A stretch of 64,000 nt of DNA from an uncultured Poribacteria bacterium. GTDB taxonomy: Bacteria > Poribacteria > WGA-4E > WGA-3G. Shown piece by piece: positions 1 to 64,000 of the stretch. Within the stretch, counting starts at the first letter, position 1, and every line of letters begins with the position of its first letter. The notes under the pieces are model-generated. The model saw only the letters and a list, made by a program, of their open reading frames with translations. It was not told the origin of the DNA and made no database searches. The stretch lies in contig OX638351.1 of assembly GCA_951813565.1 (NCBI GenBank), positions 1,952,001-2,016,000 on the forward strand, read 5' to 3'. A program made the position numbers and the translations under genes.

Positions 1-80
1 ATTTGACACCTGTGGAATTTGAGCAAAAAAACTTGTCTTAACTTTGCTAAATTTTGGTCTGAATAAACGGTAGCACTTCA
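1..80 (+). mobile_element. Right end of an IS3-family-like element (transposase C-terminus and IRR)
   Basis: 3-41 reads LTPVEFEQKNLS*, resembling IS3-family OrfB ends (GYxTPxEFE). About 40 bp follow, ending in CA at 80, the IS3 terminal dinucleotide. Rest is outside the window. Confidence 0.55.
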
Positions 81-204
81 TTAATTTATACACCTTAAGT
101 GTCTAAATGTTCCCATATCTTAAACATTTAGACATTTTTATTAGCTTTTTTGTTCATTTTTAAGATATCCTCTGGCAATTCATTCTTCTCAATTATCTTA
201 TTGT

Positions 205-591
205 AACGACTTGTGCCAGTTAACATTTTGTTTTGTTGGTTTTCACATATATTTGCATTTGTGCTATAAACATATCGTCCCTACCAAATCAACGCCAAAT
301 GCGCCAAATCAAGAAATCAACGGTATGAATCATGGCGAATGCCAAAAGCGCATTCGTCTTTAGTCATTCACCGGGTCCGAATGCCTTTTGGCATTCCCCG
401 TCCGGCATTTGTCGGGACTAAAGAGTGCTCGTCCAATCATTTTCTATAAACATATCGTCCCTACCAAATCAACGTCAAATGCGCTTATGGCATTTGTCGG
501 GACTGAAGAACATATAAATATATGATAATGACTTACAAACATTTCTTTTGTGAAATAAAGTTCTACAAATGGTTATTTAGCACAACTCGTT
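205..591. mobile_element. MITE-like element (AACGACTTGTGCCAGTTAA family) carrying REP cargo
   Basis: Left end AACGACTTGTGCCAGTTAA, imperfect inverted right end TTTAGCACAACTCGTT. Same left end at 15816. Confidence 0.5.
285..413 (+). repeat. Nested CAAATCAACG hairpin mini-elements inside a GTCCCTAC|GGGAC REP
   Basis: Outer copy = 285-304 + 400-413 (34 bp) with further copies inside. A single 34-bp copy sits at the same position of the neighbouring REP (465-498). Confidence 0.8.
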
Positions 592-903
592 ATTGTAGGA
601 GCGAGCTCCAGCTCTCGACCTTTCATCTAAAACGTGTAATAAACCGACAATTGAATGTCTCTACTACACATCCAGAGGCATTCAATTGTCGAGTTTTCTA
701 ATCCAATAGAAAAAATAGCGTTTTCAAAGGTTAAAAGAGGCTACGAATGCCATACGTGCATTTGGCGTTGATTTGGCAATGAATTGCGCTTGGTGAATGT
801 GCGTCCGACATTTACATTAAACGCTTTTGTTGTTAAATCGGGGTTACAAACCCCTCCTACAAGAGTGTTACGTGACAATTGAATGTCTCTGCTCACATAT
901 CCG

Positions 904-999
904 GGGTGTGTGTAAAGTTTTGTAGAAATCCGCCCTACAGTGGAAAACGCCGCGTAATCATTGCAAATTGAACCTATGTAACCAAATATTTACACACCC
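904..999. mobile_element. MITE with GGGTGTGT..AAAG / TTTACACACCC ends (derivative of the IS at 51779-53504)
   Basis: Terminal inverted repeats, near-perfect 9-bp flanking duplication ACATATCCG/ACACATCCG. First ~58 bp nearly identical to 53513-53570. Confidence 0.65.
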
Positions 1000-1077
1000 A
1001 CACATCCGCTTCCACTTGACAAGAACTATAACATCGGGTAAAGTGTTGACATCGCCTTAGCTATAAGGAACACCTCT

Positions 1078-2466
1078 ATGCGCCGCTACAGCATTCAAAC
1101 CAAAATTGTCCTCCCATTTTTGCTGCTTTTCGTTCTTGTTTCTATTCTTGTGCCGTTAATAACAGTTGAACTTTTCGTGTGGAAATATAGCGAACAGTTT
1201 ACCCGTGAGACACAAGAATGGCTTAACGTAATTATACATACCGGCTACTTCCGCGATAACGAAAAGGTAAAACAGACTTATAGTGTAGAGATTATGATTT
1301 TTGGGTCTGATTACACACTCAATTCTACCACCCTAACAGAACTCCCCGATACCGAGCAAACCGCGGTGAATCTCGCAAAGAAGCTGCAGCTCGACAAGGT
1401 CAAGCAAACATTCCAAGCAGCAGATGCTTCATCTTTCACGCAAGATGTTACGCTTGGTGGTAAGCATTATAAGGTGTTTTACCGTTTAGTGCATCCCGGA
1501 CGGTTTTACTGCGTGTTACGTCCGATGGAGGAAATTGTAGACGCAAAACGCACCCTTACATGGTCTATGTTTGGCATTGCAGCCTTTGTTACTGTCCTTG
1601 TTGCCTTCATCAGTCATCGTATTGGCAAAAACTTATCAGAACCGATAAAAGATTTAGTCGGTTTTACTGAACAGGTTGCCGAGGGAAATCTTGATGAGCA
1701 ATGTGAAGTTAAGACTCATGATGAAATAGGTGACTTAACACTTGCGTTCAATCAAATGACGCAAGAACTCAAGCAGTCAAGAGATAAACTGATTCAAGCT
1801 GAACGTTTGGCAACAGCAGGGAAAATGTCCGCTTCATTTGCGCATGAAATACGGAATCCGTTATCATCTATGCGGATGTTATCGCAGATGTTAATGCAAA
1901 AACCGGAGACGTCAGATGAACAAAAGCAATCGCTGCAATATATTCTTGAGGAAATCGAACGGATTGACAACATCGTCAAAGGTTTGATGGATTTCGCCCG
2001 TCCCACAACACTTAACCTTGAACAACAAGCGTTAGTGCCTGCCTTACAATCCGTTTTAGCTTTGATGGAAGCGAACTTAACACATCATCAGATTCAGTTA
2101 GTATCGGAACTTGTTCCCAATCTCCCCGATTTTCAGTTTGATTCAGATAAAATTAAACAAGCATTTATGAATGTTGTGTTAAATGCGATGGAAGCGATGT
2201 CACAAGGTGGCACATTAACTGTGACTACGTTCAAACAGGAAGATGCCGTATGTATCAAAGTTACAGATACAGGAATCGGTATATCTGCAGAAGATATTGA
2301 ACATCTATTTGAACCGTTCTTTACTCGGAAAGAAAAAGGCACAGGACTTGGATTGGCAAATGTGAAACGTATTCTTGAAGAACATAGCGGCACGTTGGAA
2401 ATTGAGAGTACACTCAACGAAGGCACCACGGTTTCGTTGTGGTTACCGCTGAAATTTCAGGATTGA
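1078..2466 (+). CDS. Membrane sensor histidine kinase (HAMP-HisKA-HATPase, NtrY/AtoS-like)
   Basis: Two TM segments, HAMP (DEIGDL), H-box FAHEIRNPL, N-box NVVLNA, G-boxes DTGIGI, FEPFFT, GTGLGL. Confidence 0.92.
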   Translation: MRRYSIQTKIVLPFLLLFVLVSILVPLITVELFVWKYSEQFTRETQEWLNVIIHTGYFRDNEKVKQTYSVEIMIFGSDYTLNSTTLTELPDTEQTAVNLAKKLQLDKVKQTFQAADASSFTQDVTLGGKHYKVFYRLVHPGRFYCVLRPMEEIVDAKRTLTWSMFGIAAFVTVLVAFISHRIGKNLSEPIKDLVGFTEQVAEGNLDEQCEVKTHDEIGDLTLAFNQMTQELKQSRDKLIQAERLATAGKMSASFAHEIRNPLSSMRMLSQMLMQKPETSDEQKQSLQYILEEIERIDNIVKGLMDFARPTTLNLEQQALVPALQSVLALMEANLTHHQIQLVSELVPNLPDFQFDSDKIKQAFMNVVLNAMEAMSQGGTLTVTTFKQEDAVCIKVTDTGIGISAEDIEHLFEPFFTRKEKGTGLGLANVKRILEEHSGTLEIESTLNEGTTVSLWLPLKFQD

Positions 2467-2671
2467 GTGACATAAAATATTAATTGAATAAAAACAACTT
2501 ATTGCATATCATTACTTTTGCCAATTAAGAAATTTGGGGCATCTACATCCCGAAGCTAAAGCATCTGGTTTTGATGCCCATTACTGATAACATCTTCGGC
2601 AGAGCAATTGTCGCTTTAGATTGACTTTAGTTATCCTTATTTTTACAAATGTTAAACATGGTTTGCATTTT

Positions 2672-3074
2672 ATGGAGATATATGTTAAAATAAGAATATA
2701 TGATGAAAAGTTAACGCGTTTCATTTCTTCTAAAAGTGGTTTTTCCATTGCTAAAAAAGAGGTTAGTTATAGAGCATTTATTCCACCGAGTAAGAATCCA
2801 CAAGAACTTTCTGTATATCGTATCTCTACGCTGACAGAAATTGAAATTTGGGAAATTGGAAGAAAATATGTACTAAGGAAGAAATGAAATAAAAGCAAGG
2901 GCAGACTTTTTGACTGAGATTGTTTATGAGAATAACCTTATAGTAATTGCAGATACGCAAGTTCATGAACTACATGCGAATATCATGCCTCTCCCAATAG
3001 ATAAGGTAGATCGGGATGATATCTTAAGAGAACTTGCCCTTGCCAGCGAATTAGTCCCAATACCAACAAAATAA
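2672..3074 (+). pseudogene. Frameshifted hypothetical gene
   Basis: ATG 2672 frame stops at 2887. A second frame continues IKARADFL...HANIMP...LALASELVPIPTK* to 3074. Total 403 nt, so one indel near AGGAAGAAATGAAAT (~2877-2890). Confidence 0.55.
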
Positions 3075-3116
3075 AACTTCGCAGTAATATGCGGCAATAA
3101 CAAGGACGGACTGATA

Positions 3117-5789
3117 GTGATAAGAACAGAAACACCGCGCCCAGAATATCCGAGACCCGATTTCCAACGCGGCACCTCCGAAGGTATTGACTGGATAAAC
3201 CTTAACGGCACATGGGAATTTGCGTTTGACTCAGATGATGTCGGTGAAAAAGAGGAATGGTTTTCACTGAACGCGCCCGACTTCCCTTTGCAAATACAGG
3301 TGCCTTACCCTTGGGAAAGCCTTGCTGCTTGGAGAGAAGAAGACCGTGCTGATAGTGCAACCTACCTCAGCACAAATGCCTATCTTAAACCAGAAGATGT
3401 TACATGTGGAGGACTAAACCGAGAAGGGAATTATCGTGGCGAACCACGACATACAATCGGTTGGTACCGCAGAACTGTCTCTGTCCCAGAAAACTGGGGA
3501 GATAACCGCGTTATTTTGAAATTCTGTGCCGTTGACTGGAAAACAACAGTTTGGGTGAACGGCAAAGTCATCGGTGAAAATGAAGGCGGATACCTGCCCT
3601 TTGAGCTTGACATCACAGATGCGTTGACCCCGGGTAAACCTGCTACCATCGTTGTCCGTGCGTATGATGCACAAGACCACGGCGAACAACTTGCGGGGAA
3701 ACAGATAGGATGGTATACACGCACCAGCGGTATCTGGCAGACAGTCTACCTTGAACCCAGAAACGCAACCTATATCAAGCAGTGCCATATCACGCCCGAC
3801 ATTGACAATAGTACCGCCACTTTCGACGTAACAATTGATGGCGAAATAACGTCAGGCATAGAAATTCACTGGGAATGTGAAGATATGAATGGAAGCGTGG
3901 ATGCGTCAGAAAAGACACAGTTCACCGTCAATATTCCACCAGAAAAACTTCGACTTTGGGACGTAGATACGCCAAATCTTTACAACGTCACACTCAAATT
4001 GGTATCTGAGGAATCTGTTATTGACAGGATTTACACCTATTTCGGCATGCGGAAGGTCTCCATTGAAAAAGCACCCGGAGGCGACTATAATTATATCTAC
4101 CTCAACAATCGCCCCATATATCTGTTAGGCGCGCTAAATCAGTCATTCAATCCAGAAGGAGTGTATACCTTCCTCACCGATGAAGCAATCCGAACCGATG
4201 TTGAACGTTCTAAAGAGTTTGGATTCAACTTCCTTCGCCTGCATATAAAAGTTGACGAACCGCGCCTCTACTACTGGGCAGACAAGTTAGGGTTGCTCTT
4301 TATGTGCGATATTCCTAACTTCGGCAACTATACCGATTTAGCGAAAGACAGATTTGAAGAAACACTCCGCGGGAACATTGCACGCGATTTCAATCATCCG
4401 TCCATCATTTCATGGTGTAACTTCAACGAAACATGGGGACTCGGTGGGGGAGACTATAAACAACAAACTGACCGTCAAGAATGGGTGCGCGAGATGTATC
4501 ACCTTGCCAAATCACTTGACCCCACTCGTCTCATTGAGGACAACTCACCATGCCTATATGACCATGTGGAAACTGACATCAACTCTTGGCATTTCTATAT
4601 AAACGATTATAAACACGCTAAGGACCATATCGCAAACGTTGTGGAACAGACATATCCCGGCTCAAAGTTTAATTATGCTGGTGATAACGAACAAACGGAT
4701 GTGCCGCTGATTAATAGCGAATACGGCGGCATCAGTGCGGGAGCTGGTGATAAAGATATTGCTTGGTGTTTTAAATATCTAACAAATGAGTTGCGCCTCC
4801 ATCCGAAAATTTGTGGATATGTATACACCGAACTGCAGGACATTGAGTGGGAACATAACGGTTTTATGAACTACGACCGCTCGGTAAAGGAATTCGGATA
4901 CGATTACAACGACATCAACACGCTTGATTTTATTGCAATTGACTATCCACCCGGTACCGTAGTTACTCCTGGTGAAAACATAAAGTTAGACATATATGCC
5001 AGTCACTTCTCACATAAGACGATAAATGCTACAACGCTCCATTGGCAACTGGATACGCTTGAGCAAAACGGCGAACTGACGCATGGACGTATAAGCAGAA
5101 GTGTTGAAATCCCCTTTCCACAATATCAAGTAGAACAGGTGTATCAACTGGAATTTACCATTCCAGATATTAATGCCGCAGTTGGCACATTACATGTATG
5201 GGTATCCGATGAGACAGGCGCGGTTGTAGCACGCAATTACATCAATTTCGAGATATTCTTGGAAGATACCTCAGGACTCACTTCACTTTCCCATCTTCCA
5301 GGAGACATAGCCGCCAGCAAATGGGATTCGGCATCCGAAGTAACAGAACAACGCCTCACTGCACAAGGTGCTGGATACGTTGAATATCAGATAGCACTTC
5401 CAAACGATCTCAACCCTGACGAGATTACAAAGATGGAACTTGTTTTTGAGGCATCTTCGTCAAACGGTGGCTCACGGCAGACAGAACCAGAGAAATATCC
5501 ATCGGATGTTACGATCTCTGTAAACGGGACTGAGGTTGAAACTTTGACACTCCCCGATTGTCCAGCAGATGCCCGTGGCGTGCTCACCTACATCCACGAA
5601 AACCTTGGCAACTACGGCTATCTGTGTCGTGTCCAATTAAATAAAGAAACGTGCTTAAACGGAGACTCTACAGAGACGCTCACCGTGCGTTATGAAGTCA
5701 AAGGCAATGCCGAAAACAAGGGTGGACTTACGCTTTACGGCAATCGCCGCGGTAGGTATCCGACAGCACCACATATTCGCATATCATAA
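3117..5789 (+). CDS. Glycoside hydrolase family 2
   Basis: PRPEYPRP, NLGTW-like INLNGTWEF, SGIWQTVYL, NHPSIISWCNFNE (acid/base), INSEYGG (nucleophile). Confidence 0.9.
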   Translation: MIRTETPRPEYPRPDFQRGTSEGIDWINLNGTWEFAFDSDDVGEKEEWFSLNAPDFPLQIQVPYPWESLAAWREEDRADSATYLSTNAYLKPEDVTCGGLNREGNYRGEPRHTIGWYRRTVSVPENWGDNRVILKFCAVDWKTTVWVNGKVIGENEGGYLPFELDITDALTPGKPATIVVRAYDAQDHGEQLAGKQIGWYTRTSGIWQTVYLEPRNATYIKQCHITPDIDNSTATFDVTIDGEITSGIEIHWECEDMNGSVDASEKTQFTVNIPPEKLRLWDVDTPNLYNVTLKLVSEESVIDRIYTYFGMRKVSIEKAPGGDYNYIYLNNRPIYLLGALNQSFNPEGVYTFLTDEAIRTDVERSKEFGFNFLRLHIKVDEPRLYYWADKLGLLFMCDIPNFGNYTDLAKDRFEETLRGNIARDFNHPSIISWCNFNETWGLGGGDYKQQTDRQEWVREMYHLAKSLDPTRLIEDNSPCLYDHVETDINSWHFYINDYKHAKDHIANVVEQTYPGSKFNYAGDNEQTDVPLINSEYGGISAGAGDKDIAWCFKYLTNELRLHPKICGYVYTELQDIEWEHNGFMNYDRSVKEFGYDYNDINTLDFIAIDYPPGTVVTPGENIKLDIYASHFSHKTINATTLHWQLDTLEQNGELTHGRISRSVEIPFPQYQVEQVYQLEFTIPDINAAVGTLHVWVSDETGAVVARNYINFEIFLEDTSGLTSLSHLPGDIAASKWDSASEVTEQRLTAQGAGYVEYQIALPNDLNPDEITKMELVFEASSSNGGSRQTEPEKYPSDVTISVNGTEVETLTLPDCPADARGVLTYIHENLGNYGYLCRVQLNKETCLNGDSTETLTVRYEVKGNAENKGGLTLYGNRRGRYPTAPHIRIS

Positions 5790-5805
5790 TAGGAGGAATC
5801 GTTGA

Positions 5806-6885
5806 ATGGCAACACATCAATTTTTATTTACGCGTTCACCCGGTTTAGAAGGTTCATGGCCCTTCGTACACGAACAGATGGTAAAACGACTTGAAGAATT
5901 AGGCGTCACACTTGTTCTGAATACGACCAGCAAAGACCCTCTCCATCAACAAGTGGACTTGAGCGAAGTTATTGGAATCTCACATTGGGGTGGTAGTCTC
6001 ACTGAGGCTTGTATAGACAACGCACCTAAACTCAAAGTGCTCGGCACAATGACAGACAACACGGGGCATGGTATCCCGTACGCGAAACTTCAAGATCGCG
6101 GTATTCCGGTGATTGAATCTACTCGCGCATGGGCACAATCAGTAGCGGAATGTGCTTTTGGGCTCGCTTTATCCTCACTGAGGCGAACCGCACAGTGGCA
6201 CATGCAGATGGCACAAGGCGAGAAATTGTGGAATTGGAGCGACCCAATATGGGGACCGAACAAACTCCCCGTCGCACACCAATTCTGTGATGACCCCGAC
6301 TTTGTTAACGGCGATCTCGGCACAAAACAGATCGGTGTGATAGGACTTGGGCAGATTGGCAGGAAAATCGCGCAGTGGTGTCGTGCCTTTGGTGCAACCG
6401 TTATAGGCTTTGACCCATTCGTTCCTGATGAACTCCTACAAGAATGGGACGTAGAACGCGTTGATATGGACACACTCGCTGATAGGGCAGAGATTGTCTT
6501 TGTTTCTGTTCCACCGACTCCATCCGCACGACACCTACTGAACCGTGAACGTATCTATCATCTGCACAAAGGCGCATTGGTTGTCATTATCACCCGCGCG
6601 CACGCTGTTGATATGGCTGCCCTGCGCGAACGGATTGTCAAAGACGAACTCGCTGGCGCGTTTGATGTTTACGACAGAGAACCCGTACCTATTGATGATG
6701 AACTGCGGAATAGGGATAATGTCGTGCATACACCGCACATCGCTGGCAGAACAAAAGATGCTAATCTTCGCGTTGCAGATATGATTGTGGACGATTTTGA
6801 ACGGGTGCTTAAAGGGGAAAAGCCCCTCGGTGCATTGACACCAGAGGCGATTAAGGTAAGAACGTCTGATAATCCTTATGAGTGA
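5806..6885 (+). CDS. D-2-hydroxyacid dehydrogenase family oxidoreductase
   Basis: GVIGLGQIG Rossmann motif, DVYDREP, TPHIAG. RBS AGGAGG. Confidence 0.88.
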   Translation: MATHQFLFTRSPGLEGSWPFVHEQMVKRLEELGVTLVLNTTSKDPLHQQVDLSEVIGISHWGGSLTEACIDNAPKLKVLGTMTDNTGHGIPYAKLQDRGIPVIESTRAWAQSVAECAFGLALSSLRRTAQWHMQMAQGEKLWNWSDPIWGPNKLPVAHQFCDDPDFVNGDLGTKQIGVIGLGQIGRKIAQWCRAFGATVIGFDPFVPDELLQEWDVERVDMDTLADRAEIVFVSVPPTPSARHLLNRERIYHLHKGALVVIITRAHAVDMAALRERIVKDELAGAFDVYDREPVPIDDELRNRDNVVHTPHIAGRTKDANLRVADMIVDDFERVLKGEKPLGALTPEAIKVRTSDNPYE

Positions 6886-6972
6886 GTTTCATTTTTCAGA
6901 AATGGTATTATGTGGATACCCACAATCCTGAAAACCTCATTTCAGACAACATATATCGCAACCAAATTCTGA

Positions 6973-7001
6973 TTGACATTCAATTTCAGACATGGTACTA
7001 T
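6973..7001 (+). promoter_or_regulatory. Sigma70-type promoter
   Basis: TTGACA-17 bp-TACTAT with extended -10 TG, upstream of ATG 7062. Confidence 0.6.
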
Positions 7002-7061
7002 TTTCTTGCAAAGGTCCAAAGCAGAACAGACAGGAACACAACATTCTTGAGGATTGATCAG

Positions 7062-7664
7062 ATGGCATTTACCGATTTCAATTCAATTGCACAAGTGCAG
7101 GAAGCCTTCAAAATTAAATATACCGAAGACGAGTATATTCAATACGTGGATATTGAACCTTCTCAAGCATTTTTGGAAGAGTTTGAATTCAGCCAGCGCC
7201 ACATCAATGTGTTTTCATCAGAAGCATCCCGCTGCGAAAATGTGATTTACCCAGTTCTTAGGGACGTATACAAAAACTATGTGAAATGGTTTGCATTGTG
7301 GAGTCATGAATTGATTTCTTACGATGAGGATCTTAGCGGCACACCTGACTATCTGATCTCAACAAAATCAGGGTTGGGGAAAACAGTGCCAGGGACTCCT
7401 ATCATTATCGTTGCAGAAGCAAAACGGAACGACTTTATCAAGGGATGGGGTCAGTGTTTAGCAGAGTTGGTCGCCGTTCAAAAAATCAACGATGACGATA
7501 AAAAGACGGTTTACGGAATTGTAACGGATGGCGAATTTTGGCAATTCGGGAAATTAGACGGAAATCAATTTACGCGCAACGAAACTGCCCTTACAATAAG
7601 TGAACTCAAAAAGGTGTTTGGCGCAATTGGATATCTCATGGATGTGAGTTTACCCGAAAATTGA
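7062..7664 (+). CDS. PD-(D/E)XK-like hypothetical protein (HsdR N-terminal-like)
   Basis: GTPDYL..IVAEAK..GWGQCLAEL..YGIVTDGEFWQF. Start moved to ATG 7062 (promoter and GAGG upstream). Confidence 0.65.
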   Translation: MAFTDFNSIAQVQEAFKIKYTEDEYIQYVDIEPSQAFLEEFEFSQRHINVFSSEASRCENVIYPVLRDVYKNYVKWFALWSHELISYDEDLSGTPDYLISTKSGLGKTVPGTPIIIVAEAKRNDFIKGWGQCLAELVAVQKINDDDKKTVYGIVTDGEFWQFGKLDGNQFTRNETALTISELKKVFGAIGYLMDVSLPEN

Positions 7665-7741
7665 TTGTTGGTAGGTTAGATAGGCACGTTTGTCGCCTAT
7701 CTCGTGTAGAATTTCAAGGTTGTTGCCAAAGTAGAGTTTAT

Positions 7742-7972
7742 TCATTGATATGTCTCTAAACTATAATATGTCTCTCCTGCTTCAAGGGCATCTCGGATGT
7801 CCGCAAAGAGATTATAGGCATCTTCAAATTCGGCAAATTCGGCAATGATTCGTTGTTCACCATTCGGATCTGTTAAGACGAGTTTACCTTCGCCAGGGTC
7901 TTTCCCTTCTACACTCAAATTCTTGTACTGATTGAAGTTTATGATTTCCAAGTCGTCAGTCACAATGAACAT
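7742..7972 (-). CDS. Small acidic hypothetical protein
   Basis: 76-aa ORF with AAGGAG RBS. Confidence 0.65.
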   Translation of the reverse strand: MFIVTDDLEIINFNQYKNLSVEGKDPGEGKLVLTDPNGEQRIIAEFAEFEDAYNLFADIRDALEAGETYYSLETYQ

Positions 7973-8051
7973 AATTATACTCCTTTATAGTTCTCTCTGA
8001 TGTCCGGTAGCCACAGAAATCTACCTTTATGTGTGAATACAAGATAGTTTA

Positions 8052-8705
8052 CTACAAATTCTCAAAAATGCATTCGTACACCCTTTCAACTTCACTGGGA
8101 GAAGTAATGAACCACTCTTTTCCGGGTGCGTCATCCATTTGCTTGCCTCGAAGTTTTAAAATATTCTGTATTGTCTTTTCCATCAAATTTAACTGATCCG
8201 TTTTAATAATGAGGCCTACCTCAGGGAATTCTGGAAGTGCTGTGCGCGTTTGTGATACAATTCTGTTGACAGGATCGTTTCTGGACTTGCCAATTTTGCA
8301 TGCCCAAATCTCTTTTCCCTGCAACTCTGCTAAACGCTGGTAAGCTGGATAATAGTATAGGTAAACTGCTTGCTTACCGGATCCAATAATTTTTTCAGGA
8401 TCTAAATCGTCCTGTTCAGCATCCACGCTTTCGTCGTCCTGAGAACTTGTGGGAATCACCCAATTATCTCCACTTGAACTATCTGCTTGTCCCTCTCGCT
8501 TCATGTGCCATAGTCCCAACGTGACAGGATTATTACGTTGAGCTATTGTTGGTAATCCACCGCGCTCAAGGTGCTTCTCAACTACAACTCTCATGATTTC
8601 TTGTTTTTGAACTGTTTGCCCTGCAAATAGTTCTTGAATAAGTTCTCGCGCTATGTTCGGTGTGAGAGTCTTCTCAAAATATTTATACTGGTCATTCATA
8701 GACAT
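8052..8705 (-). CDS. GIY-YIG / T5orf172-like domain protein
   Basis: VYLYY..CKIGKS..RI..E..GKEWF motif set. RBS AAGGA. Confidence 0.65.
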   Translation of the reverse strand: MSMNDQYKYFEKTLTPNIARELIQELFAGQTVQKQEIMRVVVEKHLERGGLPTIAQRNNPVTLGLWHMKREGQADSSSGDNWVIPTSSQDDESVDAEQDDLDPEKIIGSGKQAVYLYYYPAYQRLAELQGKEIWACKIGKSRNDPVNRIVSQTRTALPEFPEVGLIIKTDQLNLMEKTIQNILKLRGKQMDDAPGKEWFITSPSEVERVYECIFENL

Positions 8706-8745
8706 GTTTCCTTCTTATTTCCAAGATTACCACTAAAGCATACAC

Positions 8746-9981
8746 CTACTCATACGGCGCAAGCACATCCGCCACCGAACGCGTCCCAGAAAACCATCCA
8801 ACAATCTTCCGTAACACCTCATCAAGCAGAATATCCGGACAAGACGCCCCTGCAGTCAAAACAATATCAATCGGACTACCATCAGGATGTTCAGTCGGTA
8901 GCCAATCTTCTGTGATTTGTACCTCTTTTGTCTCAAGTTCCAAATGGCGAATCTGTTTTGGACTGATCAACTCTTCCGCGTCACGTACAAAATAGGTTGG
9001 TAACTTATGTTCACAAAGTTCCACAAGATGGCTTGTGTTGGAGGAATTGTAACCACCCACGACAACTGCGACATCCCCACCTTCAGCAATCAGCGCGAGT
9101 GTCGCATCCTGATTCTCTTTCGTAGCATAGCAGAGCGTATCCTTCGTATCAGCAAAATGTTCTGCAAGATTCTCCGCACCATAACGAACGATAATAGCCT
9201 GCCGCAACAGATCAGCAATGGCTTGCGTTTCTGTAGCAAGCATCGTCGTCTGGTTGACAACACCGATACGTTTGAGATTAATATTCGGATGGAAACCTTC
9301 GGAGTATCGGTCAGCAAACTTTTTAAAGAAAAAGGCTGCATCTGCTTCACCGCGAATCACTCTTGCGAGGTTTTCTGCTTCCGCGAGATCGCGAACGACA
9401 ACAACAGGTGCTTCGGCTTGTGCATGAGAAAATGTAGCGCGCGTCTCCTCATGATACCGCTTACCATGCACAACAACGGTGTAATCTTGCTTGCCAATCT
9501 CTTGGCTCCGCTTCCACACTTTTTCAACGAACGGACACGTAGTGTTGTAGGACGAAAGCGTAACGCCACGAGCGTTGAGTTCCGCTTCAACTTCCAAAGT
9601 TGTGCCAAACGCAGGAACAATGACAACGTCATCAGGTGCTAAGACATCAAACGGCAGCAACGGATTTCCCTCAGTATCAGAGAGAAATTGCACACCGTGA
9701 TGCCTTAAATTTTCATTTACACGAGGATTATGGATAATCTCAGATAATAAAAAAATGCGCTTATCCGGATTCTCTTCAAGGGCGCGATATGCTATTTCAA
9801 CAGCGTTTTCCACACCATAACAGAACCCAAAGTGGCGCGCAATCTTAAAACGGACGGGACCAAAATCTAAAACGGAAGGGGATAGGTCTCGCTTACGGGC
9901 ATCCATATTTCGCCGCGATGCCTTAACAGCAGAAATAATTGGACTTTCATAAAAGCGAGGTAGATTAAAAGTACGAGGCAT
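8746..9981 (-). CDS. ispH: 4-hydroxy-3-methylbut-2-enyl diphosphate reductase
   Basis: GFCYGV, IIHNP, TTCPFV, TLCYATKENQ, GGYNSSNT, TAGASCP. Confidence 0.95.
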   Translation of the reverse strand: MPRTFNLPRFYESPIISAVKASRRNMDARKRDLSPSVLDFGPVRFKIARHFGFCYGVENAVEIAYRALEENPDKRIFLLSEIIHNPRVNENLRHHGVQFLSDTEGNPLLPFDVLAPDDVVIVPAFGTTLEVEAELNARGVTLSSYNTTCPFVEKVWKRSQEIGKQDYTVVVHGKRYHEETRATFSHAQAEAPVVVVRDLAEAENLARVIRGEADAAFFFKKFADRYSEGFHPNINLKRIGVVNQTTMLATETQAIADLLRQAIIVRYGAENLAEHFADTKDTLCYATKENQDATLALIAEGGDVAVVVGGYNSSNTSHLVELCEHKLPTYFVRDAEELISPKQIRHLELETKEVQITEDWLPTEHPDGSPIDIVLTAGASCPDILLDEVLRKIVGWFSGTRSVADVLAPYE

Positions 9982-10005
9982 CTTTGAAATCGTTCCATAG
10001 CAACT

Positions 10006-10140
10006 TTACGCACTGAGGACTCTTCTACCCTTTGCCCTGCGGCGCGCGAGGATTTTTCTTCCATCACGGGTAGACATACGTTTCCGAAATCCCATCTTGT
10101 TCTTTCGTTTCCGCCTATGTGGCTGATACGTGCGCTTCAT
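10006..10140 (-). CDS. rpmH: 50S ribosomal protein L34 (absent from ORF track)
   Basis: Manual translation [44 protein letters not shown]. Divergent from dnaA. Confidence 0.96.
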
Positions 10141-10584
10141 AATGTTTTCCTCTCTATTTCTTATCTTTTAAGTGCCCACGAAATTACGAAATATATTCAT
10201 CTTAAATAAAAAGGATACCCGATTTTTTACAGTTTGTCAAATTTTTCTGTATAATGACAAAGAGGTGGTATCTATTGCACGAAATTGACGTTATAAATAA
10301 TAGCAAGTGTTTTGGCGATTTGCGCTAAAATACGACTTTTACCCGATAAATTGAGAAATTTTGATCGTTATATATTCTATACTTTCATAATTCTAAACGT
10401 CCAAAATTTTCTCATACATAAATGTAATTTTGGGGCAAAATTTCGCCAATTTAGCTTGCTATTTAAATCCCGAAAATGATATAATTCACGTCCGCGTCGT
10501 GGATACTTCTTTGTAGAAATTACATCAACATTTTAATAACATGGCTCCGACAGTTGTCACCCCTAATAGGTTAGGAACATTCTC

Positions 10585-11919
10585 ATGCAACACACTCCCG
10601 ATTCACTCTGGTTAACAATACTTGAGGAACTTGACGAAACCGCCCGTAATGACATATATCTCCGTCAAGTTATCCCACATTCACTCACCGAGGAGTCTTT
10701 TATCATTGCTGTTCCTTCCGATTATACACAAGACGAAATCGAAGACAGATTTCTCAGTGATATTAAGAAGGTGTTAGGCGATCAAACAAGTAACGGTTGT
10801 AAGTTAAAAATATCAGTGGATACGTCTCTTGCCAAAATCCCCGAGCCAGAGCAAGCTGTACATAGTTATGAAGAAGACACCCCTGAAACAGCAAACTTAA
10901 ATCCTCACTACGTCTTTGACAATTTCATGGTTGGGCCGAGCAATCGCATTTGTCATGCGACTGCGTTTGGTGCATCTGACGACTTGGGCGGAAAATACAA
11001 TCCGCTTTTTATATACGGTGGTGTAGGACTCGGAAAAACACATCTCCTTCATGCCATCGGCAATAGAGTACAAGATATAGGCCCTAAACGGAAAATTTTT
11101 TACGTCACCTCTGAAACGTTTATGAACGAATTTGTTGAATCTATCATGAACCGAAATTCAGCGCAAGGATTCCGCACAAAATACAGAACAGCGGATCTGT
11201 TATTAATTGATGATATCCAATTCCTTGCACGTAAAGAAGGTACACAAGAGGAATTTTTTAATACCTTCAACGATTTATACATGAACTCTAACCAAATCGT
11301 GATGACGAGCGATAGGTCGCCGAGTATGCTTGAAAACCTTGAAGAAAGGCTAAGTTCACGTTTTGAATGGGGCATGGTAGCAGAAATAGATAAACCTAAT
11401 TATGAACTCCGCCTTGCAATTCTACAGCGAAAATGTCAAGACCAAGAATTTGAGGATATTTCCGATAAAGTACTAAGTTACATTGCAGAAATGGTAACGG
11501 CAAATATTCGTGAATTGGAAGGCATACTGATACGTCTCACAACGCAGGCTTCAATTCTTGATGAACGACTTGATATTGACTTTGCACGCAGGGTCCTAAA
11601 TGACACAACCCCGATTAGCAGAGGATTACAGAAAAAAGTTATTACAGCAGAAGCAATACAGAAAGTTGTCACTGATCATTTTCAGCTGGACAGTGATGAC
11701 CTAACTTCTCCTAAGCGGACAAAAGTTCTTGTTTTCCCACGTCAAATCGCGATGTACCTGTGTAGAGAACTCACGCAGCTTTCTCTGTTAGATATTGCTG
11801 AAGCATTCCATCGGCAAAACCATAGAACCATCACGTACGCCTACGAACAGATTGAAAAACTACTTGAAGACAAAGAAATGAAAAAACTTATACAACTTTT
11901 AACTGATGAACTGACATAA
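10585..11919 (+). CDS. dnaA: Chromosomal replication initiator DnaA
   Basis: YNPLFIYGGVGLGKTHL, LLIDDIQF, QEEFF, RLSSRFEWG, NIRELEG, PRQIAMYL. Confidence 0.98.
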   Translation: MQHTPDSLWLTILEELDETARNDIYLRQVIPHSLTEESFIIAVPSDYTQDEIEDRFLSDIKKVLGDQTSNGCKLKISVDTSLAKIPEPEQAVHSYEEDTPETANLNPHYVFDNFMVGPSNRICHATAFGASDDLGGKYNPLFIYGGVGLGKTHLLHAIGNRVQDIGPKRKIFYVTSETFMNEFVESIMNRNSAQGFRTKYRTADLLLIDDIQFLARKEGTQEEFFNTFNDLYMNSNQIVMTSDRSPSMLENLEERLSSRFEWGMVAEIDKPNYELRLAILQRKCQDQEFEDISDKVLSYIAEMVTANIRELEGILIRLTTQASILDERLDIDFARRVLNDTTPISRGLQKKVITAEAIQKVVTDHFQLDSDDLTSPKRTKVLVFPRQIAMYLCRELTQLSLLDIAEAFHRQNHRTITYAYEQIEKLLEDKEMKKLIQLLTDELT

Positions 11920-11959
11920 GTTCTATTCCTCTATCTGAAATTTTAGGAATTCGCAACAT

Positions 11960-12094
11960 TATAGTAAATTATGTAAATAAGTTCACATATATTCTGTAGG
12001 AGCGATCTCCGAATCGCGATGAAACCACTGTTAGTCGGGAATCGGAGTTCCCTCGGACAGCTCAGATGTCCAGTTAATTGTAGAATCCGCTATA
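11960..12094. mobile_element. TATAG...CTATA MITE family (IS630-like ends); also 16067-16223, 25213-25356, 27502-27660, 49046-49148, 51642-51765
   Basis: ~30-bp imperfect terminal inverted repeats (TATAGTRRAWY..AATWA.TKGACA) bounded by TA, each enclosing different internal DNA. Confidence 0.6.
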
Positions 12095-12157
12095 AGATTT
12101 GTAAACCCAAATATTCTCTAAAGTTTAAAGAATTAGATATTTGTTATATACATTTCC

Positions 12158-12430
12158 TATTGATAATAACTTGATAATAACTTGATAATAACTCAACAAT
12201 AACTCTAAATTATTGTTGGTAAATTGTTAATAAGTTTTGCGTTCGTAAATTGAATTGATAAATTGTTAATAAGTGTAAAAGTTGTTATCAAGTTCTTATC
12301 AGCAATCATGTCAATCCCCACAAGGTTTTAGAGCAGTTATTAACATATTATCAGCCCCTACTGTTACTACTATGGTACAATTTAAATTTTAAATTGTACT
12401 TTAGTACATATATAAGACACGTGGATAACT
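12158..12430. other. Replication origin oriC
   Basis: Downstream of dnaA. About 10 box-like 9-mers in 11-bp-spaced groups. TTATTAACA-TATTATCA-GCCCC-TAC TGT TAC TAC TAT (12337-12373) matches the box/GC/DnaA-trio unwinding module, followed by an AT-rich tract. CGTGGATAA at 12420. Confidence 0.85.
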
Positions 12431-12473
12431 ATTTCACGAAACCAATTCCATTTAAAAATAGAGTATGATATAC

Positions 12474-13932
12474 CAATACCTTCGCCAAAAATAATTGAAT
12501 AAATAGGGCGTCTGTCCTAAAGTTATAACAGTTAACCATAACTTAGAAAGGACAATCGCCCATGTCAGAAATTATAGCACTGTTTACTGTTCTTAATCCA
12601 TGTTTATCCGCAACGATGACGCGGCAGTTATGCCGAGTTGTATTCGCACTACTTGCGATGAGTGGTCGGGTAACCATGTTAAATATCTCTCGTTGGACAA
12701 CCCAAGGCGGTAGCTACCGCACCATACAACGCTTTTTCAACACTGTTATGCCTTGGACGACGATGTGTTGGATGTTTTTTCGCACGCATCTGTTTGATCG
12801 TGAAAGTGACTACATCCTCACAGGAGACGAAGTGGTTGTGCCAAAAGCAGGAAAATCTACTTATGGTTTATCTCGTTTCTTTTCTTCATTGTATGGCAAA
12901 GCGGTCCCCGGTTTGTCGTTTTTAGCCGTGTCCTTAGTGAGTGTCAACCGAAGGCGTTCATACCCGATGGTTATGGAGCAAATCGTGCGTGGCACCTCAT
13001 CGTCAAATCAAGGAGTTTGTGCTTCCGAACATCAGGACAACACCGAGACAGCAACACCAAGACATAAATGCGGGCGTCCAAAGGGAAGCCGAAACCGAAA
13101 CAAAGACGATGTCATGCTCAGCGATGTGTTGAAGCAACTTCAAACGATGGTCAAGGCGTTGCTAAAACTGGTTGGCAACTTGATCCCACTCCGTTATCTT
13201 GTGCTTGATGGATACTTCGGACATAATAATGCGCTACAAATGACAAAGCAATGTGGACTACATCTCATTTCAAAACTACGCATAGATGCTGCGTTGTATC
13301 TGCCACCGACGACACCTTACGCCGGACAAGGGCGCCCACGCATCTACGGAGAGCGTTTCACCCCACGACAGATTGACCCTAAGTATTGTGTTTCTGCCGA
13401 CACACAGGGAAACCTGAGAACCGAAGTGTATCAAATGAACTTACGCCACAAAAAGTTCACAGACTTCCTAAATGTAGTTTGCGTTCTCAAAACGAACTTG
13501 ACGACGAAACAACAAGCACACGTTTTACTGTTCAGTTCTGATTTAGCGTTAGACGCTGAAAAACTGATTGATTATTATTCCCTCCGTTTTCAAATCGAGT
13601 TCAACTTCCGCGACGCAAAGCAATATTGGGGATTACAAGATTTTATGAATGTCAACAAGATACCAGTAAACAATGCAGCGAACCTCTCAATGTTTATGGT
13701 GAATGTGAGTGCTAAACTCATAGATACGCTCCGTTGTAAAAATACTGCGTCCAGTGTTTTAGACCTAAAAGCACGCTACCGAGGTTTGAAGTATTTACAC
13801 GAAACATTAAAAATACTTCCGCAAAAACCTGAACCTATTGTTATTCAACAAATCGCACAACATTTGGGAACAATCGGTGCTATTCATCACACACAACCAA
13901 AACTGAACCCCGGATAATTGGCGAAGGTATTG
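12474..13932 (+). mobile_element. Complete IS element (IS4/IS701-like DDE), 1459 bp
   Basis: Perfect 15-bp IRs CAATACCTTCGCCAA (12474-12488, 13918-13932) and 6-bp target duplication ATATAC (12468-12473, 13933-13938). Confidence 0.92.
12562..13917 (+). CDS. DDE transposase
   Basis: TGDE, VLDGYF, YSLRFQIEFNFRDAKQ (Y-R-E-K motif). Fills the IS. Confidence 0.9.
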   Translation: MSEIIALFTVLNPCLSATMTRQLCRVVFALLAMSGRVTMLNISRWTTQGGSYRTIQRFFNTVMPWTTMCWMFFRTHLFDRESDYILTGDEVVVPKAGKSTYGLSRFFSSLYGKAVPGLSFLAVSLVSVNRRRSYPMVMEQIVRGTSSSNQGVCASEHQDNTETATPRHKCGRPKGSRNRNKDDVMLSDVLKQLQTMVKALLKLVGNLIPLRYLVLDGYFGHNNALQMTKQCGLHLISKLRIDAALYLPPTTPYAGQGRPRIYGERFTPRQIDPKYCVSADTQGNLRTEVYQMNLRHKKFTDFLNVVCVLKTNLTTKQQAHVLLFSSDLALDAEKLIDYYSLRFQIEFNFRDAKQYWGLQDFMNVNKIPVNNAANLSMFMVNVSAKLIDTLRCKNTASSVLDLKARYRGLKYLHETLKILPQKPEPIVIQQIAQHLGTIGAIHHTQPKLNPG

Positions 13933-14019
13933 ATATACCTCTTTTAATTTCAAAGAAAATAGCGGAAAATGTTTTAAAGATTTTGTAAATAATTAAATAA
14001 GATAAATGGTGAAGTTCAG

Positions 14020-15180
14020 ATGCACTTGGAGCGCTTATGTCTGCGGAATTTTCGGAATTATGAGGAATGCGATATTACGTTTCATTCACCAGTGACGTTA
14101 ATCGTTGGAAGAAATGCGATGGGAAAAACAAGTCTTCTGGAATCGCTTTATTTTCTTTGTACCGGTGAATCGCACCGTGCGAATACGGCTGTTGAATTAA
14201 TACGACATACATCAGAAGGGTTTTCGGTTACAGGTTATTTCCGTAGTGATAAGAGACCGAATTCACTTATACGACTTGAGGCGGTGAAACCCCGTCAAGG
14301 TGCGTTCCGTCTAAAAACAGATGGTGTGTTGCAACAAAGACGTTCGGACTGGATAGGGCAGTTCAATGTTGTGGTTTTTTCACCTGAATCTTTGGAACTT
14401 GTGAAAGGTGCCCCTACATCCCGCAGACGATGGCTTGATCTGCTTTTATCCCAACTGAATCGTGAATATCTGGACGAACTTCAACGCTATCGTGAGATTT
14501 TACAGCATCGTAATGCGTTATTGAAGAGATTGAGTATCGGAAAAGGCTCGGTTGGCGAAATATCTGTTTGGGATGGTCTCCTTGTTGAATCGGGAGTTGC
14601 GTTGGTTGGCGCAAGACATACTGCGTTAGCAAGACTAAGTGGGATTGTAGAGACAACGCATCTTTCGTTGACAGGTGAACGAGAACGACTTTTGTTGCAA
14701 TATATTCCGGGAGTTGAATGTGTTATCGCTGAACTTTCTGATATTACGAATCTTTCAGATCATTTTCGGAACGCTTTGGCGAAAGCACGTCGGGATGAAT
14801 TGCGGCGTGGCTTAACACTTGTCGGTCCACATCGTGACGATTTTACTTTAATCTTAGAAACGTTAAACGGTGGCGAGACACTTTTGCGTGAAACAGCACG
14901 TACCTATGCTTCTCAAGGACAGTGCCGAACAATAGCACTTGCGCTAAAACTGGCGGAACTGGAGTTTATTCGGGAAGATACCGGTGTGGCACCACTTTTT
15001 TTGCTGGATGATGTCCTGTCGGAGTTGGATGTTAAAAGGCGAGCTTACCTATTAACATATCTACAAGGTGTCAATGCACAGACTGTGATTACAGCTACCG
15101 ACAAAGATGTGATGGGTGACGAACTGCCAGATGTCTACCTATTAATGGTTGAAAACGGTGTAATCGTTAATAATAATTAA
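14020..15180 (+). CDS. recF: DNA replication/repair protein RecF
   Basis: FRNY, GRNAMGKT, GPHRDD, SQGQ, LLDDVLSELD. Confidence 0.96.
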   Translation: MHLERLCLRNFRNYEECDITFHSPVTLIVGRNAMGKTSLLESLYFLCTGESHRANTAVELIRHTSEGFSVTGYFRSDKRPNSLIRLEAVKPRQGAFRLKTDGVLQQRRSDWIGQFNVVVFSPESLELVKGAPTSRRRWLDLLLSQLNREYLDELQRYREILQHRNALLKRLSIGKGSVGEISVWDGLLVESGVALVGARHTALARLSGIVETTHLSLTGERERLLLQYIPGVECVIAELSDITNLSDHFRNALAKARRDELRRGLTLVGPHRDDFTLILETLNGGETLLRETARTYASQGQCRTIALALKLAELEFIREDTGVAPLFLLDDVLSELDVKRRAYLLTYLQGVNAQTVITATDKDVMGDELPDVYLLMVENGVIVNNN

Positions 15181-15227
15181 ACGTTACATATAATAGTGTT
15201 TGTAATTTGGATCGGGTGGATAGAAGG

Positions 15228-15794
15228 ATGCGTTTTAAAAAATATCGTGGAAAAAGGCGAAAGCGAGCGATTCGGCGGAGTACAGTTAAAATACAAGGGG
15301 TTATCGAAACTTTTCTACGTCAAGAAGGTTGGACTGATAAACTCCATGAAAGACAGATTTTTGAGATTTGGGAGTCTATTGTTGGAACACTTGTTGCTTC
15401 GCAAAGTGTACCGGTTTCCTTATCAAATGGAATTTTGAAGGTTGAAATAGTACATTCATCCTGTTGGACTGAATTATCTGCAATGAAAACTCAGCTTCTA
15501 TCAAAACTGGAAAAAAAACTTGATGGTCTGAATTCAGGAATACGTAGACCTTCTAAGAAGGTCAAGATAACTGACATCCGGTTTCGTTTGAACCCGAACA
15601 TTTCTAAGTTGAAATCCATTAAAAATACAGTTAAATCGGATTCAGAAGTATCTGAAAAGATTCTTAAGTCTGTTTCGCCTGAGATGAAAGTACAGATTGA
15701 AGCTGCGGTTTCGGCAGTAAACGATTCTGAGCTGCAGGCTGCTTTAAAGACACTTTTTTTAACACAATGCTCTTATACTGAAACCGCAGAATAA
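15228..15794 (+). CDS. dciA: DUF721 / DciA-like protein
   Basis: WESIVG..P..L.NGIL.V..W..EL..ITDIRF. Typical position between recF and gyrB. Start uncertain (15207 or 15228). Confidence 0.7.
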   Translation: MRFKKYRGKRRKRAIRRSTVKIQGVIETFLRQEGWTDKLHERQIFEIWESIVGTLVASQSVPVSLSNGILKVEIVHSSCWTELSAMKTQLLSKLEKKLDGLNSGIRRPSKKVKITDIRFRLNPNISKLKSIKNTVKSDSEVSEKILKSVSPEMKVQIEAAVSAVNDSELQAALKTLFLTQCSYTETAE

Positions 15795-15815
15795 CAACAA
15801 ACATTTTACATATAT

Positions 15816-16064
15816 AACGACTTGTGCCAGTTAAGTGAAAGTTTTTTTTGTTTTTCACAATTGTTCATATTTTGGGATCAACGCCAAATACGCTTTTGGC
15901 ATTTGGCGGGAGCGATCTCCGAATCGCGACACGTTTGCAGTCGGGAATCGGAGTTCCCTCCTACCTTGAGAACAGCAGCTATCGGAAAAGTTGCGGAATG
16001 CAAACCCAAACAAGAGGAACATGTGAAATATAAATATACCAAATGTTAACTGGCACAACGCGTA
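15816..16064. mobile_element. MITE-like element (AACGACTTGTGCCAGTTAA family)
   Basis: IRs ACGACTTGTGCCAGTTAA / TTAACTGGCACAACGCGT. Contains a REP pair like 11996-12056 and a CAAATCAACG-type hairpin. Confidence 0.6.
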
Positions 16065-16255
16065 TATATAGTAGATTTTGGAATTATTTGGACACTCTTG
16101 CACCAGCGAGGTTAGGAAACCTCGCCTACCTTCAATTTCAATGTAAGAGACGCAACAAATTGCGCGACTACAAACGCACCAAACCTATTAAGAACTAAAA
16201 AAATAATTTTAGATTTCACTATATAAAAAATTTCACAAAATAGATAAAAAATAGG

Positions 16256-16285
16256 TTGACAAAAAATAAAAATTTATGGTATAAT
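16256..16285 (+). promoter_or_regulatory. Sigma70-type promoter of gyrB
   Basis: TTGACA-18 bp-TATAAT with extended -10 TG. Confidence 0.65.
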
Positions 16286-16552
16286 GGATATAGAAAATAC
16301 AAATTTTTGTGTGAAAATTTTATGATACGTTACTCACTACGGGTTGATATGGAAAAGGTCATTAAATTAAGTAAAAATTGTAACTGAGCGTTAAAAAATT
16401 TGATCGGAAAATTGCTGCGATTCGTGATAACTTGTAGGTTGGATTTAGCATAACGAAATCCAGCAACATGTTCTTTCCATGCTGTTTGCCTAACCTTATC
16501 TCATTTCATACTTCCGATTGACACAACCAACAACCTAAAAGAGGATTTATAG

Positions 16553-19075
<2,523 letters not shown>

Positions 19076-19111
19076 CTATAGTAAACTCAAAAAATATGTG
19101 ACCATTTTTTG

Positions 19112-19231
19112 GTAGGTGTGGTTTCCTAACCGCACCATAGGTGTCAATTTAAGGATTTATTTCAGGTTTCACACATTTTAACCCAAACAACACCGTAACC
19201 CGATTGTAGGGGCGGGTCTCTGTGCCCGCCC
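19112..19231. repeat. GTAG-type REP hairpins (many more across the window)
   Basis: GTAGGTGTGGTTTCCTAACCGCACC and GTAGGGGCGGGTCTCTGTGCCCGCCC. Related units near 595, 840-860, 11996, 16105-16129, 25280, 27535, 29848-29871, 32409, 34879, 35247, 35438, 42426, 43612, 46670-46695, 49090. Confidence 0.8.
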
Positions 19232-19399
19232 GTTGTTTGAATACATCAGAAACATGATTCAACCTCCATCTAAGCTGAAAATACAGAAAAATGAGTGAAA
19301 CCCAACTCTTTTCTCTCTTATGGACAGACAATTGGAATCAAATATCTAACTCACGTTATAATAAAAAGAAAATAGTCATAACGAATATAAGAGAAATAT

Positions 19400-21856
19400 A
19401 TGCAAGAAGAAAACATCGTTAGGCGATCTATAGAAACCGAACTACAGACCTCATACCTCACGTACGCGATGAGTGTAAATACAAATAGAGCAATCCCCGA
19501 TGTGCGTGATGGCTTGAAGCCGAGTGCACGCCGAATCATCTATGCTATGGGAGAGATTAATCTCACGAGTAGTCGTCCCTACGATAAATGTGCTGCTGTT
19601 GTTGGGGAGGTTATGAAGAACTTTCATCCACACGGCGATGGTCCGATTTACGGCACGCTCGTAGGGCTTGCCCAGGAATTTAGTACACGTTATCCCTTAA
19701 TTGATGGACAGGGAAACTTCGGGTCTATTGACGATGACCCGGCAGGAGCAATGCGTTACACGGAGTGTAGACTTACAAAGATTGCTGAAACACTCCTGCT
19801 GGATATTAATAAGGATACTGTTGACTTTCAACCCAATTATAAAGAATCGTTAGAAGAACCTACCGTCCTGCCCGGTCTTCTTCCGAACCTGCTTGTGAAC
19901 GGTACTGACGGTATCGGTATAGGTTATTCAACAAAGATCCCACCACATAACCTCAATGAAGTCGTGGATGCCCTTCTACATGTAATTGATTTTCCGGAAG
20001 CGTCAATTGATGAGTTGATGGAATTTATCCCGGGGCCAGATTTTCCCACTGCTGGAATTATCGTTGGGAAAAAAGGAATCAAAGATATGTATTCTGCTGG
20101 CAAAGGGAGTATGACGATGCGGGCGAAAGTGGAAATTGAACCGATAACGCACGATAAATCTCGTGGAGACCGCGAGCAGATTGTAGTTACTGAAATTCCC
20201 TATCAGATTAAGAAAAATTTGCTGCTGCAACAGATGGTTGAGCAGGTAGTGAGTAAAACGATTACTGGCATTTCGGATATCAGAGACGAATCTGATGAGG
20301 AGATCCGTATCGTTATTGAACTTAAGCGCGGGGAAGTGCCACAAGTTGTCTTAAACCAACTCTACAAGCACACAAAGATGCAGCATTTTTTTCCTGCAAA
20401 CCTTCTCTGCCTTGTTGAAGGACTTCCTAAAATATTAACGCTCCCCGAGATTTTACGCTACTACTTGATGCATCGGCGGGATGTTATCCGTAGACGCACG
20501 CAGTATGATTTAGCACGATGCGAACGCCGCGCTCATATTTTAGAGGGATACCGTATAGCGCTTGAACATTTAGAAGAAGTTATTGACATCGTCCAAACTG
20601 CTGATACCCCACAAGCAGCCAAAGAACAACTGATAGCACAGTATGAACTTTCTGAAGATCAAGCGAACGAGGTGCTGGGACTAACCTTAAGCCAGTTAAC
20701 AGGATTAGGGCGTCAGAATATTAACGAAGAATACGAAAAATTGGTAGTAGAAATTGCGGAACTTCGTGCTATTCTTGATAGTGAAGATCTTGTTACCAAC
20801 ATCATCAGAGAAGAATTGGAGGGGTTGAAGGAGGATCATGGAGATGATCGCATCACCGAAATTGTTTCGGAGGTCGAAAGTTTCGAAATGGAAGATCTCA
20901 TCGCTGATGAGGAGATGGTTGTCACGCTCACGCATTCTGGATATCTCAAACGGATTCCCATGGATACCTACCGAACGCAAAATCGAGGTGGGGTTGGTAT
21001 AAAAGGCGGTAACCCAAAAGACGGGGACTTCTTGGAACAACTGCTTATTGCAACAGCGCATCAATCCCTTCTTTTCTTTACAAGCCTCGGCAAGTGCTAT
21101 GTTCTGAAAGTTTTTGAGATACCGGAAGGTTCACGTCAAGCAGCTGGACGCGCAGCGGTAAATATGCTAAAACTAAGTGACTCTGAGACTATTACTGCAT
21201 TTTTACCCATTCGAGAGTTTAATGAAGACCTCTATATTCTTATGGCAACAAAATACGGTATTGTAAAGAAAACTCCATTGGGTGACTTTAGAAATCCCAT
21301 TTCCAGTGGAATTATAGCGGTTAATTTAGATCCAGACGACCAATTAATTGGGGCGCACCTTACCGATGGAAATTACGATGTTATTCTGGTTAGCCATAAT
21401 GGGAACTCTATACGATTTAAGGAATCAGATGTTCGCAGTATGGGGCGCCGTACACGTGGTGTTCGCGGCATCCGGCTCGCTGAAGAAGACTTTGTCGTAG
21501 ACATGGTCTGTTCTGCTGATGAAAAAGATTCTCTTCTCATTGTAACTGAAAACGGTTATGGCAAGCGAACAGGACTATCCGCGTATCGTTCGCAGAAGCG
21601 CGGCGGCATAGGATTGACTGCCATTAAGCGTTCAACACGTAATGGTGCGGTTGTTTCTGCAAAATTAGTTTCAAAGTCAGACGAGCTCGTTTTGATTAGT
21701 TCTACTGGATACATTACACGCATGGCAGTCAGTGACATTCGTTCAATTGGACGCACAACGCAGGGCGTAAGACTCATGACTTTACAAGAAGACGAGATAC
21801 TTGTTGACGTTGGTAAAATCTCAGAAACCGATTCTGGTAGCAATGTGGAAGGATAG
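19400..21856 (+). CDS. gyrA: DNA gyrase subunit A
   Basis: DGLKPSARR, HPHGD, GQGNFGS, AMRYTE, GyrA-box QNRGGVG, C-terminal pinwheel repeats. Confidence 0.97.
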   Translation: MQEENIVRRSIETELQTSYLTYAMSVNTNRAIPDVRDGLKPSARRIIYAMGEINLTSSRPYDKCAAVVGEVMKNFHPHGDGPIYGTLVGLAQEFSTRYPLIDGQGNFGSIDDDPAGAMRYTECRLTKIAETLLLDINKDTVDFQPNYKESLEEPTVLPGLLPNLLVNGTDGIGIGYSTKIPPHNLNEVVDALLHVIDFPEASIDELMEFIPGPDFPTAGIIVGKKGIKDMYSAGKGSMTMRAKVEIEPITHDKSRGDREQIVVTEIPYQIKKNLLLQQMVEQVVSKTITGISDIRDESDEEIRIVIELKRGEVPQVVLNQLYKHTKMQHFFPANLLCLVEGLPKILTLPEILRYYLMHRRDVIRRRTQYDLARCERRAHILEGYRIALEHLEEVIDIVQTADTPQAAKEQLIAQYELSEDQANEVLGLTLSQLTGLGRQNINEEYEKLVVEIAELRAILDSEDLVTNIIREELEGLKEDHGDDRITEIVSEVESFEMEDLIADEEMVVTLTHSGYLKRIPMDTYRTQNRGGVGIKGGNPKDGDFLEQLLIATAHQSLLFFTSLGKCYVLKVFEIPEGSRQAAGRAAVNMLKLSDSETITAFLPIREFNEDLYILMATKYGIVKKTPLGDFRNPISSGIIAVNLDPDDQLIGAHLTDGNYDVILVSHNGNSIRFKESDVRSMGRRTRGVRGIRLAEEDFVVDMVCSADEKDSLLIVTENGYGKRTGLSAYRSQKRGGIGLTAIKRSTRNGAVVSAKLVSKSDELVLISSTGYITRMAVSDIRSIGRTTQGVRLMTLQEDEILVDVGKISETDSGSNVEG

Positions 21857-21939
21857 TTGTCAGTAACAAACCTTCGTCAAATGTGGTTACGAATTATGGA
21901 GCGGGTTTGCCACTATTAAAGCAGATAAGGAGAACGATT

Positions 21940-23394
21940 ATGAAAAGCAACTTATGGAGATTTTTTATCCTGCTAAGTGCAGTGTGTCTTTTCTCAACAG
22001 GGAATGTAACAGATGCGCAAGAATTAATGCCTCTTGCAACACCAGAACAGGTGCCGTTGACAGAGGAATCAGAAACTGCAAAGCAGGTTTACACTCAGCT
22101 GATGCACGCAATCTACCTACAAAGTTTTGATAGGGATGTGGATGCTGCAAAACGGATATATGCTGCAAAACATATATATGATGATTTAGTTAAACTGGCC
22201 CCTGATTCTGCTTATATTTGGTACAAACGAGGGCAACTTCGGTTTGATCCGATGGCGGATATAAAAGGTGCTGAAGAGGATATACTTAAAGCACTAAAAC
22301 TTAACCCATCCCACGTTCCAGCAAACTGGCAACTCGCGGAAATTTTATTTCACCGTGCATCCCATTCAGGTGGAAAATATATCATGGAAGGGTTGAAAGC
22401 GGCAAAAAAAGTGACTGAATTAGACCCTGACCATTTCGATGCACACCTAATAATCGTTAGAATAGCGTTTCGCCTCCAAGAATATTCTACTGCGGAAACA
22501 TCTTTGAAAGCACTAACACGAATTCTACCTTTTGAACCTACATTTCACAAGCAACTCGGTGATCTCTACCAAATTACAAATCAGTGGCAAGCAGCTATTG
22601 ATGCCTATCAACGCGTTATCAAAATTAGACCTAAAGACGTTCATAGCCATTTAGGGATCGGCTTGGTTTTTCAGGAACTTGCTCAGCGCTCGCTTGCGCA
22701 AGGAAAAATAGACTCACAAAGTGAGGAAGTTGACTTATCGACTCTCATTCACGAGGCAGAAACATATCTTGGACGAGCGGTCTTCCTTTCAAAAGATGCT
22801 ATAAACAATCCTACGAACGAATCCGGACGTGCCTACTTTCAACGGTTTTTGATAGATTCTCAGTATGCACTGGCAAACGTCTATTTCCTTTTTGAGAAAT
22901 TTGAGAAAGCCGAAGAGACTTTCGCTGAACTTCTTGCTGATAATCCGCTCCATATTGACGCTACATACGGGATTGCTGCTGTTTATCAGACAATTGGAGC
23001 GTTTGAAAAAGCGGAGAAGTATTTGCGTAAAACGCTTGGGATGGAACCGGCGCATGAACTTGCGCTCAACGCACTCGGCTATCTCTATGCGGAGCAAGGA
23101 ACAAATCTTGATGAAGCAGAAGCTTTAATAAAGCGTGCCCTCCAAAGGTCGCCAACAAACGGCGCGTATCTTGATAGTCTTGGATGGGTTTTCTTTAAAC
23201 AGGGACGCTTCACGGAAGCTGTTACAGCGCTGGAAAATGCGAACGAACAAATGCCCGAAAATATTGAGATTTTGATGCACCTTGGCGATGCTTATCTCAA
23301 AAACGGTGAACCTGAAAAAGCGAGACGTGTCTGGGAGCAAGCACAAACAATCGAACCTGATAATGATGAAATACAGGCACGACTCAAGCAATAG
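21940..23394 (+). CDS. Exported tetratricopeptide repeat protein
   Basis: Signal peptide, TPRs, ALNALGYLYA..YLDSLGW motif. RBS AGGAG before ATG 21940. Confidence 0.85.
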   Translation: MKSNLWRFFILLSAVCLFSTGNVTDAQELMPLATPEQVPLTEESETAKQVYTQLMHAIYLQSFDRDVDAAKRIYAAKHIYDDLVKLAPDSAYIWYKRGQLRFDPMADIKGAEEDILKALKLNPSHVPANWQLAEILFHRASHSGGKYIMEGLKAAKKVTELDPDHFDAHLIIVRIAFRLQEYSTAETSLKALTRILPFEPTFHKQLGDLYQITNQWQAAIDAYQRVIKIRPKDVHSHLGIGLVFQELAQRSLAQGKIDSQSEEVDLSTLIHEAETYLGRAVFLSKDAINNPTNESGRAYFQRFLIDSQYALANVYFLFEKFEKAEETFAELLADNPLHIDATYGIAAVYQTIGAFEKAEKYLRKTLGMEPAHELALNALGYLYAEQGTNLDEAEALIKRALQRSPTNGAYLDSLGWVFFKQGRFTEAVTALENANEQMPENIEILMHLGDAYLKNGEPEKARRVWEQAQTIEPDNDEIQARLKQ

Positions 23395-23498
23395 TTTTCA
23401 GCTTTCGGTTTTTGGCTATCAGCATTCAGTTAAGAAACTGCTTTGCTGATAGCCGACGGTTGATTGCTGATGGCTATCTCGCTGAAAGCTATGAAGAA

Positions 23499-25208
23499 AT
23501 GCGATATACCATCATCACGGTTCTTTTGCTAACGCTAATCTTTTTTGTACAGTATGGTGAAGCATTCCGATGTGGCACACCACACTTAAAAATGGATATG
23601 GCACCCGAGCTTTTGTCGGAGGTGGCAACCGCACCAGCACCGGCACTCTCCATCGGATTCCAACGCCCCTTCTTTGCTATTGACTTCGCAAGAAGACAAC
23701 AGTATACAATCAATGCAACGCTGCGGGCAAGCGGTCCCCACTGTTATATTTTCGTTGAAGATTCAGAATGGCAAGAAAACGTCACAGCACACACTGTTCA
23801 AACTATCCAAACAGCGTTTGAGATAGCAACTCCTGCTGACCCACAGCGCGGTATTTACGACATCTTAACGGAAAACTTCGGCGCGCCACCGGATATTGAT
23901 GGGAATCAGAAAGTTATCCTGCTCATCTTCAACATACGTGACATCAACATCCACCAAGCAACAGCCGGGTACTTCTTGCCGATTGATCAGCACAGAGGTA
24001 TGCTACACCATCCAACCCTCGGACCACTGCATAGTAACGAGGCAGATATCCTCTATATTAACTCCAAAAAGCAGCCAACGAATTCTGATGCGATTCAGTC
24101 TGTTATTGCCCATGAACTCCAACATCTTATCCACTGGAAGCATTCTCCAAAGGAAGAAACATGGATAGACGAAGGGTGTGCTGATTACGCAGCTTTTCAA
24201 TGTGGTTATAACCTTTATCAGCATATTAATGCTTTTCAGAAGACACCAAACATTTCATTGACCGACTGGACACAGATGAGTCAGACGAACCTGCTGGCAC
24301 ACTATGGTGCATCCTTTCTTTTTATGTTATATCTTCACGATCATTATGGTGGTGTACAGACTGTTACTGCGCTTGTTAAAAATCCTTTAGACGGGATTTT
24401 GGGGATTACACGCACGCTGCAGGCACGCGGCATGTCACGTCCATTCTCAGACATTTTCGCCGACTGGAAAGTCACAAATTACCTCACAACGTGGAGGCTC
24501 CTTGGAACTCTTGAAAAACCTTTCCGGTATCATACGTTGACACCAGTGATTCAACCGCTATTCACCCATGAAACCTATCCTGCTAACGAAAAAAATAAGA
24601 AACTTGCAAATTTTGCTGCGCATGCTATTGAATGTAAAGTTGCAGCATTAGATCAGGCAGGTCTAACCGTTGGCTTTTCTACACAACGTAATGCGAACGT
24701 AGACATCAAGGTTGCTTATTTACGTAACACAGGGGAGGTGCATATTGAATCATTACCCTTTAAAATTGCGGATGGGACCGCCTCATTAGATATTCCTACT
24801 TTTGGAAATGACGTGCAACGATTGATGCTTATTCCAAGCCTACAAGTTGAAAATCAAAGTTTTTCTCAGCAAACTATAACTTATAACTATGATGCGTTTG
24901 AAGGAAGTCTCGGCACCTATACCATCCACGTCCTTCCTAATCCCATTCATCCAAATTATTGGGAAGTTATTGCTGTTCCAAGCGAGGCAAAAGGTATACA
25001 TTCACTTACATTAACGCTCACATATCAAAACAGGAAACTTCTTGATGCAAAACCGATAGTGTATGTTGAAAATGGAGACAATGCTCTTTATCGATGCGTT
25101 TTTCATCTTAAATCTGATATTGAAACAGCAGCGGTAAATTGGAGCATCAGACGCGGTGACACTATTATTGACGAAGGAGTTCTGAATCAACCGATAACCG
25201 ATAACTGA
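23499..25208 (+). CDS. Secreted zinc metallopeptidase-like protein (M30/hyicolysin-like)
   Basis: Signal peptide, AHELQHLIH (HExxH), WIDEG third ligand, YGASFLF. Confidence 0.75.
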   Translation: MRYTIITVLLLTLIFFVQYGEAFRCGTPHLKMDMAPELLSEVATAPAPALSIGFQRPFFAIDFARRQQYTINATLRASGPHCYIFVEDSEWQENVTAHTVQTIQTAFEIATPADPQRGIYDILTENFGAPPDIDGNQKVILLIFNIRDINIHQATAGYFLPIDQHRGMLHHPTLGPLHSNEADILYINSKKQPTNSDAIQSVIAHELQHLIHWKHSPKEETWIDEGCADYAAFQCGYNLYQHINAFQKTPNISLTDWTQMSQTNLLAHYGASFLFMLYLHDHYGGVQTVTALVKNPLDGILGITRTLQARGMSRPFSDIFADWKVTNYLTTWRLLGTLEKPFRYHTLTPVIQPLFTHETYPANEKNKKLANFAAHAIECKVAALDQAGLTVGFSTQRNANVDIKVAYLRNTGEVHIESLPFKIADGTASLDIPTFGNDVQRLMLIPSLQVENQSFSQQTITYNYDAFEGSLGTYTIHVLPNPIHPNYWEVIAVPSEAKGIHSLTLTLTYQNRKLLDAKPIVYVENGDNALYRCVFHLKSDIETAAVNWSIRRGDTIIDEGVLNQPITDN

Positions 25209-25369
25209 TTATTATAGTGAAACCCATAATTATTTGGACATTTTGTTCTTATGCGGATTTCAAACACACGATAAATATAAGAGGCGCAATGAATTGCGCG
25301 ACTACAAACGCCGCTAACCTTAAGAAAATGTCCAGGTATTTTTAGATTTTACTATAAGAGGAGGTATAT

Positions 25370-26350
25370 ATGTCAAACACTCTTTATGCAGGAACAATTG
25401 GACAAAGCATTTGGCGAAGCACCGACATCGGTAAGACTTGGCATCGTGCCAGCAACGGTATTTTTCCAGAAGCAGATATACGCGCAATCGTTGTGCATCC
25501 GACAGATTCAAATACGCTCTATGCTGGCACTGAAAAAGGTATTGTCAAAAGCACAAATGGAGGCGATACGTGGAAACACATGCCAAGTGAGATGGACAGC
25601 CGCGAAGTTTGGTCACTTGCCATTCATCCGACTGCTCCAGATACACTTTATGCTGGAACTTGTCCATCCGCGTTTTTCAAAACAACAGACGGTGGGGATA
25701 CGTGGGCACAACTTGACGCGGAACTTGCTCAAGAATGTGAAGGTATTCCCATCATCCCACGTGTGACGACTATCATTATTGATCCAGAAGACCATGAAAC
25801 TGTCTATGCGGGAATTGAAATTGACGGGATGCGTCTTAGCACCGACGGTGGAAAAACGTGGGATAACCGAAGTGAGGGATTGAGCAGCTTGGATATCCAT
25901 GGACTGACGGTGGTTCCGGGTGATCAGAAAGCCGTTGTTGCTGCGACAAATAACGATGTTTGTATCACCACAGATATGCACAGTTGGACGCCGTTACAGG
26001 TTCGTAACCATTTTCCGTGGCCCTATTGCCGCGCGGCATTCTATCTGAACGGTGAAAACGCCAAGGTCTTTATTGGTGCTGGCAACGGTCCCCCCGGTGA
26101 CCAAGGTGGTATCTTTTATATGCAAGATACTGATGCTGCACAGGACGCTGAGGCGATTCGTTGGGATCGCTCTGATATTGGGATGACAGCGAATAGCACT
26201 ATTTGGTGTTTCGGCTATAATTCGCGTGTTAACGGATTGCTAATAGCCTGTAGTGTGAGTGGACAACTTTTCTTGAGTGAGGACAATGGCGGCTCCTGGG
26301 CGAAGTTGACACATGAATTCGGAGAGGTGCGCGCTTTGGCGGTCGCATAG
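25370..26350 (+). CDS. BNR/Asp-box beta-propeller protein (Ycf48-like)
   Basis: Repeated S/T-x-D/N-G-G-x-T-W boxes. RBS GGAGG. Confidence 0.85.
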   Translation: MSNTLYAGTIGQSIWRSTDIGKTWHRASNGIFPEADIRAIVVHPTDSNTLYAGTEKGIVKSTNGGDTWKHMPSEMDSREVWSLAIHPTAPDTLYAGTCPSAFFKTTDGGDTWAQLDAELAQECEGIPIIPRVTTIIIDPEDHETVYAGIEIDGMRLSTDGGKTWDNRSEGLSSLDIHGLTVVPGDQKAVVAATNNDVCITTDMHSWTPLQVRNHFPWPYCRAAFYLNGENAKVFIGAGNGPPGDQGGIFYMQDTDAAQDAEAIRWDRSDIGMTANSTIWCFGYNSRVNGLLIACSVSGQLFLSEDNGGSWAKLTHEFGEVRALAVA

Positions 26351-26720
26351 CTAAATCAACACCGAATGCGTTTATGATATTTGGCTGATAAATATTTGCG
26401 GAAAAGTCCTTATGTGGTTGGTAAGGGTAAATACCACATAAGGACTGTTTCACTATAACATCTATTTTACAACGTCATTGGAATGAACAGATTTAACTAA
26501 AAAAATTATATCTTGACTTTTTTCGACAATTTATGATAAACTTTTGGCAGTAGGTGGGTTGTGCGTTTAACTCAATCATTTGTTGGCAGACATAGGGTTT
26601 TGCCCTCCGCCAAATCATACAGAATACCACACGGCATTTGGCGTTGATTCCATCTAAAATACGCAGCACACGCACAGACGCCCTATGACAAAAGTTTAAT
26701 CAAGGAGGCATATCTCTATT

Positions 26721-27482
26721 ATGCGTTTTTTTAGTTTTCTATTGATACCTTTGCTCCTCATTTCAATCGTTGGATGTTTTAGGGGCGATAATATTACTAC
26801 TCCCCCATCTTTTAGCGAAGCAAAACGGATTGCTGTTACCCCTTTCCTCGCTGAAGGCGAAGAGACACAAGAACTTGGTAAACGAATTAGCAGGAATTTG
26901 GGAAATCATATAAAATTTATCCTGAAAGAAAATGAATGGCTTTTTGACGAGTCGCAAAAAGTTCAACCAGTAGGTGAAAAAGTTGCGGAACTCGGATTAA
27001 CCCTAAATGATGTTTATACGGATCCTGCTTTGGCGGCTAAAGTCGGGCAGGCATTGAATGTGGACATTATCATCACGGGAAAGATCGAAGAACCCACACT
27101 TAACCGAAGAGATTATAATGAGCATCTTATGCGTCAAGGTAGACAAACCGGTATTTCAGGTACATCTACTTACATCCGTACCCTCCAGGCTGCGGTCGGT
27201 AAAGTCCGTGTCAAGGCTATTGATGTACAATCAGGCAATATGCTCTATAACAATCAGATTCTTTCTCATCTTAAGTATTGGTTTGCTTATCAAACGCAGG
27301 CGAGTGGCCAAATAATTTTTAAGGAACCTGTGGATATGCTCGCGGATTTAGGGAATCATTTGCCACGCCGAATTGCGTATATGCTTTATCCAAGTGGGAT
27401 ATCGAAAGAGCCTGAAGATAAGGTTTTAGTGAAACCAGATATCGTTCTCAAAGGTACAGGCGGAATAGTTGAATTCAAGTAG
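26721..27482 (+). CDS. Lipoprotein, possibly CsgG/LpoB-like fold
   Basis: Lipobox IVGC, RIAVTPF and VGQALNVDIIITG motifs. RBS AGGAGG. Confidence 0.65.
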   Translation: MRFFSFLLIPLLLISIVGCFRGDNITTPPSFSEAKRIAVTPFLAEGEETQELGKRISRNLGNHIKFILKENEWLFDESQKVQPVGEKVAELGLTLNDVYTDPALAAKVGQALNVDIIITGKIEEPTLNRRDYNEHLMRQGRQTGISGTSTYIRTLQAAVGKVRVKAIDVQSGNMLYNNQILSHLKYWFAYQTQASGQIIFKEPVDMLADLGNHLPRRIAYMLYPSGISKEPEDKVLVKPDIVLKGTGGIVEFK

Positions 27483-27667
27483 AATTGCCTTAATGTTAAT
27501 TTATAGTAAAATCTGTAATTATCTTTACACTGCTGTAGCGTAAACTTTCAGTTTGCGCAAATACGACACAAACTAAAAGTTTGTGCTACAGGAAATGTGG
27601 TCGGAAATGTTTCTTACCTGGACCAATAGCAATGTAAAAGTAATTCTAAAATCTACTATAAAGCCCA

Positions 27668-27708
27668 AAGGCGGGCGGAAGCTGCTGCTTCGGCCCGCCT
27701 TGTTTTTT
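27668..27708 (+). terminator. Intrinsic terminator
   Basis: AAGGCGGGC...GCCCGCCTT stem followed by a T-tract, between convergent genes. Confidence 0.7.
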
Positions 27709-27729
27709 ATCCTAAGGTTCATGTTTTCT

Positions 27730-28212
27730 TTAATTATCTTCTATAGATGGTGTTGGATTACTATCTTGGAAGAATTCATTTATCTGGCGCGTATAGGCTT
27801 TACCGTGTTGCAGCAGTTGTAAAGATACATCGTAGAGTTCGGGGGCTGGGAGGCCCTCATAAGGGTTAGCTATTTTCTGATAACAAGTTAATGCGTGTTC
27901 AAAGAAATTTAGCGTTTCCAGATCAATTGCACCGCTCTCTTGAACTGCACGAAAGCCTTGGTATTTTTGGTAGGGAGGGGTCTTACCGCTAAATTCTATT
28001 ATAGCATTGTTTATGTCTACTGTCCGTTGCACAATCATCAGGAAGCAGCTTTTGATATAAGAATGTGTCAGTCTATCAGCTGTTACATATTCTTCTCTGT
28101 TTGCTGGAAGACCATTCTGCAATTGTCCGAAACATTCCTCCATATATGCCAATTTTGCTTTTACAGGATTAAACTGATGCTGTAGTATTTTCTTTTCTGA
28201 GGCTTTTGACAT
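27730..28212 (-). CDS. HepT/DUF86-like HEPN protein, degenerate active site
   Basis: VQRTVDINNAII..P..YQGFRA..ESGAID resembles DUF86. RxxxxH is replaced by YQKIAN. Confidence 0.6.
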   Translation of the reverse strand: MSKASEKKILQHQFNPVKAKLAYMEECFGQLQNGLPANREEYVTADRLTHSYIKSCFLMIVQRTVDINNAIIEFSGKTPPYQKYQGFRAVQESGAIDLETLNFFEHALTCYQKIANPYEGLPAPELYDVSLQLLQHGKAYTRQINEFFQDSNPTPSIEDN

Positions 28213-28821
28213 TGTATTCTCCTAAGGAATTATTTTTTTTGTCAAAATATGGTTTTTAAATTAGACGTTATTTTGGGGGAAAAGTTGGAAATCCCACTAA
28301 ATTTTCTGTGTTTCGTAAACTTAACGTGAGTTTGGTATAAGTCTATTTTTACGAATTGTCAGATTTTTCCATTGATTTTGCCTATTTTAAGGGTTTAAGA
28401 GGTAAAAATAGGTAAAACACGCTTTTATCTATGCCGAAACTCATGTTATACCATTTCAAAAAAATAACTTCTCTTAAAGAAATAGACCGTTCGTAGTTGC
28501 GCAATTCATTGCCAAATCAACGCCAAATACGCGTATGGCATTTGGCGCCTCTTACATTTTTTCAAAAGAGAAAATAATTCATAGAATTGGTATTATTTCT
28601 TACCCCGAGCCACGTTAGTATAAATCTGGAGAAAGTCTGTAAAAAATCTGCATGTGTTACGTGCAAAGACACAGCCGCGCATCCTGGACACAAGCACACT
28701 TGAACTGCCCTTCGCTCCAGGACAATACTTATGCCTGATAGTGCTGTCAATCAACGCAAAGAAAAAGGCAGATAACAAAAAGGATACCTGCCTGTCCAAA
28801 GAGCTGCCTCTGTTTACGGTT

Positions 28822-29799
28822 TTACTGCTTTATCTCGCCCCAGGTTACCGTTACTTTTTTTAGGTCTCCTTTTGGAGAGACAGAGAGCACATCGTCACTG
28901 ATCCAATCCATTGTGTAATCATCATCATCCGGTGTATTTGTCAGGTTGACGAGCTCTCCTGTCACAAGGTGATAGCTGTAGATGTCAAATTTATGATGCG
29001 GATTTTCTTTATCCCAATGTCTTCCAACAATTAACACCTGTTTAGATCCCATAAAGCATGTACTATAGATGTTCCAATTGTCAGGGGTATCTAAAATCTG
29101 ACGTTTGTCCGTGTTAATATTGTGAATGACAACTTTACTTGTAATAAACTCTCTATTCGCGTCGCGTATATCCTGAGAATACACAATAGATTGACTGTCG
29201 GGAGACCAGCGCGGACGGCTACCCCCTGTCCCAAGTGAACGGCGTCTTCTACCGTCGGCATCCATCAGATTGAAACGAGAGCCTTCTTGCCAGTAAACGA
29301 TATATGTGCCATCAGGAGACCAGGAAGGATGCAGAGCCACTTTTCCATCTATGCGTGTCAGTCGTCGCAGTGCTTTTGTTTCCAGATTTATCCGCCAGAT
29401 ATCACGTTGCGCCACTCCAGGTTTGGCAAGTCGATTACTTGAGAAGGCGATGTATTTACCATCTGGAGACCAAGTAGGGTAGTTCTCAAAAGTATCTTCG
29501 TCGGTGAACCGATATTCATCTGTGCCATCACTATTGATAATATATATAGCGGAAATTTGCGGCCAATTCGGTACCCCCGGAGGTTTTTTCGTAAAAGCGA
29601 TTTGCTTCCCATCAGGAGACCAAACGGGCCACCATCCGTCATCTGTTAACCTTTGGATATTACGCCCGTCATCGTCCATCACATAAAGTCCCGCGCCTGC
29701 ACCGCGGACGACCGATCTGAAAATGATTTTTGCGTGTGTGAGCGTTGGTAAGAATAAAAAGAGTAGCAAGCAGTAAAGGGGTATACGACGCATGATCAT
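28822..29799 (-). CDS. Secreted TolB-like (PD40) beta-propeller, cassette 3
   Basis: Signal peptide, PxWSPDG repeats, C-terminal TWGEIKQ. Confidence 0.88.
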   Translation of the reverse strand: MIMRRIPLYCLLLFLFLPTLTHAKIIFRSVVRGAGAGLYVMDDDGRNIQRLTDDGWWPVWSPDGKQIAFTKKPPGVPNWPQISAIYIINSDGTDEYRFTDEDTFENYPTWSPDGKYIAFSSNRLAKPGVAQRDIWRINLETKALRRLTRIDGKVALHPSWSPDGTYIVYWQEGSRFNLMDADGRRRRSLGTGGSRPRWSPDSQSIVYSQDIRDANREFITSKVVIHNINTDKRQILDTPDNWNIYSTCFMGSKQVLIVGRHWDKENPHHKFDIYSYHLVTGELVNLTNTPDDDDYTMDWISDDVLSVSPKGDLKKVTVTWGEIKQ

Positions 29800-29997
29800 T
29801 GTTCACCTCCATTAGACAGATGCACAAACTAAAAGTTTATGGGATAAGGTGCAGTTAGGAAACCGCACCTACCGGGTTTGGGAAAATTAGAATTACCGAA
29901 ATATTTTCTTAAACTTCATACAGTTTGTGGGACAACTTCTATTGTCCGTTATGTTCCAAAACAGGTTTATCAAAGTGTCTCAATAATTTCAAAGTTC

Positions 29998-30026
29998 ATT
30001 ATACTTATGCCTGATAGTGCTGTCAA
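29998..30026 (-). promoter_or_regulatory. Consensus sigma70 promoter (copy at 31269-31297; -10 variant TATTGT at 28722-28750)
   Basis: Minus strand TTGACA-GCACTATCAGGCATAAG (17 bp)-TATAAT. Confidence 0.8.
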
Positions 30027-30095
30027 TCAACGCAAAGAAAAAGCAGATATCTAAAAGGTACCTGCCTGTCCAAAGAGCTGCCTCTGTTTACGGTT

Positions 30096-31070
30096 TTACT
30101 GCTTTATCTCGCCCCACGTTACCGTTACTTTTTTGGGGTCTCCTTTTGGAGAGACAGAGAGCACATCATCACTGATCCAATCCATTGTGAAATCATCATC
30201 ATCCGGTGTATTTGTCAGGTTGACGAGCTCTCCTGTCACAAGGTGATAGCTGTAGATGTCAAATTTATGATGCGGATTTTCTTTATCCCAATGTCTTGCA
30301 GCAATTAACACCTGTTTAGGCCCCATAAAGCACGTACTATGGATTACCCAATTGTCAGGGGTGTCTAAAATCTGACGTTTGTTCGTGTTAATATTGTGAA
30401 TGACAACTTTACTTGTAATAAACTCCCTATTCGCGTCGCGTATATCCTCATGAGACACAATAGATTGACTATCAGGAGACCAGTCAGGACGTTCACCTCG
30501 TCCAAGTCTTTGAGGTCTGCGTCCGTCAGCAAGTATCAGATAGATACCATCACCTTCGTAAGCGATATATTTGCCATCAGGAGACCAGGAAGGAATCGAA
30601 TACCATTCGCCTTCGCGTGCGCGTGTCAGTCTTCGCAGTGCTTTTGTTTCCAGAGTTATCCGCCAGATGTCAATCTGCCCCACCCCAGGTTCGGCAAGTC
30701 GATTGCTCTCGAAGGCGATGTATTTACCATCGGGAGACCAGGTCGGGCCCCGCTCACGAGTATCTTCGTCCGTGAGCCGATATTCATCTGTGCCGTCATT
30801 ATTGATGATGTATATAGCGGAAATTTGCGGCCAATTTGGCACCCCAGGAGGTTCTGCTGTAAAAGCGATCTGCTTTCCGTCCGGAGACCACTCAGGCCAC
30901 CATCCATGTGATGCTGTCAACCTTTGAATATTACTACCGTCATCGTCCATCACATACAGTCCCATGCCTTCACCGCGGACGACCGATCTAAAAACGATTT
31001 TTGCGTGTGTAAGCATTGGTAAGAATAAGAAAAGTAGCAAGTAGTAAAGGGGTATATGACGCCTGATCAT
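30096..31070 (-). CDS. Secreted TolB-like (PD40) beta-propeller, cassette 2
   Basis: Close paralog of 28822-29799. Confidence 0.88.
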   Translation of the reverse strand: MIRRHIPLYYLLLFLFLPMLTHAKIVFRSVVRGEGMGLYVMDDDGSNIQRLTASHGWWPEWSPDGKQIAFTAEPPGVPNWPQISAIYIINNDGTDEYRLTDEDTRERGPTWSPDGKYIAFESNRLAEPGVGQIDIWRITLETKALRRLTRAREGEWYSIPSWSPDGKYIAYEGDGIYLILADGRRPQRLGRGERPDWSPDSQSIVSHEDIRDANREFITSKVVIHNINTNKRQILDTPDNWVIHSTCFMGPKQVLIAARHWDKENPHHKFDIYSYHLVTGELVNLTNTPDDDDFTMDWISDDVLSVSPKGDPKKVTVTWGEIKQ

Positions 31071-31302
31071 TGTTCACCTCCATTAGACAGATGCACAAAT
31101 CAAATGTTTATGGGGTAAGGTGCGGTTAGGAAACTGCACCTACCGGGTTTGGGAAAATTAGAATTACCGAAATATTTTCTTAAACTTCATACAGTTTGTG
31201 GGACAACTTCTATTGTCCGTTATGTTCCAAAACAGGTTTATCAAAGTGTCTCAATAATTTCAAAGTTCATTATACTTATGCCTGATAGTGCTGTCAATCA
31301 AC

Positions 31303-31341
31303 GCAAAGAAAAAGGCAGATAACAAAAAGGATACCTGCCTG
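31303..31341 (-). terminator. Intrinsic terminator after each cassette gene (also ~28756-28794, ~30034-30068)
   Basis: Minus strand AGGCAGGTA...TATCTGCCT followed by TTTTCTTT. Confidence 0.65.
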
Positions 31342-31368
31342 TCCAAAGAGCTGCCTCTGTTTACGGTT

Positions 31369-32385
31369 TTACTGCTTTATCTCGCCCCACGTTATTTTTT
31401 TTTTGTCCTGAGGTGAGACAGACAGCACATCATCACTGATCCAATCCAGCGTTTCATCCCTGCCCGGATGGTCTGTTAACTGCGTGATCACTTGTGTTCG
31501 TATATGATACTTATAGATATTAGCAGGCGGGAACTCATCAGGAGGTGGCGCCCGTTCGTTTAGTGGCAGCCCGACAAAAGCACTGAAGACAACGGAGTTG
31601 CCGTCATCCATCCAGTCAATAGTTAGCGGTCGCCAGTCCTTCGGTATCCGAAGCTGTTTGATGTTTTCTCCGTTGCGATCACAAATCAGATACCGATGTG
31701 CCTTGTAGATGAGCGCAAGGGCAAATCCGTCTCGTGGTTCCCAGACATATTCGTGATGTAGATAGACGATCTGTTTACCATCAGGTGACCAGCGCGCGGC
31801 TTTGAAGTGTCCCTGTATGGGTGGACGCAGTAGTTTTCGTGGATTATGGCCATCCGCTCCCATTATCCAAAGCGTTCCACCTACATCCCCAACGACCCCT
31901 GGCTTTGAGAACACAATCAACTTGCCATCGGGTGACCAATCACAGAAGGTTGCACTGACATCCGCGATCTTTTTTGTCTCCCCCGTTTCAATATTCAACA
32001 CGTTGATGCTCTTTTTCTCTTTGTCGTCTATTTCCACTCTCATGTTAAAAACTATAGATTTGCCATCCGGTGAAAATGACATTTTACCGATATACGCTTT
32101 ATCGGGTACTATGAGTTTCCGGATGTTTGTCCCATCTGGATGCATCAAGTATTCACCACCGCGTGAACTAAACACAATCTGTTTACCGTCGGGGGACCAG
32201 CAATCTGGGAAGGGTCTTAACTTTTCGTCTTCAATGAGGAGTGTCTGGTTACTACCATCATCATCCATAACGTAGACACCTTGCACACCGTCGTGTCTGG
32301 AACTAAAAACGATTTTGGCATCTGCCACCACACCGAAAAGCAGTAGCATCAGTAGACAAAACAAACTGATCTTTGGTAAATGCAT
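31369..32385 (-). CDS. Secreted TolB-like (PD40) beta-propeller, cassette 1
   Basis: Signal peptide, WSPDG repeats, same C-terminal DWISDDVLSVSP..TWGEIKQ. Confidence 0.88.
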   Translation of the reverse strand: MHLPKISLFCLLMLLLFGVVADAKIVFSSRHDGVQGVYVMDDDGSNQTLLIEDEKLRPFPDCWSPDGKQIVFSSRGGEYLMHPDGTNIRKLIVPDKAYIGKMSFSPDGKSIVFNMRVEIDDKEKKSINVLNIETGETKKIADVSATFCDWSPDGKLIVFSKPGVVGDVGGTLWIMGADGHNPRKLLRPPIQGHFKAARWSPDGKQIVYLHHEYVWEPRDGFALALIYKAHRYLICDRNGENIKQLRIPKDWRPLTIDWMDDGNSVVFSAFVGLPLNERAPPPDEFPPANIYKYHIRTQVITQLTDHPGRDETLDWISDDVLSVSPQDKKKITWGEIKQ

Positions 32386-32442
32386 GGTTATGCTCCGTAA
32401 AAAGCGTGGTAGGGGCGCGTGTCCCCTGCCTTATGAATCGGT

Positions 32443-33249
32443 TTATGGATTATCGCTTTCATCAAACGTATTCGCATCTGTCGCCCACCAGTCGTCTGTA
32501 TCCCCAAACGTCACTCGGAGCCGAAGATACGCATCACACACCCACTCTTCACCTTCCTGGAGATTTCCGCCAGTGTCAAAATTGAAGTAAGAGCCCCAAT
32601 CACTGGTGCTATAGCTGTAGCTGGATAAAAAGTGTTTGCTCGGCAGGTCTTTTTCTAACTCATCCAACGGTTTGTTTTGGGCTGTATGGCGGAATCTTCC
32701 GAACCCTCTCGCGTTATTACCGGTTTCGTTATAGGCATAGACATACCCGTCCATGACGATAGATGAGCCATCAAAGTAGTGAGCGGTGAGTTCTGAGTAT
32801 CCGTAGATACCGTTCGTTTTGGAACCTGAATCGACAACGGGTTTATAGATATATGCCGTATCAGTACTGGTGTCAGAGATAAACGTATTATTTTCCTCAT
32901 CAGAAAACCAAGCGACTGCCTTTATATCATACTTGGCGATCTTTATGTTACCAGATAACGAACCAAGGTCTACATAGACATTGGTCTCACCATAGTGCGA
33001 ACTTGTTGTCAGTTGTTCATATTCACTATCTGCATCCGATATCGGATACGTCTGTTTTGCATACCAGTCTATAAATTCTATGCCTTCATCCGCTGACAGA
33101 TAAGCGTAGACGGACCCACCTGATCCGTAATCAGTGCTTGGAGAAATAGAAATATACGTTATAGATGCCGCCTCACTATTATTGACAATACCGATCTGCA
33201 ATAGGAAACAAAGCATCGCAACGGTGATGCCGATTGATCTAGATTTCAT
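32443..33249 (-). CDS. Secreted hypothetical protein (S/D/Y-rich)
   Basis: Signal peptide ending SEA-A. RBS AAGGAG before ATG 33249. Confidence 0.75.
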   Translation of the reverse strand: MKSRSIGITVAMLCFLLQIGIVNNSEAASITYISISPSTDYGSGGSVYAYLSADEGIEFIDWYAKQTYPISDADSEYEQLTTSSHYGETNVYVDLGSLSGNIKIAKYDIKAVAWFSDEENNTFISDTSTDTAYIYKPVVDSGSKTNGIYGYSELTAHYFDGSSIVMDGYVYAYNETGNNARGFGRFRHTAQNKPLDELEKDLPSKHFLSSYSYSTSDWGSYFNFDTGGNLQEGEEWVCDAYLRLRVTFGDTDDWWATDANTFDESDNP

Positions 33250-33869
33250 TTGTGTATCTCCTTTATATTCAGTTGATATGCTATCCAAAGCATATCGTTG
33301 CGTTTATCAATCTGGACGATATTTTCGTCCAGAGGTCTTTCTGATTTTGACAGACCCTAAAGGAGATGTTGGCAGGAAAAAACGAGAAGTTGCTGGCAAC
33401 TGTTCCTTTGGGCTCGCTGGTTTCCATATTTCTATAGCAGCAAGAGTGATACTTGTGCTAAAATGAAAACCAGCCCTGTCATACTTCTACTATGGCATGG
33501 CTACGCGCTGATTGTGCTTTTGTGATTGTTAGCACTGTCGGCGCGCCCCCACTTGGGGGTGAACGTGCCCCGGTGTCATACACGCGACCCGTGCATTTCT
33601 AACACCTTGTGTAAAGTTTACACAACTTTACAAAAAATGTCAATCACTTTACAAGTAATTTCTAACATTTTTAAGTATTATACAACTTTTCTTTTTTTGT
33701 ACATAATATCATAAATCGGATGATCCTAAGCGGCAGCGGTATAACATTGCGAATATTATCACCAAACTCATTATCAAAGCAGGTCAACTGGCTTTTGATA
33801 GAAGAAATACGAACAGATTGACGCAATCGGATAATATATGATAAAATTCTAAATAGATCGTAGAGAAGA

Positions 33870-34850
33870 ATGATGAAAGCAATTACGAGAAAAGGGGACG
33901 GCGGACCAGAAGTCCTGCAATTAAGCGAAGTGTCTCCTCCTCAACCGACAGAAACGCAACTATTGGTGGATGTGAAAGCAACTGCCCTCAATCGCGCTGA
34001 CTTAATTCAACGGCGCGGCGGCTATCCGCCACCGCCAGGTGAATCCGAAATACTCGGTTTAGAAATTGCTGGCACGGTGTTAGGAATGGGAGCGGCTGTT
34101 ACTGGATTTAACGAAGGCGATCGTGTCTTCGGACTCGTAGGTGGTGGAGGTTATGCGGAACAGGCAGTTATTGATTTTCGCATGGCAATGTTTATGCCAG
34201 ATGAATGGAGTTTTGAAGAAGCTGCTGCCGTTCCAGAGGTGTTTTTTACAGCAAATGAGAATATCTTCACATTAGGACGGCTTTCTGCTGGTGAGACTAT
34301 TCTAATTCATGCAGGTGGAAGTGGGGTTGGCACTGCAGGTATCCAGATAGCGCATCATGTTGGTGCCCGTGTGTTTGTCACCGCAGGTACATCTGACAAA
34401 ATTGACAACTGCAAGGCACTGGGGGCTATAGCAGGCATTAACTATAAACACTCAGATTTTGTTACAGAAATTGAGCGGTTGACAGATGGAGATGGTGTGG
34501 ATGTCGTGTTAGATTTTATTGGGGCGCCATATCTTGCACGGAATCTACAGATTCTCAAAACGAAGGGGCGTCTATTGCAAGTAGGATTGATGGGAGGTTC
34601 GGCTACAGAAATAGACTTAGGAATGGTGATGCGCAAACGGCTGCAAATTATAGGTTCCGTAATGCGTCCGCAATCACTTGATGAAAAAATTTCTATTACG
34701 CAGCGATTTGTAGACCGTTGGTTGCCGGAATTCAAGAAAGGAACACTTCAACCTGTTATCGATTCTGTATACCCTTTAGCCCAAGTTCGTGAAGCACATC
34801 AATATATGGAAGCAAATCGTAATTTTGGTAAGATTATTTTGAAAATATAG
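33870..34850 (+). CDS. NAD(P)H-quinone oxidoreductase, PIG3 family
   Basis: ALNRADL.QR.G.YPPPPG.S.ILGLE, HAGGSGVG, NFGKIIL. Confidence 0.92.
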   Translation: MMKAITRKGDGGPEVLQLSEVSPPQPTETQLLVDVKATALNRADLIQRRGGYPPPPGESEILGLEIAGTVLGMGAAVTGFNEGDRVFGLVGGGGYAEQAVIDFRMAMFMPDEWSFEEAAAVPEVFFTANENIFTLGRLSAGETILIHAGGSGVGTAGIQIAHHVGARVFVTAGTSDKIDNCKALGAIAGINYKHSDFVTEIERLTDGDGVDVVLDFIGAPYLARNLQILKTKGRLLQVGLMGGSATEIDLGMVMRKRLQIIGSVMRPQSLDEKISITQRFVDRWLPEFKKGTLQPVIDSVYPLAQVREAHQYMEANRNFGKIILKI

Positions 34851-35714
34851 TCTGATAGACAGTTACCAACATATTCTTGTAGGCGCGGTTTAAAACCGCG
34901 CCTAATGCAGCATAAAATAAGTGAGGGGTGTGGATAAATAATTCCGATGTTAAATATGCGCTTAAAGGTAGTAGGCACATGCCGCTGAATGCCAAAAGCG
35001 CATTCATAGCGTTGATTTGGTGTGCTGTCCACAAGTTCAAAGAGGCGCAGCATGCCACACGGGGAATGCCATAAGGTATTCGGTCCGTTGATTTGGCGCA
35101 TGCTGCGTTGATTTGGCAATGAATTGCGCGACTACAAACGCATTTCTATAAATCAAGCGGCACCTGGCGTCTGTCCCTGTCTGTGTTGATGCGTCAAATA
35201 TTTATGCACACTCTCAAATAAGTAGAGCGTATCTCATAAATCATTTGTAGGGCGAGGTCTCTGTGCCTCGCCATCTCTCTCATAAGTAGAAACAATGGGC
35301 GGGCACCAAATCAACGGTCCGAATGCCTTTTGGCATTCACCGGGACCCGCCCCTACGATGAATGTAGAACCTGTGTAGGGAACCGTATTTAACGATTTAT
35401 GAGATAGACTGTAGGCATTATTGGAGTTATGGTGTTTGTAGTAGCGCAATTCATTGCGCCTCTTACATGAGTTTGTAGATTGAGTAGAGCAGAGTGTAGC
35501 GAAACCTAATTGCGTGATTTCACATTTTTTGAAGAAAACTAAATCGGTTTGCAACTAAAAATAAAACCATCACATATCATTTCAAAATATACTTTACAGT
35601 CTGTTTTTAAGGTTTTTGATAATGCTTTCAATTGAACATTGGAATGGGAGATTAGTAGTTTTGCGTAAACGCTTTGTGCACGCATTGTTATACGCAATAC
35701 AGCAATTTTTGAAT

Positions 35715-38700
35715 ATGTCTCCCAGAATATCAGTGCGTGCCATGTGTGCGTCCTGTTTTATTTTTTTATCAATTCTGTTTGTTTTTAGTTCTGCTGCAAT
35801 TGCTGAAGTGACCCAAACAACCACTGCAGATGGCATTACTGTAAATTTCAAACTTCCACAACTCCACGTTACGCAAGTCAAACCAGATGCCCAATTTAAA
35901 AGGGCAGGGGCAGGTGGTGTATACCATACGGTGAAATATTCCGACTGCGATTGGATTCGAGAACTGGGTTATCCTAAATTGCCAGTCACACGTGTTCTGT
36001 TGGCTATTCCTTCCGACGCGAAACTGAACAAAGCGGATATTTCTGTTAAAGCAGGTGTCTTACAGACTCGCAGCGGTATTAGACTTCTCCAAAATCAAAA
36101 AGAAACGAACCCTAATACCACAACCAATTTATACCCGACAGTTTTAGCTCGCATTGAGACGGATGGATACATCCGTTCCCAACGTGTCATTAGTTTGGCT
36201 TTACATCCAGTCCAGTATAGTGCTGCAACGCGTGAACTTCACTCTTATAGCAGTCTAACTGTTTTTATCCCTTTTGATTCACAATTGGAAACCCGTGGGG
36301 CAAGTGCAACATTCAATCCTGCACTATCTAACTTGAAGGGGACCCGTTCTCCTTACGAACAGACTTTTGCCCAGCATATTTTTAACTACACGGACTATCG
36401 CAAAGTTTTCAACGTTGATTTGGAAAGATCGCGAACTTTCCGTGCTGGTATGGGTGTTTTCCCATCGGCTCCCGCTGCACCAGGACTTACAGACGAATCA
36501 CTTCAGACCCGTTACAAACTCTATATTGATGAAGCAGGTGTATATAAGATCCCTGCGGCATCTCTCCGTACCGACTGGGGTATTGATCTTATAGGTGTTG
36601 ATCCTCGCAAACTGCGTCTCATGCACGGAGACCAAGAAATTCCTATCTACGTCAGTGGAGCAGTGGATAGAAGTTTTGACGCAGAAGATGCAATCTTTTT
36701 CTTAGCACACAGTTCTACCGATCCCAATAGCCCTTTTCCAAAGAACGCTTATACATTGTGGAATGTTTATTGGCTAAGTGTTGCTACGGAGGGACACCCA
36801 GCGCGTGTGCCACAAATTGAGGCAAGCCCCAGCGATGCAACGGCAGTTCAAGTGCCAACCTTCCGATCACGCGTCGTTTTTGAAGAGGATCATCTCAGTA
36901 ACAACCTTGAATTTGTTGATGCGGACATCGTCGCAGCGGGTGATAAACACAAATGGTTTGATGCTTTAGACTTTTGGTACTGGGACGGTATTAAAAACGC
37001 TAGCGATATCGGAGAACTACGGCTTGCGTTTCCACTTTATGACGTAGCGAAAAGTTTTGATCCACCACAGATACATGTCGTTTTACAAGGTGGCACGCCT
37101 GTAACGCATGAAATCTTGGCATCTATCAATGGGGTTCAGATTGATCGTGTAAAGTGGGAAAGTCAGGCGCAAGTGACTCTTTCAACGGGTCTCCGTGTTT
37201 GGAATAACCTCAAAGATGCGTCACAAGGTGAAACAAACGTTCTATCTCTAACGCGTATTGACGACACTTTTGAAGAGGACACTACCCGCTATCCGTATCA
37301 TATCTACCTCAATCGATTTTGGGTTGACTATACGCGCCTCTTTTTAGCTGTGAACGATCAACTCCGTTTTGGCACTCCTGTCAAGTCAGTCCAAGACAAT
37401 GAAAATAAAGGTGTTACACATCAATTTCGGGTTGATGCGTTCCTTGATCCGCAGATTTCCGTTTTCGAAACAGATGGGAATACGCTTACGGCAAAACTTC
37501 AAGGCGTTGATGTTACACGGCATGTAACCGATAATACCATGCGTGCCCGGCTCAGCGCATTAAATTCTGGAGACTTCAGAGCTGTACCGAATAACACTTA
37601 CACAGCAACTTTTCAGATACCGAATACCCGAACAACCGAGTTTATAGCGGTTTCAGATACTGCTCTTCGGAAGCCTGCTCAGATTGACACCGTTCCACCG
37701 AGCGATTTACGAAGCCCATTGAACGGTGTGGATTACCTCATCTTGACACATGCCAAATTCCGAGATACTGCTGAAAGATTAGCAAATTGGCGTGCAACAG
37801 CAGGCGGTGGTGGATACCGAACTAAAGTTGTTGACGTGGCAGATGTTTACAACACTTTCGGTGATGGAAAAGTTCACCCGATTTGGATAAAAAACTTTTT
37901 GACCTATGCGTACCAAAATTGGGCACCGCCGGCACTTTCATATCTGGTGATCTTTGGCGACGGCACCTACGATTTTCGAGGTATAAATAAAGAAATTTAT
38001 CTTGAACCCCCAGAACTTACAGGTTATATACCGCCTCACTATATTTCAACTGATTCCTTCGGTAGAACTTCTGTAGACCATTGGTACGCCACAGTCTCTG
38101 GACACGATGAATTTGTCGATTTTTATCTCGGCAGAATAAGTGTTGAAACTGAGGCGGAAGCTGATGCTGTTGTTGACAAGATTATCAATTATGAAGCACA
38201 ACGTCCCAACGGTGGATGGCGGCGCCGAATTATTTCCGTTGCCGATGATGAAGTTAGCAATTCCGGTGATCATATCTTTAAAAAGAGTCTTAACGAAATT
38301 GCCAAAGACCATACACGCCTCGGCTATGAAACCGTTGAAATTTATCTTGAAGATGTTATAGATGAAGTTGAAGCGAATCCAGAGGAATTCTCCGGTAGAC
38401 TGCCTCGGCACGTTGCAAAAGACAGAATTATTAATGCTTTAGGTCAGGGTGCTGCCATTGCCCAGTACGCTGGACACGGTGGACGAATCGTCTGGGCACA
38501 CGAAGCTATTTTTGATAATGCCTCTATTGATAAAATTGAAGAGACCGGACATCTTCCTTTTATGTTAGTGTTAAGTTGCTATAACGGCTATTTTGACGAT
38601 CCGGGTGAACCGAGCATGGCAGAAAAACTGCTACGTAAAGAGAGAGGCGGTATCATCGGGATGCTTAGCGCAACGCGCCTCACTTATGGCGATGGTAATG

Positions 38701-41700
38701 AGGAACTGAACCGAATTATCTTTGACATGCTATTCCAACGCGATATACGGCAGCTCGGTCCTCTCAGTTTTGATTCTAAACTTGAGTTCCTTCTGACACA
38801 AGGTACATCGCAGCTTGATATCATGCTTGAATATACACTTTTCGGTGATCCGGCGATGCAGATTGCTATGGCAGACCATGAAATCCTTCCTGTAATTGAG
38901 ACAAAGACGGTCAAAGCAGGCGATAAACTTAAGATCGCCTCCGGATTCATTCAGACTGCACACTACGATACTGAAACGAACAAGAAGGTTTTTACCCGTA
39001 ATACCAGTTTTAATGGGGAATTAACAGTAAAAGTTATTTTTCCCGGACAACAATCTGTTGGTGTTGATAAAACCGGTGCCCCAAGAGAGTTCTACTCCGG
39101 TGATGTTCCTGTAATAGAGACGTTACAAGTGCAAAACGGCAGTTATGATGCTGTTGAAATAGATGTGCCAGAAAATATTTCACCGGGCGATGCACATGTA
39201 GAGTATTATGCAGAAAACGCAACCGAAATTGCTGTTGGCGGCGACGGTTTCACTGTTGAGGTGCCGAAAATACTTGACATAAAACAGCAATTGATTACGA
39301 CCTCAGACGGAGAGGAGATGATTGATATCTCTGTAAACATTTCTGATGATGAAAAGATGGTTGATTCCGTTGTGTTAGAGTGGCGAAATCCGGAAACTCA
39401 CACGTGGGAAAAGGTTGACCTTGAAATAGATACTGAATCAACATCTCCTTTAGTGTCTACAGCAAGGTGGTGGAAACTTCCTGAACCTTTACCAGTCCCA
39501 ACTGATGGTTCCGCTTTTCGATATGATATTCAGATTACGGATATGGATGGGTTTGTTGTAAATTCCGATTATTACCGATTCTATCCATATATGTATCCTA
39601 ATCTTTCAGTGGTTTATAAGCGTAGAGAAAGTGTCGGACAGATCAGTTATAATTTGGGTGATCCAAAAGATGCTGCACAGGGACGCTTTTTGTCTGTTGA
39701 TGTTGAAGTTGTAGGTTCCACTAATTCTAACGATAATGCTGTTTCTGACAACGATCTGATATCCGAATTCGGACTTTCTGATATTAATGTAGAAGTAGCC
39801 TTTTTTAGCGGAAATCCAGATATAGATGACAATGGTATTATTGACACTGATGCTAATCTGCTTGGCAGAACGGAAATAAAACCGGACGATTGGGTTGTGC
39901 GCAATCCGCTACATCAAGGGGGTGGTGCGTATACACCTGATCCACTCAATATCAATCCTATTGCGACTGCCGCTATCCCAATATCTTTGCGCAGCGGCAT
40001 ACACGACGTGTTTGTCTATGTTGATCCGATTTTTAGCGAGGCGGAACAACCCGGAAAAGTTCTTGAAAATTATGAGCAAGATAATATTGGGTATAAACAA
40101 CTCACTATTTCCGGCAATATCATCGGGGAAGTGCCAACACGAAGCACTAGTGCTGATGGCGGCATCCGCATAATAACACCAGCAGGTGTAGTCGCGAATA
40201 AGTCTTCACTTCTTACTGTTTTGCCAATAGTTCCAGATACTGTGGACGCTGATTATGCCTATTTTATTGGTGGCACAGGAGAGGTGCGAAGCACTAAAAC
40301 AAAATCACCGCTTCCTATTATTGGAAGTGAACAAAAAGGCAATATTAAAACAGGGATGCTTTTTCCGGTAATGTTCCCAACACATCCATCTCTACTCGGT
40401 TATACATTGCACCTAAACGAAACAGAATCTGATGACCTATGGAATGCCTTTACACTCCAGGCACCAGTTGCCGTTGAACTTGATTTTGATTGGACAGCAC
40501 TGCAACAGGAGGTGATGCGGGAGCTTTTTGGTAGTGGGACGGATGTGTCAACTGATATGTCTGTTATAGAGGAAACCCTTAGTGCTGCTGTTGAGGAACG
40601 AGCGCGTAATATCGGTGCATATCTGTGGCTTGATGCTTTGTCTAACTGGACACGGCTTGATTCTGAAATCAAAAGACATCCAAATGGTGGTATCCATACA
40701 GCTACCCGTGCCACCCAAATTCGGAACGATAACACCAGTGATAGGAGAATTAAAGATGTAAATATCCCATCAGAGGGCGCTAACATAGGTGTCTGGATAA
40801 TCCTTTTTGAGACTGCACAGACCTACCGTCTTCTCTTTATACCCGGCGATCCTTCAGAGGTGACGACATTAGATAATCGCCAATTAGAAGAGATTGCGAG
40901 AGGGATACCGCTTAGATCTTTTACGCATGCAGGCATAACTTCCACTGCAGCTGTGCCTGAATTTACTTTTGATATCGAAGAGGGGGACACCTCTTTTCAA
41001 TTCGGTGATATTTTACGTTTCAGCGTCACGCAACTTGAAGTACCGGGTGAGGTGGGGAGTTCTCAATTTTACGCGTCATCTTTTATCAGCGGAAACAGAG
41101 GAGATGGGACAATTCAATATCTTGATTTGAGTCCAGAGACAACAATTCCACTGGATACTTGGCTTATCATGTTTGTTTCTCCAACGCAGTTTCAGATTGA
41201 AGGGAGAAACAGTGGAGTCTTGACGAAGGATGGAGTGCCAATATACGGGACAGTCGGTAAGCCTTTTGAATATAGTGATTATGGGTTGAATCTATTGATA
41301 ACACAAGGTCCTATCCCTTTTATTGTCAGTGATCGGTTCTTGTTTGAAACGTCTAAGGTGGGAACAATTCAAGCAAAAACTTCATATTTAGGCACAGTTA
41401 CTTGCCTGCGAAGCGAGGATAAAGTGCCTCCAGACATACAATTAACCATTGGCAACCAGCAACATTTTACTTCTGGTGCCCCAGTTGATGCCAAGCCACT
41501 TATCCAGGCAACGCTCACTGATGCGCGCGGTATTGATTACGTCACGCGTCCTGTTCAACTCGCTTTGGGAAGGTTTGGAGAATTTGAAACTATCTCCGAA
41601 ACCGAGTACAAACTCATACAGCATCCAAGTTCTACGCAATTGGTATTGACGTATAATTCTCCTGAACTTGAACCTCGCGAATATCAACTCCGACTCACGG

Positions 41701-42056
41701 CGAGTGATCTTGATGGAAATGAGGGAGAGAGTGAGATTACTTTTCAGGTGCATGGCAAACTCCAACTGATAGAACCCTTGAATTATCCGAATCCGTTTAC
41801 ACGGGATACCACAGTGACATGTGAATTAACAACGCCTGCTGAGTCGCTCACTGTCAAAATTTACACCCTTACCGGAAGGCTTATCCGACAACTTGAAACT
41901 GAGGCACCAGCAGGGTTTATACAACTTAAGTGGGATGGCAAAGATGATGAAGGTAGCGAAGTTGCTAACGGAGTCTACTATGGAAAAATTATTGTTAAAA
42001 GCCTTGATGATGAAGATGACCAGACCCACATTCTGAAAATGATGAAATTGAAATAG
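35715..42056 (+). CDS. porU: PorU-like C25 (gingipain-family) cysteine peptidase/sortase with C-terminal FlgD-Ig/T9SS-CTD-like domain
   Basis: Signal peptide, C25 propeptide-like N-terminus, FGDGTYDF, catalytic AGHGG and LSCYNG, LFGDP, C-terminal NYPNPF..IYTLTGRLI..WDG..ANGVY. Start uncertain. Confidence 0.75.
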   Translation: MSPRISVRAMCASCFIFLSILFVFSSAAIAEVTQTTTADGITVNFKLPQLHVTQVKPDAQFKRAGAGGVYHTVKYSDCDWIRELGYPKLPVTRVLLAIPSDAKLNKADISVKAGVLQTRSGIRLLQNQKETNPNTTTNLYPTVLARIETDGYIRSQRVISLALHPVQYSAATRELHSYSSLTVFIPFDSQLETRGASATFNPALSNLKGTRSPYEQTFAQHIFNYTDYRKVFNVDLERSRTFRAGMGVFPSAPAAPGLTDESLQTRYKLYIDEAGVYKIPAASLRTDWGIDLIGVDPRKLRLMHGDQEIPIYVSGAVDRSFDAEDAIFFLAHSSTDPNSPFPKNAYTLWNVYWLSVATEGHPARVPQIEASPSDATAVQVPTFRSRVVFEEDHLSNNLEFVDADIVAAGDKHKWFDALDFWYWDGIKNASDIGELRLAFPLYDVAKSFDPPQIHVVLQGGTPVTHEILASINGVQIDRVKWESQAQVTLSTGLRVWNNLKDASQGETNVLSLTRIDDTFEEDTTRYPYHIYLNRFWVDYTRLFLAVNDQLRFGTPVKSVQDNENKGVTHQFRVDAFLDPQISVFETDGNTLTAKLQGVDVTRHVTDNTMRARLSALNSGDFRAVPNNTYTATFQIPNTRTTEFIAVSDTALRKPAQIDTVPPSDLRSPLNGVDYLILTHAKFRDTAERLANWRATAGGGGYRTKVVDVADVYNTFGDGKVHPIWIKNFLTYAYQNWAPPALSYLVIFGDGTYDFRGINKEIYLEPPELTGYIPPHYISTDSFGRTSVDHWYATVSGHDEFVDFYLGRISVETEAEADAVVDKIINYEAQRPNGGWRRRIISVADDEVSNSGDHIFKKSLNEIAKDHTRLGYETVEIYLEDVIDEVEANPEEFSGRLPRHVAKDRIINALGQGAAIAQYAGHGGRIVWAHEAIFDNASIDKIEETGHLPFMLVLSCYNGYFDDPGEPSMAEKLLRKERGGIIGMLSATRLTYGDGNEELNRIIFDMLFQRDIRQLGPLSFDSKLEFLLTQGTSQLDIMLEYTLFGDPAMQIAMADHEILPVIETKTVKAGDKLKIASGFIQTAHYDTETNKKVFTRNTSFNGELTVKVIFPGQQSVGVDKTGAPREFYSGDVPVIETLQVQNGSYDAVEIDVPENISPGDAHVEYYAENATEIAVGGDGFTVEVPKILDIKQQLITTSDGEEMIDISVNISDDEKMVDSVVLEWRNPETHTWEKVDLEIDTESTSPLVSTARWWKLPEPLPVPTDGSAFRYDIQITDMDGFVVNSDYYRFYPYMYPNLSVVYKRRESVGQISYNLGDPKDAAQGRFLSVDVEVVGSTNSNDNAVSDNDLISEFGLSDINVEVAFFSGNPDIDDNGIIDTDANLLGRTEIKPDDWVVRNPLHQGGGAYTPDPLNINPIATAAIPISLRSGIHDVFVYVDPIFSEAEQPGKVLENYEQDNIGYKQLTISGNIIGEVPTRSTSADGGIRIITPAGVVANKSSLLTVLPIVPDTVDADYAYFIGGTGEVRSTKTKSPLPIIGSEQKGNIKTGMLFPVMFPTHPSLLGYTLHLNETESDDLWNAFTLQAPVAVELDFDWTALQQEVMRELFGSGTDVSTDMSVIEETLSAAVEERARNIGAYLWLDALSNWTRLDSEIKRHPNGGIHTATRATQIRNDNTSDRRIKDVNIPSEGANIGVWIILFETAQTYRLLFIPGDPSEVTTLDNRQLEEIARGIPLRSFTHAGITSTAAVPEFTFDIEEGDTSFQFGDILRFSVTQLEVPGEVGSSQFYASSFISGNRGDGTIQYLDLSPETTIPLDTWLIMFVSPTQFQIEGRNSGVLTKDGVPIYGTVGKPFEYSDYGLNLLITQGPIPFIVSDRFLFETSKVGTIQAKTSYLGTVTCLRSEDKVPPDIQLTIGNQQHFTSGAPVDAKPLIQATLTDARGIDYVTRPVQLALGRFGEFETISETEYKLIQHPSSTQLVLTYNSPELEPREYQLRLTASDLDGNEGESEITFQVHGKLQLIEPLNYPNPFTRDTTVTCELTTPAESLTVKIYTLTGRLIRQLETEAPAGFIQLKWDGKDDEGSEVANGVYYGKIIVKSLDDEDDQTHILKMMKLK

Positions 42057-42117
42057 CTGATGGTAGGCAGCATCCTGATAACCGACAACTAATACCAAAT
42101 TCATTTGATTCATCGTC

Positions 42118-42195
42118 TTTACATACCGCTCCGCTGGAGCGGAAGACAGAAAACTCCACGTGCTATAAACATACCGCTCCGCTGGAGCGGAAGAG
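42118..42195. repeat. Two copies of REP-like hairpin ACATACCGCTCCGCTGGAGCGGAAGA
   Basis: Direct repeat of a palindromic unit, related to CTATAAACATATCGTCCCTAC units at 264 and 444. Confidence 0.7.
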
Positions 42196-42557
42196 TAGAA
42201 AAAACACTGGAAAAACAAGACGAATTACGTTAATTTGGTATAACAACTGACAACCGACTTATGAAAAAAGAAAATATCGTAGGGAATCAACGCTGAATAC
42301 GCTTTTGGCATTAGCGAGCAGAACAACGTGAAACCTATTTTAGGAATATTCACGTTCGTAGTCGCGCAATTCATTGCCAAATCAACGCCAAATACGCGTA
42401 TGGTATTTGTCGCCTCGGACATTCTGTAGGAGCGTCCTCCTGGTCGCGACATATTACGAATGGTCGCTCCCGCCGAATACCACAAGCGTATTCGGCGTTG
42501 ATTCACAAGAAGAAAATCGGGCTTATAAGCCCTCCAACGAGAAAATTAGATACTCTT

Positions 42558-43562
42558 ATGAGAAAAGTTTTTATTATATTTATTCTTTTTATATTCGTAA
42601 TACTACCTGCTGCAGCTGAACGAACGTATACAGCGGATTTTCTTACATTTGGAACGGGGGCGCGTCCGTTAGGTATGGGTAACGCCTTTACCGCTATCGC
42701 TGATGAGGCAAGCACCACTTACTATAATCCTGCTGGCATTGCACAGTTGACGCATCATGAATTTAATTTTATGCACGCCACGCTTGCGGACCTCGCTGCG
42801 TATGACGTGGCAAGTTATATCTACCCGTTTTCTCCCAAAATGACTTTCGGCATCAGTTGGCTCCGTGTCGGTGTAGACGACATCCCGATTACAGGCATTC
42901 CGGTTACCACCAGAGCAATTGGTCCTAATAATCGTCCTTATGTCATTGGCACTTTTAGCAATACAAGTAATGCTGTGCTGCTGAGTGGCGCACGGCATCT
43001 CACCACTTTACCACGGGATGTCTCCATCCATCTCGGTGCCAGCCTCAAGTTGATCTATATCGCAGCATATCGTAATACCAACGCCATTGGTGGTGGCAGT
43101 GATCTCGGTATTCTTGCAAAAACTAACGAAGATAAATCATCTGCTTTCTCCTTCGGTGTCGTAGCGAGTGATTTCCTTACAACTAAACTCTATTGGAATA
43201 CAGTGCCGGAAAACGAAGGTGAATCGCCTCACACAGAGACACTATTGCCGCGCCTCAAAATAGGTATTGCCTACCATCAGAAACTTGCTATTTTTAACAG
43301 TAAACTCACCTTAGCAGCTGATGTGGACACCCGCAACGACTATGAATTTCACACCGGGGCAGAATACGTTCTCTTTGAACTGTTAGCACTCCGCTGTGGG
43401 TTTGATGGACGAAACGGCACGTCCCGCGCGATGTACTTTACCGCTGGTGCTGGGATCCAACTCCGCTTCGTTACTGGTGCTGCATTTCATGTCGACTATG
43501 CCTATCAAAGACAACCAGATTTAGGCATCAGCAACCGCCTCTCCCTCCGCGTTAGATTTTAA
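42558..43562 (+). CDS. porV: PorV/PorQ-family outer-membrane barrel
   Basis: FL..GARPLGMGNAF.AIAD...YYNPAG signature, GAEY..LRCG, VDYAY, terminal Phe. Follows the PorU-like gene. Confidence 0.75.
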   Translation: MRKVFIIFILFIFVILPAAAERTYTADFLTFGTGARPLGMGNAFTAIADEASTTYYNPAGIAQLTHHEFNFMHATLADLAAYDVASYIYPFSPKMTFGISWLRVGVDDIPITGIPVTTRAIGPNNRPYVIGTFSNTSNAVLLSGARHLTTLPRDVSIHLGASLKLIYIAAYRNTNAIGGGSDLGILAKTNEDKSSAFSFGVVASDFLTTKLYWNTVPENEGESPHTETLLPRLKIGIAYHQKLAIFNSKLTLAADVDTRNDYEFHTGAEYVLFELLALRCGFDGRNGTSRAMYFTAGAGIQLRFVTGAAFHVDYAYQRQPDLGISNRLSLRVRF

Positions 43563-43829
43563 GCGTGTGGTACCCTATTACAGTAAAATCCATAATTATT
43601 TATACACTACGGTAGGTGCGGTTTCCTAACCGCACCTAATGCCGAGAAAATAAGATAAATCCCGTTAATTTGGTATAACATGTATGTTAAACATTATGAT
43701 AGACAAGTATAGATGTGAAAAAGATGGAAAGGTATATAATCTTGTTTTCTTAGTGCAGTTATGATGTGAAAAAGGCAGGTAAATCAATGTTTCCTGCCTT
43801 TTGAATGTGCATTGCTGCTTGCCCTTATT

Positions 43830-44402
43830 TTACTCTTGTAACTCTCCGTTGATATAGACATCCGAATGACTGTCATTAGTTTGGGATGAAGAACTATGTC
43901 TATTATTGAGGACGACATATAGTGGATCTGACCAAACAGAACCACTTGCCTGACAATCGGAAATTGTGTCTGCAGGAGCGAGGTGTCCAAACCCGGTAAG
44001 GTATGTATTGAAATTATCACTAAAGTCACCATTTCTACTACCACCGCCTTGGTCTGGATTTGGCCGAGGTGTTGCTGTCACCCAATCATGAGCCAGGTGT
44101 GCGCTACCCCAGGACTCCCAAACATCGTGATCATCTGAGTTTTCTGCACCGAGTTCTACCCATGTGTATAGCAGATGCTGAGATGCTGACGCAGAACTTT
44201 TGCTATATGCTGGTCCATCAGAATCTTCACCAGATCGCGAAATTGACACGTAGAAATCAGGGTTATCTGGGTCAGACCATTTACGTTCTTCATCCGTATC
44301 TCGATTGTGCCATCTACCATCAACTGGGCCGCGGAGAGAAAAACTGATAGAGACAATACTAAAAACCATCGCGAGAATTAACAAAGCGGAAAACTTTTTC
44401 AT
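43830..44402 (-). CDS. Secreted hypothetical protein (S/D-rich)
   Basis: Signal peptide, RBS GGAGG, ATGA overlap with the upstream gene. Confidence 0.75.
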   Translation of the reverse strand: MKKFSALLILAMVFSIVSISFSLRGPVDGRWHNRDTDEERKWSDPDNPDFYVSISRSGEDSDGPAYSKSSASASQHLLYTWVELGAENSDDHDVWESWGSAHLAHDWVTATPRPNPDQGGGSRNGDFSDNFNTYLTGFGHLAPADTISDCQASGSVWSDPLYVVLNNRHSSSSQTNDSHSDVYINGELQE

Positions 44403-45184
44403 TTCAATTCCTCCTTTAGGAATTCATAAGGGTCAATGCCCTCAGAGTGTTCCAAAACTGTAATATGTGATGGAATATTCCGTTTAAATACAATGTGTTT
44501 CGGGACAAAAATATCAGAAAATCCGGACAGTCCTCGCGGTAGTAAATCAAGCGTGTTTGGATGTCCCGACAGGCGTTGTGCGACTTTTTCCACGCTGCCA
44601 TCCGGTAGAGTGAAATCACTCCATGTGACATAGATAGTCCCGCGAATAGTGGGATAAACCAAACCGGTGTCATAATTTATTCCTATGCCTTCAGTACGTA
44701 TACCTTGTTGCCACAACTTAACATCAACTCGCATCATTAGTTCTTGACTTTTAGACAGTGGCTTATCAAAGATATTCGGTGCTCGGTATCCTGATGGAAT
44801 TTCAGGATAGGGCCCGAATCCGTGCGGTGAAACACGCACATCAACAGTTTCTTGTGATTGTGTAGATGTGTTTGTTTCTACTGGGTCTATACCATCTACC
44901 AGAGGATCAGACATTCCTGTTGTATCATCTGTGGAAACCGCCGTATTTTCCGTAGAGCCAACCGTTTGTGTTGTGCCTACCTGTTTGGTTGTTCTGTCAG
45001 TGTCCCGTGCTTTTTTTGACTGCTCCCATTGCCGTACCTGCTCGGCGGTTTCCGCTGCTTGTTGTCGGTCCGGTGCAAGACTGTACTGGTACCACAAATA
45101 GCACAAGTAACACAATCCCGCTATAACGAGTATAGTTCCGATACTTCCAAGTATCCATTTAAGAGTATCAGTATTGCGGTTCAT
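44399..45184 (-). CDS. Membrane-anchored hypothetical protein
   Basis: N-terminal TM helix, T/S/Q-rich linker, VSPHGFGPYPEIP..GIDPYEFL domain. Confidence 0.75.
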   Translation of the reverse strand: MNRNTDTLKWILGSIGTILVIAGLCYLCYLWYQYSLAPDRQQAAETAEQVRQWEQSKKARDTDRTTKQVGTTQTVGSTENTAVSTDDTTGMSDPLVDGIDPVETNTSTQSQETVDVRVSPHGFGPYPEIPSGYRAPNIFDKPLSKSQELMMRVDVKLWQQGIRTEGIGINYDTGLVYPTIRGTIYVTWSDFTLPDGSVEKVAQRLSGHPNTLDLLPRGLSGFSDIFVPKHIVFKRNIPSHITVLEHSEGIDPYEFLKEELK

Positions 45185-45423
45185 CTTTACCTTCCGAGTG
45201 TTATAGCAAGTACATGCAACATGCAGTTGTGTCTACAATTAAAGGTTTTGTTCAAGAAATGCGATTACAGCGTACGGAAAAACCTTTCAACCGCCGCTAC
45301 AAGCGATTGTTAAAATAATATCAAATTTGCAAAAAAAAAAATCAAACAAAAATTATAAAAATTTCTGTCACACTGTTTCAGCGAGTATATCCGCATAAAA
45401 TCAAAATGAAAACCAACAGCCAT

Positions 45424-46599
45424 TTATGGACAAACAAACTTCCCTAACACCTTCCCACACGATGCCCCTGTTGCATTCGGAACGTTACCAAAATTGCCAT
45501 GCAACGCCTCGTTCGCAAGGATAGCAAAGGCAATTGCCTCTTTAGCATCTCCTGAAATTCCTTTTTCTGCAACATCAACAACTGGAATGGGATCAAACGC
45601 GTCGGCAAGACCGCGCATCATAAAAGGGTTTTGCGCGCCGCCACCGCTGACGTATAAAATATCCAATGGCGATTTTGCTTCAACAAAATGCTTATAGTAT
45701 TGGGCGATACTTTTGACTGTCAATGCTGTGACTGTTGCAAGTCCATCGGACTCTGAAATTTCTTCAGCGCTTATCTGTTGTAAGCAGGCATCTGCAAACG
45801 CTGTGCCAAACATTTCGCGTCCAGTCGTTTTGGGTGGGGACAACTCAAAAAACGGATGTGCAAGCCACGTTTTTAAAAGGTTTTTACACACCGTGCCTTG
45901 CTTTGCCAATTCTCCATTTTCATCAAACTGCTTTTCGTTATCAGTTATCTTTTGAACGCATGCGTCTAAAATCATATTGCCGGGACCTGTATCTGATGCT
46001 TGAACTGCTTCAAGGCCGCAACCTGCTGGTAGCACTGTCAGATTAGCAATACCCCCGATGTTCAAAAGTCCAATTGTTTGTGTTGAATGGTGAAATAGCA
46101 TATAATCGGGATATGCGATTAACGGTGCGCCTTCGCCGCCTGCTGCGACATCTGCTACACGGAAATCGGCGATTGTTGGGATACCTGTTTCATGTGCTAT
46201 CACAGCAGGTTCGCCAATCTGTAGTGTAGCGGGGGTTGGTGCTGAAGGCATGTGGTGAATTGTTTGCCCGTGGGATCCGATGAGGTCAACTTGTGTTAGC
46301 GTCATGCCAACCTTTTTTAGCACTGCTAAAACACTTTCCGCGAATATCTTTCCGAGCACAAAATTCATTGTGCAGATTTCATCAACTCGTGCTGTGTCAA
46401 CGCTAAAAAGGTCAAAAATTCTCTTGCGCGTCTCAGCCTTATACGGGACCGTTTCAAATGCTATCAGGTCTATTTTCGTAGTCAGTCCTGACCCTATAAT
46501 GTCAACAATGGCAACATCTACTCCATCTGCAGATGTTCCACTCATTAACCCTATAACAGTCTTTTTCTCTTTTTGTAGTAGGTCGTAAAATGGTTTCAT
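45424..46599 (-). CDS. anmK: Anhydro-N-acetylmuramic acid kinase
   Basis: IGLMSGTSADG, GSHGQT, DFR..D.AAGGEGAPL, NIGGIAN, DTGPGN, PPKTTGRE, KEAIAFA. Confidence 0.95.
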   Translation of the reverse strand: MKPFYDLLQKEKKTVIGLMSGTSADGVDVAIVDIIGSGLTTKIDLIAFETVPYKAETRKRIFDLFSVDTARVDEICTMNFVLGKIFAESVLAVLKKVGMTLTQVDLIGSHGQTIHHMPSAPTPATLQIGEPAVIAHETGIPTIADFRVADVAAGGEGAPLIAYPDYMLFHHSTQTIGLLNIGGIANLTVLPAGCGLEAVQASDTGPGNMILDACVQKITDNEKQFDENGELAKQGTVCKNLLKTWLAHPFFELSPPKTTGREMFGTAFADACLQQISAEEISESDGLATVTALTVKSIAQYYKHFVEAKSPLDILYVSGGGAQNPFMMRGLADAFDPIPVVDVAEKGISGDAKEAIAFAILANEALHGNFGNVPNATGASCGKVLGKFVCP

Positions 46600-46711
46600 G
46601 GTTATTGGTTATCGGTAATCGGTTAAGACAGGGATCGCTTTCAAAAGTTTCTTTAACCGAATTGGTGAATGGCACGACGGAGCGTGCCTACTACTATGCA
46701 ACGGATAACGA

Positions 46712-47884
46712 TTAATACAACAGATAAGGTTCTCGCCTTACCCGAAATTGTTCTATGTCAATTGACCATGTTTCAATAATTTCATCGCACGGTGTTCCTG
46801 CTAACAGCGCCCCCCGAAGAGTTGAACTGCCTGCTAATCTATCAAAATGTGTTTCGCGAAATTCAAATTCACTGGGATGTTCATCAATTAATATTCCTAA
46901 CATCCGGACTGCCACTTCAACCGGTGCCACCTGCTTGGTATCGGTGATATGTATTGCAACGCCGTGACACACTTCACCTTCATATTTGGAGAATTGCGGC
47001 GTAAACACAATTGGACGGAAAAGCACACCTGGAAATTGATGCTTGTTCAAGCGAGTTGCCCATCTCTCTTTATTTATCCACGGTGCACCAATATATTCAA
47101 ACGGTTTTGTCGTGCCGCGTCCTTCGCTCACATTAGTGCCTTCAAATAGACATGTTCCTGGATAGAGTGTGGCTGTATCAAGTGTTGGCATATTCGGTGA
47201 AGGCGGGATCCAATGCAAGTCTGTATCGCTGTACCACATCTCACGATGCCACCCTTGCAGCCGAGCTATCTTAAGTGGAAAGTTAAATCCTTGTTCGGCA
47301 TGAAAAAGTCTTGCGATTTCGCCAATCGTCATGCCGTAGCGCACTGGGATCGGATACGGGCCAACTAACGAAGTGTGATCTGATTCTAACAGTGGTCCTT
47401 CTATGCTGATCCCTCCGATGGGATTCGGACGATCCGCAACAATACACTCAACACATTTTTCCGAGTCCATTGACCATTCAAGTGCTTTCATCGTTTCCAG
47501 CAACGTGCCAAGATATGTATAATACCGTGCTCCCACATCCTGTATATCGTAGATAAGTACATCTAAAGTTTGGAGTGCTTCGGCCCATGCAAAGGGTGTT
47601 GTTCCATACAGACTATAGACCTGTAGCGTCTGTTCCTCAGATCCATTTTTTTCTTGATTTTGACGATATTTGGTGTCTGCTATCTTTATTCCATCTTGTG
47701 CTGCACCCCACAACCCATGCTCTGGCGAAAAGAGAGCATCTAAATTGAAGTGATTATTTAGGAGCGTAATATTTTGCGTTAAGTTTTCGTCAACGCCAGT
47801 GTGATTTGTTAGCAGACCGATCGATTTTCCATCGAGCCATTCCTGTTTTTCTGTGAGTAGGTGGGTTATACCGAGTTTTATCAT
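46712..47884 (-). CDS. namZ: Exo-beta-N-acetylmuramidase NamZ (DUF1343)
   Basis: FSPEHG, DIQDVGARYYTY, DRPNP, GMTIGE, PPSPNM, SEGRGT..PF. Confidence 0.9.
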   Translation of the reverse strand: MIKLGITHLLTEKQEWLDGKSIGLLTNHTGVDENLTQNITLLNNHFNLDALFSPEHGLWGAAQDGIKIADTKYRQNQEKNGSEEQTLQVYSLYGTTPFAWAEALQTLDVLIYDIQDVGARYYTYLGTLLETMKALEWSMDSEKCVECIVADRPNPIGGISIEGPLLESDHTSLVGPYPIPVRYGMTIGEIARLFHAEQGFNFPLKIARLQGWHREMWYSDTDLHWIPPSPNMPTLDTATLYPGTCLFEGTNVSEGRGTTKPFEYIGAPWINKERWATRLNKHQFPGVLFRPIVFTPQFSKYEGEVCHGVAIHITDTKQVAPVEVAVRMLGILIDEHPSEFEFRETHFDRLAGSSTLRGALLAGTPCDEIIETWSIDIEQFRVRREPYLLY

Positions 47885-48939
47885 CCGAACACTATCCTGT
47901 GGAATTGATTACGACATTCAATGATGCCTGTGCGTTGTGCATCTGGGTGAACCCGATTTGTCAACAAGATAGCAGCTATCCCCTTTTCAAGATCAATCCG
48001 TATTGAGGTGCCGGTGAAACCAGTATGATACATTGAACCGTCAGCAAGGATATGCCAACCGATACTTCGTTGTTCGGAAGCATCGTGCGGTGTCAGTGGT
48101 GTTGCCAATGCTTTTATGCTGCCAGGAGATAGAAACGTGCTGCCGTTTTGGAGTAGCATCTGACAAAAAATAATGAGGTCTCTCACATTAGAAAAAAGTC
48201 CTGCATTACCGGATACGCCACCCAGAAAATTGGCATTTTCATCGTGAACTTCCCCGACAATAACACCTTCGCGCCAGTTATGACCACGGTAATAACGACC
48301 ATGCTGCCCCGATTTTATCATTCTGCGTTCGAAACTGTTTGAATCTTCTGTTGCTGCACAGTTGTCATGCAGCTGCGGTGGTGGATTGTATAAGGTGCGG
48401 TTCATAGCAAGTGGTTTGAAGATAGCCTTATGCGCCAAACTATCTAACGCTTCTCCTGTGACAGTAGAGATAAGCTTCCCCATAAGAATATATCCTAAGC
48501 AGCTATAGGTAACCTTCTTACCAGGGACAGCTTCAAGTGGCATTCTACCCAAATGTTGTATCACATCTTCAGGTGAATCTGTTTCAATATAGAGCGGTTT
48601 CCAAGCGGGTAATCCAGAGGTATGTGTGAGTAGATGGCGACACGTAATATGCGGGTGTTTGAACGCGGGGAGATATGTCTGTGCTGGCGCATCTAACGAC
48701 AACTTTCCAGATGCAACCAACTGCATGGTAAGTGTTCCGATGACGATAGGTTTTGTTAAGGAGGCGAGATCAAACAACGTGTCGTGAAGCATCGGTGCTT
48801 GCTTCGGTGTTATAATACGGTCTCCGAACGCTGCGTGATAAATAACGTTGTCTTTTTTAAGGATAGCAACAACAGCACCGGGGAATATCTTTTCGGTGAT
48901 TTTCTCTTCAATGAGTGTTGAAATTGCTTTAGCAGTCAT
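47881..48939 (-). CDS. Serine hydrolase, beta-lactamase family (AmiE-like)
   Basis: FDLASLTK (SxxK), LLTHTSGL, YSC, GEVHDENA, HTGFTG, LTNRVHP. Confidence 0.88.
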   Translation of the reverse strand: MTAKAISTLIEEKITEKIFPGAVVAILKKDNVIYHAAFGDRIITPKQAPMLHDTLFDLASLTKPIVIGTLTMQLVASGKLSLDAPAQTYLPAFKHPHITCRHLLTHTSGLPAWKPLYIETDSPEDVIQHLGRMPLEAVPGKKVTYSCLGYILMGKLISTVTGEALDSLAHKAIFKPLAMNRTLYNPPPQLHDNCAATEDSNSFERRMIKSGQHGRYYRGHNWREGVIVGEVHDENANFLGGVSGNAGLFSNVRDLIIFCQMLLQNGSTFLSPGSIKALATPLTPHDASEQRSIGWHILADGSMYHTGFTGTSIRIDLEKGIAAILLTNRVHPDAQRTGIIECRNQFHRIVFG

Positions 48940-49159
48940 CACCCATGAGTTTATCTTATTTTTGGAAACGGTGTCAACAGATTTGTTGTGAGTATTGGTT
49001 ATAGAATGTGTTAGAAGGCAGATAATTGACGTTGCTACTTTACAATATGGTGAATTATAAAAATAAATATACACCTTCACCCCTCTGCTGGCGAGGTTTC
49101 CTAACCTCGCTGGTGCAAAGTGTCCAAATAATTCTAAAATCTACCATATATAGCACGCG

Positions 49160-50214
49160 TTAGGGTGAAATACCACTGATGAGTGTTCGTAAGTGTCGTC
49201 CCGTTTCCACATCCCACAGCTCTACTCCGCCTAATATATTGTCACTCGCGATAGTTTTTCCGTCAGGACTGAACGCTACCATTCTTCCCATTCTCCTGAC
49301 AAGATCCCGCTTATTTTTTATTCTGAACTTATTTTCTCTTGTGAGCGTTCGGAGGAGTTGTCCGGTCTTCACATTCCACAGACGGATAGCACTGTAAATA
49401 CTGGTACTTGCGATAGTTTTTCCGTCCGGACTAAACGCAACGCTCCAGACAGCTGTCATTTGCTCTGTGGTGAGAGTTCGGAGTGGCTCTCCTGTATCCG
49501 CCTCCCATAGACGCACAGTTTTGTCATGGCTTCCACTTGCGATAGTTTTTCCATCTGAGCTGAACGCAACGTCCCAGACGGTTGCCGTATGCCCTATGAG
49601 AGTTTGAAGGAGTTTTCCTGTCTGTGCATCCCACAAGCGCACAGTTTTATCATAACCGCCGCTTGCGATAGTCTTTTCGTCGGGACTAAACGCCACGCTC
49701 CATATCTTTTCTGTATGTCCTCTAAATGTTTGGAGGATTTTTCCTGTGTCCACATCCAACAGATAGAGGGTTTTGTCCCAACTCCCATTTATGAGTGCCT
49801 TGCCATCCGGACTAAACGCCACGCTCCTTGCCCAATTCGTATGTCCTGTAAATTTTCGGAGGTTTTTGCCTGTGTGTGCATCCCACAAACGAATGGTATT
49901 GTCCTGCACGCCACCACCTGCAAGTATATTTCCGTCCGGGCTAAATGCAATGGTAGCGGCAGAATCTGTAAACCCTGTGAATTGCACAATTTCATTACCT
50001 GTCCGGGCATCATAGAGCCAAATACCTTTGGTATTTGCCATCGCGAGTCGTGTGCCATCGGGAGAATACTTTATATCAGTGATAGCGCCTTTTTTCTGGT
50101 GTGCTTCCCGCCTTTGGTTAAATTATTTCGTGGTGAATTTTGCGCAAGGATGCAAGACATAAATGTGAAGGGGACGAACAGTACTATCAAAATTGAAGAC
50201 AATTTGTTTTTCAT
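49160..50214 (-). pseudogene. Secreted WD40-repeat protein, frameshifted at A6 run (50090-50095)
   Basis: Signal-peptide ORF from ATG 50214 stops at 50071. The WD40 body (KGAITDIKYSPDG...) continues in the -1 frame to 49160. Confidence 0.8.
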
Positions 50215-51268
50215 GGGTGTGTTCTCCTTTTGTGTTGCTCTAAGCGGTAGTAATCGAGTATTTCGAGTCTTCGGAGTTGTCGTCCGGTTTCCGCGTCCCA
50301 CAGATCTACTTCATTGCTACCGCAAACTGCGATAGTCGTTCCATCTGGACTAAACGCCACCGCACTAAAACCATGACCCGAGTTCCGATCTCTGAATGTT
50401 TGGAGTTGTTTTCCTGTATCCACCTCCCATAGACAAGTGTGGTGAAGATCAGCACTTGCGAGAGTCTTTCCATCCGGACTGAACGCTATGCTACTGACCC
50501 AATGCCTATTCTCGAATATTCGTAGGCGTTTGCCTGTATTCGCATTCCACAGGCGGATGGTATTGTCATGACCTCCAGTAGCGATAATCTTGCCATCCGG
50601 ACTAAACGCCACGGACCGGACCCATCCCGTATGCCCTGTGAGTGTTCGGAGTTGTTTTCCTGTGTTCACATCCCACAGACGGATAGTATTGTCCAAACTC
50701 CCAGTAGCGATAGTTCTTCCATCCGGACTAAACACTACACACCAGATCAATTCCGTATGTCCTGTGAGTGTTCGGAGTTGTTTTCCTGTGTCCGCATTTA
50801 ACAGATAGATTTTTTTTCTAAATCTCTAATTGCGATAGTCTTGCCATCCGGACTAAACGCTATGCACCAGTCCGATAATGTCTTATGCCCTATAAGTGTT
50901 CGGAGGAGTTGTCCCGTGTTCATATCCCACAGACGAATGGTATTACTGAAACTTGCCCTTGCGATCATATTTCCGTTCCTACTAAACGCGATTTTCACAG
51001 CCCTACCCGTATGCTCTGCGACTTTGATAGGTTCGTCATCTGTACGGACATCGTAAAGCAAAATGCCGAAGTTCCCCGCCACCGCGAGGCGTGTGCCATC
51101 GGGAGAATACTTTATATCATAGACGTTGACTTTCCCAGGTCGCACTTTCGCGTCCTCAAAGAAATCCCCTTGCTGTGGATCGTCCTGCGGGGTTTGGGCA
51201 AGGCTGTTAAATGTAAATGTGAGTACTATCAACAGTACTGGCAAAATTGAAAACAATCTATTTCTCAT
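50211..51268 (-). pseudogene. Secreted WD40-repeat protein, frameshifted at A8 run (50810-50817)
   Basis: ORF from 51268 stops at 50798. One extra A gives EKKIYLLNADTGKQLRTLTGH and joins 50211-50750. Confidence 0.8.
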
Positions 51269-51400
51269 CGGTTAGTTCTCCTTTTGTGTTGTGCAAAACA
51301 CCTATTTGGGTAGAAAGACATGGATTAGATACAAAATCATTTTAACATTGCGTTTATCCTACTATGCATTGGATTCAATGTCAATTGTCCTATCTGAATC

Positions 51401-51638
51401 GGGTGTGTAAATATCTTGTCAATTTCTGAATCTCGAATTTTGCGGATGCCGCAGATTTCGCGGATTATCCCTTCATACACGCCACAATCATTTTCCAAAA
51501 AACGCTGTTGTCACAAGACACCTCTTCAATCCGCGTCTGTCCGCGTCATCTGTGATAATCCGCGATTCAGACAAAATTGGAGTTAGAAAACCTTCCTACA
51601 AGAGAATAAGGTGGACAATATCAAAAACTTACACACCC
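51401..51638. mobile_element. MITE with GGGTGTGTAA / TTACACACCC ends
   Basis: Same termini as 904-999 and the adjacent IS. Internal long inverted repeat (TCTGAATC..CGGATT / AATCCGCG..GATTCAGAC) also at 53659-53842. Confidence 0.65.
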
Positions 51639-51778
51639 TGATATAGTAAAATCTGAAAACAAGTTGACACACATAAAGGATGTTAACCCCCTACCCCTTG
51701 TCAGTGAGGAAACCGTGACGTTTTCGTTAAATTGTAGTGTATAGGCAATTGTAAAATTTACTATAAAAAGAGAAGGCA

Positions 51779-53504
51779 GGGTGCGTAAAGTTTTGGTTAT
51801 AAGTGTCATGCTGCCTGTTTGAGTTCATTCCAATATTTGTCCCAGTCCCCATTTTTCACTAAACACCGTAAGGCAAGCACCGGGTTGATACCTTTCTCTT
51901 TCCACCTCATAGCAGCTTGTGGACACCTTTGTCCGACAACCTGTGGACAGGCACTCTCAATCACACCACTCCCGATTTGATACCCTTTTTCCCGAAACTT
52001 TTTATACCGCGGACGATCAGCGTGTTTTTCAAAATGCCGTGCTTCTCTTTCGAAAATATCCGATACTTCCGGGTGCTGTGTGTCTAAGCCACGAATGCGT
52101 GTGGCTACTTCTGTAATGTTGCCATCATAAAGGATAGGTTCTGTAGTTTTTACCCCATAGGCGTCAATTTAGTGAGTAAGGTTAATGCGTCTGATACACC
52201 TTTCGCCCCTCTGGGGCTTGATATTGGTGGGATCAATGCTTACTATACACCTTTCGCCTCTCTGAGGCTTTAGTAAATCACATATTAGCACCAGCGGTGC
52301 GGAAGGTGTATAGAATATATATCACCCCAAACCGAAGCACCAGCGGTGCGAAAGGTGTGTGGGCTAAAATCGGGCTTATAAAGCCCTCCCACAAGAAAAA
52401 CCAACATATATTTTCTTAAATTGACACCTATGGGTTCTGTAGTTTTTACCCAGTCTTGTATCGCCTCTGTTTCAGTCTCTCCGAAGGCAACTTTAGCAAC
52501 ATCGGACAGATGAGATTTCGCGTGCTTGTAATCCACAATCTCAACAGCATTGGGAAAGTATTCATCTGCTAAGTTCCAAATCCACGCAGCACCATCACCA
52601 AGAAACACAATCTCTTGCGTATCAATAGCTTCTTGGTAGATGCCACTATTGGTTGCTAACGCATATAACTCCTTACCAAAATGTGCTGCATCATTACGCG
52701 TTGCGACATAACGGATACTTGTCTCTCTCGCACTTGACACCGCATCAGAACCACATTGTGGATAATCTCTGTAAACACAACCGACTTTTGTCTCTTGCCA
52801 TCCATCAGTAGAGTTGGTGTAGCATCCATCACAACTTACATACCAACGCTGATTAGCCGCAAGTATTTGCGGTTCAACTTGTGCTGACACGCTCAAGTCT
52901 GATGACCACTCAAGCACTTTTTCGCGCACTATCGTATGGCTCACTTCTATCCCTTGAAAAGCCAACGCTTTCGCAGCAGCTCTATAGTCAAAATGCGCCG
53001 CAACATAACACATCCGCTCTACAACACGACGCGTCCATTTACCTCGCAACTTTTGACACGCATCCCAAGGTCTATGATAATGACCCGACGCACAACAATA
53101 CACCCAACGCTGCACACGGATCTTGCCACAAAGTGTCGTGATGTTTACACCGCGTTTCTGTATCGGACGACACGCTTGTTCACATTGTGGACATTCAACA
53201 GGTGCTGCTGATTGCTGAGATGCTGCTTCTGATACAACACTTCCAGCAACTTTTGACCACTTCTAAGCATCAGGTCTCACATACAAGTCTCAGCTGCTTC
53301 TAATGATATGCAACGGGATGACGAAAGTTCGCTTGCCACCTGAGCAATCTCTTCTAAAATCTCTTTGACTTCTGGGTTCTCTAATGATATATTAAACATT
53401 GGTATCCTCTTCCTTTTTTGAATTTATTAGGATAGGATACCCATTTTTATTGTAACTCGCAACAACTCTGGACATCAGAGTTGCTACAAAAACTTTACAC
53501 ACCC
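51779..53504 (-). mobile_element. Degenerate ISKra4/ISLre2-type IS with broken transposase
   Basis: IRs GGGTGCGTAAAGTTTT / AAAACTTTACACACCC. Fragment 52285-53115 has SCDG, ETKVG, GDGAAWIW, DYKHA. Frameshifts plus an internal MITE insertion. Confidence 0.78.
52156..52432. mobile_element. MITE with CATAGGYGTCAATTTA ends and 19-bp target duplication
   Basis: Flanked by GGTTCTGTAGTTTTTACCC at 52137-52155 and 52433-52451. Same end sequence at 19136. Confidence 0.8.
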
Positions 53505-53566
53505 ATTGTTGGGGGTGTGTAAAGTTTTTGTAGAAATCCGCCCTACAGTGGAAAACGCCGCGTAAT

Positions 53567-53877
53567 CATTAGACATTATAACGTTTTAATTGTGAGTTAT
53601 TGGTCTGCGGAAAAATCTTATGTTTGTCCGTTGGGCAGATGAGGCATCGCGCGCAACTTTCTGAATCTCGGATTTATCGGATGACGCAGATGGCACGGAT
53701 TATTGGATACTGGTAACAACAAGTCGTTTTCATAATGTCCGGTCAATAACAGAAGGCGTGCATGCGTCCGTTGAATGTGCGGATACAAAGTTCTTAAAAT
53801 CCGCGTCATCCGATAAATCTGCGATAATCCGCGATTCTGACAACACAACGCAGATTAAATCATTATAATGTCTAATG
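53567..53877. mobile_element. MITE with CATTAGACATTATAA IRs
   Basis: Perfect 15-bp IRs. Truncates the GGGTGTGT MITE starting at 53513. Confidence 0.65.
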
Positions 53878-54207
53878 CCGATATCACAAATCGGATAATT
53901 TTCAGAAACCTATCAATAACCTCACAGTATGTTTAGCGTTGCTGATTTGTAGTATATAATGCAACATTTTTAGAATACCGATTTTTTGCAATTATCAGCA
54001 TATAGAAATAATGCGCAATTATTGTGCCAATTGTGTTTTCATATATGAGGCGTTGGTTGAATTAGACATCAAAGTCGAAGGCTGTGAAACAAACAACAAT
54101 TCCATACTATTTTCTGTCAATTTTAATTTGGTTTTCGTCCTGATATGTGGTATCATTTAAAGAAGAAATTCTTTACTTTTCATGAGTTACTAATAGGAGG
54201 TTTTTTA

Positions 54208-54672
54208 ATGGCAGAAATAGGAAAAACTGCTCCAGATTTCAGTTTATCAGGATCCACAGATCAGGAAGATACAGATGTTACGTTGGCTGATTTTGAGGGG
54301 AAAAAACTCGTAGTCCTATTTTATCCACTTGATTTTTCACCTGTGTGTTCGGAACAAGTTCCAGATTTTAATGAGAACTTAGACGCTATTCGTGCAAAAG
54401 GTGCGGACGTAATTGCTATCAATCGCGACTCAACTTTTGCACACAAAGCATGGAGTGAGTCACTGGGTGGTATCGGTTTTCCGCTTCTCTCAGACATGAA
54501 TCTTGAAATTTCAAAACAGTATGGAATGGCACTTGAAGAAGTCGGTATAACCACACGGGGTGTTTTTATTATTGACGAAGCAGGTAAAATAGTCTTCAAA
54601 CACATTGAAGATGCACCGCCAGACAATACGTTAACCGCAGAACAGGTACTGAACGAACTTGACAAACTGTAA
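54208..54672 (+). CDS. Peroxiredoxin (AhpC/TSA, 1-Cys, AhpE-like)
   Basis: APDFSL, FYPLDFSPVC, FPLLSD, RGVFIID. RBS GGAGG. Confidence 0.9.
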   Translation: MAEIGKTAPDFSLSGSTDQEDTDVTLADFEGKKLVVLFYPLDFSPVCSEQVPDFNENLDAIRAKGADVIAINRDSTFAHKAWSESLGGIGFPLLSDMNLEISKQYGMALEEVGITTRGVFIIDEAGKIVFKHIEDAPPDNTLTAEQVLNELDKL

Positions 54673-54865
54673 GCGGCATTTTTGGGTATTTAATAATTAT
54701 AAAGAGGCGGGTAAACAGATTACCCGTCTTTCGTTATCTTAAGTTTTTTGCGGTGTCCCTAAACAAGTATTTTGGACAATAGACATTCTGATGGCACCGA
54801 ACACATAATGTTAAAAATGCTGGAAGCAGACGAATACCGTTATCTATTTGTTTTACATCTTTACC

Positions 54866-54894
54866 TTGACAATCCCTATTAGATATGGTATAAT
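54866..54894 (+). promoter_or_regulatory. Consensus sigma70 promoter of tRNA-Gly
   Basis: TTGACA-17 bp-TATAAT with extended -10 TG. Confidence 0.8.
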
Positions 54895-54906
54895 TGTCAA
54901 AAGGGC

Positions 54907-54978
54907 GCGGGTGTAGCTCAGCGGTAGAGCGTCAGCTTCCCAAGCTGAGGGTCGCGGGTTCAATTCCCGTCACCCGCT
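54907..54978 (+). tRNA. tRNA-Gly (CCC)
   Basis: Acceptor GCGGGTG/CACCCGC, D-arm GCTCAGCGGTAGAGC, anticodon loop TTCCCAA, T-loop GGTTCAATTCC. CCA not encoded. Confidence 0.96.
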
Positions 54979-55005
54979 TGAATGTGAAGAAATACCGAGG
55001 AAATC

Positions 55006-56139
55006 ATGGCGCGAAATACTCGACTGACCAAAGAAGAAATCCAAGAAGATAAATTTATTGAATTCATTCTGCAGTGTTATGGTTTTCTGAAAAATAATGT
55101 CAGAACCATTAGCATCGCCGTAGCGATTGCCATCGTCGGCGTTGTGAGTTTTTTAGTCTACATGCAAAATCAAGAAAAAAAACAAGCCGAAGCTGCAGCG
55201 AACTTCACTAATGCTACTGAAACTTATAAAGAAGCTGAAACGAATTTTTTAGATGTGTCAGCACCGAGCGAAAGTGAAGATGAAGCAACCACTGAAAAAG
55301 CAACTTTTCAAGATGCTGAAGAGAAACTGCAGCAAATTTTTGAGAAATATTCGAACACTGCATTGGCTGACAAAGCAAGATTTAATTACGCTAAAAGCCT
55401 CTATTACCAAGGTAAATATCAGGAAGCACGGCAGCAATTTGAAAAGATCGTTGATACACAAACACCTGAAAATCAGATTTACGCATTGTATGCACAAAAG
55501 GCAGTAGGCAACTGTTACGAACAAGAGGGAGATTACACAAATGCAATTGCAGCTTATGAAGCGAGAGCATTTCCGACTACTTCGCAGCTTGCACCCGAAA
55601 TTCGCCAGTTTGTTATTACCAGTACCAAATACAATCAAGCGCTTTGTCATGAAAAATTGAATGCAGAGGACGATGCCAAGGCATCTTACAAGGAGATTAT
55701 TGACGACTTCCAGAATACGCTTAACAATGCCATAGAGCAGAGAAGTATTGATCTAATTGAGGATGCCAAAGAAGTGATCGCAGTAATTGTGGAGCCTTTA
55801 GAACTCACAAAAGCGGAACAGATGGAATCGGAAGAACTTTTCTTTGAATCACTTGTCACATATACTGATGCGATTCGTGCGTATAAGGTTGAAAAAGATG
55901 TCGGAGGCGGGTTGTTACAGAATGTGCGAGAACGTATCCGACGTTTTGAAGACGTGGCAACTACGGTTATCGGAAACGTGCAATCAGCACGTAAGTATGA
56001 AAAATCTGGATCCCAAAGTGCGGCACTTAATGCGTACAACCAAGTTGTGGAATTCAATACGTACGGATTAAATCGTGAACTTTATGAGCGCGCTCTTCTC
56101 AACTATGACCGCCTTACAATTGCTGGAAAAGGGGAGTGA
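55006..56139 (+). CDS. Membrane-anchored TPR protein (YfgM-like N-terminus)
   Basis: RLTKEEIQEDKF, one TM helix, TPR repeats. Confidence 0.8.
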   Translation: MARNTRLTKEEIQEDKFIEFILQCYGFLKNNVRTISIAVAIAIVGVVSFLVYMQNQEKKQAEAAANFTNATETYKEAETNFLDVSAPSESEDEATTEKATFQDAEEKLQQIFEKYSNTALADKARFNYAKSLYYQGKYQEARQQFEKIVDTQTPENQIYALYAQKAVGNCYEQEGDYTNAIAAYEARAFPTTSQLAPEIRQFVITSTKYNQALCHEKLNAEDDAKASYKEIIDDFQNTLNNAIEQRSIDLIEDAKEVIAVIVEPLELTKAEQMESEELFFESLVTYTDAIRAYKVEKDVGGGLLQNVRERIRRFEDVATTVIGNVQSARKYEKSGSQSAALNAYNQVVEFNTYGLNRELYERALLNYDRLTIAGKGE

Positions 56140-56140
56140 A

Positions 56141-57157
56141 ATGAAAAATAGAAACCATATCTTGTATGTTTGGAACCTTGAAGTTGGAAAACGTATATGT
56201 TTTGGATTGATTTTAGTTCTGTTGTGCCTACCCGTCACTGTAGATGCAGCACCCACGGGGCGTATCGCCTATGCTGTCTCCGGCTTTAACGACAGACTCG
56301 GTAGATTAGATTTTAATCTTCACATGACGACCTTCACCGAAGATGGCGACTTCAAGACAACTCCATTAAATCAAAGTGGTATGTATCCTGCCTGGGGACC
56401 AGCAGGCGACACGCTTTACTTCATCCAACGCGCCGATACACAATCACATATCTTTTCTATTAATATTAACAACCCAAAAAATAAAACACAACTTACAGAG
56501 ATTAGCGGCACCTATCGGTTCTTAGCTGTCTCACCAAATGGAAAGAAACTTGCTTTTAACGGATGGACGCGGGAACAGCAACAACAAGAAAATCAGGTTT
56601 GGGTACTTGATATTGATACAGGTGAAATGGAGACAGTGACTTCAATACCACACTTTGGAAGAACCTTCTTTTTTTGGGGAATATCTTGGGCACCGAACAG
56701 TAAAAAACTTGCGTTCTCACTCGAAAGACCAGGTGGATTAGAACAACTCTACCTCTTAGATCTTGAAACAGAGGAGATAGACATATTAACCGAATTCAAT
56801 ATTGATTTCTATCCTGTCTGGTCTCCTGATGGTCAGAAAATTTTGTTCCGTAGATGGAACAGAGAATTTGACACAATGTCCACAATTGATGTTGAAACGA
56901 GAGCTATAACACCTTTATTTGATGTGGATAAGCAGACCGGGATGTGGACAGATTGGTCATTTGATGGTCAATCAATTATCTACTCTCGCTGGGGTGCATT
57001 CTACCTGCACGATCTTCTAACTGGCAAAACAGAACAATTGTTTGAAGTAGATGGGAGCATTTTTGTAATTTCGTGGTGGAGGCATGAAGTGCTTTCTGTG
57101 ACACCTAAACAAAAATTTGCCACTACTTGGGGGGATGTCAAACGCAATTTGAGATAA
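56141..57157 (+). CDS. Secreted TolB-like beta-propeller with C-terminal TWG motif
   Basis: Signal peptide, PVWSPDG repeats, tail VLSVTPKQKFATTWGDVK. Confidence 0.82.
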   Translation: MKNRNHILYVWNLEVGKRICFGLILVLLCLPVTVDAAPTGRIAYAVSGFNDRLGRLDFNLHMTTFTEDGDFKTTPLNQSGMYPAWGPAGDTLYFIQRADTQSHIFSININNPKNKTQLTEISGTYRFLAVSPNGKKLAFNGWTREQQQQENQVWVLDIDTGEMETVTSIPHFGRTFFFWGISWAPNSKKLAFSLERPGGLEQLYLLDLETEEIDILTEFNIDFYPVWSPDGQKILFRRWNREFDTMSTIDVETRAITPLFDVDKQTGMWTDWSFDGQSIIYSRWGAFYLHDLLTGKTEQLFEVDGSIFVISWWRHEVLSVTPKQKFATTWGDVKRNLR

Positions 57158-57337
57158 CAACTTTATGAGGCACTTCGGGTGCCGCAGAATCTTTATATTC
57201 TCCTTTCTATTATTAATCCATCTCATCATTTGACAGACCCTGATATTGTAGCGAAAGGTTGCTGCTTCGCAGCTTTTCCTTCATGAGATAACTATTAATT
57301 TAGACACGGCATTATAAGAGAAAAGAAGGTTAGACCA

Positions 57338-59776
57338 ATGCTGCCTAACGTAGAAAAAGCCTTAGAATACGATAAACTCAAAACCCTTTTAAAAAGGTAT
57401 ACAGTTTCTGAGTTAGGAAATGCGCGGGTAGATAAACTTGCTCCATCAGATTCACTTGATACAGTCCGCCACCAATTAAAGTTATGCTCCGAAGTGAAAA
57501 CCTTTCAGCAACGGTTAGGCGAAATCCCACTTGCTGGATTAACGGATATAAGTCAGCAGCTTCAACAAGCCTCCAAAACAGGTGCTATCTTAGAACCGGA
57601 TGAGTTTCTAAATATTGCCAAGGTAGCACAGCTCCCATCCACTATCAAAAAGAAATTCAAAAATCCAGATTGTGATGAGTTCTCTCGTTTGCTCTCTATT
57701 GTAGACGCGCTGCCTGTTTTTGACGAAATCGTTGAATCTATTTGGTCACGCATCAGTTCTGAAGGAACTGTGTTAGACCGGGCAAGTTCAGAGTTACGTT
57801 CTATTCGCCGCAAACTTATCAAAATCCGTGAAAACATCCACATAAAATTAGAAGCGATCTTGCGTTCCTCGGACCATCAAAAATCTATTCAAGAATCGGT
57901 TATTACTTTTCGAAACAACCGTTATGTGATCCCTATCAAACAGGATGCAAAGTCTTTCTTTAGCGGCGTTGTTCAAGGTCAATCTACCAGCGGTGCGACC
58001 TATTTTATGGAACCGTTGTCAATAGTTGAAATGAACAATGCGCTTCATGAAACCGTTGAAGCCGAACATCGTGAAATCCGCAAGATTCTTTTGGAGCTAA
58101 CAGACCAGATACGTGAACGAATTGTTGATTTTGAGTGTGCCCTTGAACTGCTTGCCGAACTTGACTTTTTAAATGCAAAAGCTCGATTCAGCCATGAATT
58201 AAATGCCGTTGAACCCAAATTGAATACAAACGGTATTGTCAATTTATCGGAAGCGCGACATCCTTTGTTAGAATTCCAAACGCGCGCGAATACGCAATCC
58301 CAAAAACAGAAAACGCCAGAACCTGACAAACCTAAACATAAACTACCTACACGCGTTGTACCTACAGATGTCCGTGTTGGAAAAGACTTCAAAACGCTTG
58401 TTATTACAGGTCCAAATACCGGTGGAAAGACTGTTGTACTCAAAACGGTCGGATTACTGTGTTTGATGGCACAATCTGGATTGCATATTCCAGCAGCCCA
58501 AGGCAGTAAACTTCCCATTTTTCACCACATTTTTGCCGACATCGGTGATGATCAGAACATAGAGCAGAGTCTTAGCACGTTTTCCTCACATATTACAAAA
58601 ATTGCTGAAATGCTAAAGGCAATTGAAGGTTCTGGATTTGCACACTCTCTTGTCCTATTAGACGAAATCGGCGCAGGGACTGACCCAACCGAAGGAACCG
58701 CTCTCGGCATGGCAATTTTGGCATGGTTGAGCGAAAAAAATGTCAGGACGATTGTCACTACCCATTACGGTGCGCTTAAGGCTTATACCCATACACAAAA
58801 TAACATGGAAAACGCTTCAATGGAATTTGATTGGAACACGTTGCAACCGACTTATCGGTTGAAAATAGGCGTCCCCGGAAGTAGCAATGCAATTAAAATT
58901 GCCGAACAGTTAGGACTCCCTCCCCGTATTCTCACTGATGCAGAAAATAACTTAGGTAATAATAACGTCGCTGTGGAAGACCTACTCATCCAATTACAAC
59001 AGACCCAACAAGAATTGGATACCGAACGTAAACAACTCCATGAAAAGATTCACCTCGCTGAAACAGAATATCAAAAACACAAAGAGCTTATTGATACATT
59101 TGAGGCTGACCAGCAAACCCGTTTACAAAACGCTGAAAAAGAAGCACTTGAAATCATTACCACAGCACGCCGAACGGTAGACAACGTAGTATCAGATATC
59201 CGTCATGAACAAGCCTCCAAAGCCAGCATCCGTGAAGCATTCTCAAAAATCGAGACTGCCAAAAAACAACTCAAACCAGACCCACCCATAAAACAACAAA
59301 AGAAAAAGAAATTCAATGTCAATGTTGGCGACAAAGTCCGAATTATTCAGCTAAACCGATTCGGAGAGATAACCGAAATTAGTAAAAAGAGCAGTACACC
59401 TTTACAGGTCCGAGTTGGCAGTATGCAGATGCAGCTGTCCTACAATGACATTGACTCGGTGGTACCGAAAAAAGAGGCTCAACATCTCTCAGCATCTGTG
59501 TTAGACATTCAGCATAACAAAGCAAATTCAGTTAAAGATGAACTCTGTATTCACGGCATGCTTGTTAAAGAAGGGTTAGACATTACAGACAAATATCTGG
59601 ACGATGCCTACCTTGCAGGATTATTAAGTGTGAGGATTCTGCATGGAAAAGGGACAGGTGCGCTCCGTAGCGCAGTTCACAAGGTATTGGATGCAAACCC
59701 GCATGTCGTCAATTATCAATACGCTCATCCAACTGAAGGTGGAGAAGGCGTTACAGTCGTTAAATTCAAAGAATAA
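57338..59776 (+). CDS. mutS2: Endonuclease MutS2
   Basis: ITGPNTGGKT, DIGDDQ, STFSSH, DEIGAGTDP, TTHY, C-terminal Smr HGKGTG. Confidence 0.95.
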   Translation: MLPNVEKALEYDKLKTLLKRYTVSELGNARVDKLAPSDSLDTVRHQLKLCSEVKTFQQRLGEIPLAGLTDISQQLQQASKTGAILEPDEFLNIAKVAQLPSTIKKKFKNPDCDEFSRLLSIVDALPVFDEIVESIWSRISSEGTVLDRASSELRSIRRKLIKIRENIHIKLEAILRSSDHQKSIQESVITFRNNRYVIPIKQDAKSFFSGVVQGQSTSGATYFMEPLSIVEMNNALHETVEAEHREIRKILLELTDQIRERIVDFECALELLAELDFLNAKARFSHELNAVEPKLNTNGIVNLSEARHPLLEFQTRANTQSQKQKTPEPDKPKHKLPTRVVPTDVRVGKDFKTLVITGPNTGGKTVVLKTVGLLCLMAQSGLHIPAAQGSKLPIFHHIFADIGDDQNIEQSLSTFSSHITKIAEMLKAIEGSGFAHSLVLLDEIGAGTDPTEGTALGMAILAWLSEKNVRTIVTTHYGALKAYTHTQNNMENASMEFDWNTLQPTYRLKIGVPGSSNAIKIAEQLGLPPRILTDAENNLGNNNVAVEDLLIQLQQTQQELDTERKQLHEKIHLAETEYQKHKELIDTFEADQQTRLQNAEKEALEIITTARRTVDNVVSDIRHEQASKASIREAFSKIETAKKQLKPDPPIKQQKKKKFNVNVGDKVRIIQLNRFGEITEISKKSSTPLQVRVGSMQMQLSYNDIDSVVPKKEAQHLSASVLDIQHNKANSVKDELCIHGMLVKEGLDITDKYLDDAYLAGLLSVRILHGKGTGALRSAVHKVLDANPHVVNYQYAHPTEGGEGVTVVKFKE

Positions 59777-59881
59777 TGGCATATAACAAGAAAACCATTT
59801 ATTCACTGCTTTATAGGTCATTGTAATTCCATAGTCTTCTTACGGCAATAGAGGACAATTGATTTAGCGTAGAGGCATCTC

Positions 59882-61750
59882 ATGGCAACAAATAACTATA
59901 TTCCGCGTGAAACAATTGACGAAATTCAGAGCCTGAACAGTATTGTAGACGTTATATCTGAATGCGGTGTCTCACTCAGACAAGCTGGGCTGAACTATCA
60001 AGCGCTCTGTCCGTTTCACGAAGAAAAAACGCCCTCTTTTTCCGTGTCACCAGAAAAACAGATATTCTACTGTTTTGGATGTCAAACGGGTGGTAATGTC
60101 ATCTCTTTCCTGCAAAAACATGAAGGAAAAACCTTTATGGAAGCGGTTGAATGGCTTGCCGAACGGGCAAATATATTGCTGCCAACACGAGATGCGAAAT
60201 CCACTGCAAGACAAAAACTCATCAATGACTTAAGTGAACTTAACAGGTTTGCAGTAAAATACTACCATGAACTCCTTCGCACTGGACAGCATAGTCAGCA
60301 AGCGCGTGAATATCTCAAAAATCGTGGACTACTTTCACAAACCACACACTTGTTCCAACTCGGTTATGCAAAATCTCAACGGCGTGATTTGGTAAAAGCA
60401 GCAACACACGAGGGTTGGAAAGTTCAGCAGTTGGTCGACGCTGGGTTGATTAAGAACGAAGATAAAGGTCCTCAAGACCGTTTTTGGAATAGAATTCTCT
60501 TTCCGATTTACAATGCACAAGGTGTGCCGGTTGGTTTTGGGGGTCGTTCCCTATCTGATGAACATCAACCGAAATACCTAAATTCACCCACAACGGTTCT
60601 ATACGACAAAAGCAGAGTTCTTTTCAATCTTGACAAAGCGAGACAATCTATATCCAAGAAGCAGTCTGCCATTCTCGTGGAAGGATATATGGATGTTCTG
60701 ATGCTCTATCAACACGGAATTGAAAACGTAATAGCCGCATCGGGAACATCTCTAAGTGAAGAACATGCGGCACTGTTAAAACGTTATACGCCTGAAGTTG
60801 TCATTGTTTTTGATGGTGATGCGTCAGGGTTGCAAGCTGCGCAACGTGGATTGCATAGGCTCATCGCTGAAGAAATACGTGTGCGTATTGCTCTCATGCC
60901 GAAAGGTGATGACCCAGACTCGTATGTAAAACAGAACGGTGCGGATGCTTTCAACGAACTAATTGATAAAGCGATAAACCTTATTGAATTTCAAATTCAA
61001 TCCGCAATTCAACAAACAAACATCAGACGTCCTGATGTCAAAACGCAAGTTGTCAAAGACGTTAGCGCGATACTTGTGAACATCAAAAATCGAGTCGAAC
61101 GGACAGAATATGTAAAATACGCTGTAAAGGAACTTGATGTAGATGAAGACTTACTTTGGCGGGAATTGCGAGATTTAGGCTTGAAAGATACATCCTTTCA
61201 AAATAAAATCACGAAGCAAAAAACAGCATCAAAAAAGTTGTCGTCCCGCGAACAAATTGAATTTCAACTTATCCAAACTTTAATCCAAGCACCCGAACTA
61301 ATCTCCGAAGTTAAATCACTATTGTATTACGAGGAATTAACAAATCCTCACTTTGCCAAAATCGTTCAAATGCTTTGGGATGGTAGTGAGAACGAAGAAA
61401 ACGTTGATATTCAGAACATCCTTAATACTTGTGAGGACGAAACCGGGAAAAGCATTATCTCAAACGCCCTTATCAACAAAACGAACATTCCCAATCACCA
61501 TGCAAGGATAAAGGGATGTCTCAAGAAACTAAAAAGCTTTAATTTGCAAGACGTTGAGCAGCGTATACGATCAAGCGCGCTTGCTGATGGAAACGATGAC
61601 CTTGAAACGCTCAAGGAACTCGTTGATCTCTCAAATGAAAGGCGAGCTTTTGTTCAAAAAAATATTTTAGAATCGGCAGAAATTTCACAACAGTCTGACG
61701 AAGAAACGGATAACCCTCAAATTAATGGTAATATTGAGAAGGAGAACTAA
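59882..61750 (+). CDS. dnaG: DNA primase
   Basis: CPFHEEKTPSF, CFGC, FGGR, KYLNSP, VEGYMD, FDGD, DPD. Confidence 0.97.
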   Translation: MATNNYIPRETIDEIQSLNSIVDVISECGVSLRQAGLNYQALCPFHEEKTPSFSVSPEKQIFYCFGCQTGGNVISFLQKHEGKTFMEAVEWLAERANILLPTRDAKSTARQKLINDLSELNRFAVKYYHELLRTGQHSQQAREYLKNRGLLSQTTHLFQLGYAKSQRRDLVKAATHEGWKVQQLVDAGLIKNEDKGPQDRFWNRILFPIYNAQGVPVGFGGRSLSDEHQPKYLNSPTTVLYDKSRVLFNLDKARQSISKKQSAILVEGYMDVLMLYQHGIENVIAASGTSLSEEHAALLKRYTPEVVIVFDGDASGLQAAQRGLHRLIAEEIRVRIALMPKGDDPDSYVKQNGADAFNELIDKAINLIEFQIQSAIQQTNIRRPDVKTQVVKDVSAILVNIKNRVERTEYVKYAVKELDVDEDLLWRELRDLGLKDTSFQNKITKQKTASKKLSSREQIEFQLIQTLIQAPELISEVKSLLYYEELTNPHFAKIVQMLWDGSENEENVDIQNILNTCEDETGKSIISNALINKTNIPNHHARIKGCLKKLKSFNLQDVEQRIRSSALADGNDDLETLKELVDLSNERRAFVQKNILESAEISQQSDEETDNPQINGNIEKEN

Positions 61751-62308
61751 ATGGCGACTTTAGAAAATGCACATCCGCTTGATTTTCAGTTTAAAGAAGT
61801 TGAACGTAATATCAATGAACGCGAACAGGAAATTTCGCGCCTCGTGAAGCAACACAATATCCCCGCAGAATGGTTTGATAGAGAATTCAACGCTGAAACC
61901 TATAATTTCGAAACAGACGCTGATAAGGAAGCGTATCTCAAGATTGCTCGTTATCAGCACGAAATTAAACAATACATTAATACTTTCTGCATTTCTCGCG
62001 AGAAGCTACAAGATATTACGAAACAGATTGATTCCGGCATAATTAATAATGCCCAAGATGCTAAAATGGCGATTGTAAAAGCAAATCTGAGGCTGGTCGT
62101 TAGCCTCGTTAAGAGATATGGGCAAGAAACTCAAGGTCGTGAATTTTTCGATCTGATTCAGGAAGCCAACATCGGTTTAATGAAAGCTATTGATAACTAT
62201 GATTATCAAGGCGGCTATAAGTTTAGTACTTACGCCACTTGGTGGGTACGTCAAAGTATTTCCCGTGCTATTGCTTCAGCAAAAGGAAACGATGATATTA
62301 ACACTTAA
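61751..62308 (+). CDS. Truncated sigma-70 paralog (part of non-conserved region plus region 2 only)
   Basis: [39 protein letters not shown], then stop. Aligns with the middle of the downstream RpoD. Own RBS GGAG. Confidence 0.85.
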
Positions 62309-62428
62309 TGAACTCAAAAAACTGTCAAATTTAGGCACAACTTTGTTTAGTAAATTTTCGCACAAACACTAAAATCTAACGAACAACAGAATAGCTCGAA
62401 AACAAACGAAAATAAAAAGGAGAACTAA

Positions 62429-64000
62429 CTGGTGGACTTAGGAAACGCACACCCATATGATTTTAATGAATCTGATAACACTGATCAAGTTGAATTTGAT
62501 GACTTAATGGAATTCACACCGGGGGAAATCAGTGAACGCGAAGATCTGATAAAAACCTATCTACGCGACATGGGGAAAGTACCTTTGATAGATAAAAATA
62601 AAGAGATTGAATTATCCCAGCAAATTGAGATGGGGTTCCGCCAGGCACAAGCAGCTACATTTTCAACTCGGCTTGCTGTTGCAGAGGTCCGGAAACTTCT
62701 TTATAAAATTATCATTGCTAAAAAACGAGCATCTGATATTATTGATATGTCAGTTTCGAGTAGCTCTACCCGTGATAAGGAGCGAAAACTACGTGAAAAA
62801 GTAGAAAAGATGATGCGAGTCATTGAAACTTTAGAACTGGAATATCTTGTTGCTGCCAAGGACGCTGCTAAGAACAATTCATTCGTAGAATTTGAAACAG
62901 TTGGGAGTTATGCAAACTTCGTAAAACACCTTGAACAACTGAAGATTGACCGCGAAGAAATTAGCAAAATATCAGGACAGGTTAAAGAGGTTGAACGGAA
63001 TATTACTGACCGAGAACAAGAAATCGCACGGCTCCAAAAACAACACAACCTTCCGCCAGAATGGTTCAACGGAAGGCTTAACGCCGAAACTCATAATTTC
63101 AAAACGGTTGCTGCAAAAGAAGCATATATCAACATCGTTCGTTACCAACGCGAGATTCAACAATACCTAAATACAATCGGTATCTCCCGTGACTCCCTCC
63201 AAACTACTACTAAGCAAATTTGTGTCGGAGAATCCAATGCCCAAGATGCCAAAATGGCGATTGTTGAAGCGAATCTCAGGTTAGTTGTAAGTATTGCAAA
63301 GAAGTATAAACATCAAGCCCCTGGACTTGAATTTCTTGATCTGATCCAGGAAGGTAATATAGGGCTAATGAGAGCGGTTGATAAGTTTGATTATCAACGT
63401 GGTTTTAAGTTTAGCACTTACGCTACGTGGTGGATACGGCAGAGTATCACTCGTGCCATTGCAGACCAAGGTCGTACTATCCGTATCCCGGTTCACATGC
63501 ATGAGAGAATTAATAAACTGAGGCGCGCTGAACGTTCACTCATCCAAGAATTAGGACGTCGACCTACACCAGAAGAGATTGCCGCGGACATGGGAATTCC
63601 AGAAGATAAAGTGCGAGAAGTTTTGCGGATTGTTCCAGAAACTGTCTCATTAGAAACACCTATTGGAGACGATGATGATGACAGTCAATTAGGGGATTTC
63701 ATTGAAGATGTGAGTGTTTTGTCGCCAGCCACAGAAGCTGAGCTGAGCATCCTCAAAGAACGTATTCAAGAGGCACTTGCAGATTTGTCTGAGAGGGAGC
63801 GAGAGGTGATTGTCCTCCGCTTTGGAATTGAAGACGATACCGTGAATCCACTGTTGTCTGAACCAACTCGCCAACGAATTGAAGAACTTTGTATTACAAC
63901 TGGTTACCCAAAAACGCTTGAGGAGGTCGGTGTCGTTTTTGATGTCACACGAGAACGTATTCGTCAAATTGAGGCGAAAGCCCTCCGTAAACTTCGTCAT
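62429..64000 (+). CDS. rpoD: Primary sigma factor RpoD (3' end beyond window; absent from ORF track)
   Basis: Open frame with [10 protein letters not shown] (1.2), [62 protein letters not shown]. Start CTG 62429 or GTG 62432. Confidence 0.96.

Follow-up and report, generated by a model that had tools for sequence, protein, structure and literature searches.

The small dispersed repeats (SDRs) of Nostoc and its relatives, reportedly described by Elhai et al. in 2008, are said to be 21-27 nt long, to form a conserved stem-loop, to nest in one another and to occur in minitransposons; we know of no enzyme that moves them. Non-autonomous IS200/IS605 derivatives, in turn, are termed PATEs. According to the available sections of PMC4390886, the Nostoc repeat SDR5 inserts at a precise step in HIP1, and the SDRs are also mentioned in the accessible part of PMC3116915. 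GTAG REPs, BIMEs and REPINs are linked with RAYT (TnpA-REP) in the available text of PMC8266576, PMC3333891, PMC3116915 and PMC6006769, and the excerpted account of CGTC-tagged REPs (Di Nocera 2013, PMC3733652) gives them tagged hairpins of 8-9 bp and no dedicated transposase. A literature search of main texts, with thin coverage of subscription papers, returned no Poribacteria repeats of the kind described below and no link between SDRs and RAYTs.

We analysed a stretch of 64,000 nucleotides (the window) from an uncultured Poribacteria bacterium, in which a first-pass annotation had observed a repeated leader-plus-hairpin unit. This observation is confirmed: at least 13 occurrences had been reported, and all 13 of those listed carry the unit. 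It is a non-coding, structure-conserved micro-element found family-wide in Poribacteria, and is apparently among the smallest DNAs that look mobile. The unit measures ~35 (35-37) nt in total, or 33-37 nt when the closing G is left off, and runs NN-AATCAA followed by a bulged hairpin with a C-G closing pair, i.e. an 8-nt leader (two variable bases plus AATCAA) and a hairpin of 10 bp with a bulge. The leader had been described as fixed, (C/G)AAATCAACG, which needs correction as the dinucleotide preceding AATCAACG varies (CA 550, TG 170, GA 148, TA 72, CG 64 and others; n=1270). The foot of the hairpin reads TCAA/CAAC/AACG and has no GT(A/G)G tetranucleotide, and folding gives one hairpin per unit rather than a left and right subterminal pair. 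The stems covary, as had been claimed, with double changes at 5 of the 10 pairs and a score that none of 500 shuffles reached; the set comprised 45 distinct units of the 9/7/9 class, and the statistics ignore kinship. A type-II variant (AATCATG) makes a net insert of ~24 nt. An Rfam scan of the window found tRNA only, with no described model matching the unit. None of the three resident CRISPR repeats resembles it, and a CRISPR-repeat origin was rejected on this lack of likeness; Cas1 is present but does not fit, because its insertion would duplicate the target.

Within the window AAATCAACG occurs 12 times against 1.01 expected, a number that 0 of 100 shuffles got to. Two of these matches (7483 and 36413) are chance, lying inside genes without a hairpin; type-I units number 16 when degenerate and nested copies are included. 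The most complex arrangement is a four-deep nest at 285..413 (+) inside a GTCCCTAC/GGGAC palindrome, where the outermost unit A (285-304 and 400-413) has unit B (305-312 and 374-399) in its loop, unit B has unit C (313-330 and 359-373) in its leader, and unit C has a type-II AATCATG variant (331-358) in its stem. A simple unit at 465..499 (+; 34 nt at 465-498 plus the closing G) splits the host GTCCCTAC|GGGAC. Host REPs reading GCGCAATTCATTGC|GCCTC hold simple units at 741..775 (-; 34-nt insert 742-775) and 28513..28547 (+; 34-nt insert 28513-28546), the latter with 30 empty CG copies of its host and lying within a 147-bp MITE-like cassette (28446..28592, no strand assigned) that has TATACCA...TGGTA ends and contains the filled REP. 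Other GCGCAATTCATTGC REPs hold a simple unit at 42378..42412 (+; 34-nt insert 42378-42411) and two nested units at 35046..35115 (-; 69-nt insert 35047-35115), the inner of which (35061-35095) sits within the other's loop. Bulged units lie at 34983..35019 (-; 36 nt, insert 34984-35019), in a GTAGGCACATGCC-type REP, and at 35307..35342 (+; 35 nt, insert 35307-35341). All of these insert boundaries agree exactly with those first annotated. In a GTAGGAGCGATCTCC-type REP, a unit with a decayed leader (GATCAAC; 15874..15908, +) lies at the GTAG foot, a slightly decayed unit follows GTAG at 42283..42316 (+), and a TG-prefixed unit at 42471..42505 (-) replaced a host A at a REP foot that reads GTA|GGAG. 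The remaining copies are a degenerate unit directly after a stop codon (26352..26386, +) and an old unit (26608..26651, -) that by alignment is common to genome G006. Empty host REPs are present, as had been noted, at 25280..25305 (-; GTAGTCGCGCAATTCATTGCGCCTCT) and 35438..35464 (+); in relatives, REPs of the GTAGTCGCGCAATTCATTGCGCCTCT type border the genes of one RAYT clade (L303-L307).

Three hosts outside the GCGCAATTCATTGC group had been described as split at C|G. This holds for the 465 host, which has 2 empty copies with identical flanks; a search for an empty copy of the 34984 host with its flanks gave none, and the 35307 host is not cleanly split, as it loses an A that all 20 empty copies have (20/20 read GGCAC-A-GGGACC). 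Immediately after the stem comes a G in 107/121 non-tandem contexts and in 36/36 site families having empty alleles, and in 12 of these 36 families G is found there in at most 5% of empties (e.g. 77 vs 1, 53 vs 0, 17 vs 0). Being present in every family and absent from the empty host in 12, this G is part of the unit, and the right end of the unit is the 3' foot of its hairpin. The unit brings its own terminal G, and insertion, which swaps out 1-3 target bases and duplicates none, appears clean only at C|G. The original idea of a clean cut at one dinucleotide is not supported in that form; the reported lack of a clear target duplication (at most one ambiguous C) and of a terminal inverted repeat stands. 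The left junction dinucleotide differs from the right one and takes several forms (C|C, T|G, A|G etc.). Of the bases 5' of the insertion only the last is biased (C in 33/37 CA contexts), in position counts covering 88 contexts with a pattern that missed several subtypes, and no fixed tetra- or pentanucleotide was found there. The target has a weak hairpin propensity (median -3.2 vs -2.3 kcal/mol, p=0.02).

The genome as a whole has ~800 copies, with AAATCAACG itself occurring 817 times. The 811 leader+arm units form 454 clusters, nearly all intergenic (11 clusters are ORF-internal). Site contexts number 131 in this genome, and further genomes add more. The family is sampled in ~100 genomes, many of them single-contig, and units were found in 92/99 of them, including 53/57 of the sister genus, against 2/51 genomes outside the family with one match each and a reversed-pattern control near 0. 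Restriction to one genus was accordingly rejected, as was a library adapter or assembly artefact, because the 92 genomes come from many assemblies. Inspection by eye found no convincing family stem among 26 viral pattern matches, and no gene common to the flanks of the 16 most unit-rich intergenic regions. Orientation showed no replichore (lagging-strand) bias (225 vs 198, p=0.2), in a comparison weakened by slight GC skew and an uncertain terminus. Where neighbouring genes run the same way, the two orientations numbered 146 vs 115 (p=0.06).

The unit had been read as a parasite of REPs. Its hosts are indeed true GTAG REPs, and RAYT genes are flanked by such REPs in relatives, but the unit is not REP-specific, as 63/131 contexts are other units. 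In the remaining 68 contexts the flank is repeated in 36, vs a 29.5% background, and there is thus a modest preference for other repeats; the other 32 are insertions into non-repeated flanks. The unit nests in itself and occupies >100 distinct sites per genome, and it also multiplies as a passenger of REPs and MITEs and into tandem runs. If this passenger copying were everything, a few ancient insertions would have been multiplied solely by REP/MITE mobility and slippage. One nested 36-mer is present 38 times, the cassette carrying the 28513 copy is missing whole from G006, and certain flank haplotypes go with the filled state (34 filled/7 empty vs 5/52), all as this explanation would have it; we nevertheless consider it very unlikely, since it does not account for the 131 contexts of one genome and those added by others, or for filled and empty alleles at single-copy sites.

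Such alleles were found by comparison between genomes. Clean empty/filled pairs against G000 were obtained at L062, a single-copy site, and L043 (2 among 19 alignments; 93 units tried), and the REP filled at 42378 in the window has an empty counterpart in the matching intergenic region of G006. In contigs from 4 read runs, the match ends exactly at 28512 in three (X5, X6 and X9) and continues into the unit in X4, which hints at strain polymorphism at 28513; since assemblies break at repeats, no contig joint proves an empty allele.

Some copying evidently proceeds without an enzyme, as indicated by partial copies and leader stutters. The old unit at 26608..26651 carries in its 3' arm a 10-nt partial type-II copy that is specific to the window relative to G006; this copy, at 26611, entered and left at AAT homologies. 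The type-II variant (125 copies) nearly always follows AAT within a type-I stem, a single site can be filled by different stem subtypes, and the leader stands on both sides of 18/623 simple units. Together with the finding that no enzyme tracks the unit, these features would be expected if there were no dedicated enzyme at all, and polymerase template switching with short-patch gene conversion acted among hairpin-rich intergenic repeats via 1-4 base homologies. As a complete explanation this is unlikely, because it leaves unexplained why two large genera have retained one leader and one bulged fold, why the hairpin foot marks the right end, and how the 32 of 68 contexts with non-repeated flanks arose.

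The first-pass annotation had also suggested mobilisation in trans by an HUH enzyme, which is possible, and had noted that no Y1 transposase lies in the window. That absence held: all 10 Y1 matches of the genome lie outside it, and Pfam, run on 41 of the 70 listed window ORFs, found only an IS701-like DDE enzyme. The genome has 3 RAYT-like and 5 IS200/605 genes that score, and a classical RAYT or IS200/605 TnpA could cut and paste the unit at C|G on both sides. By the published guide rule for RAYTs, in which guide bases 3 and 4 pair with the cut dinucleotide, the foot tetramer AACG would select C|G, and at the right junction the commonest empty allele has G at +1 in 21/36 families, most of which look precise. 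This scheme is improbable even so, as the left junction is mainly C|C and not C|G (519 C|CA), at least 12 families lose target bases, and neither the genes nor the genomes comply. We inspected 42 RAYT-like loci by eye; they are flanked by GTAG REPs, none (0/42) has a unit array beside it or is bracketed by the unit, and the 4 near one unit or variant each have it nested in another repeat. Among the 24 genus genomes tested, four that are unit-rich have no Y1 match (G001, G010, G023 and G024, with 79, 126, 164 and 40 copies; 73-97% complete). Genomes with a RAYT do not differ from those lacking one in how many units they carry (medians 97.5 vs 82, p=0.18; 28 vs 10 genomes), and RAYT-like genes are present in 11/16 unit-free genomes of other families. 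The available part of Ton-Hoang 2012 gives E. coli REP numbers as alike with or without the gene, and proposes 3'-OH trimming and tandem assembly via strand transfer.

Other enzymes fared no better. On its opposite strand the unit is a terminator-like hairpin with a U-rich tail, and a reverse transcriptase, for which the genome has two genes, might copy an RNA of this form at nicks. The variable end would be the expected end of a terminated RNA, and on this strand mismatched pairs tend to be G-U (92 vs 26 when copies are counted; 45 vs 22 in distinct arms, p=0.007, the arms not being independent). We regard this route as highly improbable, because 3 of the 5 genomes tested have no RT match, including G017 (278 copies) and G023, and the terminator orientation is the rarer one at distances of up to 120 nt from a stop codon (32 vs 73), an orientation that also led us to reject an intrinsic terminator role. 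IS110 was rejected as the mover because it has no match in this genome. The folded, bulged single strand, with a leader ending in AAC and a unit ending in a pairing G, also resembles the attC consensus in its cassette-borne part, and might be a substrate for a tyrosine recombinase. This is extremely unlikely, and for the resident enzyme largely refuted: no integron integrase was found in this genome, the sole tyrosine recombinase (207 aa) scores far under the integron cut-off, and it occurs in 27/39 genus genomes but in 0/71 other family genomes, including 0/64 of the sister genus despite the units there. Targets moreover read GGG in 51/121 contexts, vs the GWT given for integron genomic sites in the available source text.

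The earlier interpretation is partly supported: what remains is a minimal non-coding element of conserved structure that spreads without target duplication and whose sites occur both empty and filled, including in comparisons from one genome to another. Our preferred reading, to which we give a probability of about 0.45, is that the micro-element is moved in trans as a folded single strand, most likely by an HUH/Y1-type enzyme, with passenger copying besides. A trans-acting protein, probably an HUH/Y1-type strand-transfer enzyme that is non-dedicated or not yet recognised, would bind the folded strand and join its hairpin-foot end precisely to a nicked target; the nick would lie at the foot or in the loop of a hairpin, in most cases with G, and often GG, just after it. 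On the opposite side the free 3' end might be trimmed by 0-3 bases, or joined via 1-4 bases of chance homology, and the inserted unit would then be copied further as a passenger of REPs and MITEs and in tandem. It is conceivable, if doubtful, that this mobile DNA of <40 bases instead undergoes a 'replacement insertion' by single-strand transfer that involves neither Y1, RT, IS110 nor a tyrosine recombinase; the enzyme would then be unrecognised or host-encoded, and possibly also the mover of cyanobacterial SDRs. Whichever enzyme is proposed for the preferred trans-acting route or any other, it is constrained by the asymmetry of the unit, in which one end is fixed at the hairpin foot and the other replaces 1-3 target bases. 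Being abundant and having readable junctions, the family bears on how sub-50-base repeats spread in bacteria.

Among the described systems, the Nostoc SDRs and the tagged REPs come nearest to the unit. It shares with the left end of IS200/IS605 a cut, a ~10-nt leader, an imperfect hairpin and the lack of target duplication, but it has one hairpin and no fixed 4-5 nt target, and no likeness to the resident IS605 ends was seen. It shares with GTAG REPs an intergenic location, a size of 20-50 nt, a bulged hairpin with a conserved 5' tag, hundreds of copies, tandem arrays and no duplication, and from the accessible REP literature its foot tetramer could guide C|G; it differs in having no GT(A/G)G tag and no flanked transposase, in being single rather than a doublet, in inserting into REPs and itself, and in junctions at more than one dinucleotide. 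As far as the available text on CGTC-tagged REPs goes, they too are tagged hairpins without a dedicated transposase, but the tag of the unit differs, its loop is longer with a bulge, and it is single or nested where they are mostly head-to-head dimers. No cyanobacterial title appeared among the 80 loci listed as matches. By description, the unit resembles the Nostoc SDRs in being a very small repeat module with a stem-loop that nests in itself and in mini-elements, and is set apart from them by its length (35-37 vs 21-27 nt), its phylum, its fixed AATCAAC leader and its replacement of 1-3 target bases.

The unit is a real, mobile, non-coding micro-element. Against an expectation of 1.01, the window contains 12 copies of its leader 9-mer; the source genome, a single contig of 5.43 Mb, contains 817. 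The window holds 16 type-I units, nested and decayed copies included, where the first-pass annotation had counted at least 13, all at coordinates that check out; three of them form, with one variant, a nest four deep at 285-413 that decomposes exactly. A structural parser identified 623 un-nested units in the genome (227 distinct). Up to the G that follows, they measure 33-37 nt: two variable bases come first, then AATCAAC, then a stem of 9 bp with a loop of 6-8 nt that in most cases conceals a further C-G pair; 194-195 of the 623 have a 2-nt bulge close to the stem foot. Folding pairs the G after the stem with the C of the leader AAC, and the unit is therefore best described as a C-G-closed hairpin preceded by a leader of 8 nt. 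Stem structure is conserved, as had been proposed: an alignment of 45 distinct units, all of the most frequent length and taken from other genomes as well as the window, has 92% of its cells pairing and double changes at 5 of the 10 pairs; its covariation score was reached by 0 of 500 shuffles, a figure that is not a probability because the sequences are related and one decayed window copy was omitted. A second leader type, AATCATG, with its hairpin loop in the opposite sense, lies at 331-358 and 26611-26622; its roughly 125 pattern matches genome-wide are mostly sited within type-I stems, which it enters after AAT with 2-5 bases replaced.

Every one of the 37 genus genomes sampled carries the unit pattern (8-556 matches each), as do 53 of 57 genomes of the sister genus and 92 of 99 of the whole family; of 51 genomes from elsewhere in the phylum, 2 gave a single match each. 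At least 119 public loci carry it, and among the 80 matches listed 75 are titled Candidatus Poribacteria. Within the genome, 811 leader-plus-arm units fall into 454 clusters of up to 12 leaders, 11 of the clusters lying within ORFs. An Rfam search of the window returned only one tRNA, leaving the unit without a match, and literature searches found no description of such repeats in Poribacteria.

Empty and filled hosts, previously noted within the window, were also found between genomes. When 93 units from other genomes were aligned to this one, 19 alignments were two-sided and two were clean empty/filled pairs, one (locus L062) with single-copy flanks and two nested units, the other (L043) with multicopy flanks; in the remaining 17 the intergenic regions were too rearranged to score. 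In the relative G006 the REP is empty in the region corresponding to 42378, the unit at 26608-26651 is also present minus a 10-nt insert, and the entire cassette surrounding 28513 is missing. This MITE-like cassette (28446-28592, ends TATACCA/TGGTA) bears a REP and a unit. Repeat content varied widely in one intergenic region compared across 29 relatives. Of the matches to the main host REP, 202 are empty and 91 filled, the filled ones being spread unevenly over several flank haplotypes. The unit thus owes its spread to a mixture of new insertion, copying as a passenger and conversion.

Unit-derived flanks are involved in 63 of the 131 flank contexts; in the other 68 the flank is repeated in 36, compared with a rate of 29.5% at background sites (p about 4e-5). 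The preference for repeated flanks is real but modest, and insertion is not specific to REPs. The base right after the stem is G in 107 of the 121 non-tandem contexts, and in 51 the stem is followed by GGG. We compared junctions in the 36 context families that offered two or more empty alleles; several of these families are related to one another. Filled forms had the G in all 36, the commonest empty allele in 21; in 12 families at most 5% of empty alleles had it, and three were ambiguous. The host GGCAC-A-GAGACC, for example, has 77 empty copies against one with G, and CTG-TA-GGAG 53 against none. Since the G is universal in filled forms and rare in the empties of 12 families, the unit supplies its own terminal G, and 1-3 target bases are lost at the leader end. 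If what was lost is a G that followed a C, insertion looks clean at C|G, as the first-pass annotation saw, and there replacement and clean insertion are indistinguishable descriptions. We consider clean C|G cut-and-paste unlikely.

We favour, at a probability of roughly 0.45, single-strand transfer in trans: an HUH-type enzyme would move the folded single strand, joining one unit end precisely and trimming the other. Trimming of a free 3' end is proposed in PMC3333891, and under the RAYT guide rule of PMC8266576 the foot tetramer AACG would select C|G. The genome has 10 Y1 matches, five of IS200/605 type and three above the RAYT cut-off, and none lies in the window, as had been stated. A Y1/RAYT gene flanked by the unit, which the first-pass annotation had suggested looking for, did not emerge from 42 RAYT-like loci in the family and order: GTAG REPs stand beside most of them, among these the very REP types that serve as hosts of the unit, none adjoins a unit array, and a single nested unit or variant lies close to four. 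The family's RAYT clades number at least three or four, each with its own flanking GTAG REP type (L293-L312, L214-L243). Y1 was not found in four genus genomes bearing 40-164 units, unit number did not track RAYT presence across genomes, and RAYT-like genes also occur in families without the unit. The missing RAYT link weakens the HUH enzyme as mover, and spread by template switching, which needs no enzyme, is the next reading, a fairly unlikely one in our judgement. The HUH case is only weakened because the relative G023 retains GTAG REPs without a RAYT match and, according to PMC3333891, REP numbers in E. coli are similar whether or not a strain has the RAYT gene. Reverse transcriptases, IS110 and the genome's single tyrosine recombinase do not fit as movers, nor CRISPR repeats as a source.

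Several other features were recorded. The tyrosine recombinase (207 aa, catalytic domain only; L159:2855-3478, G000:C1:4771357-4771977, minus strand) is present in 27 of 39 genus genomes, with 77-95% conservation, and a search of 71 other genomes of the family did not find it. Its gene is sited ~100 kb away from the position opposite dnaA; conserved palindromes stand up- and downstream of the gene in most of 12 orthologs, and it is possibly a single-protein Xer/dif-like system. Cumulative GC skew, followed along the whole genome, is weak, runs irregularly and does not switch clearly at dnaA. Between dnaA and recF is an IS701-like DDE transposase (12562-13917), with a 92% identical, inverted copy elsewhere in G006. 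Three tandem PD40 beta-propeller paralogs (28822-32385), divergent in some runs, are not in the syntenic G006 alignment. Loci L011/L257 (G000:C1:3.989-3.996 Mb), L256 and L012 hold a group-II-like RT adjoining cas1 and a 54-repeat CRISPR array, two further arrays and a Drt4-type RT above the NCBIfam cut-off.

Judged by the features tested, the unit belongs to neither the REP/RAYT nor the IS200/605 family. It works similarly to tagged hairpin repeats of the SDR/REP kind, among which SDR5 is described in PMC4390886 as inserting precisely.
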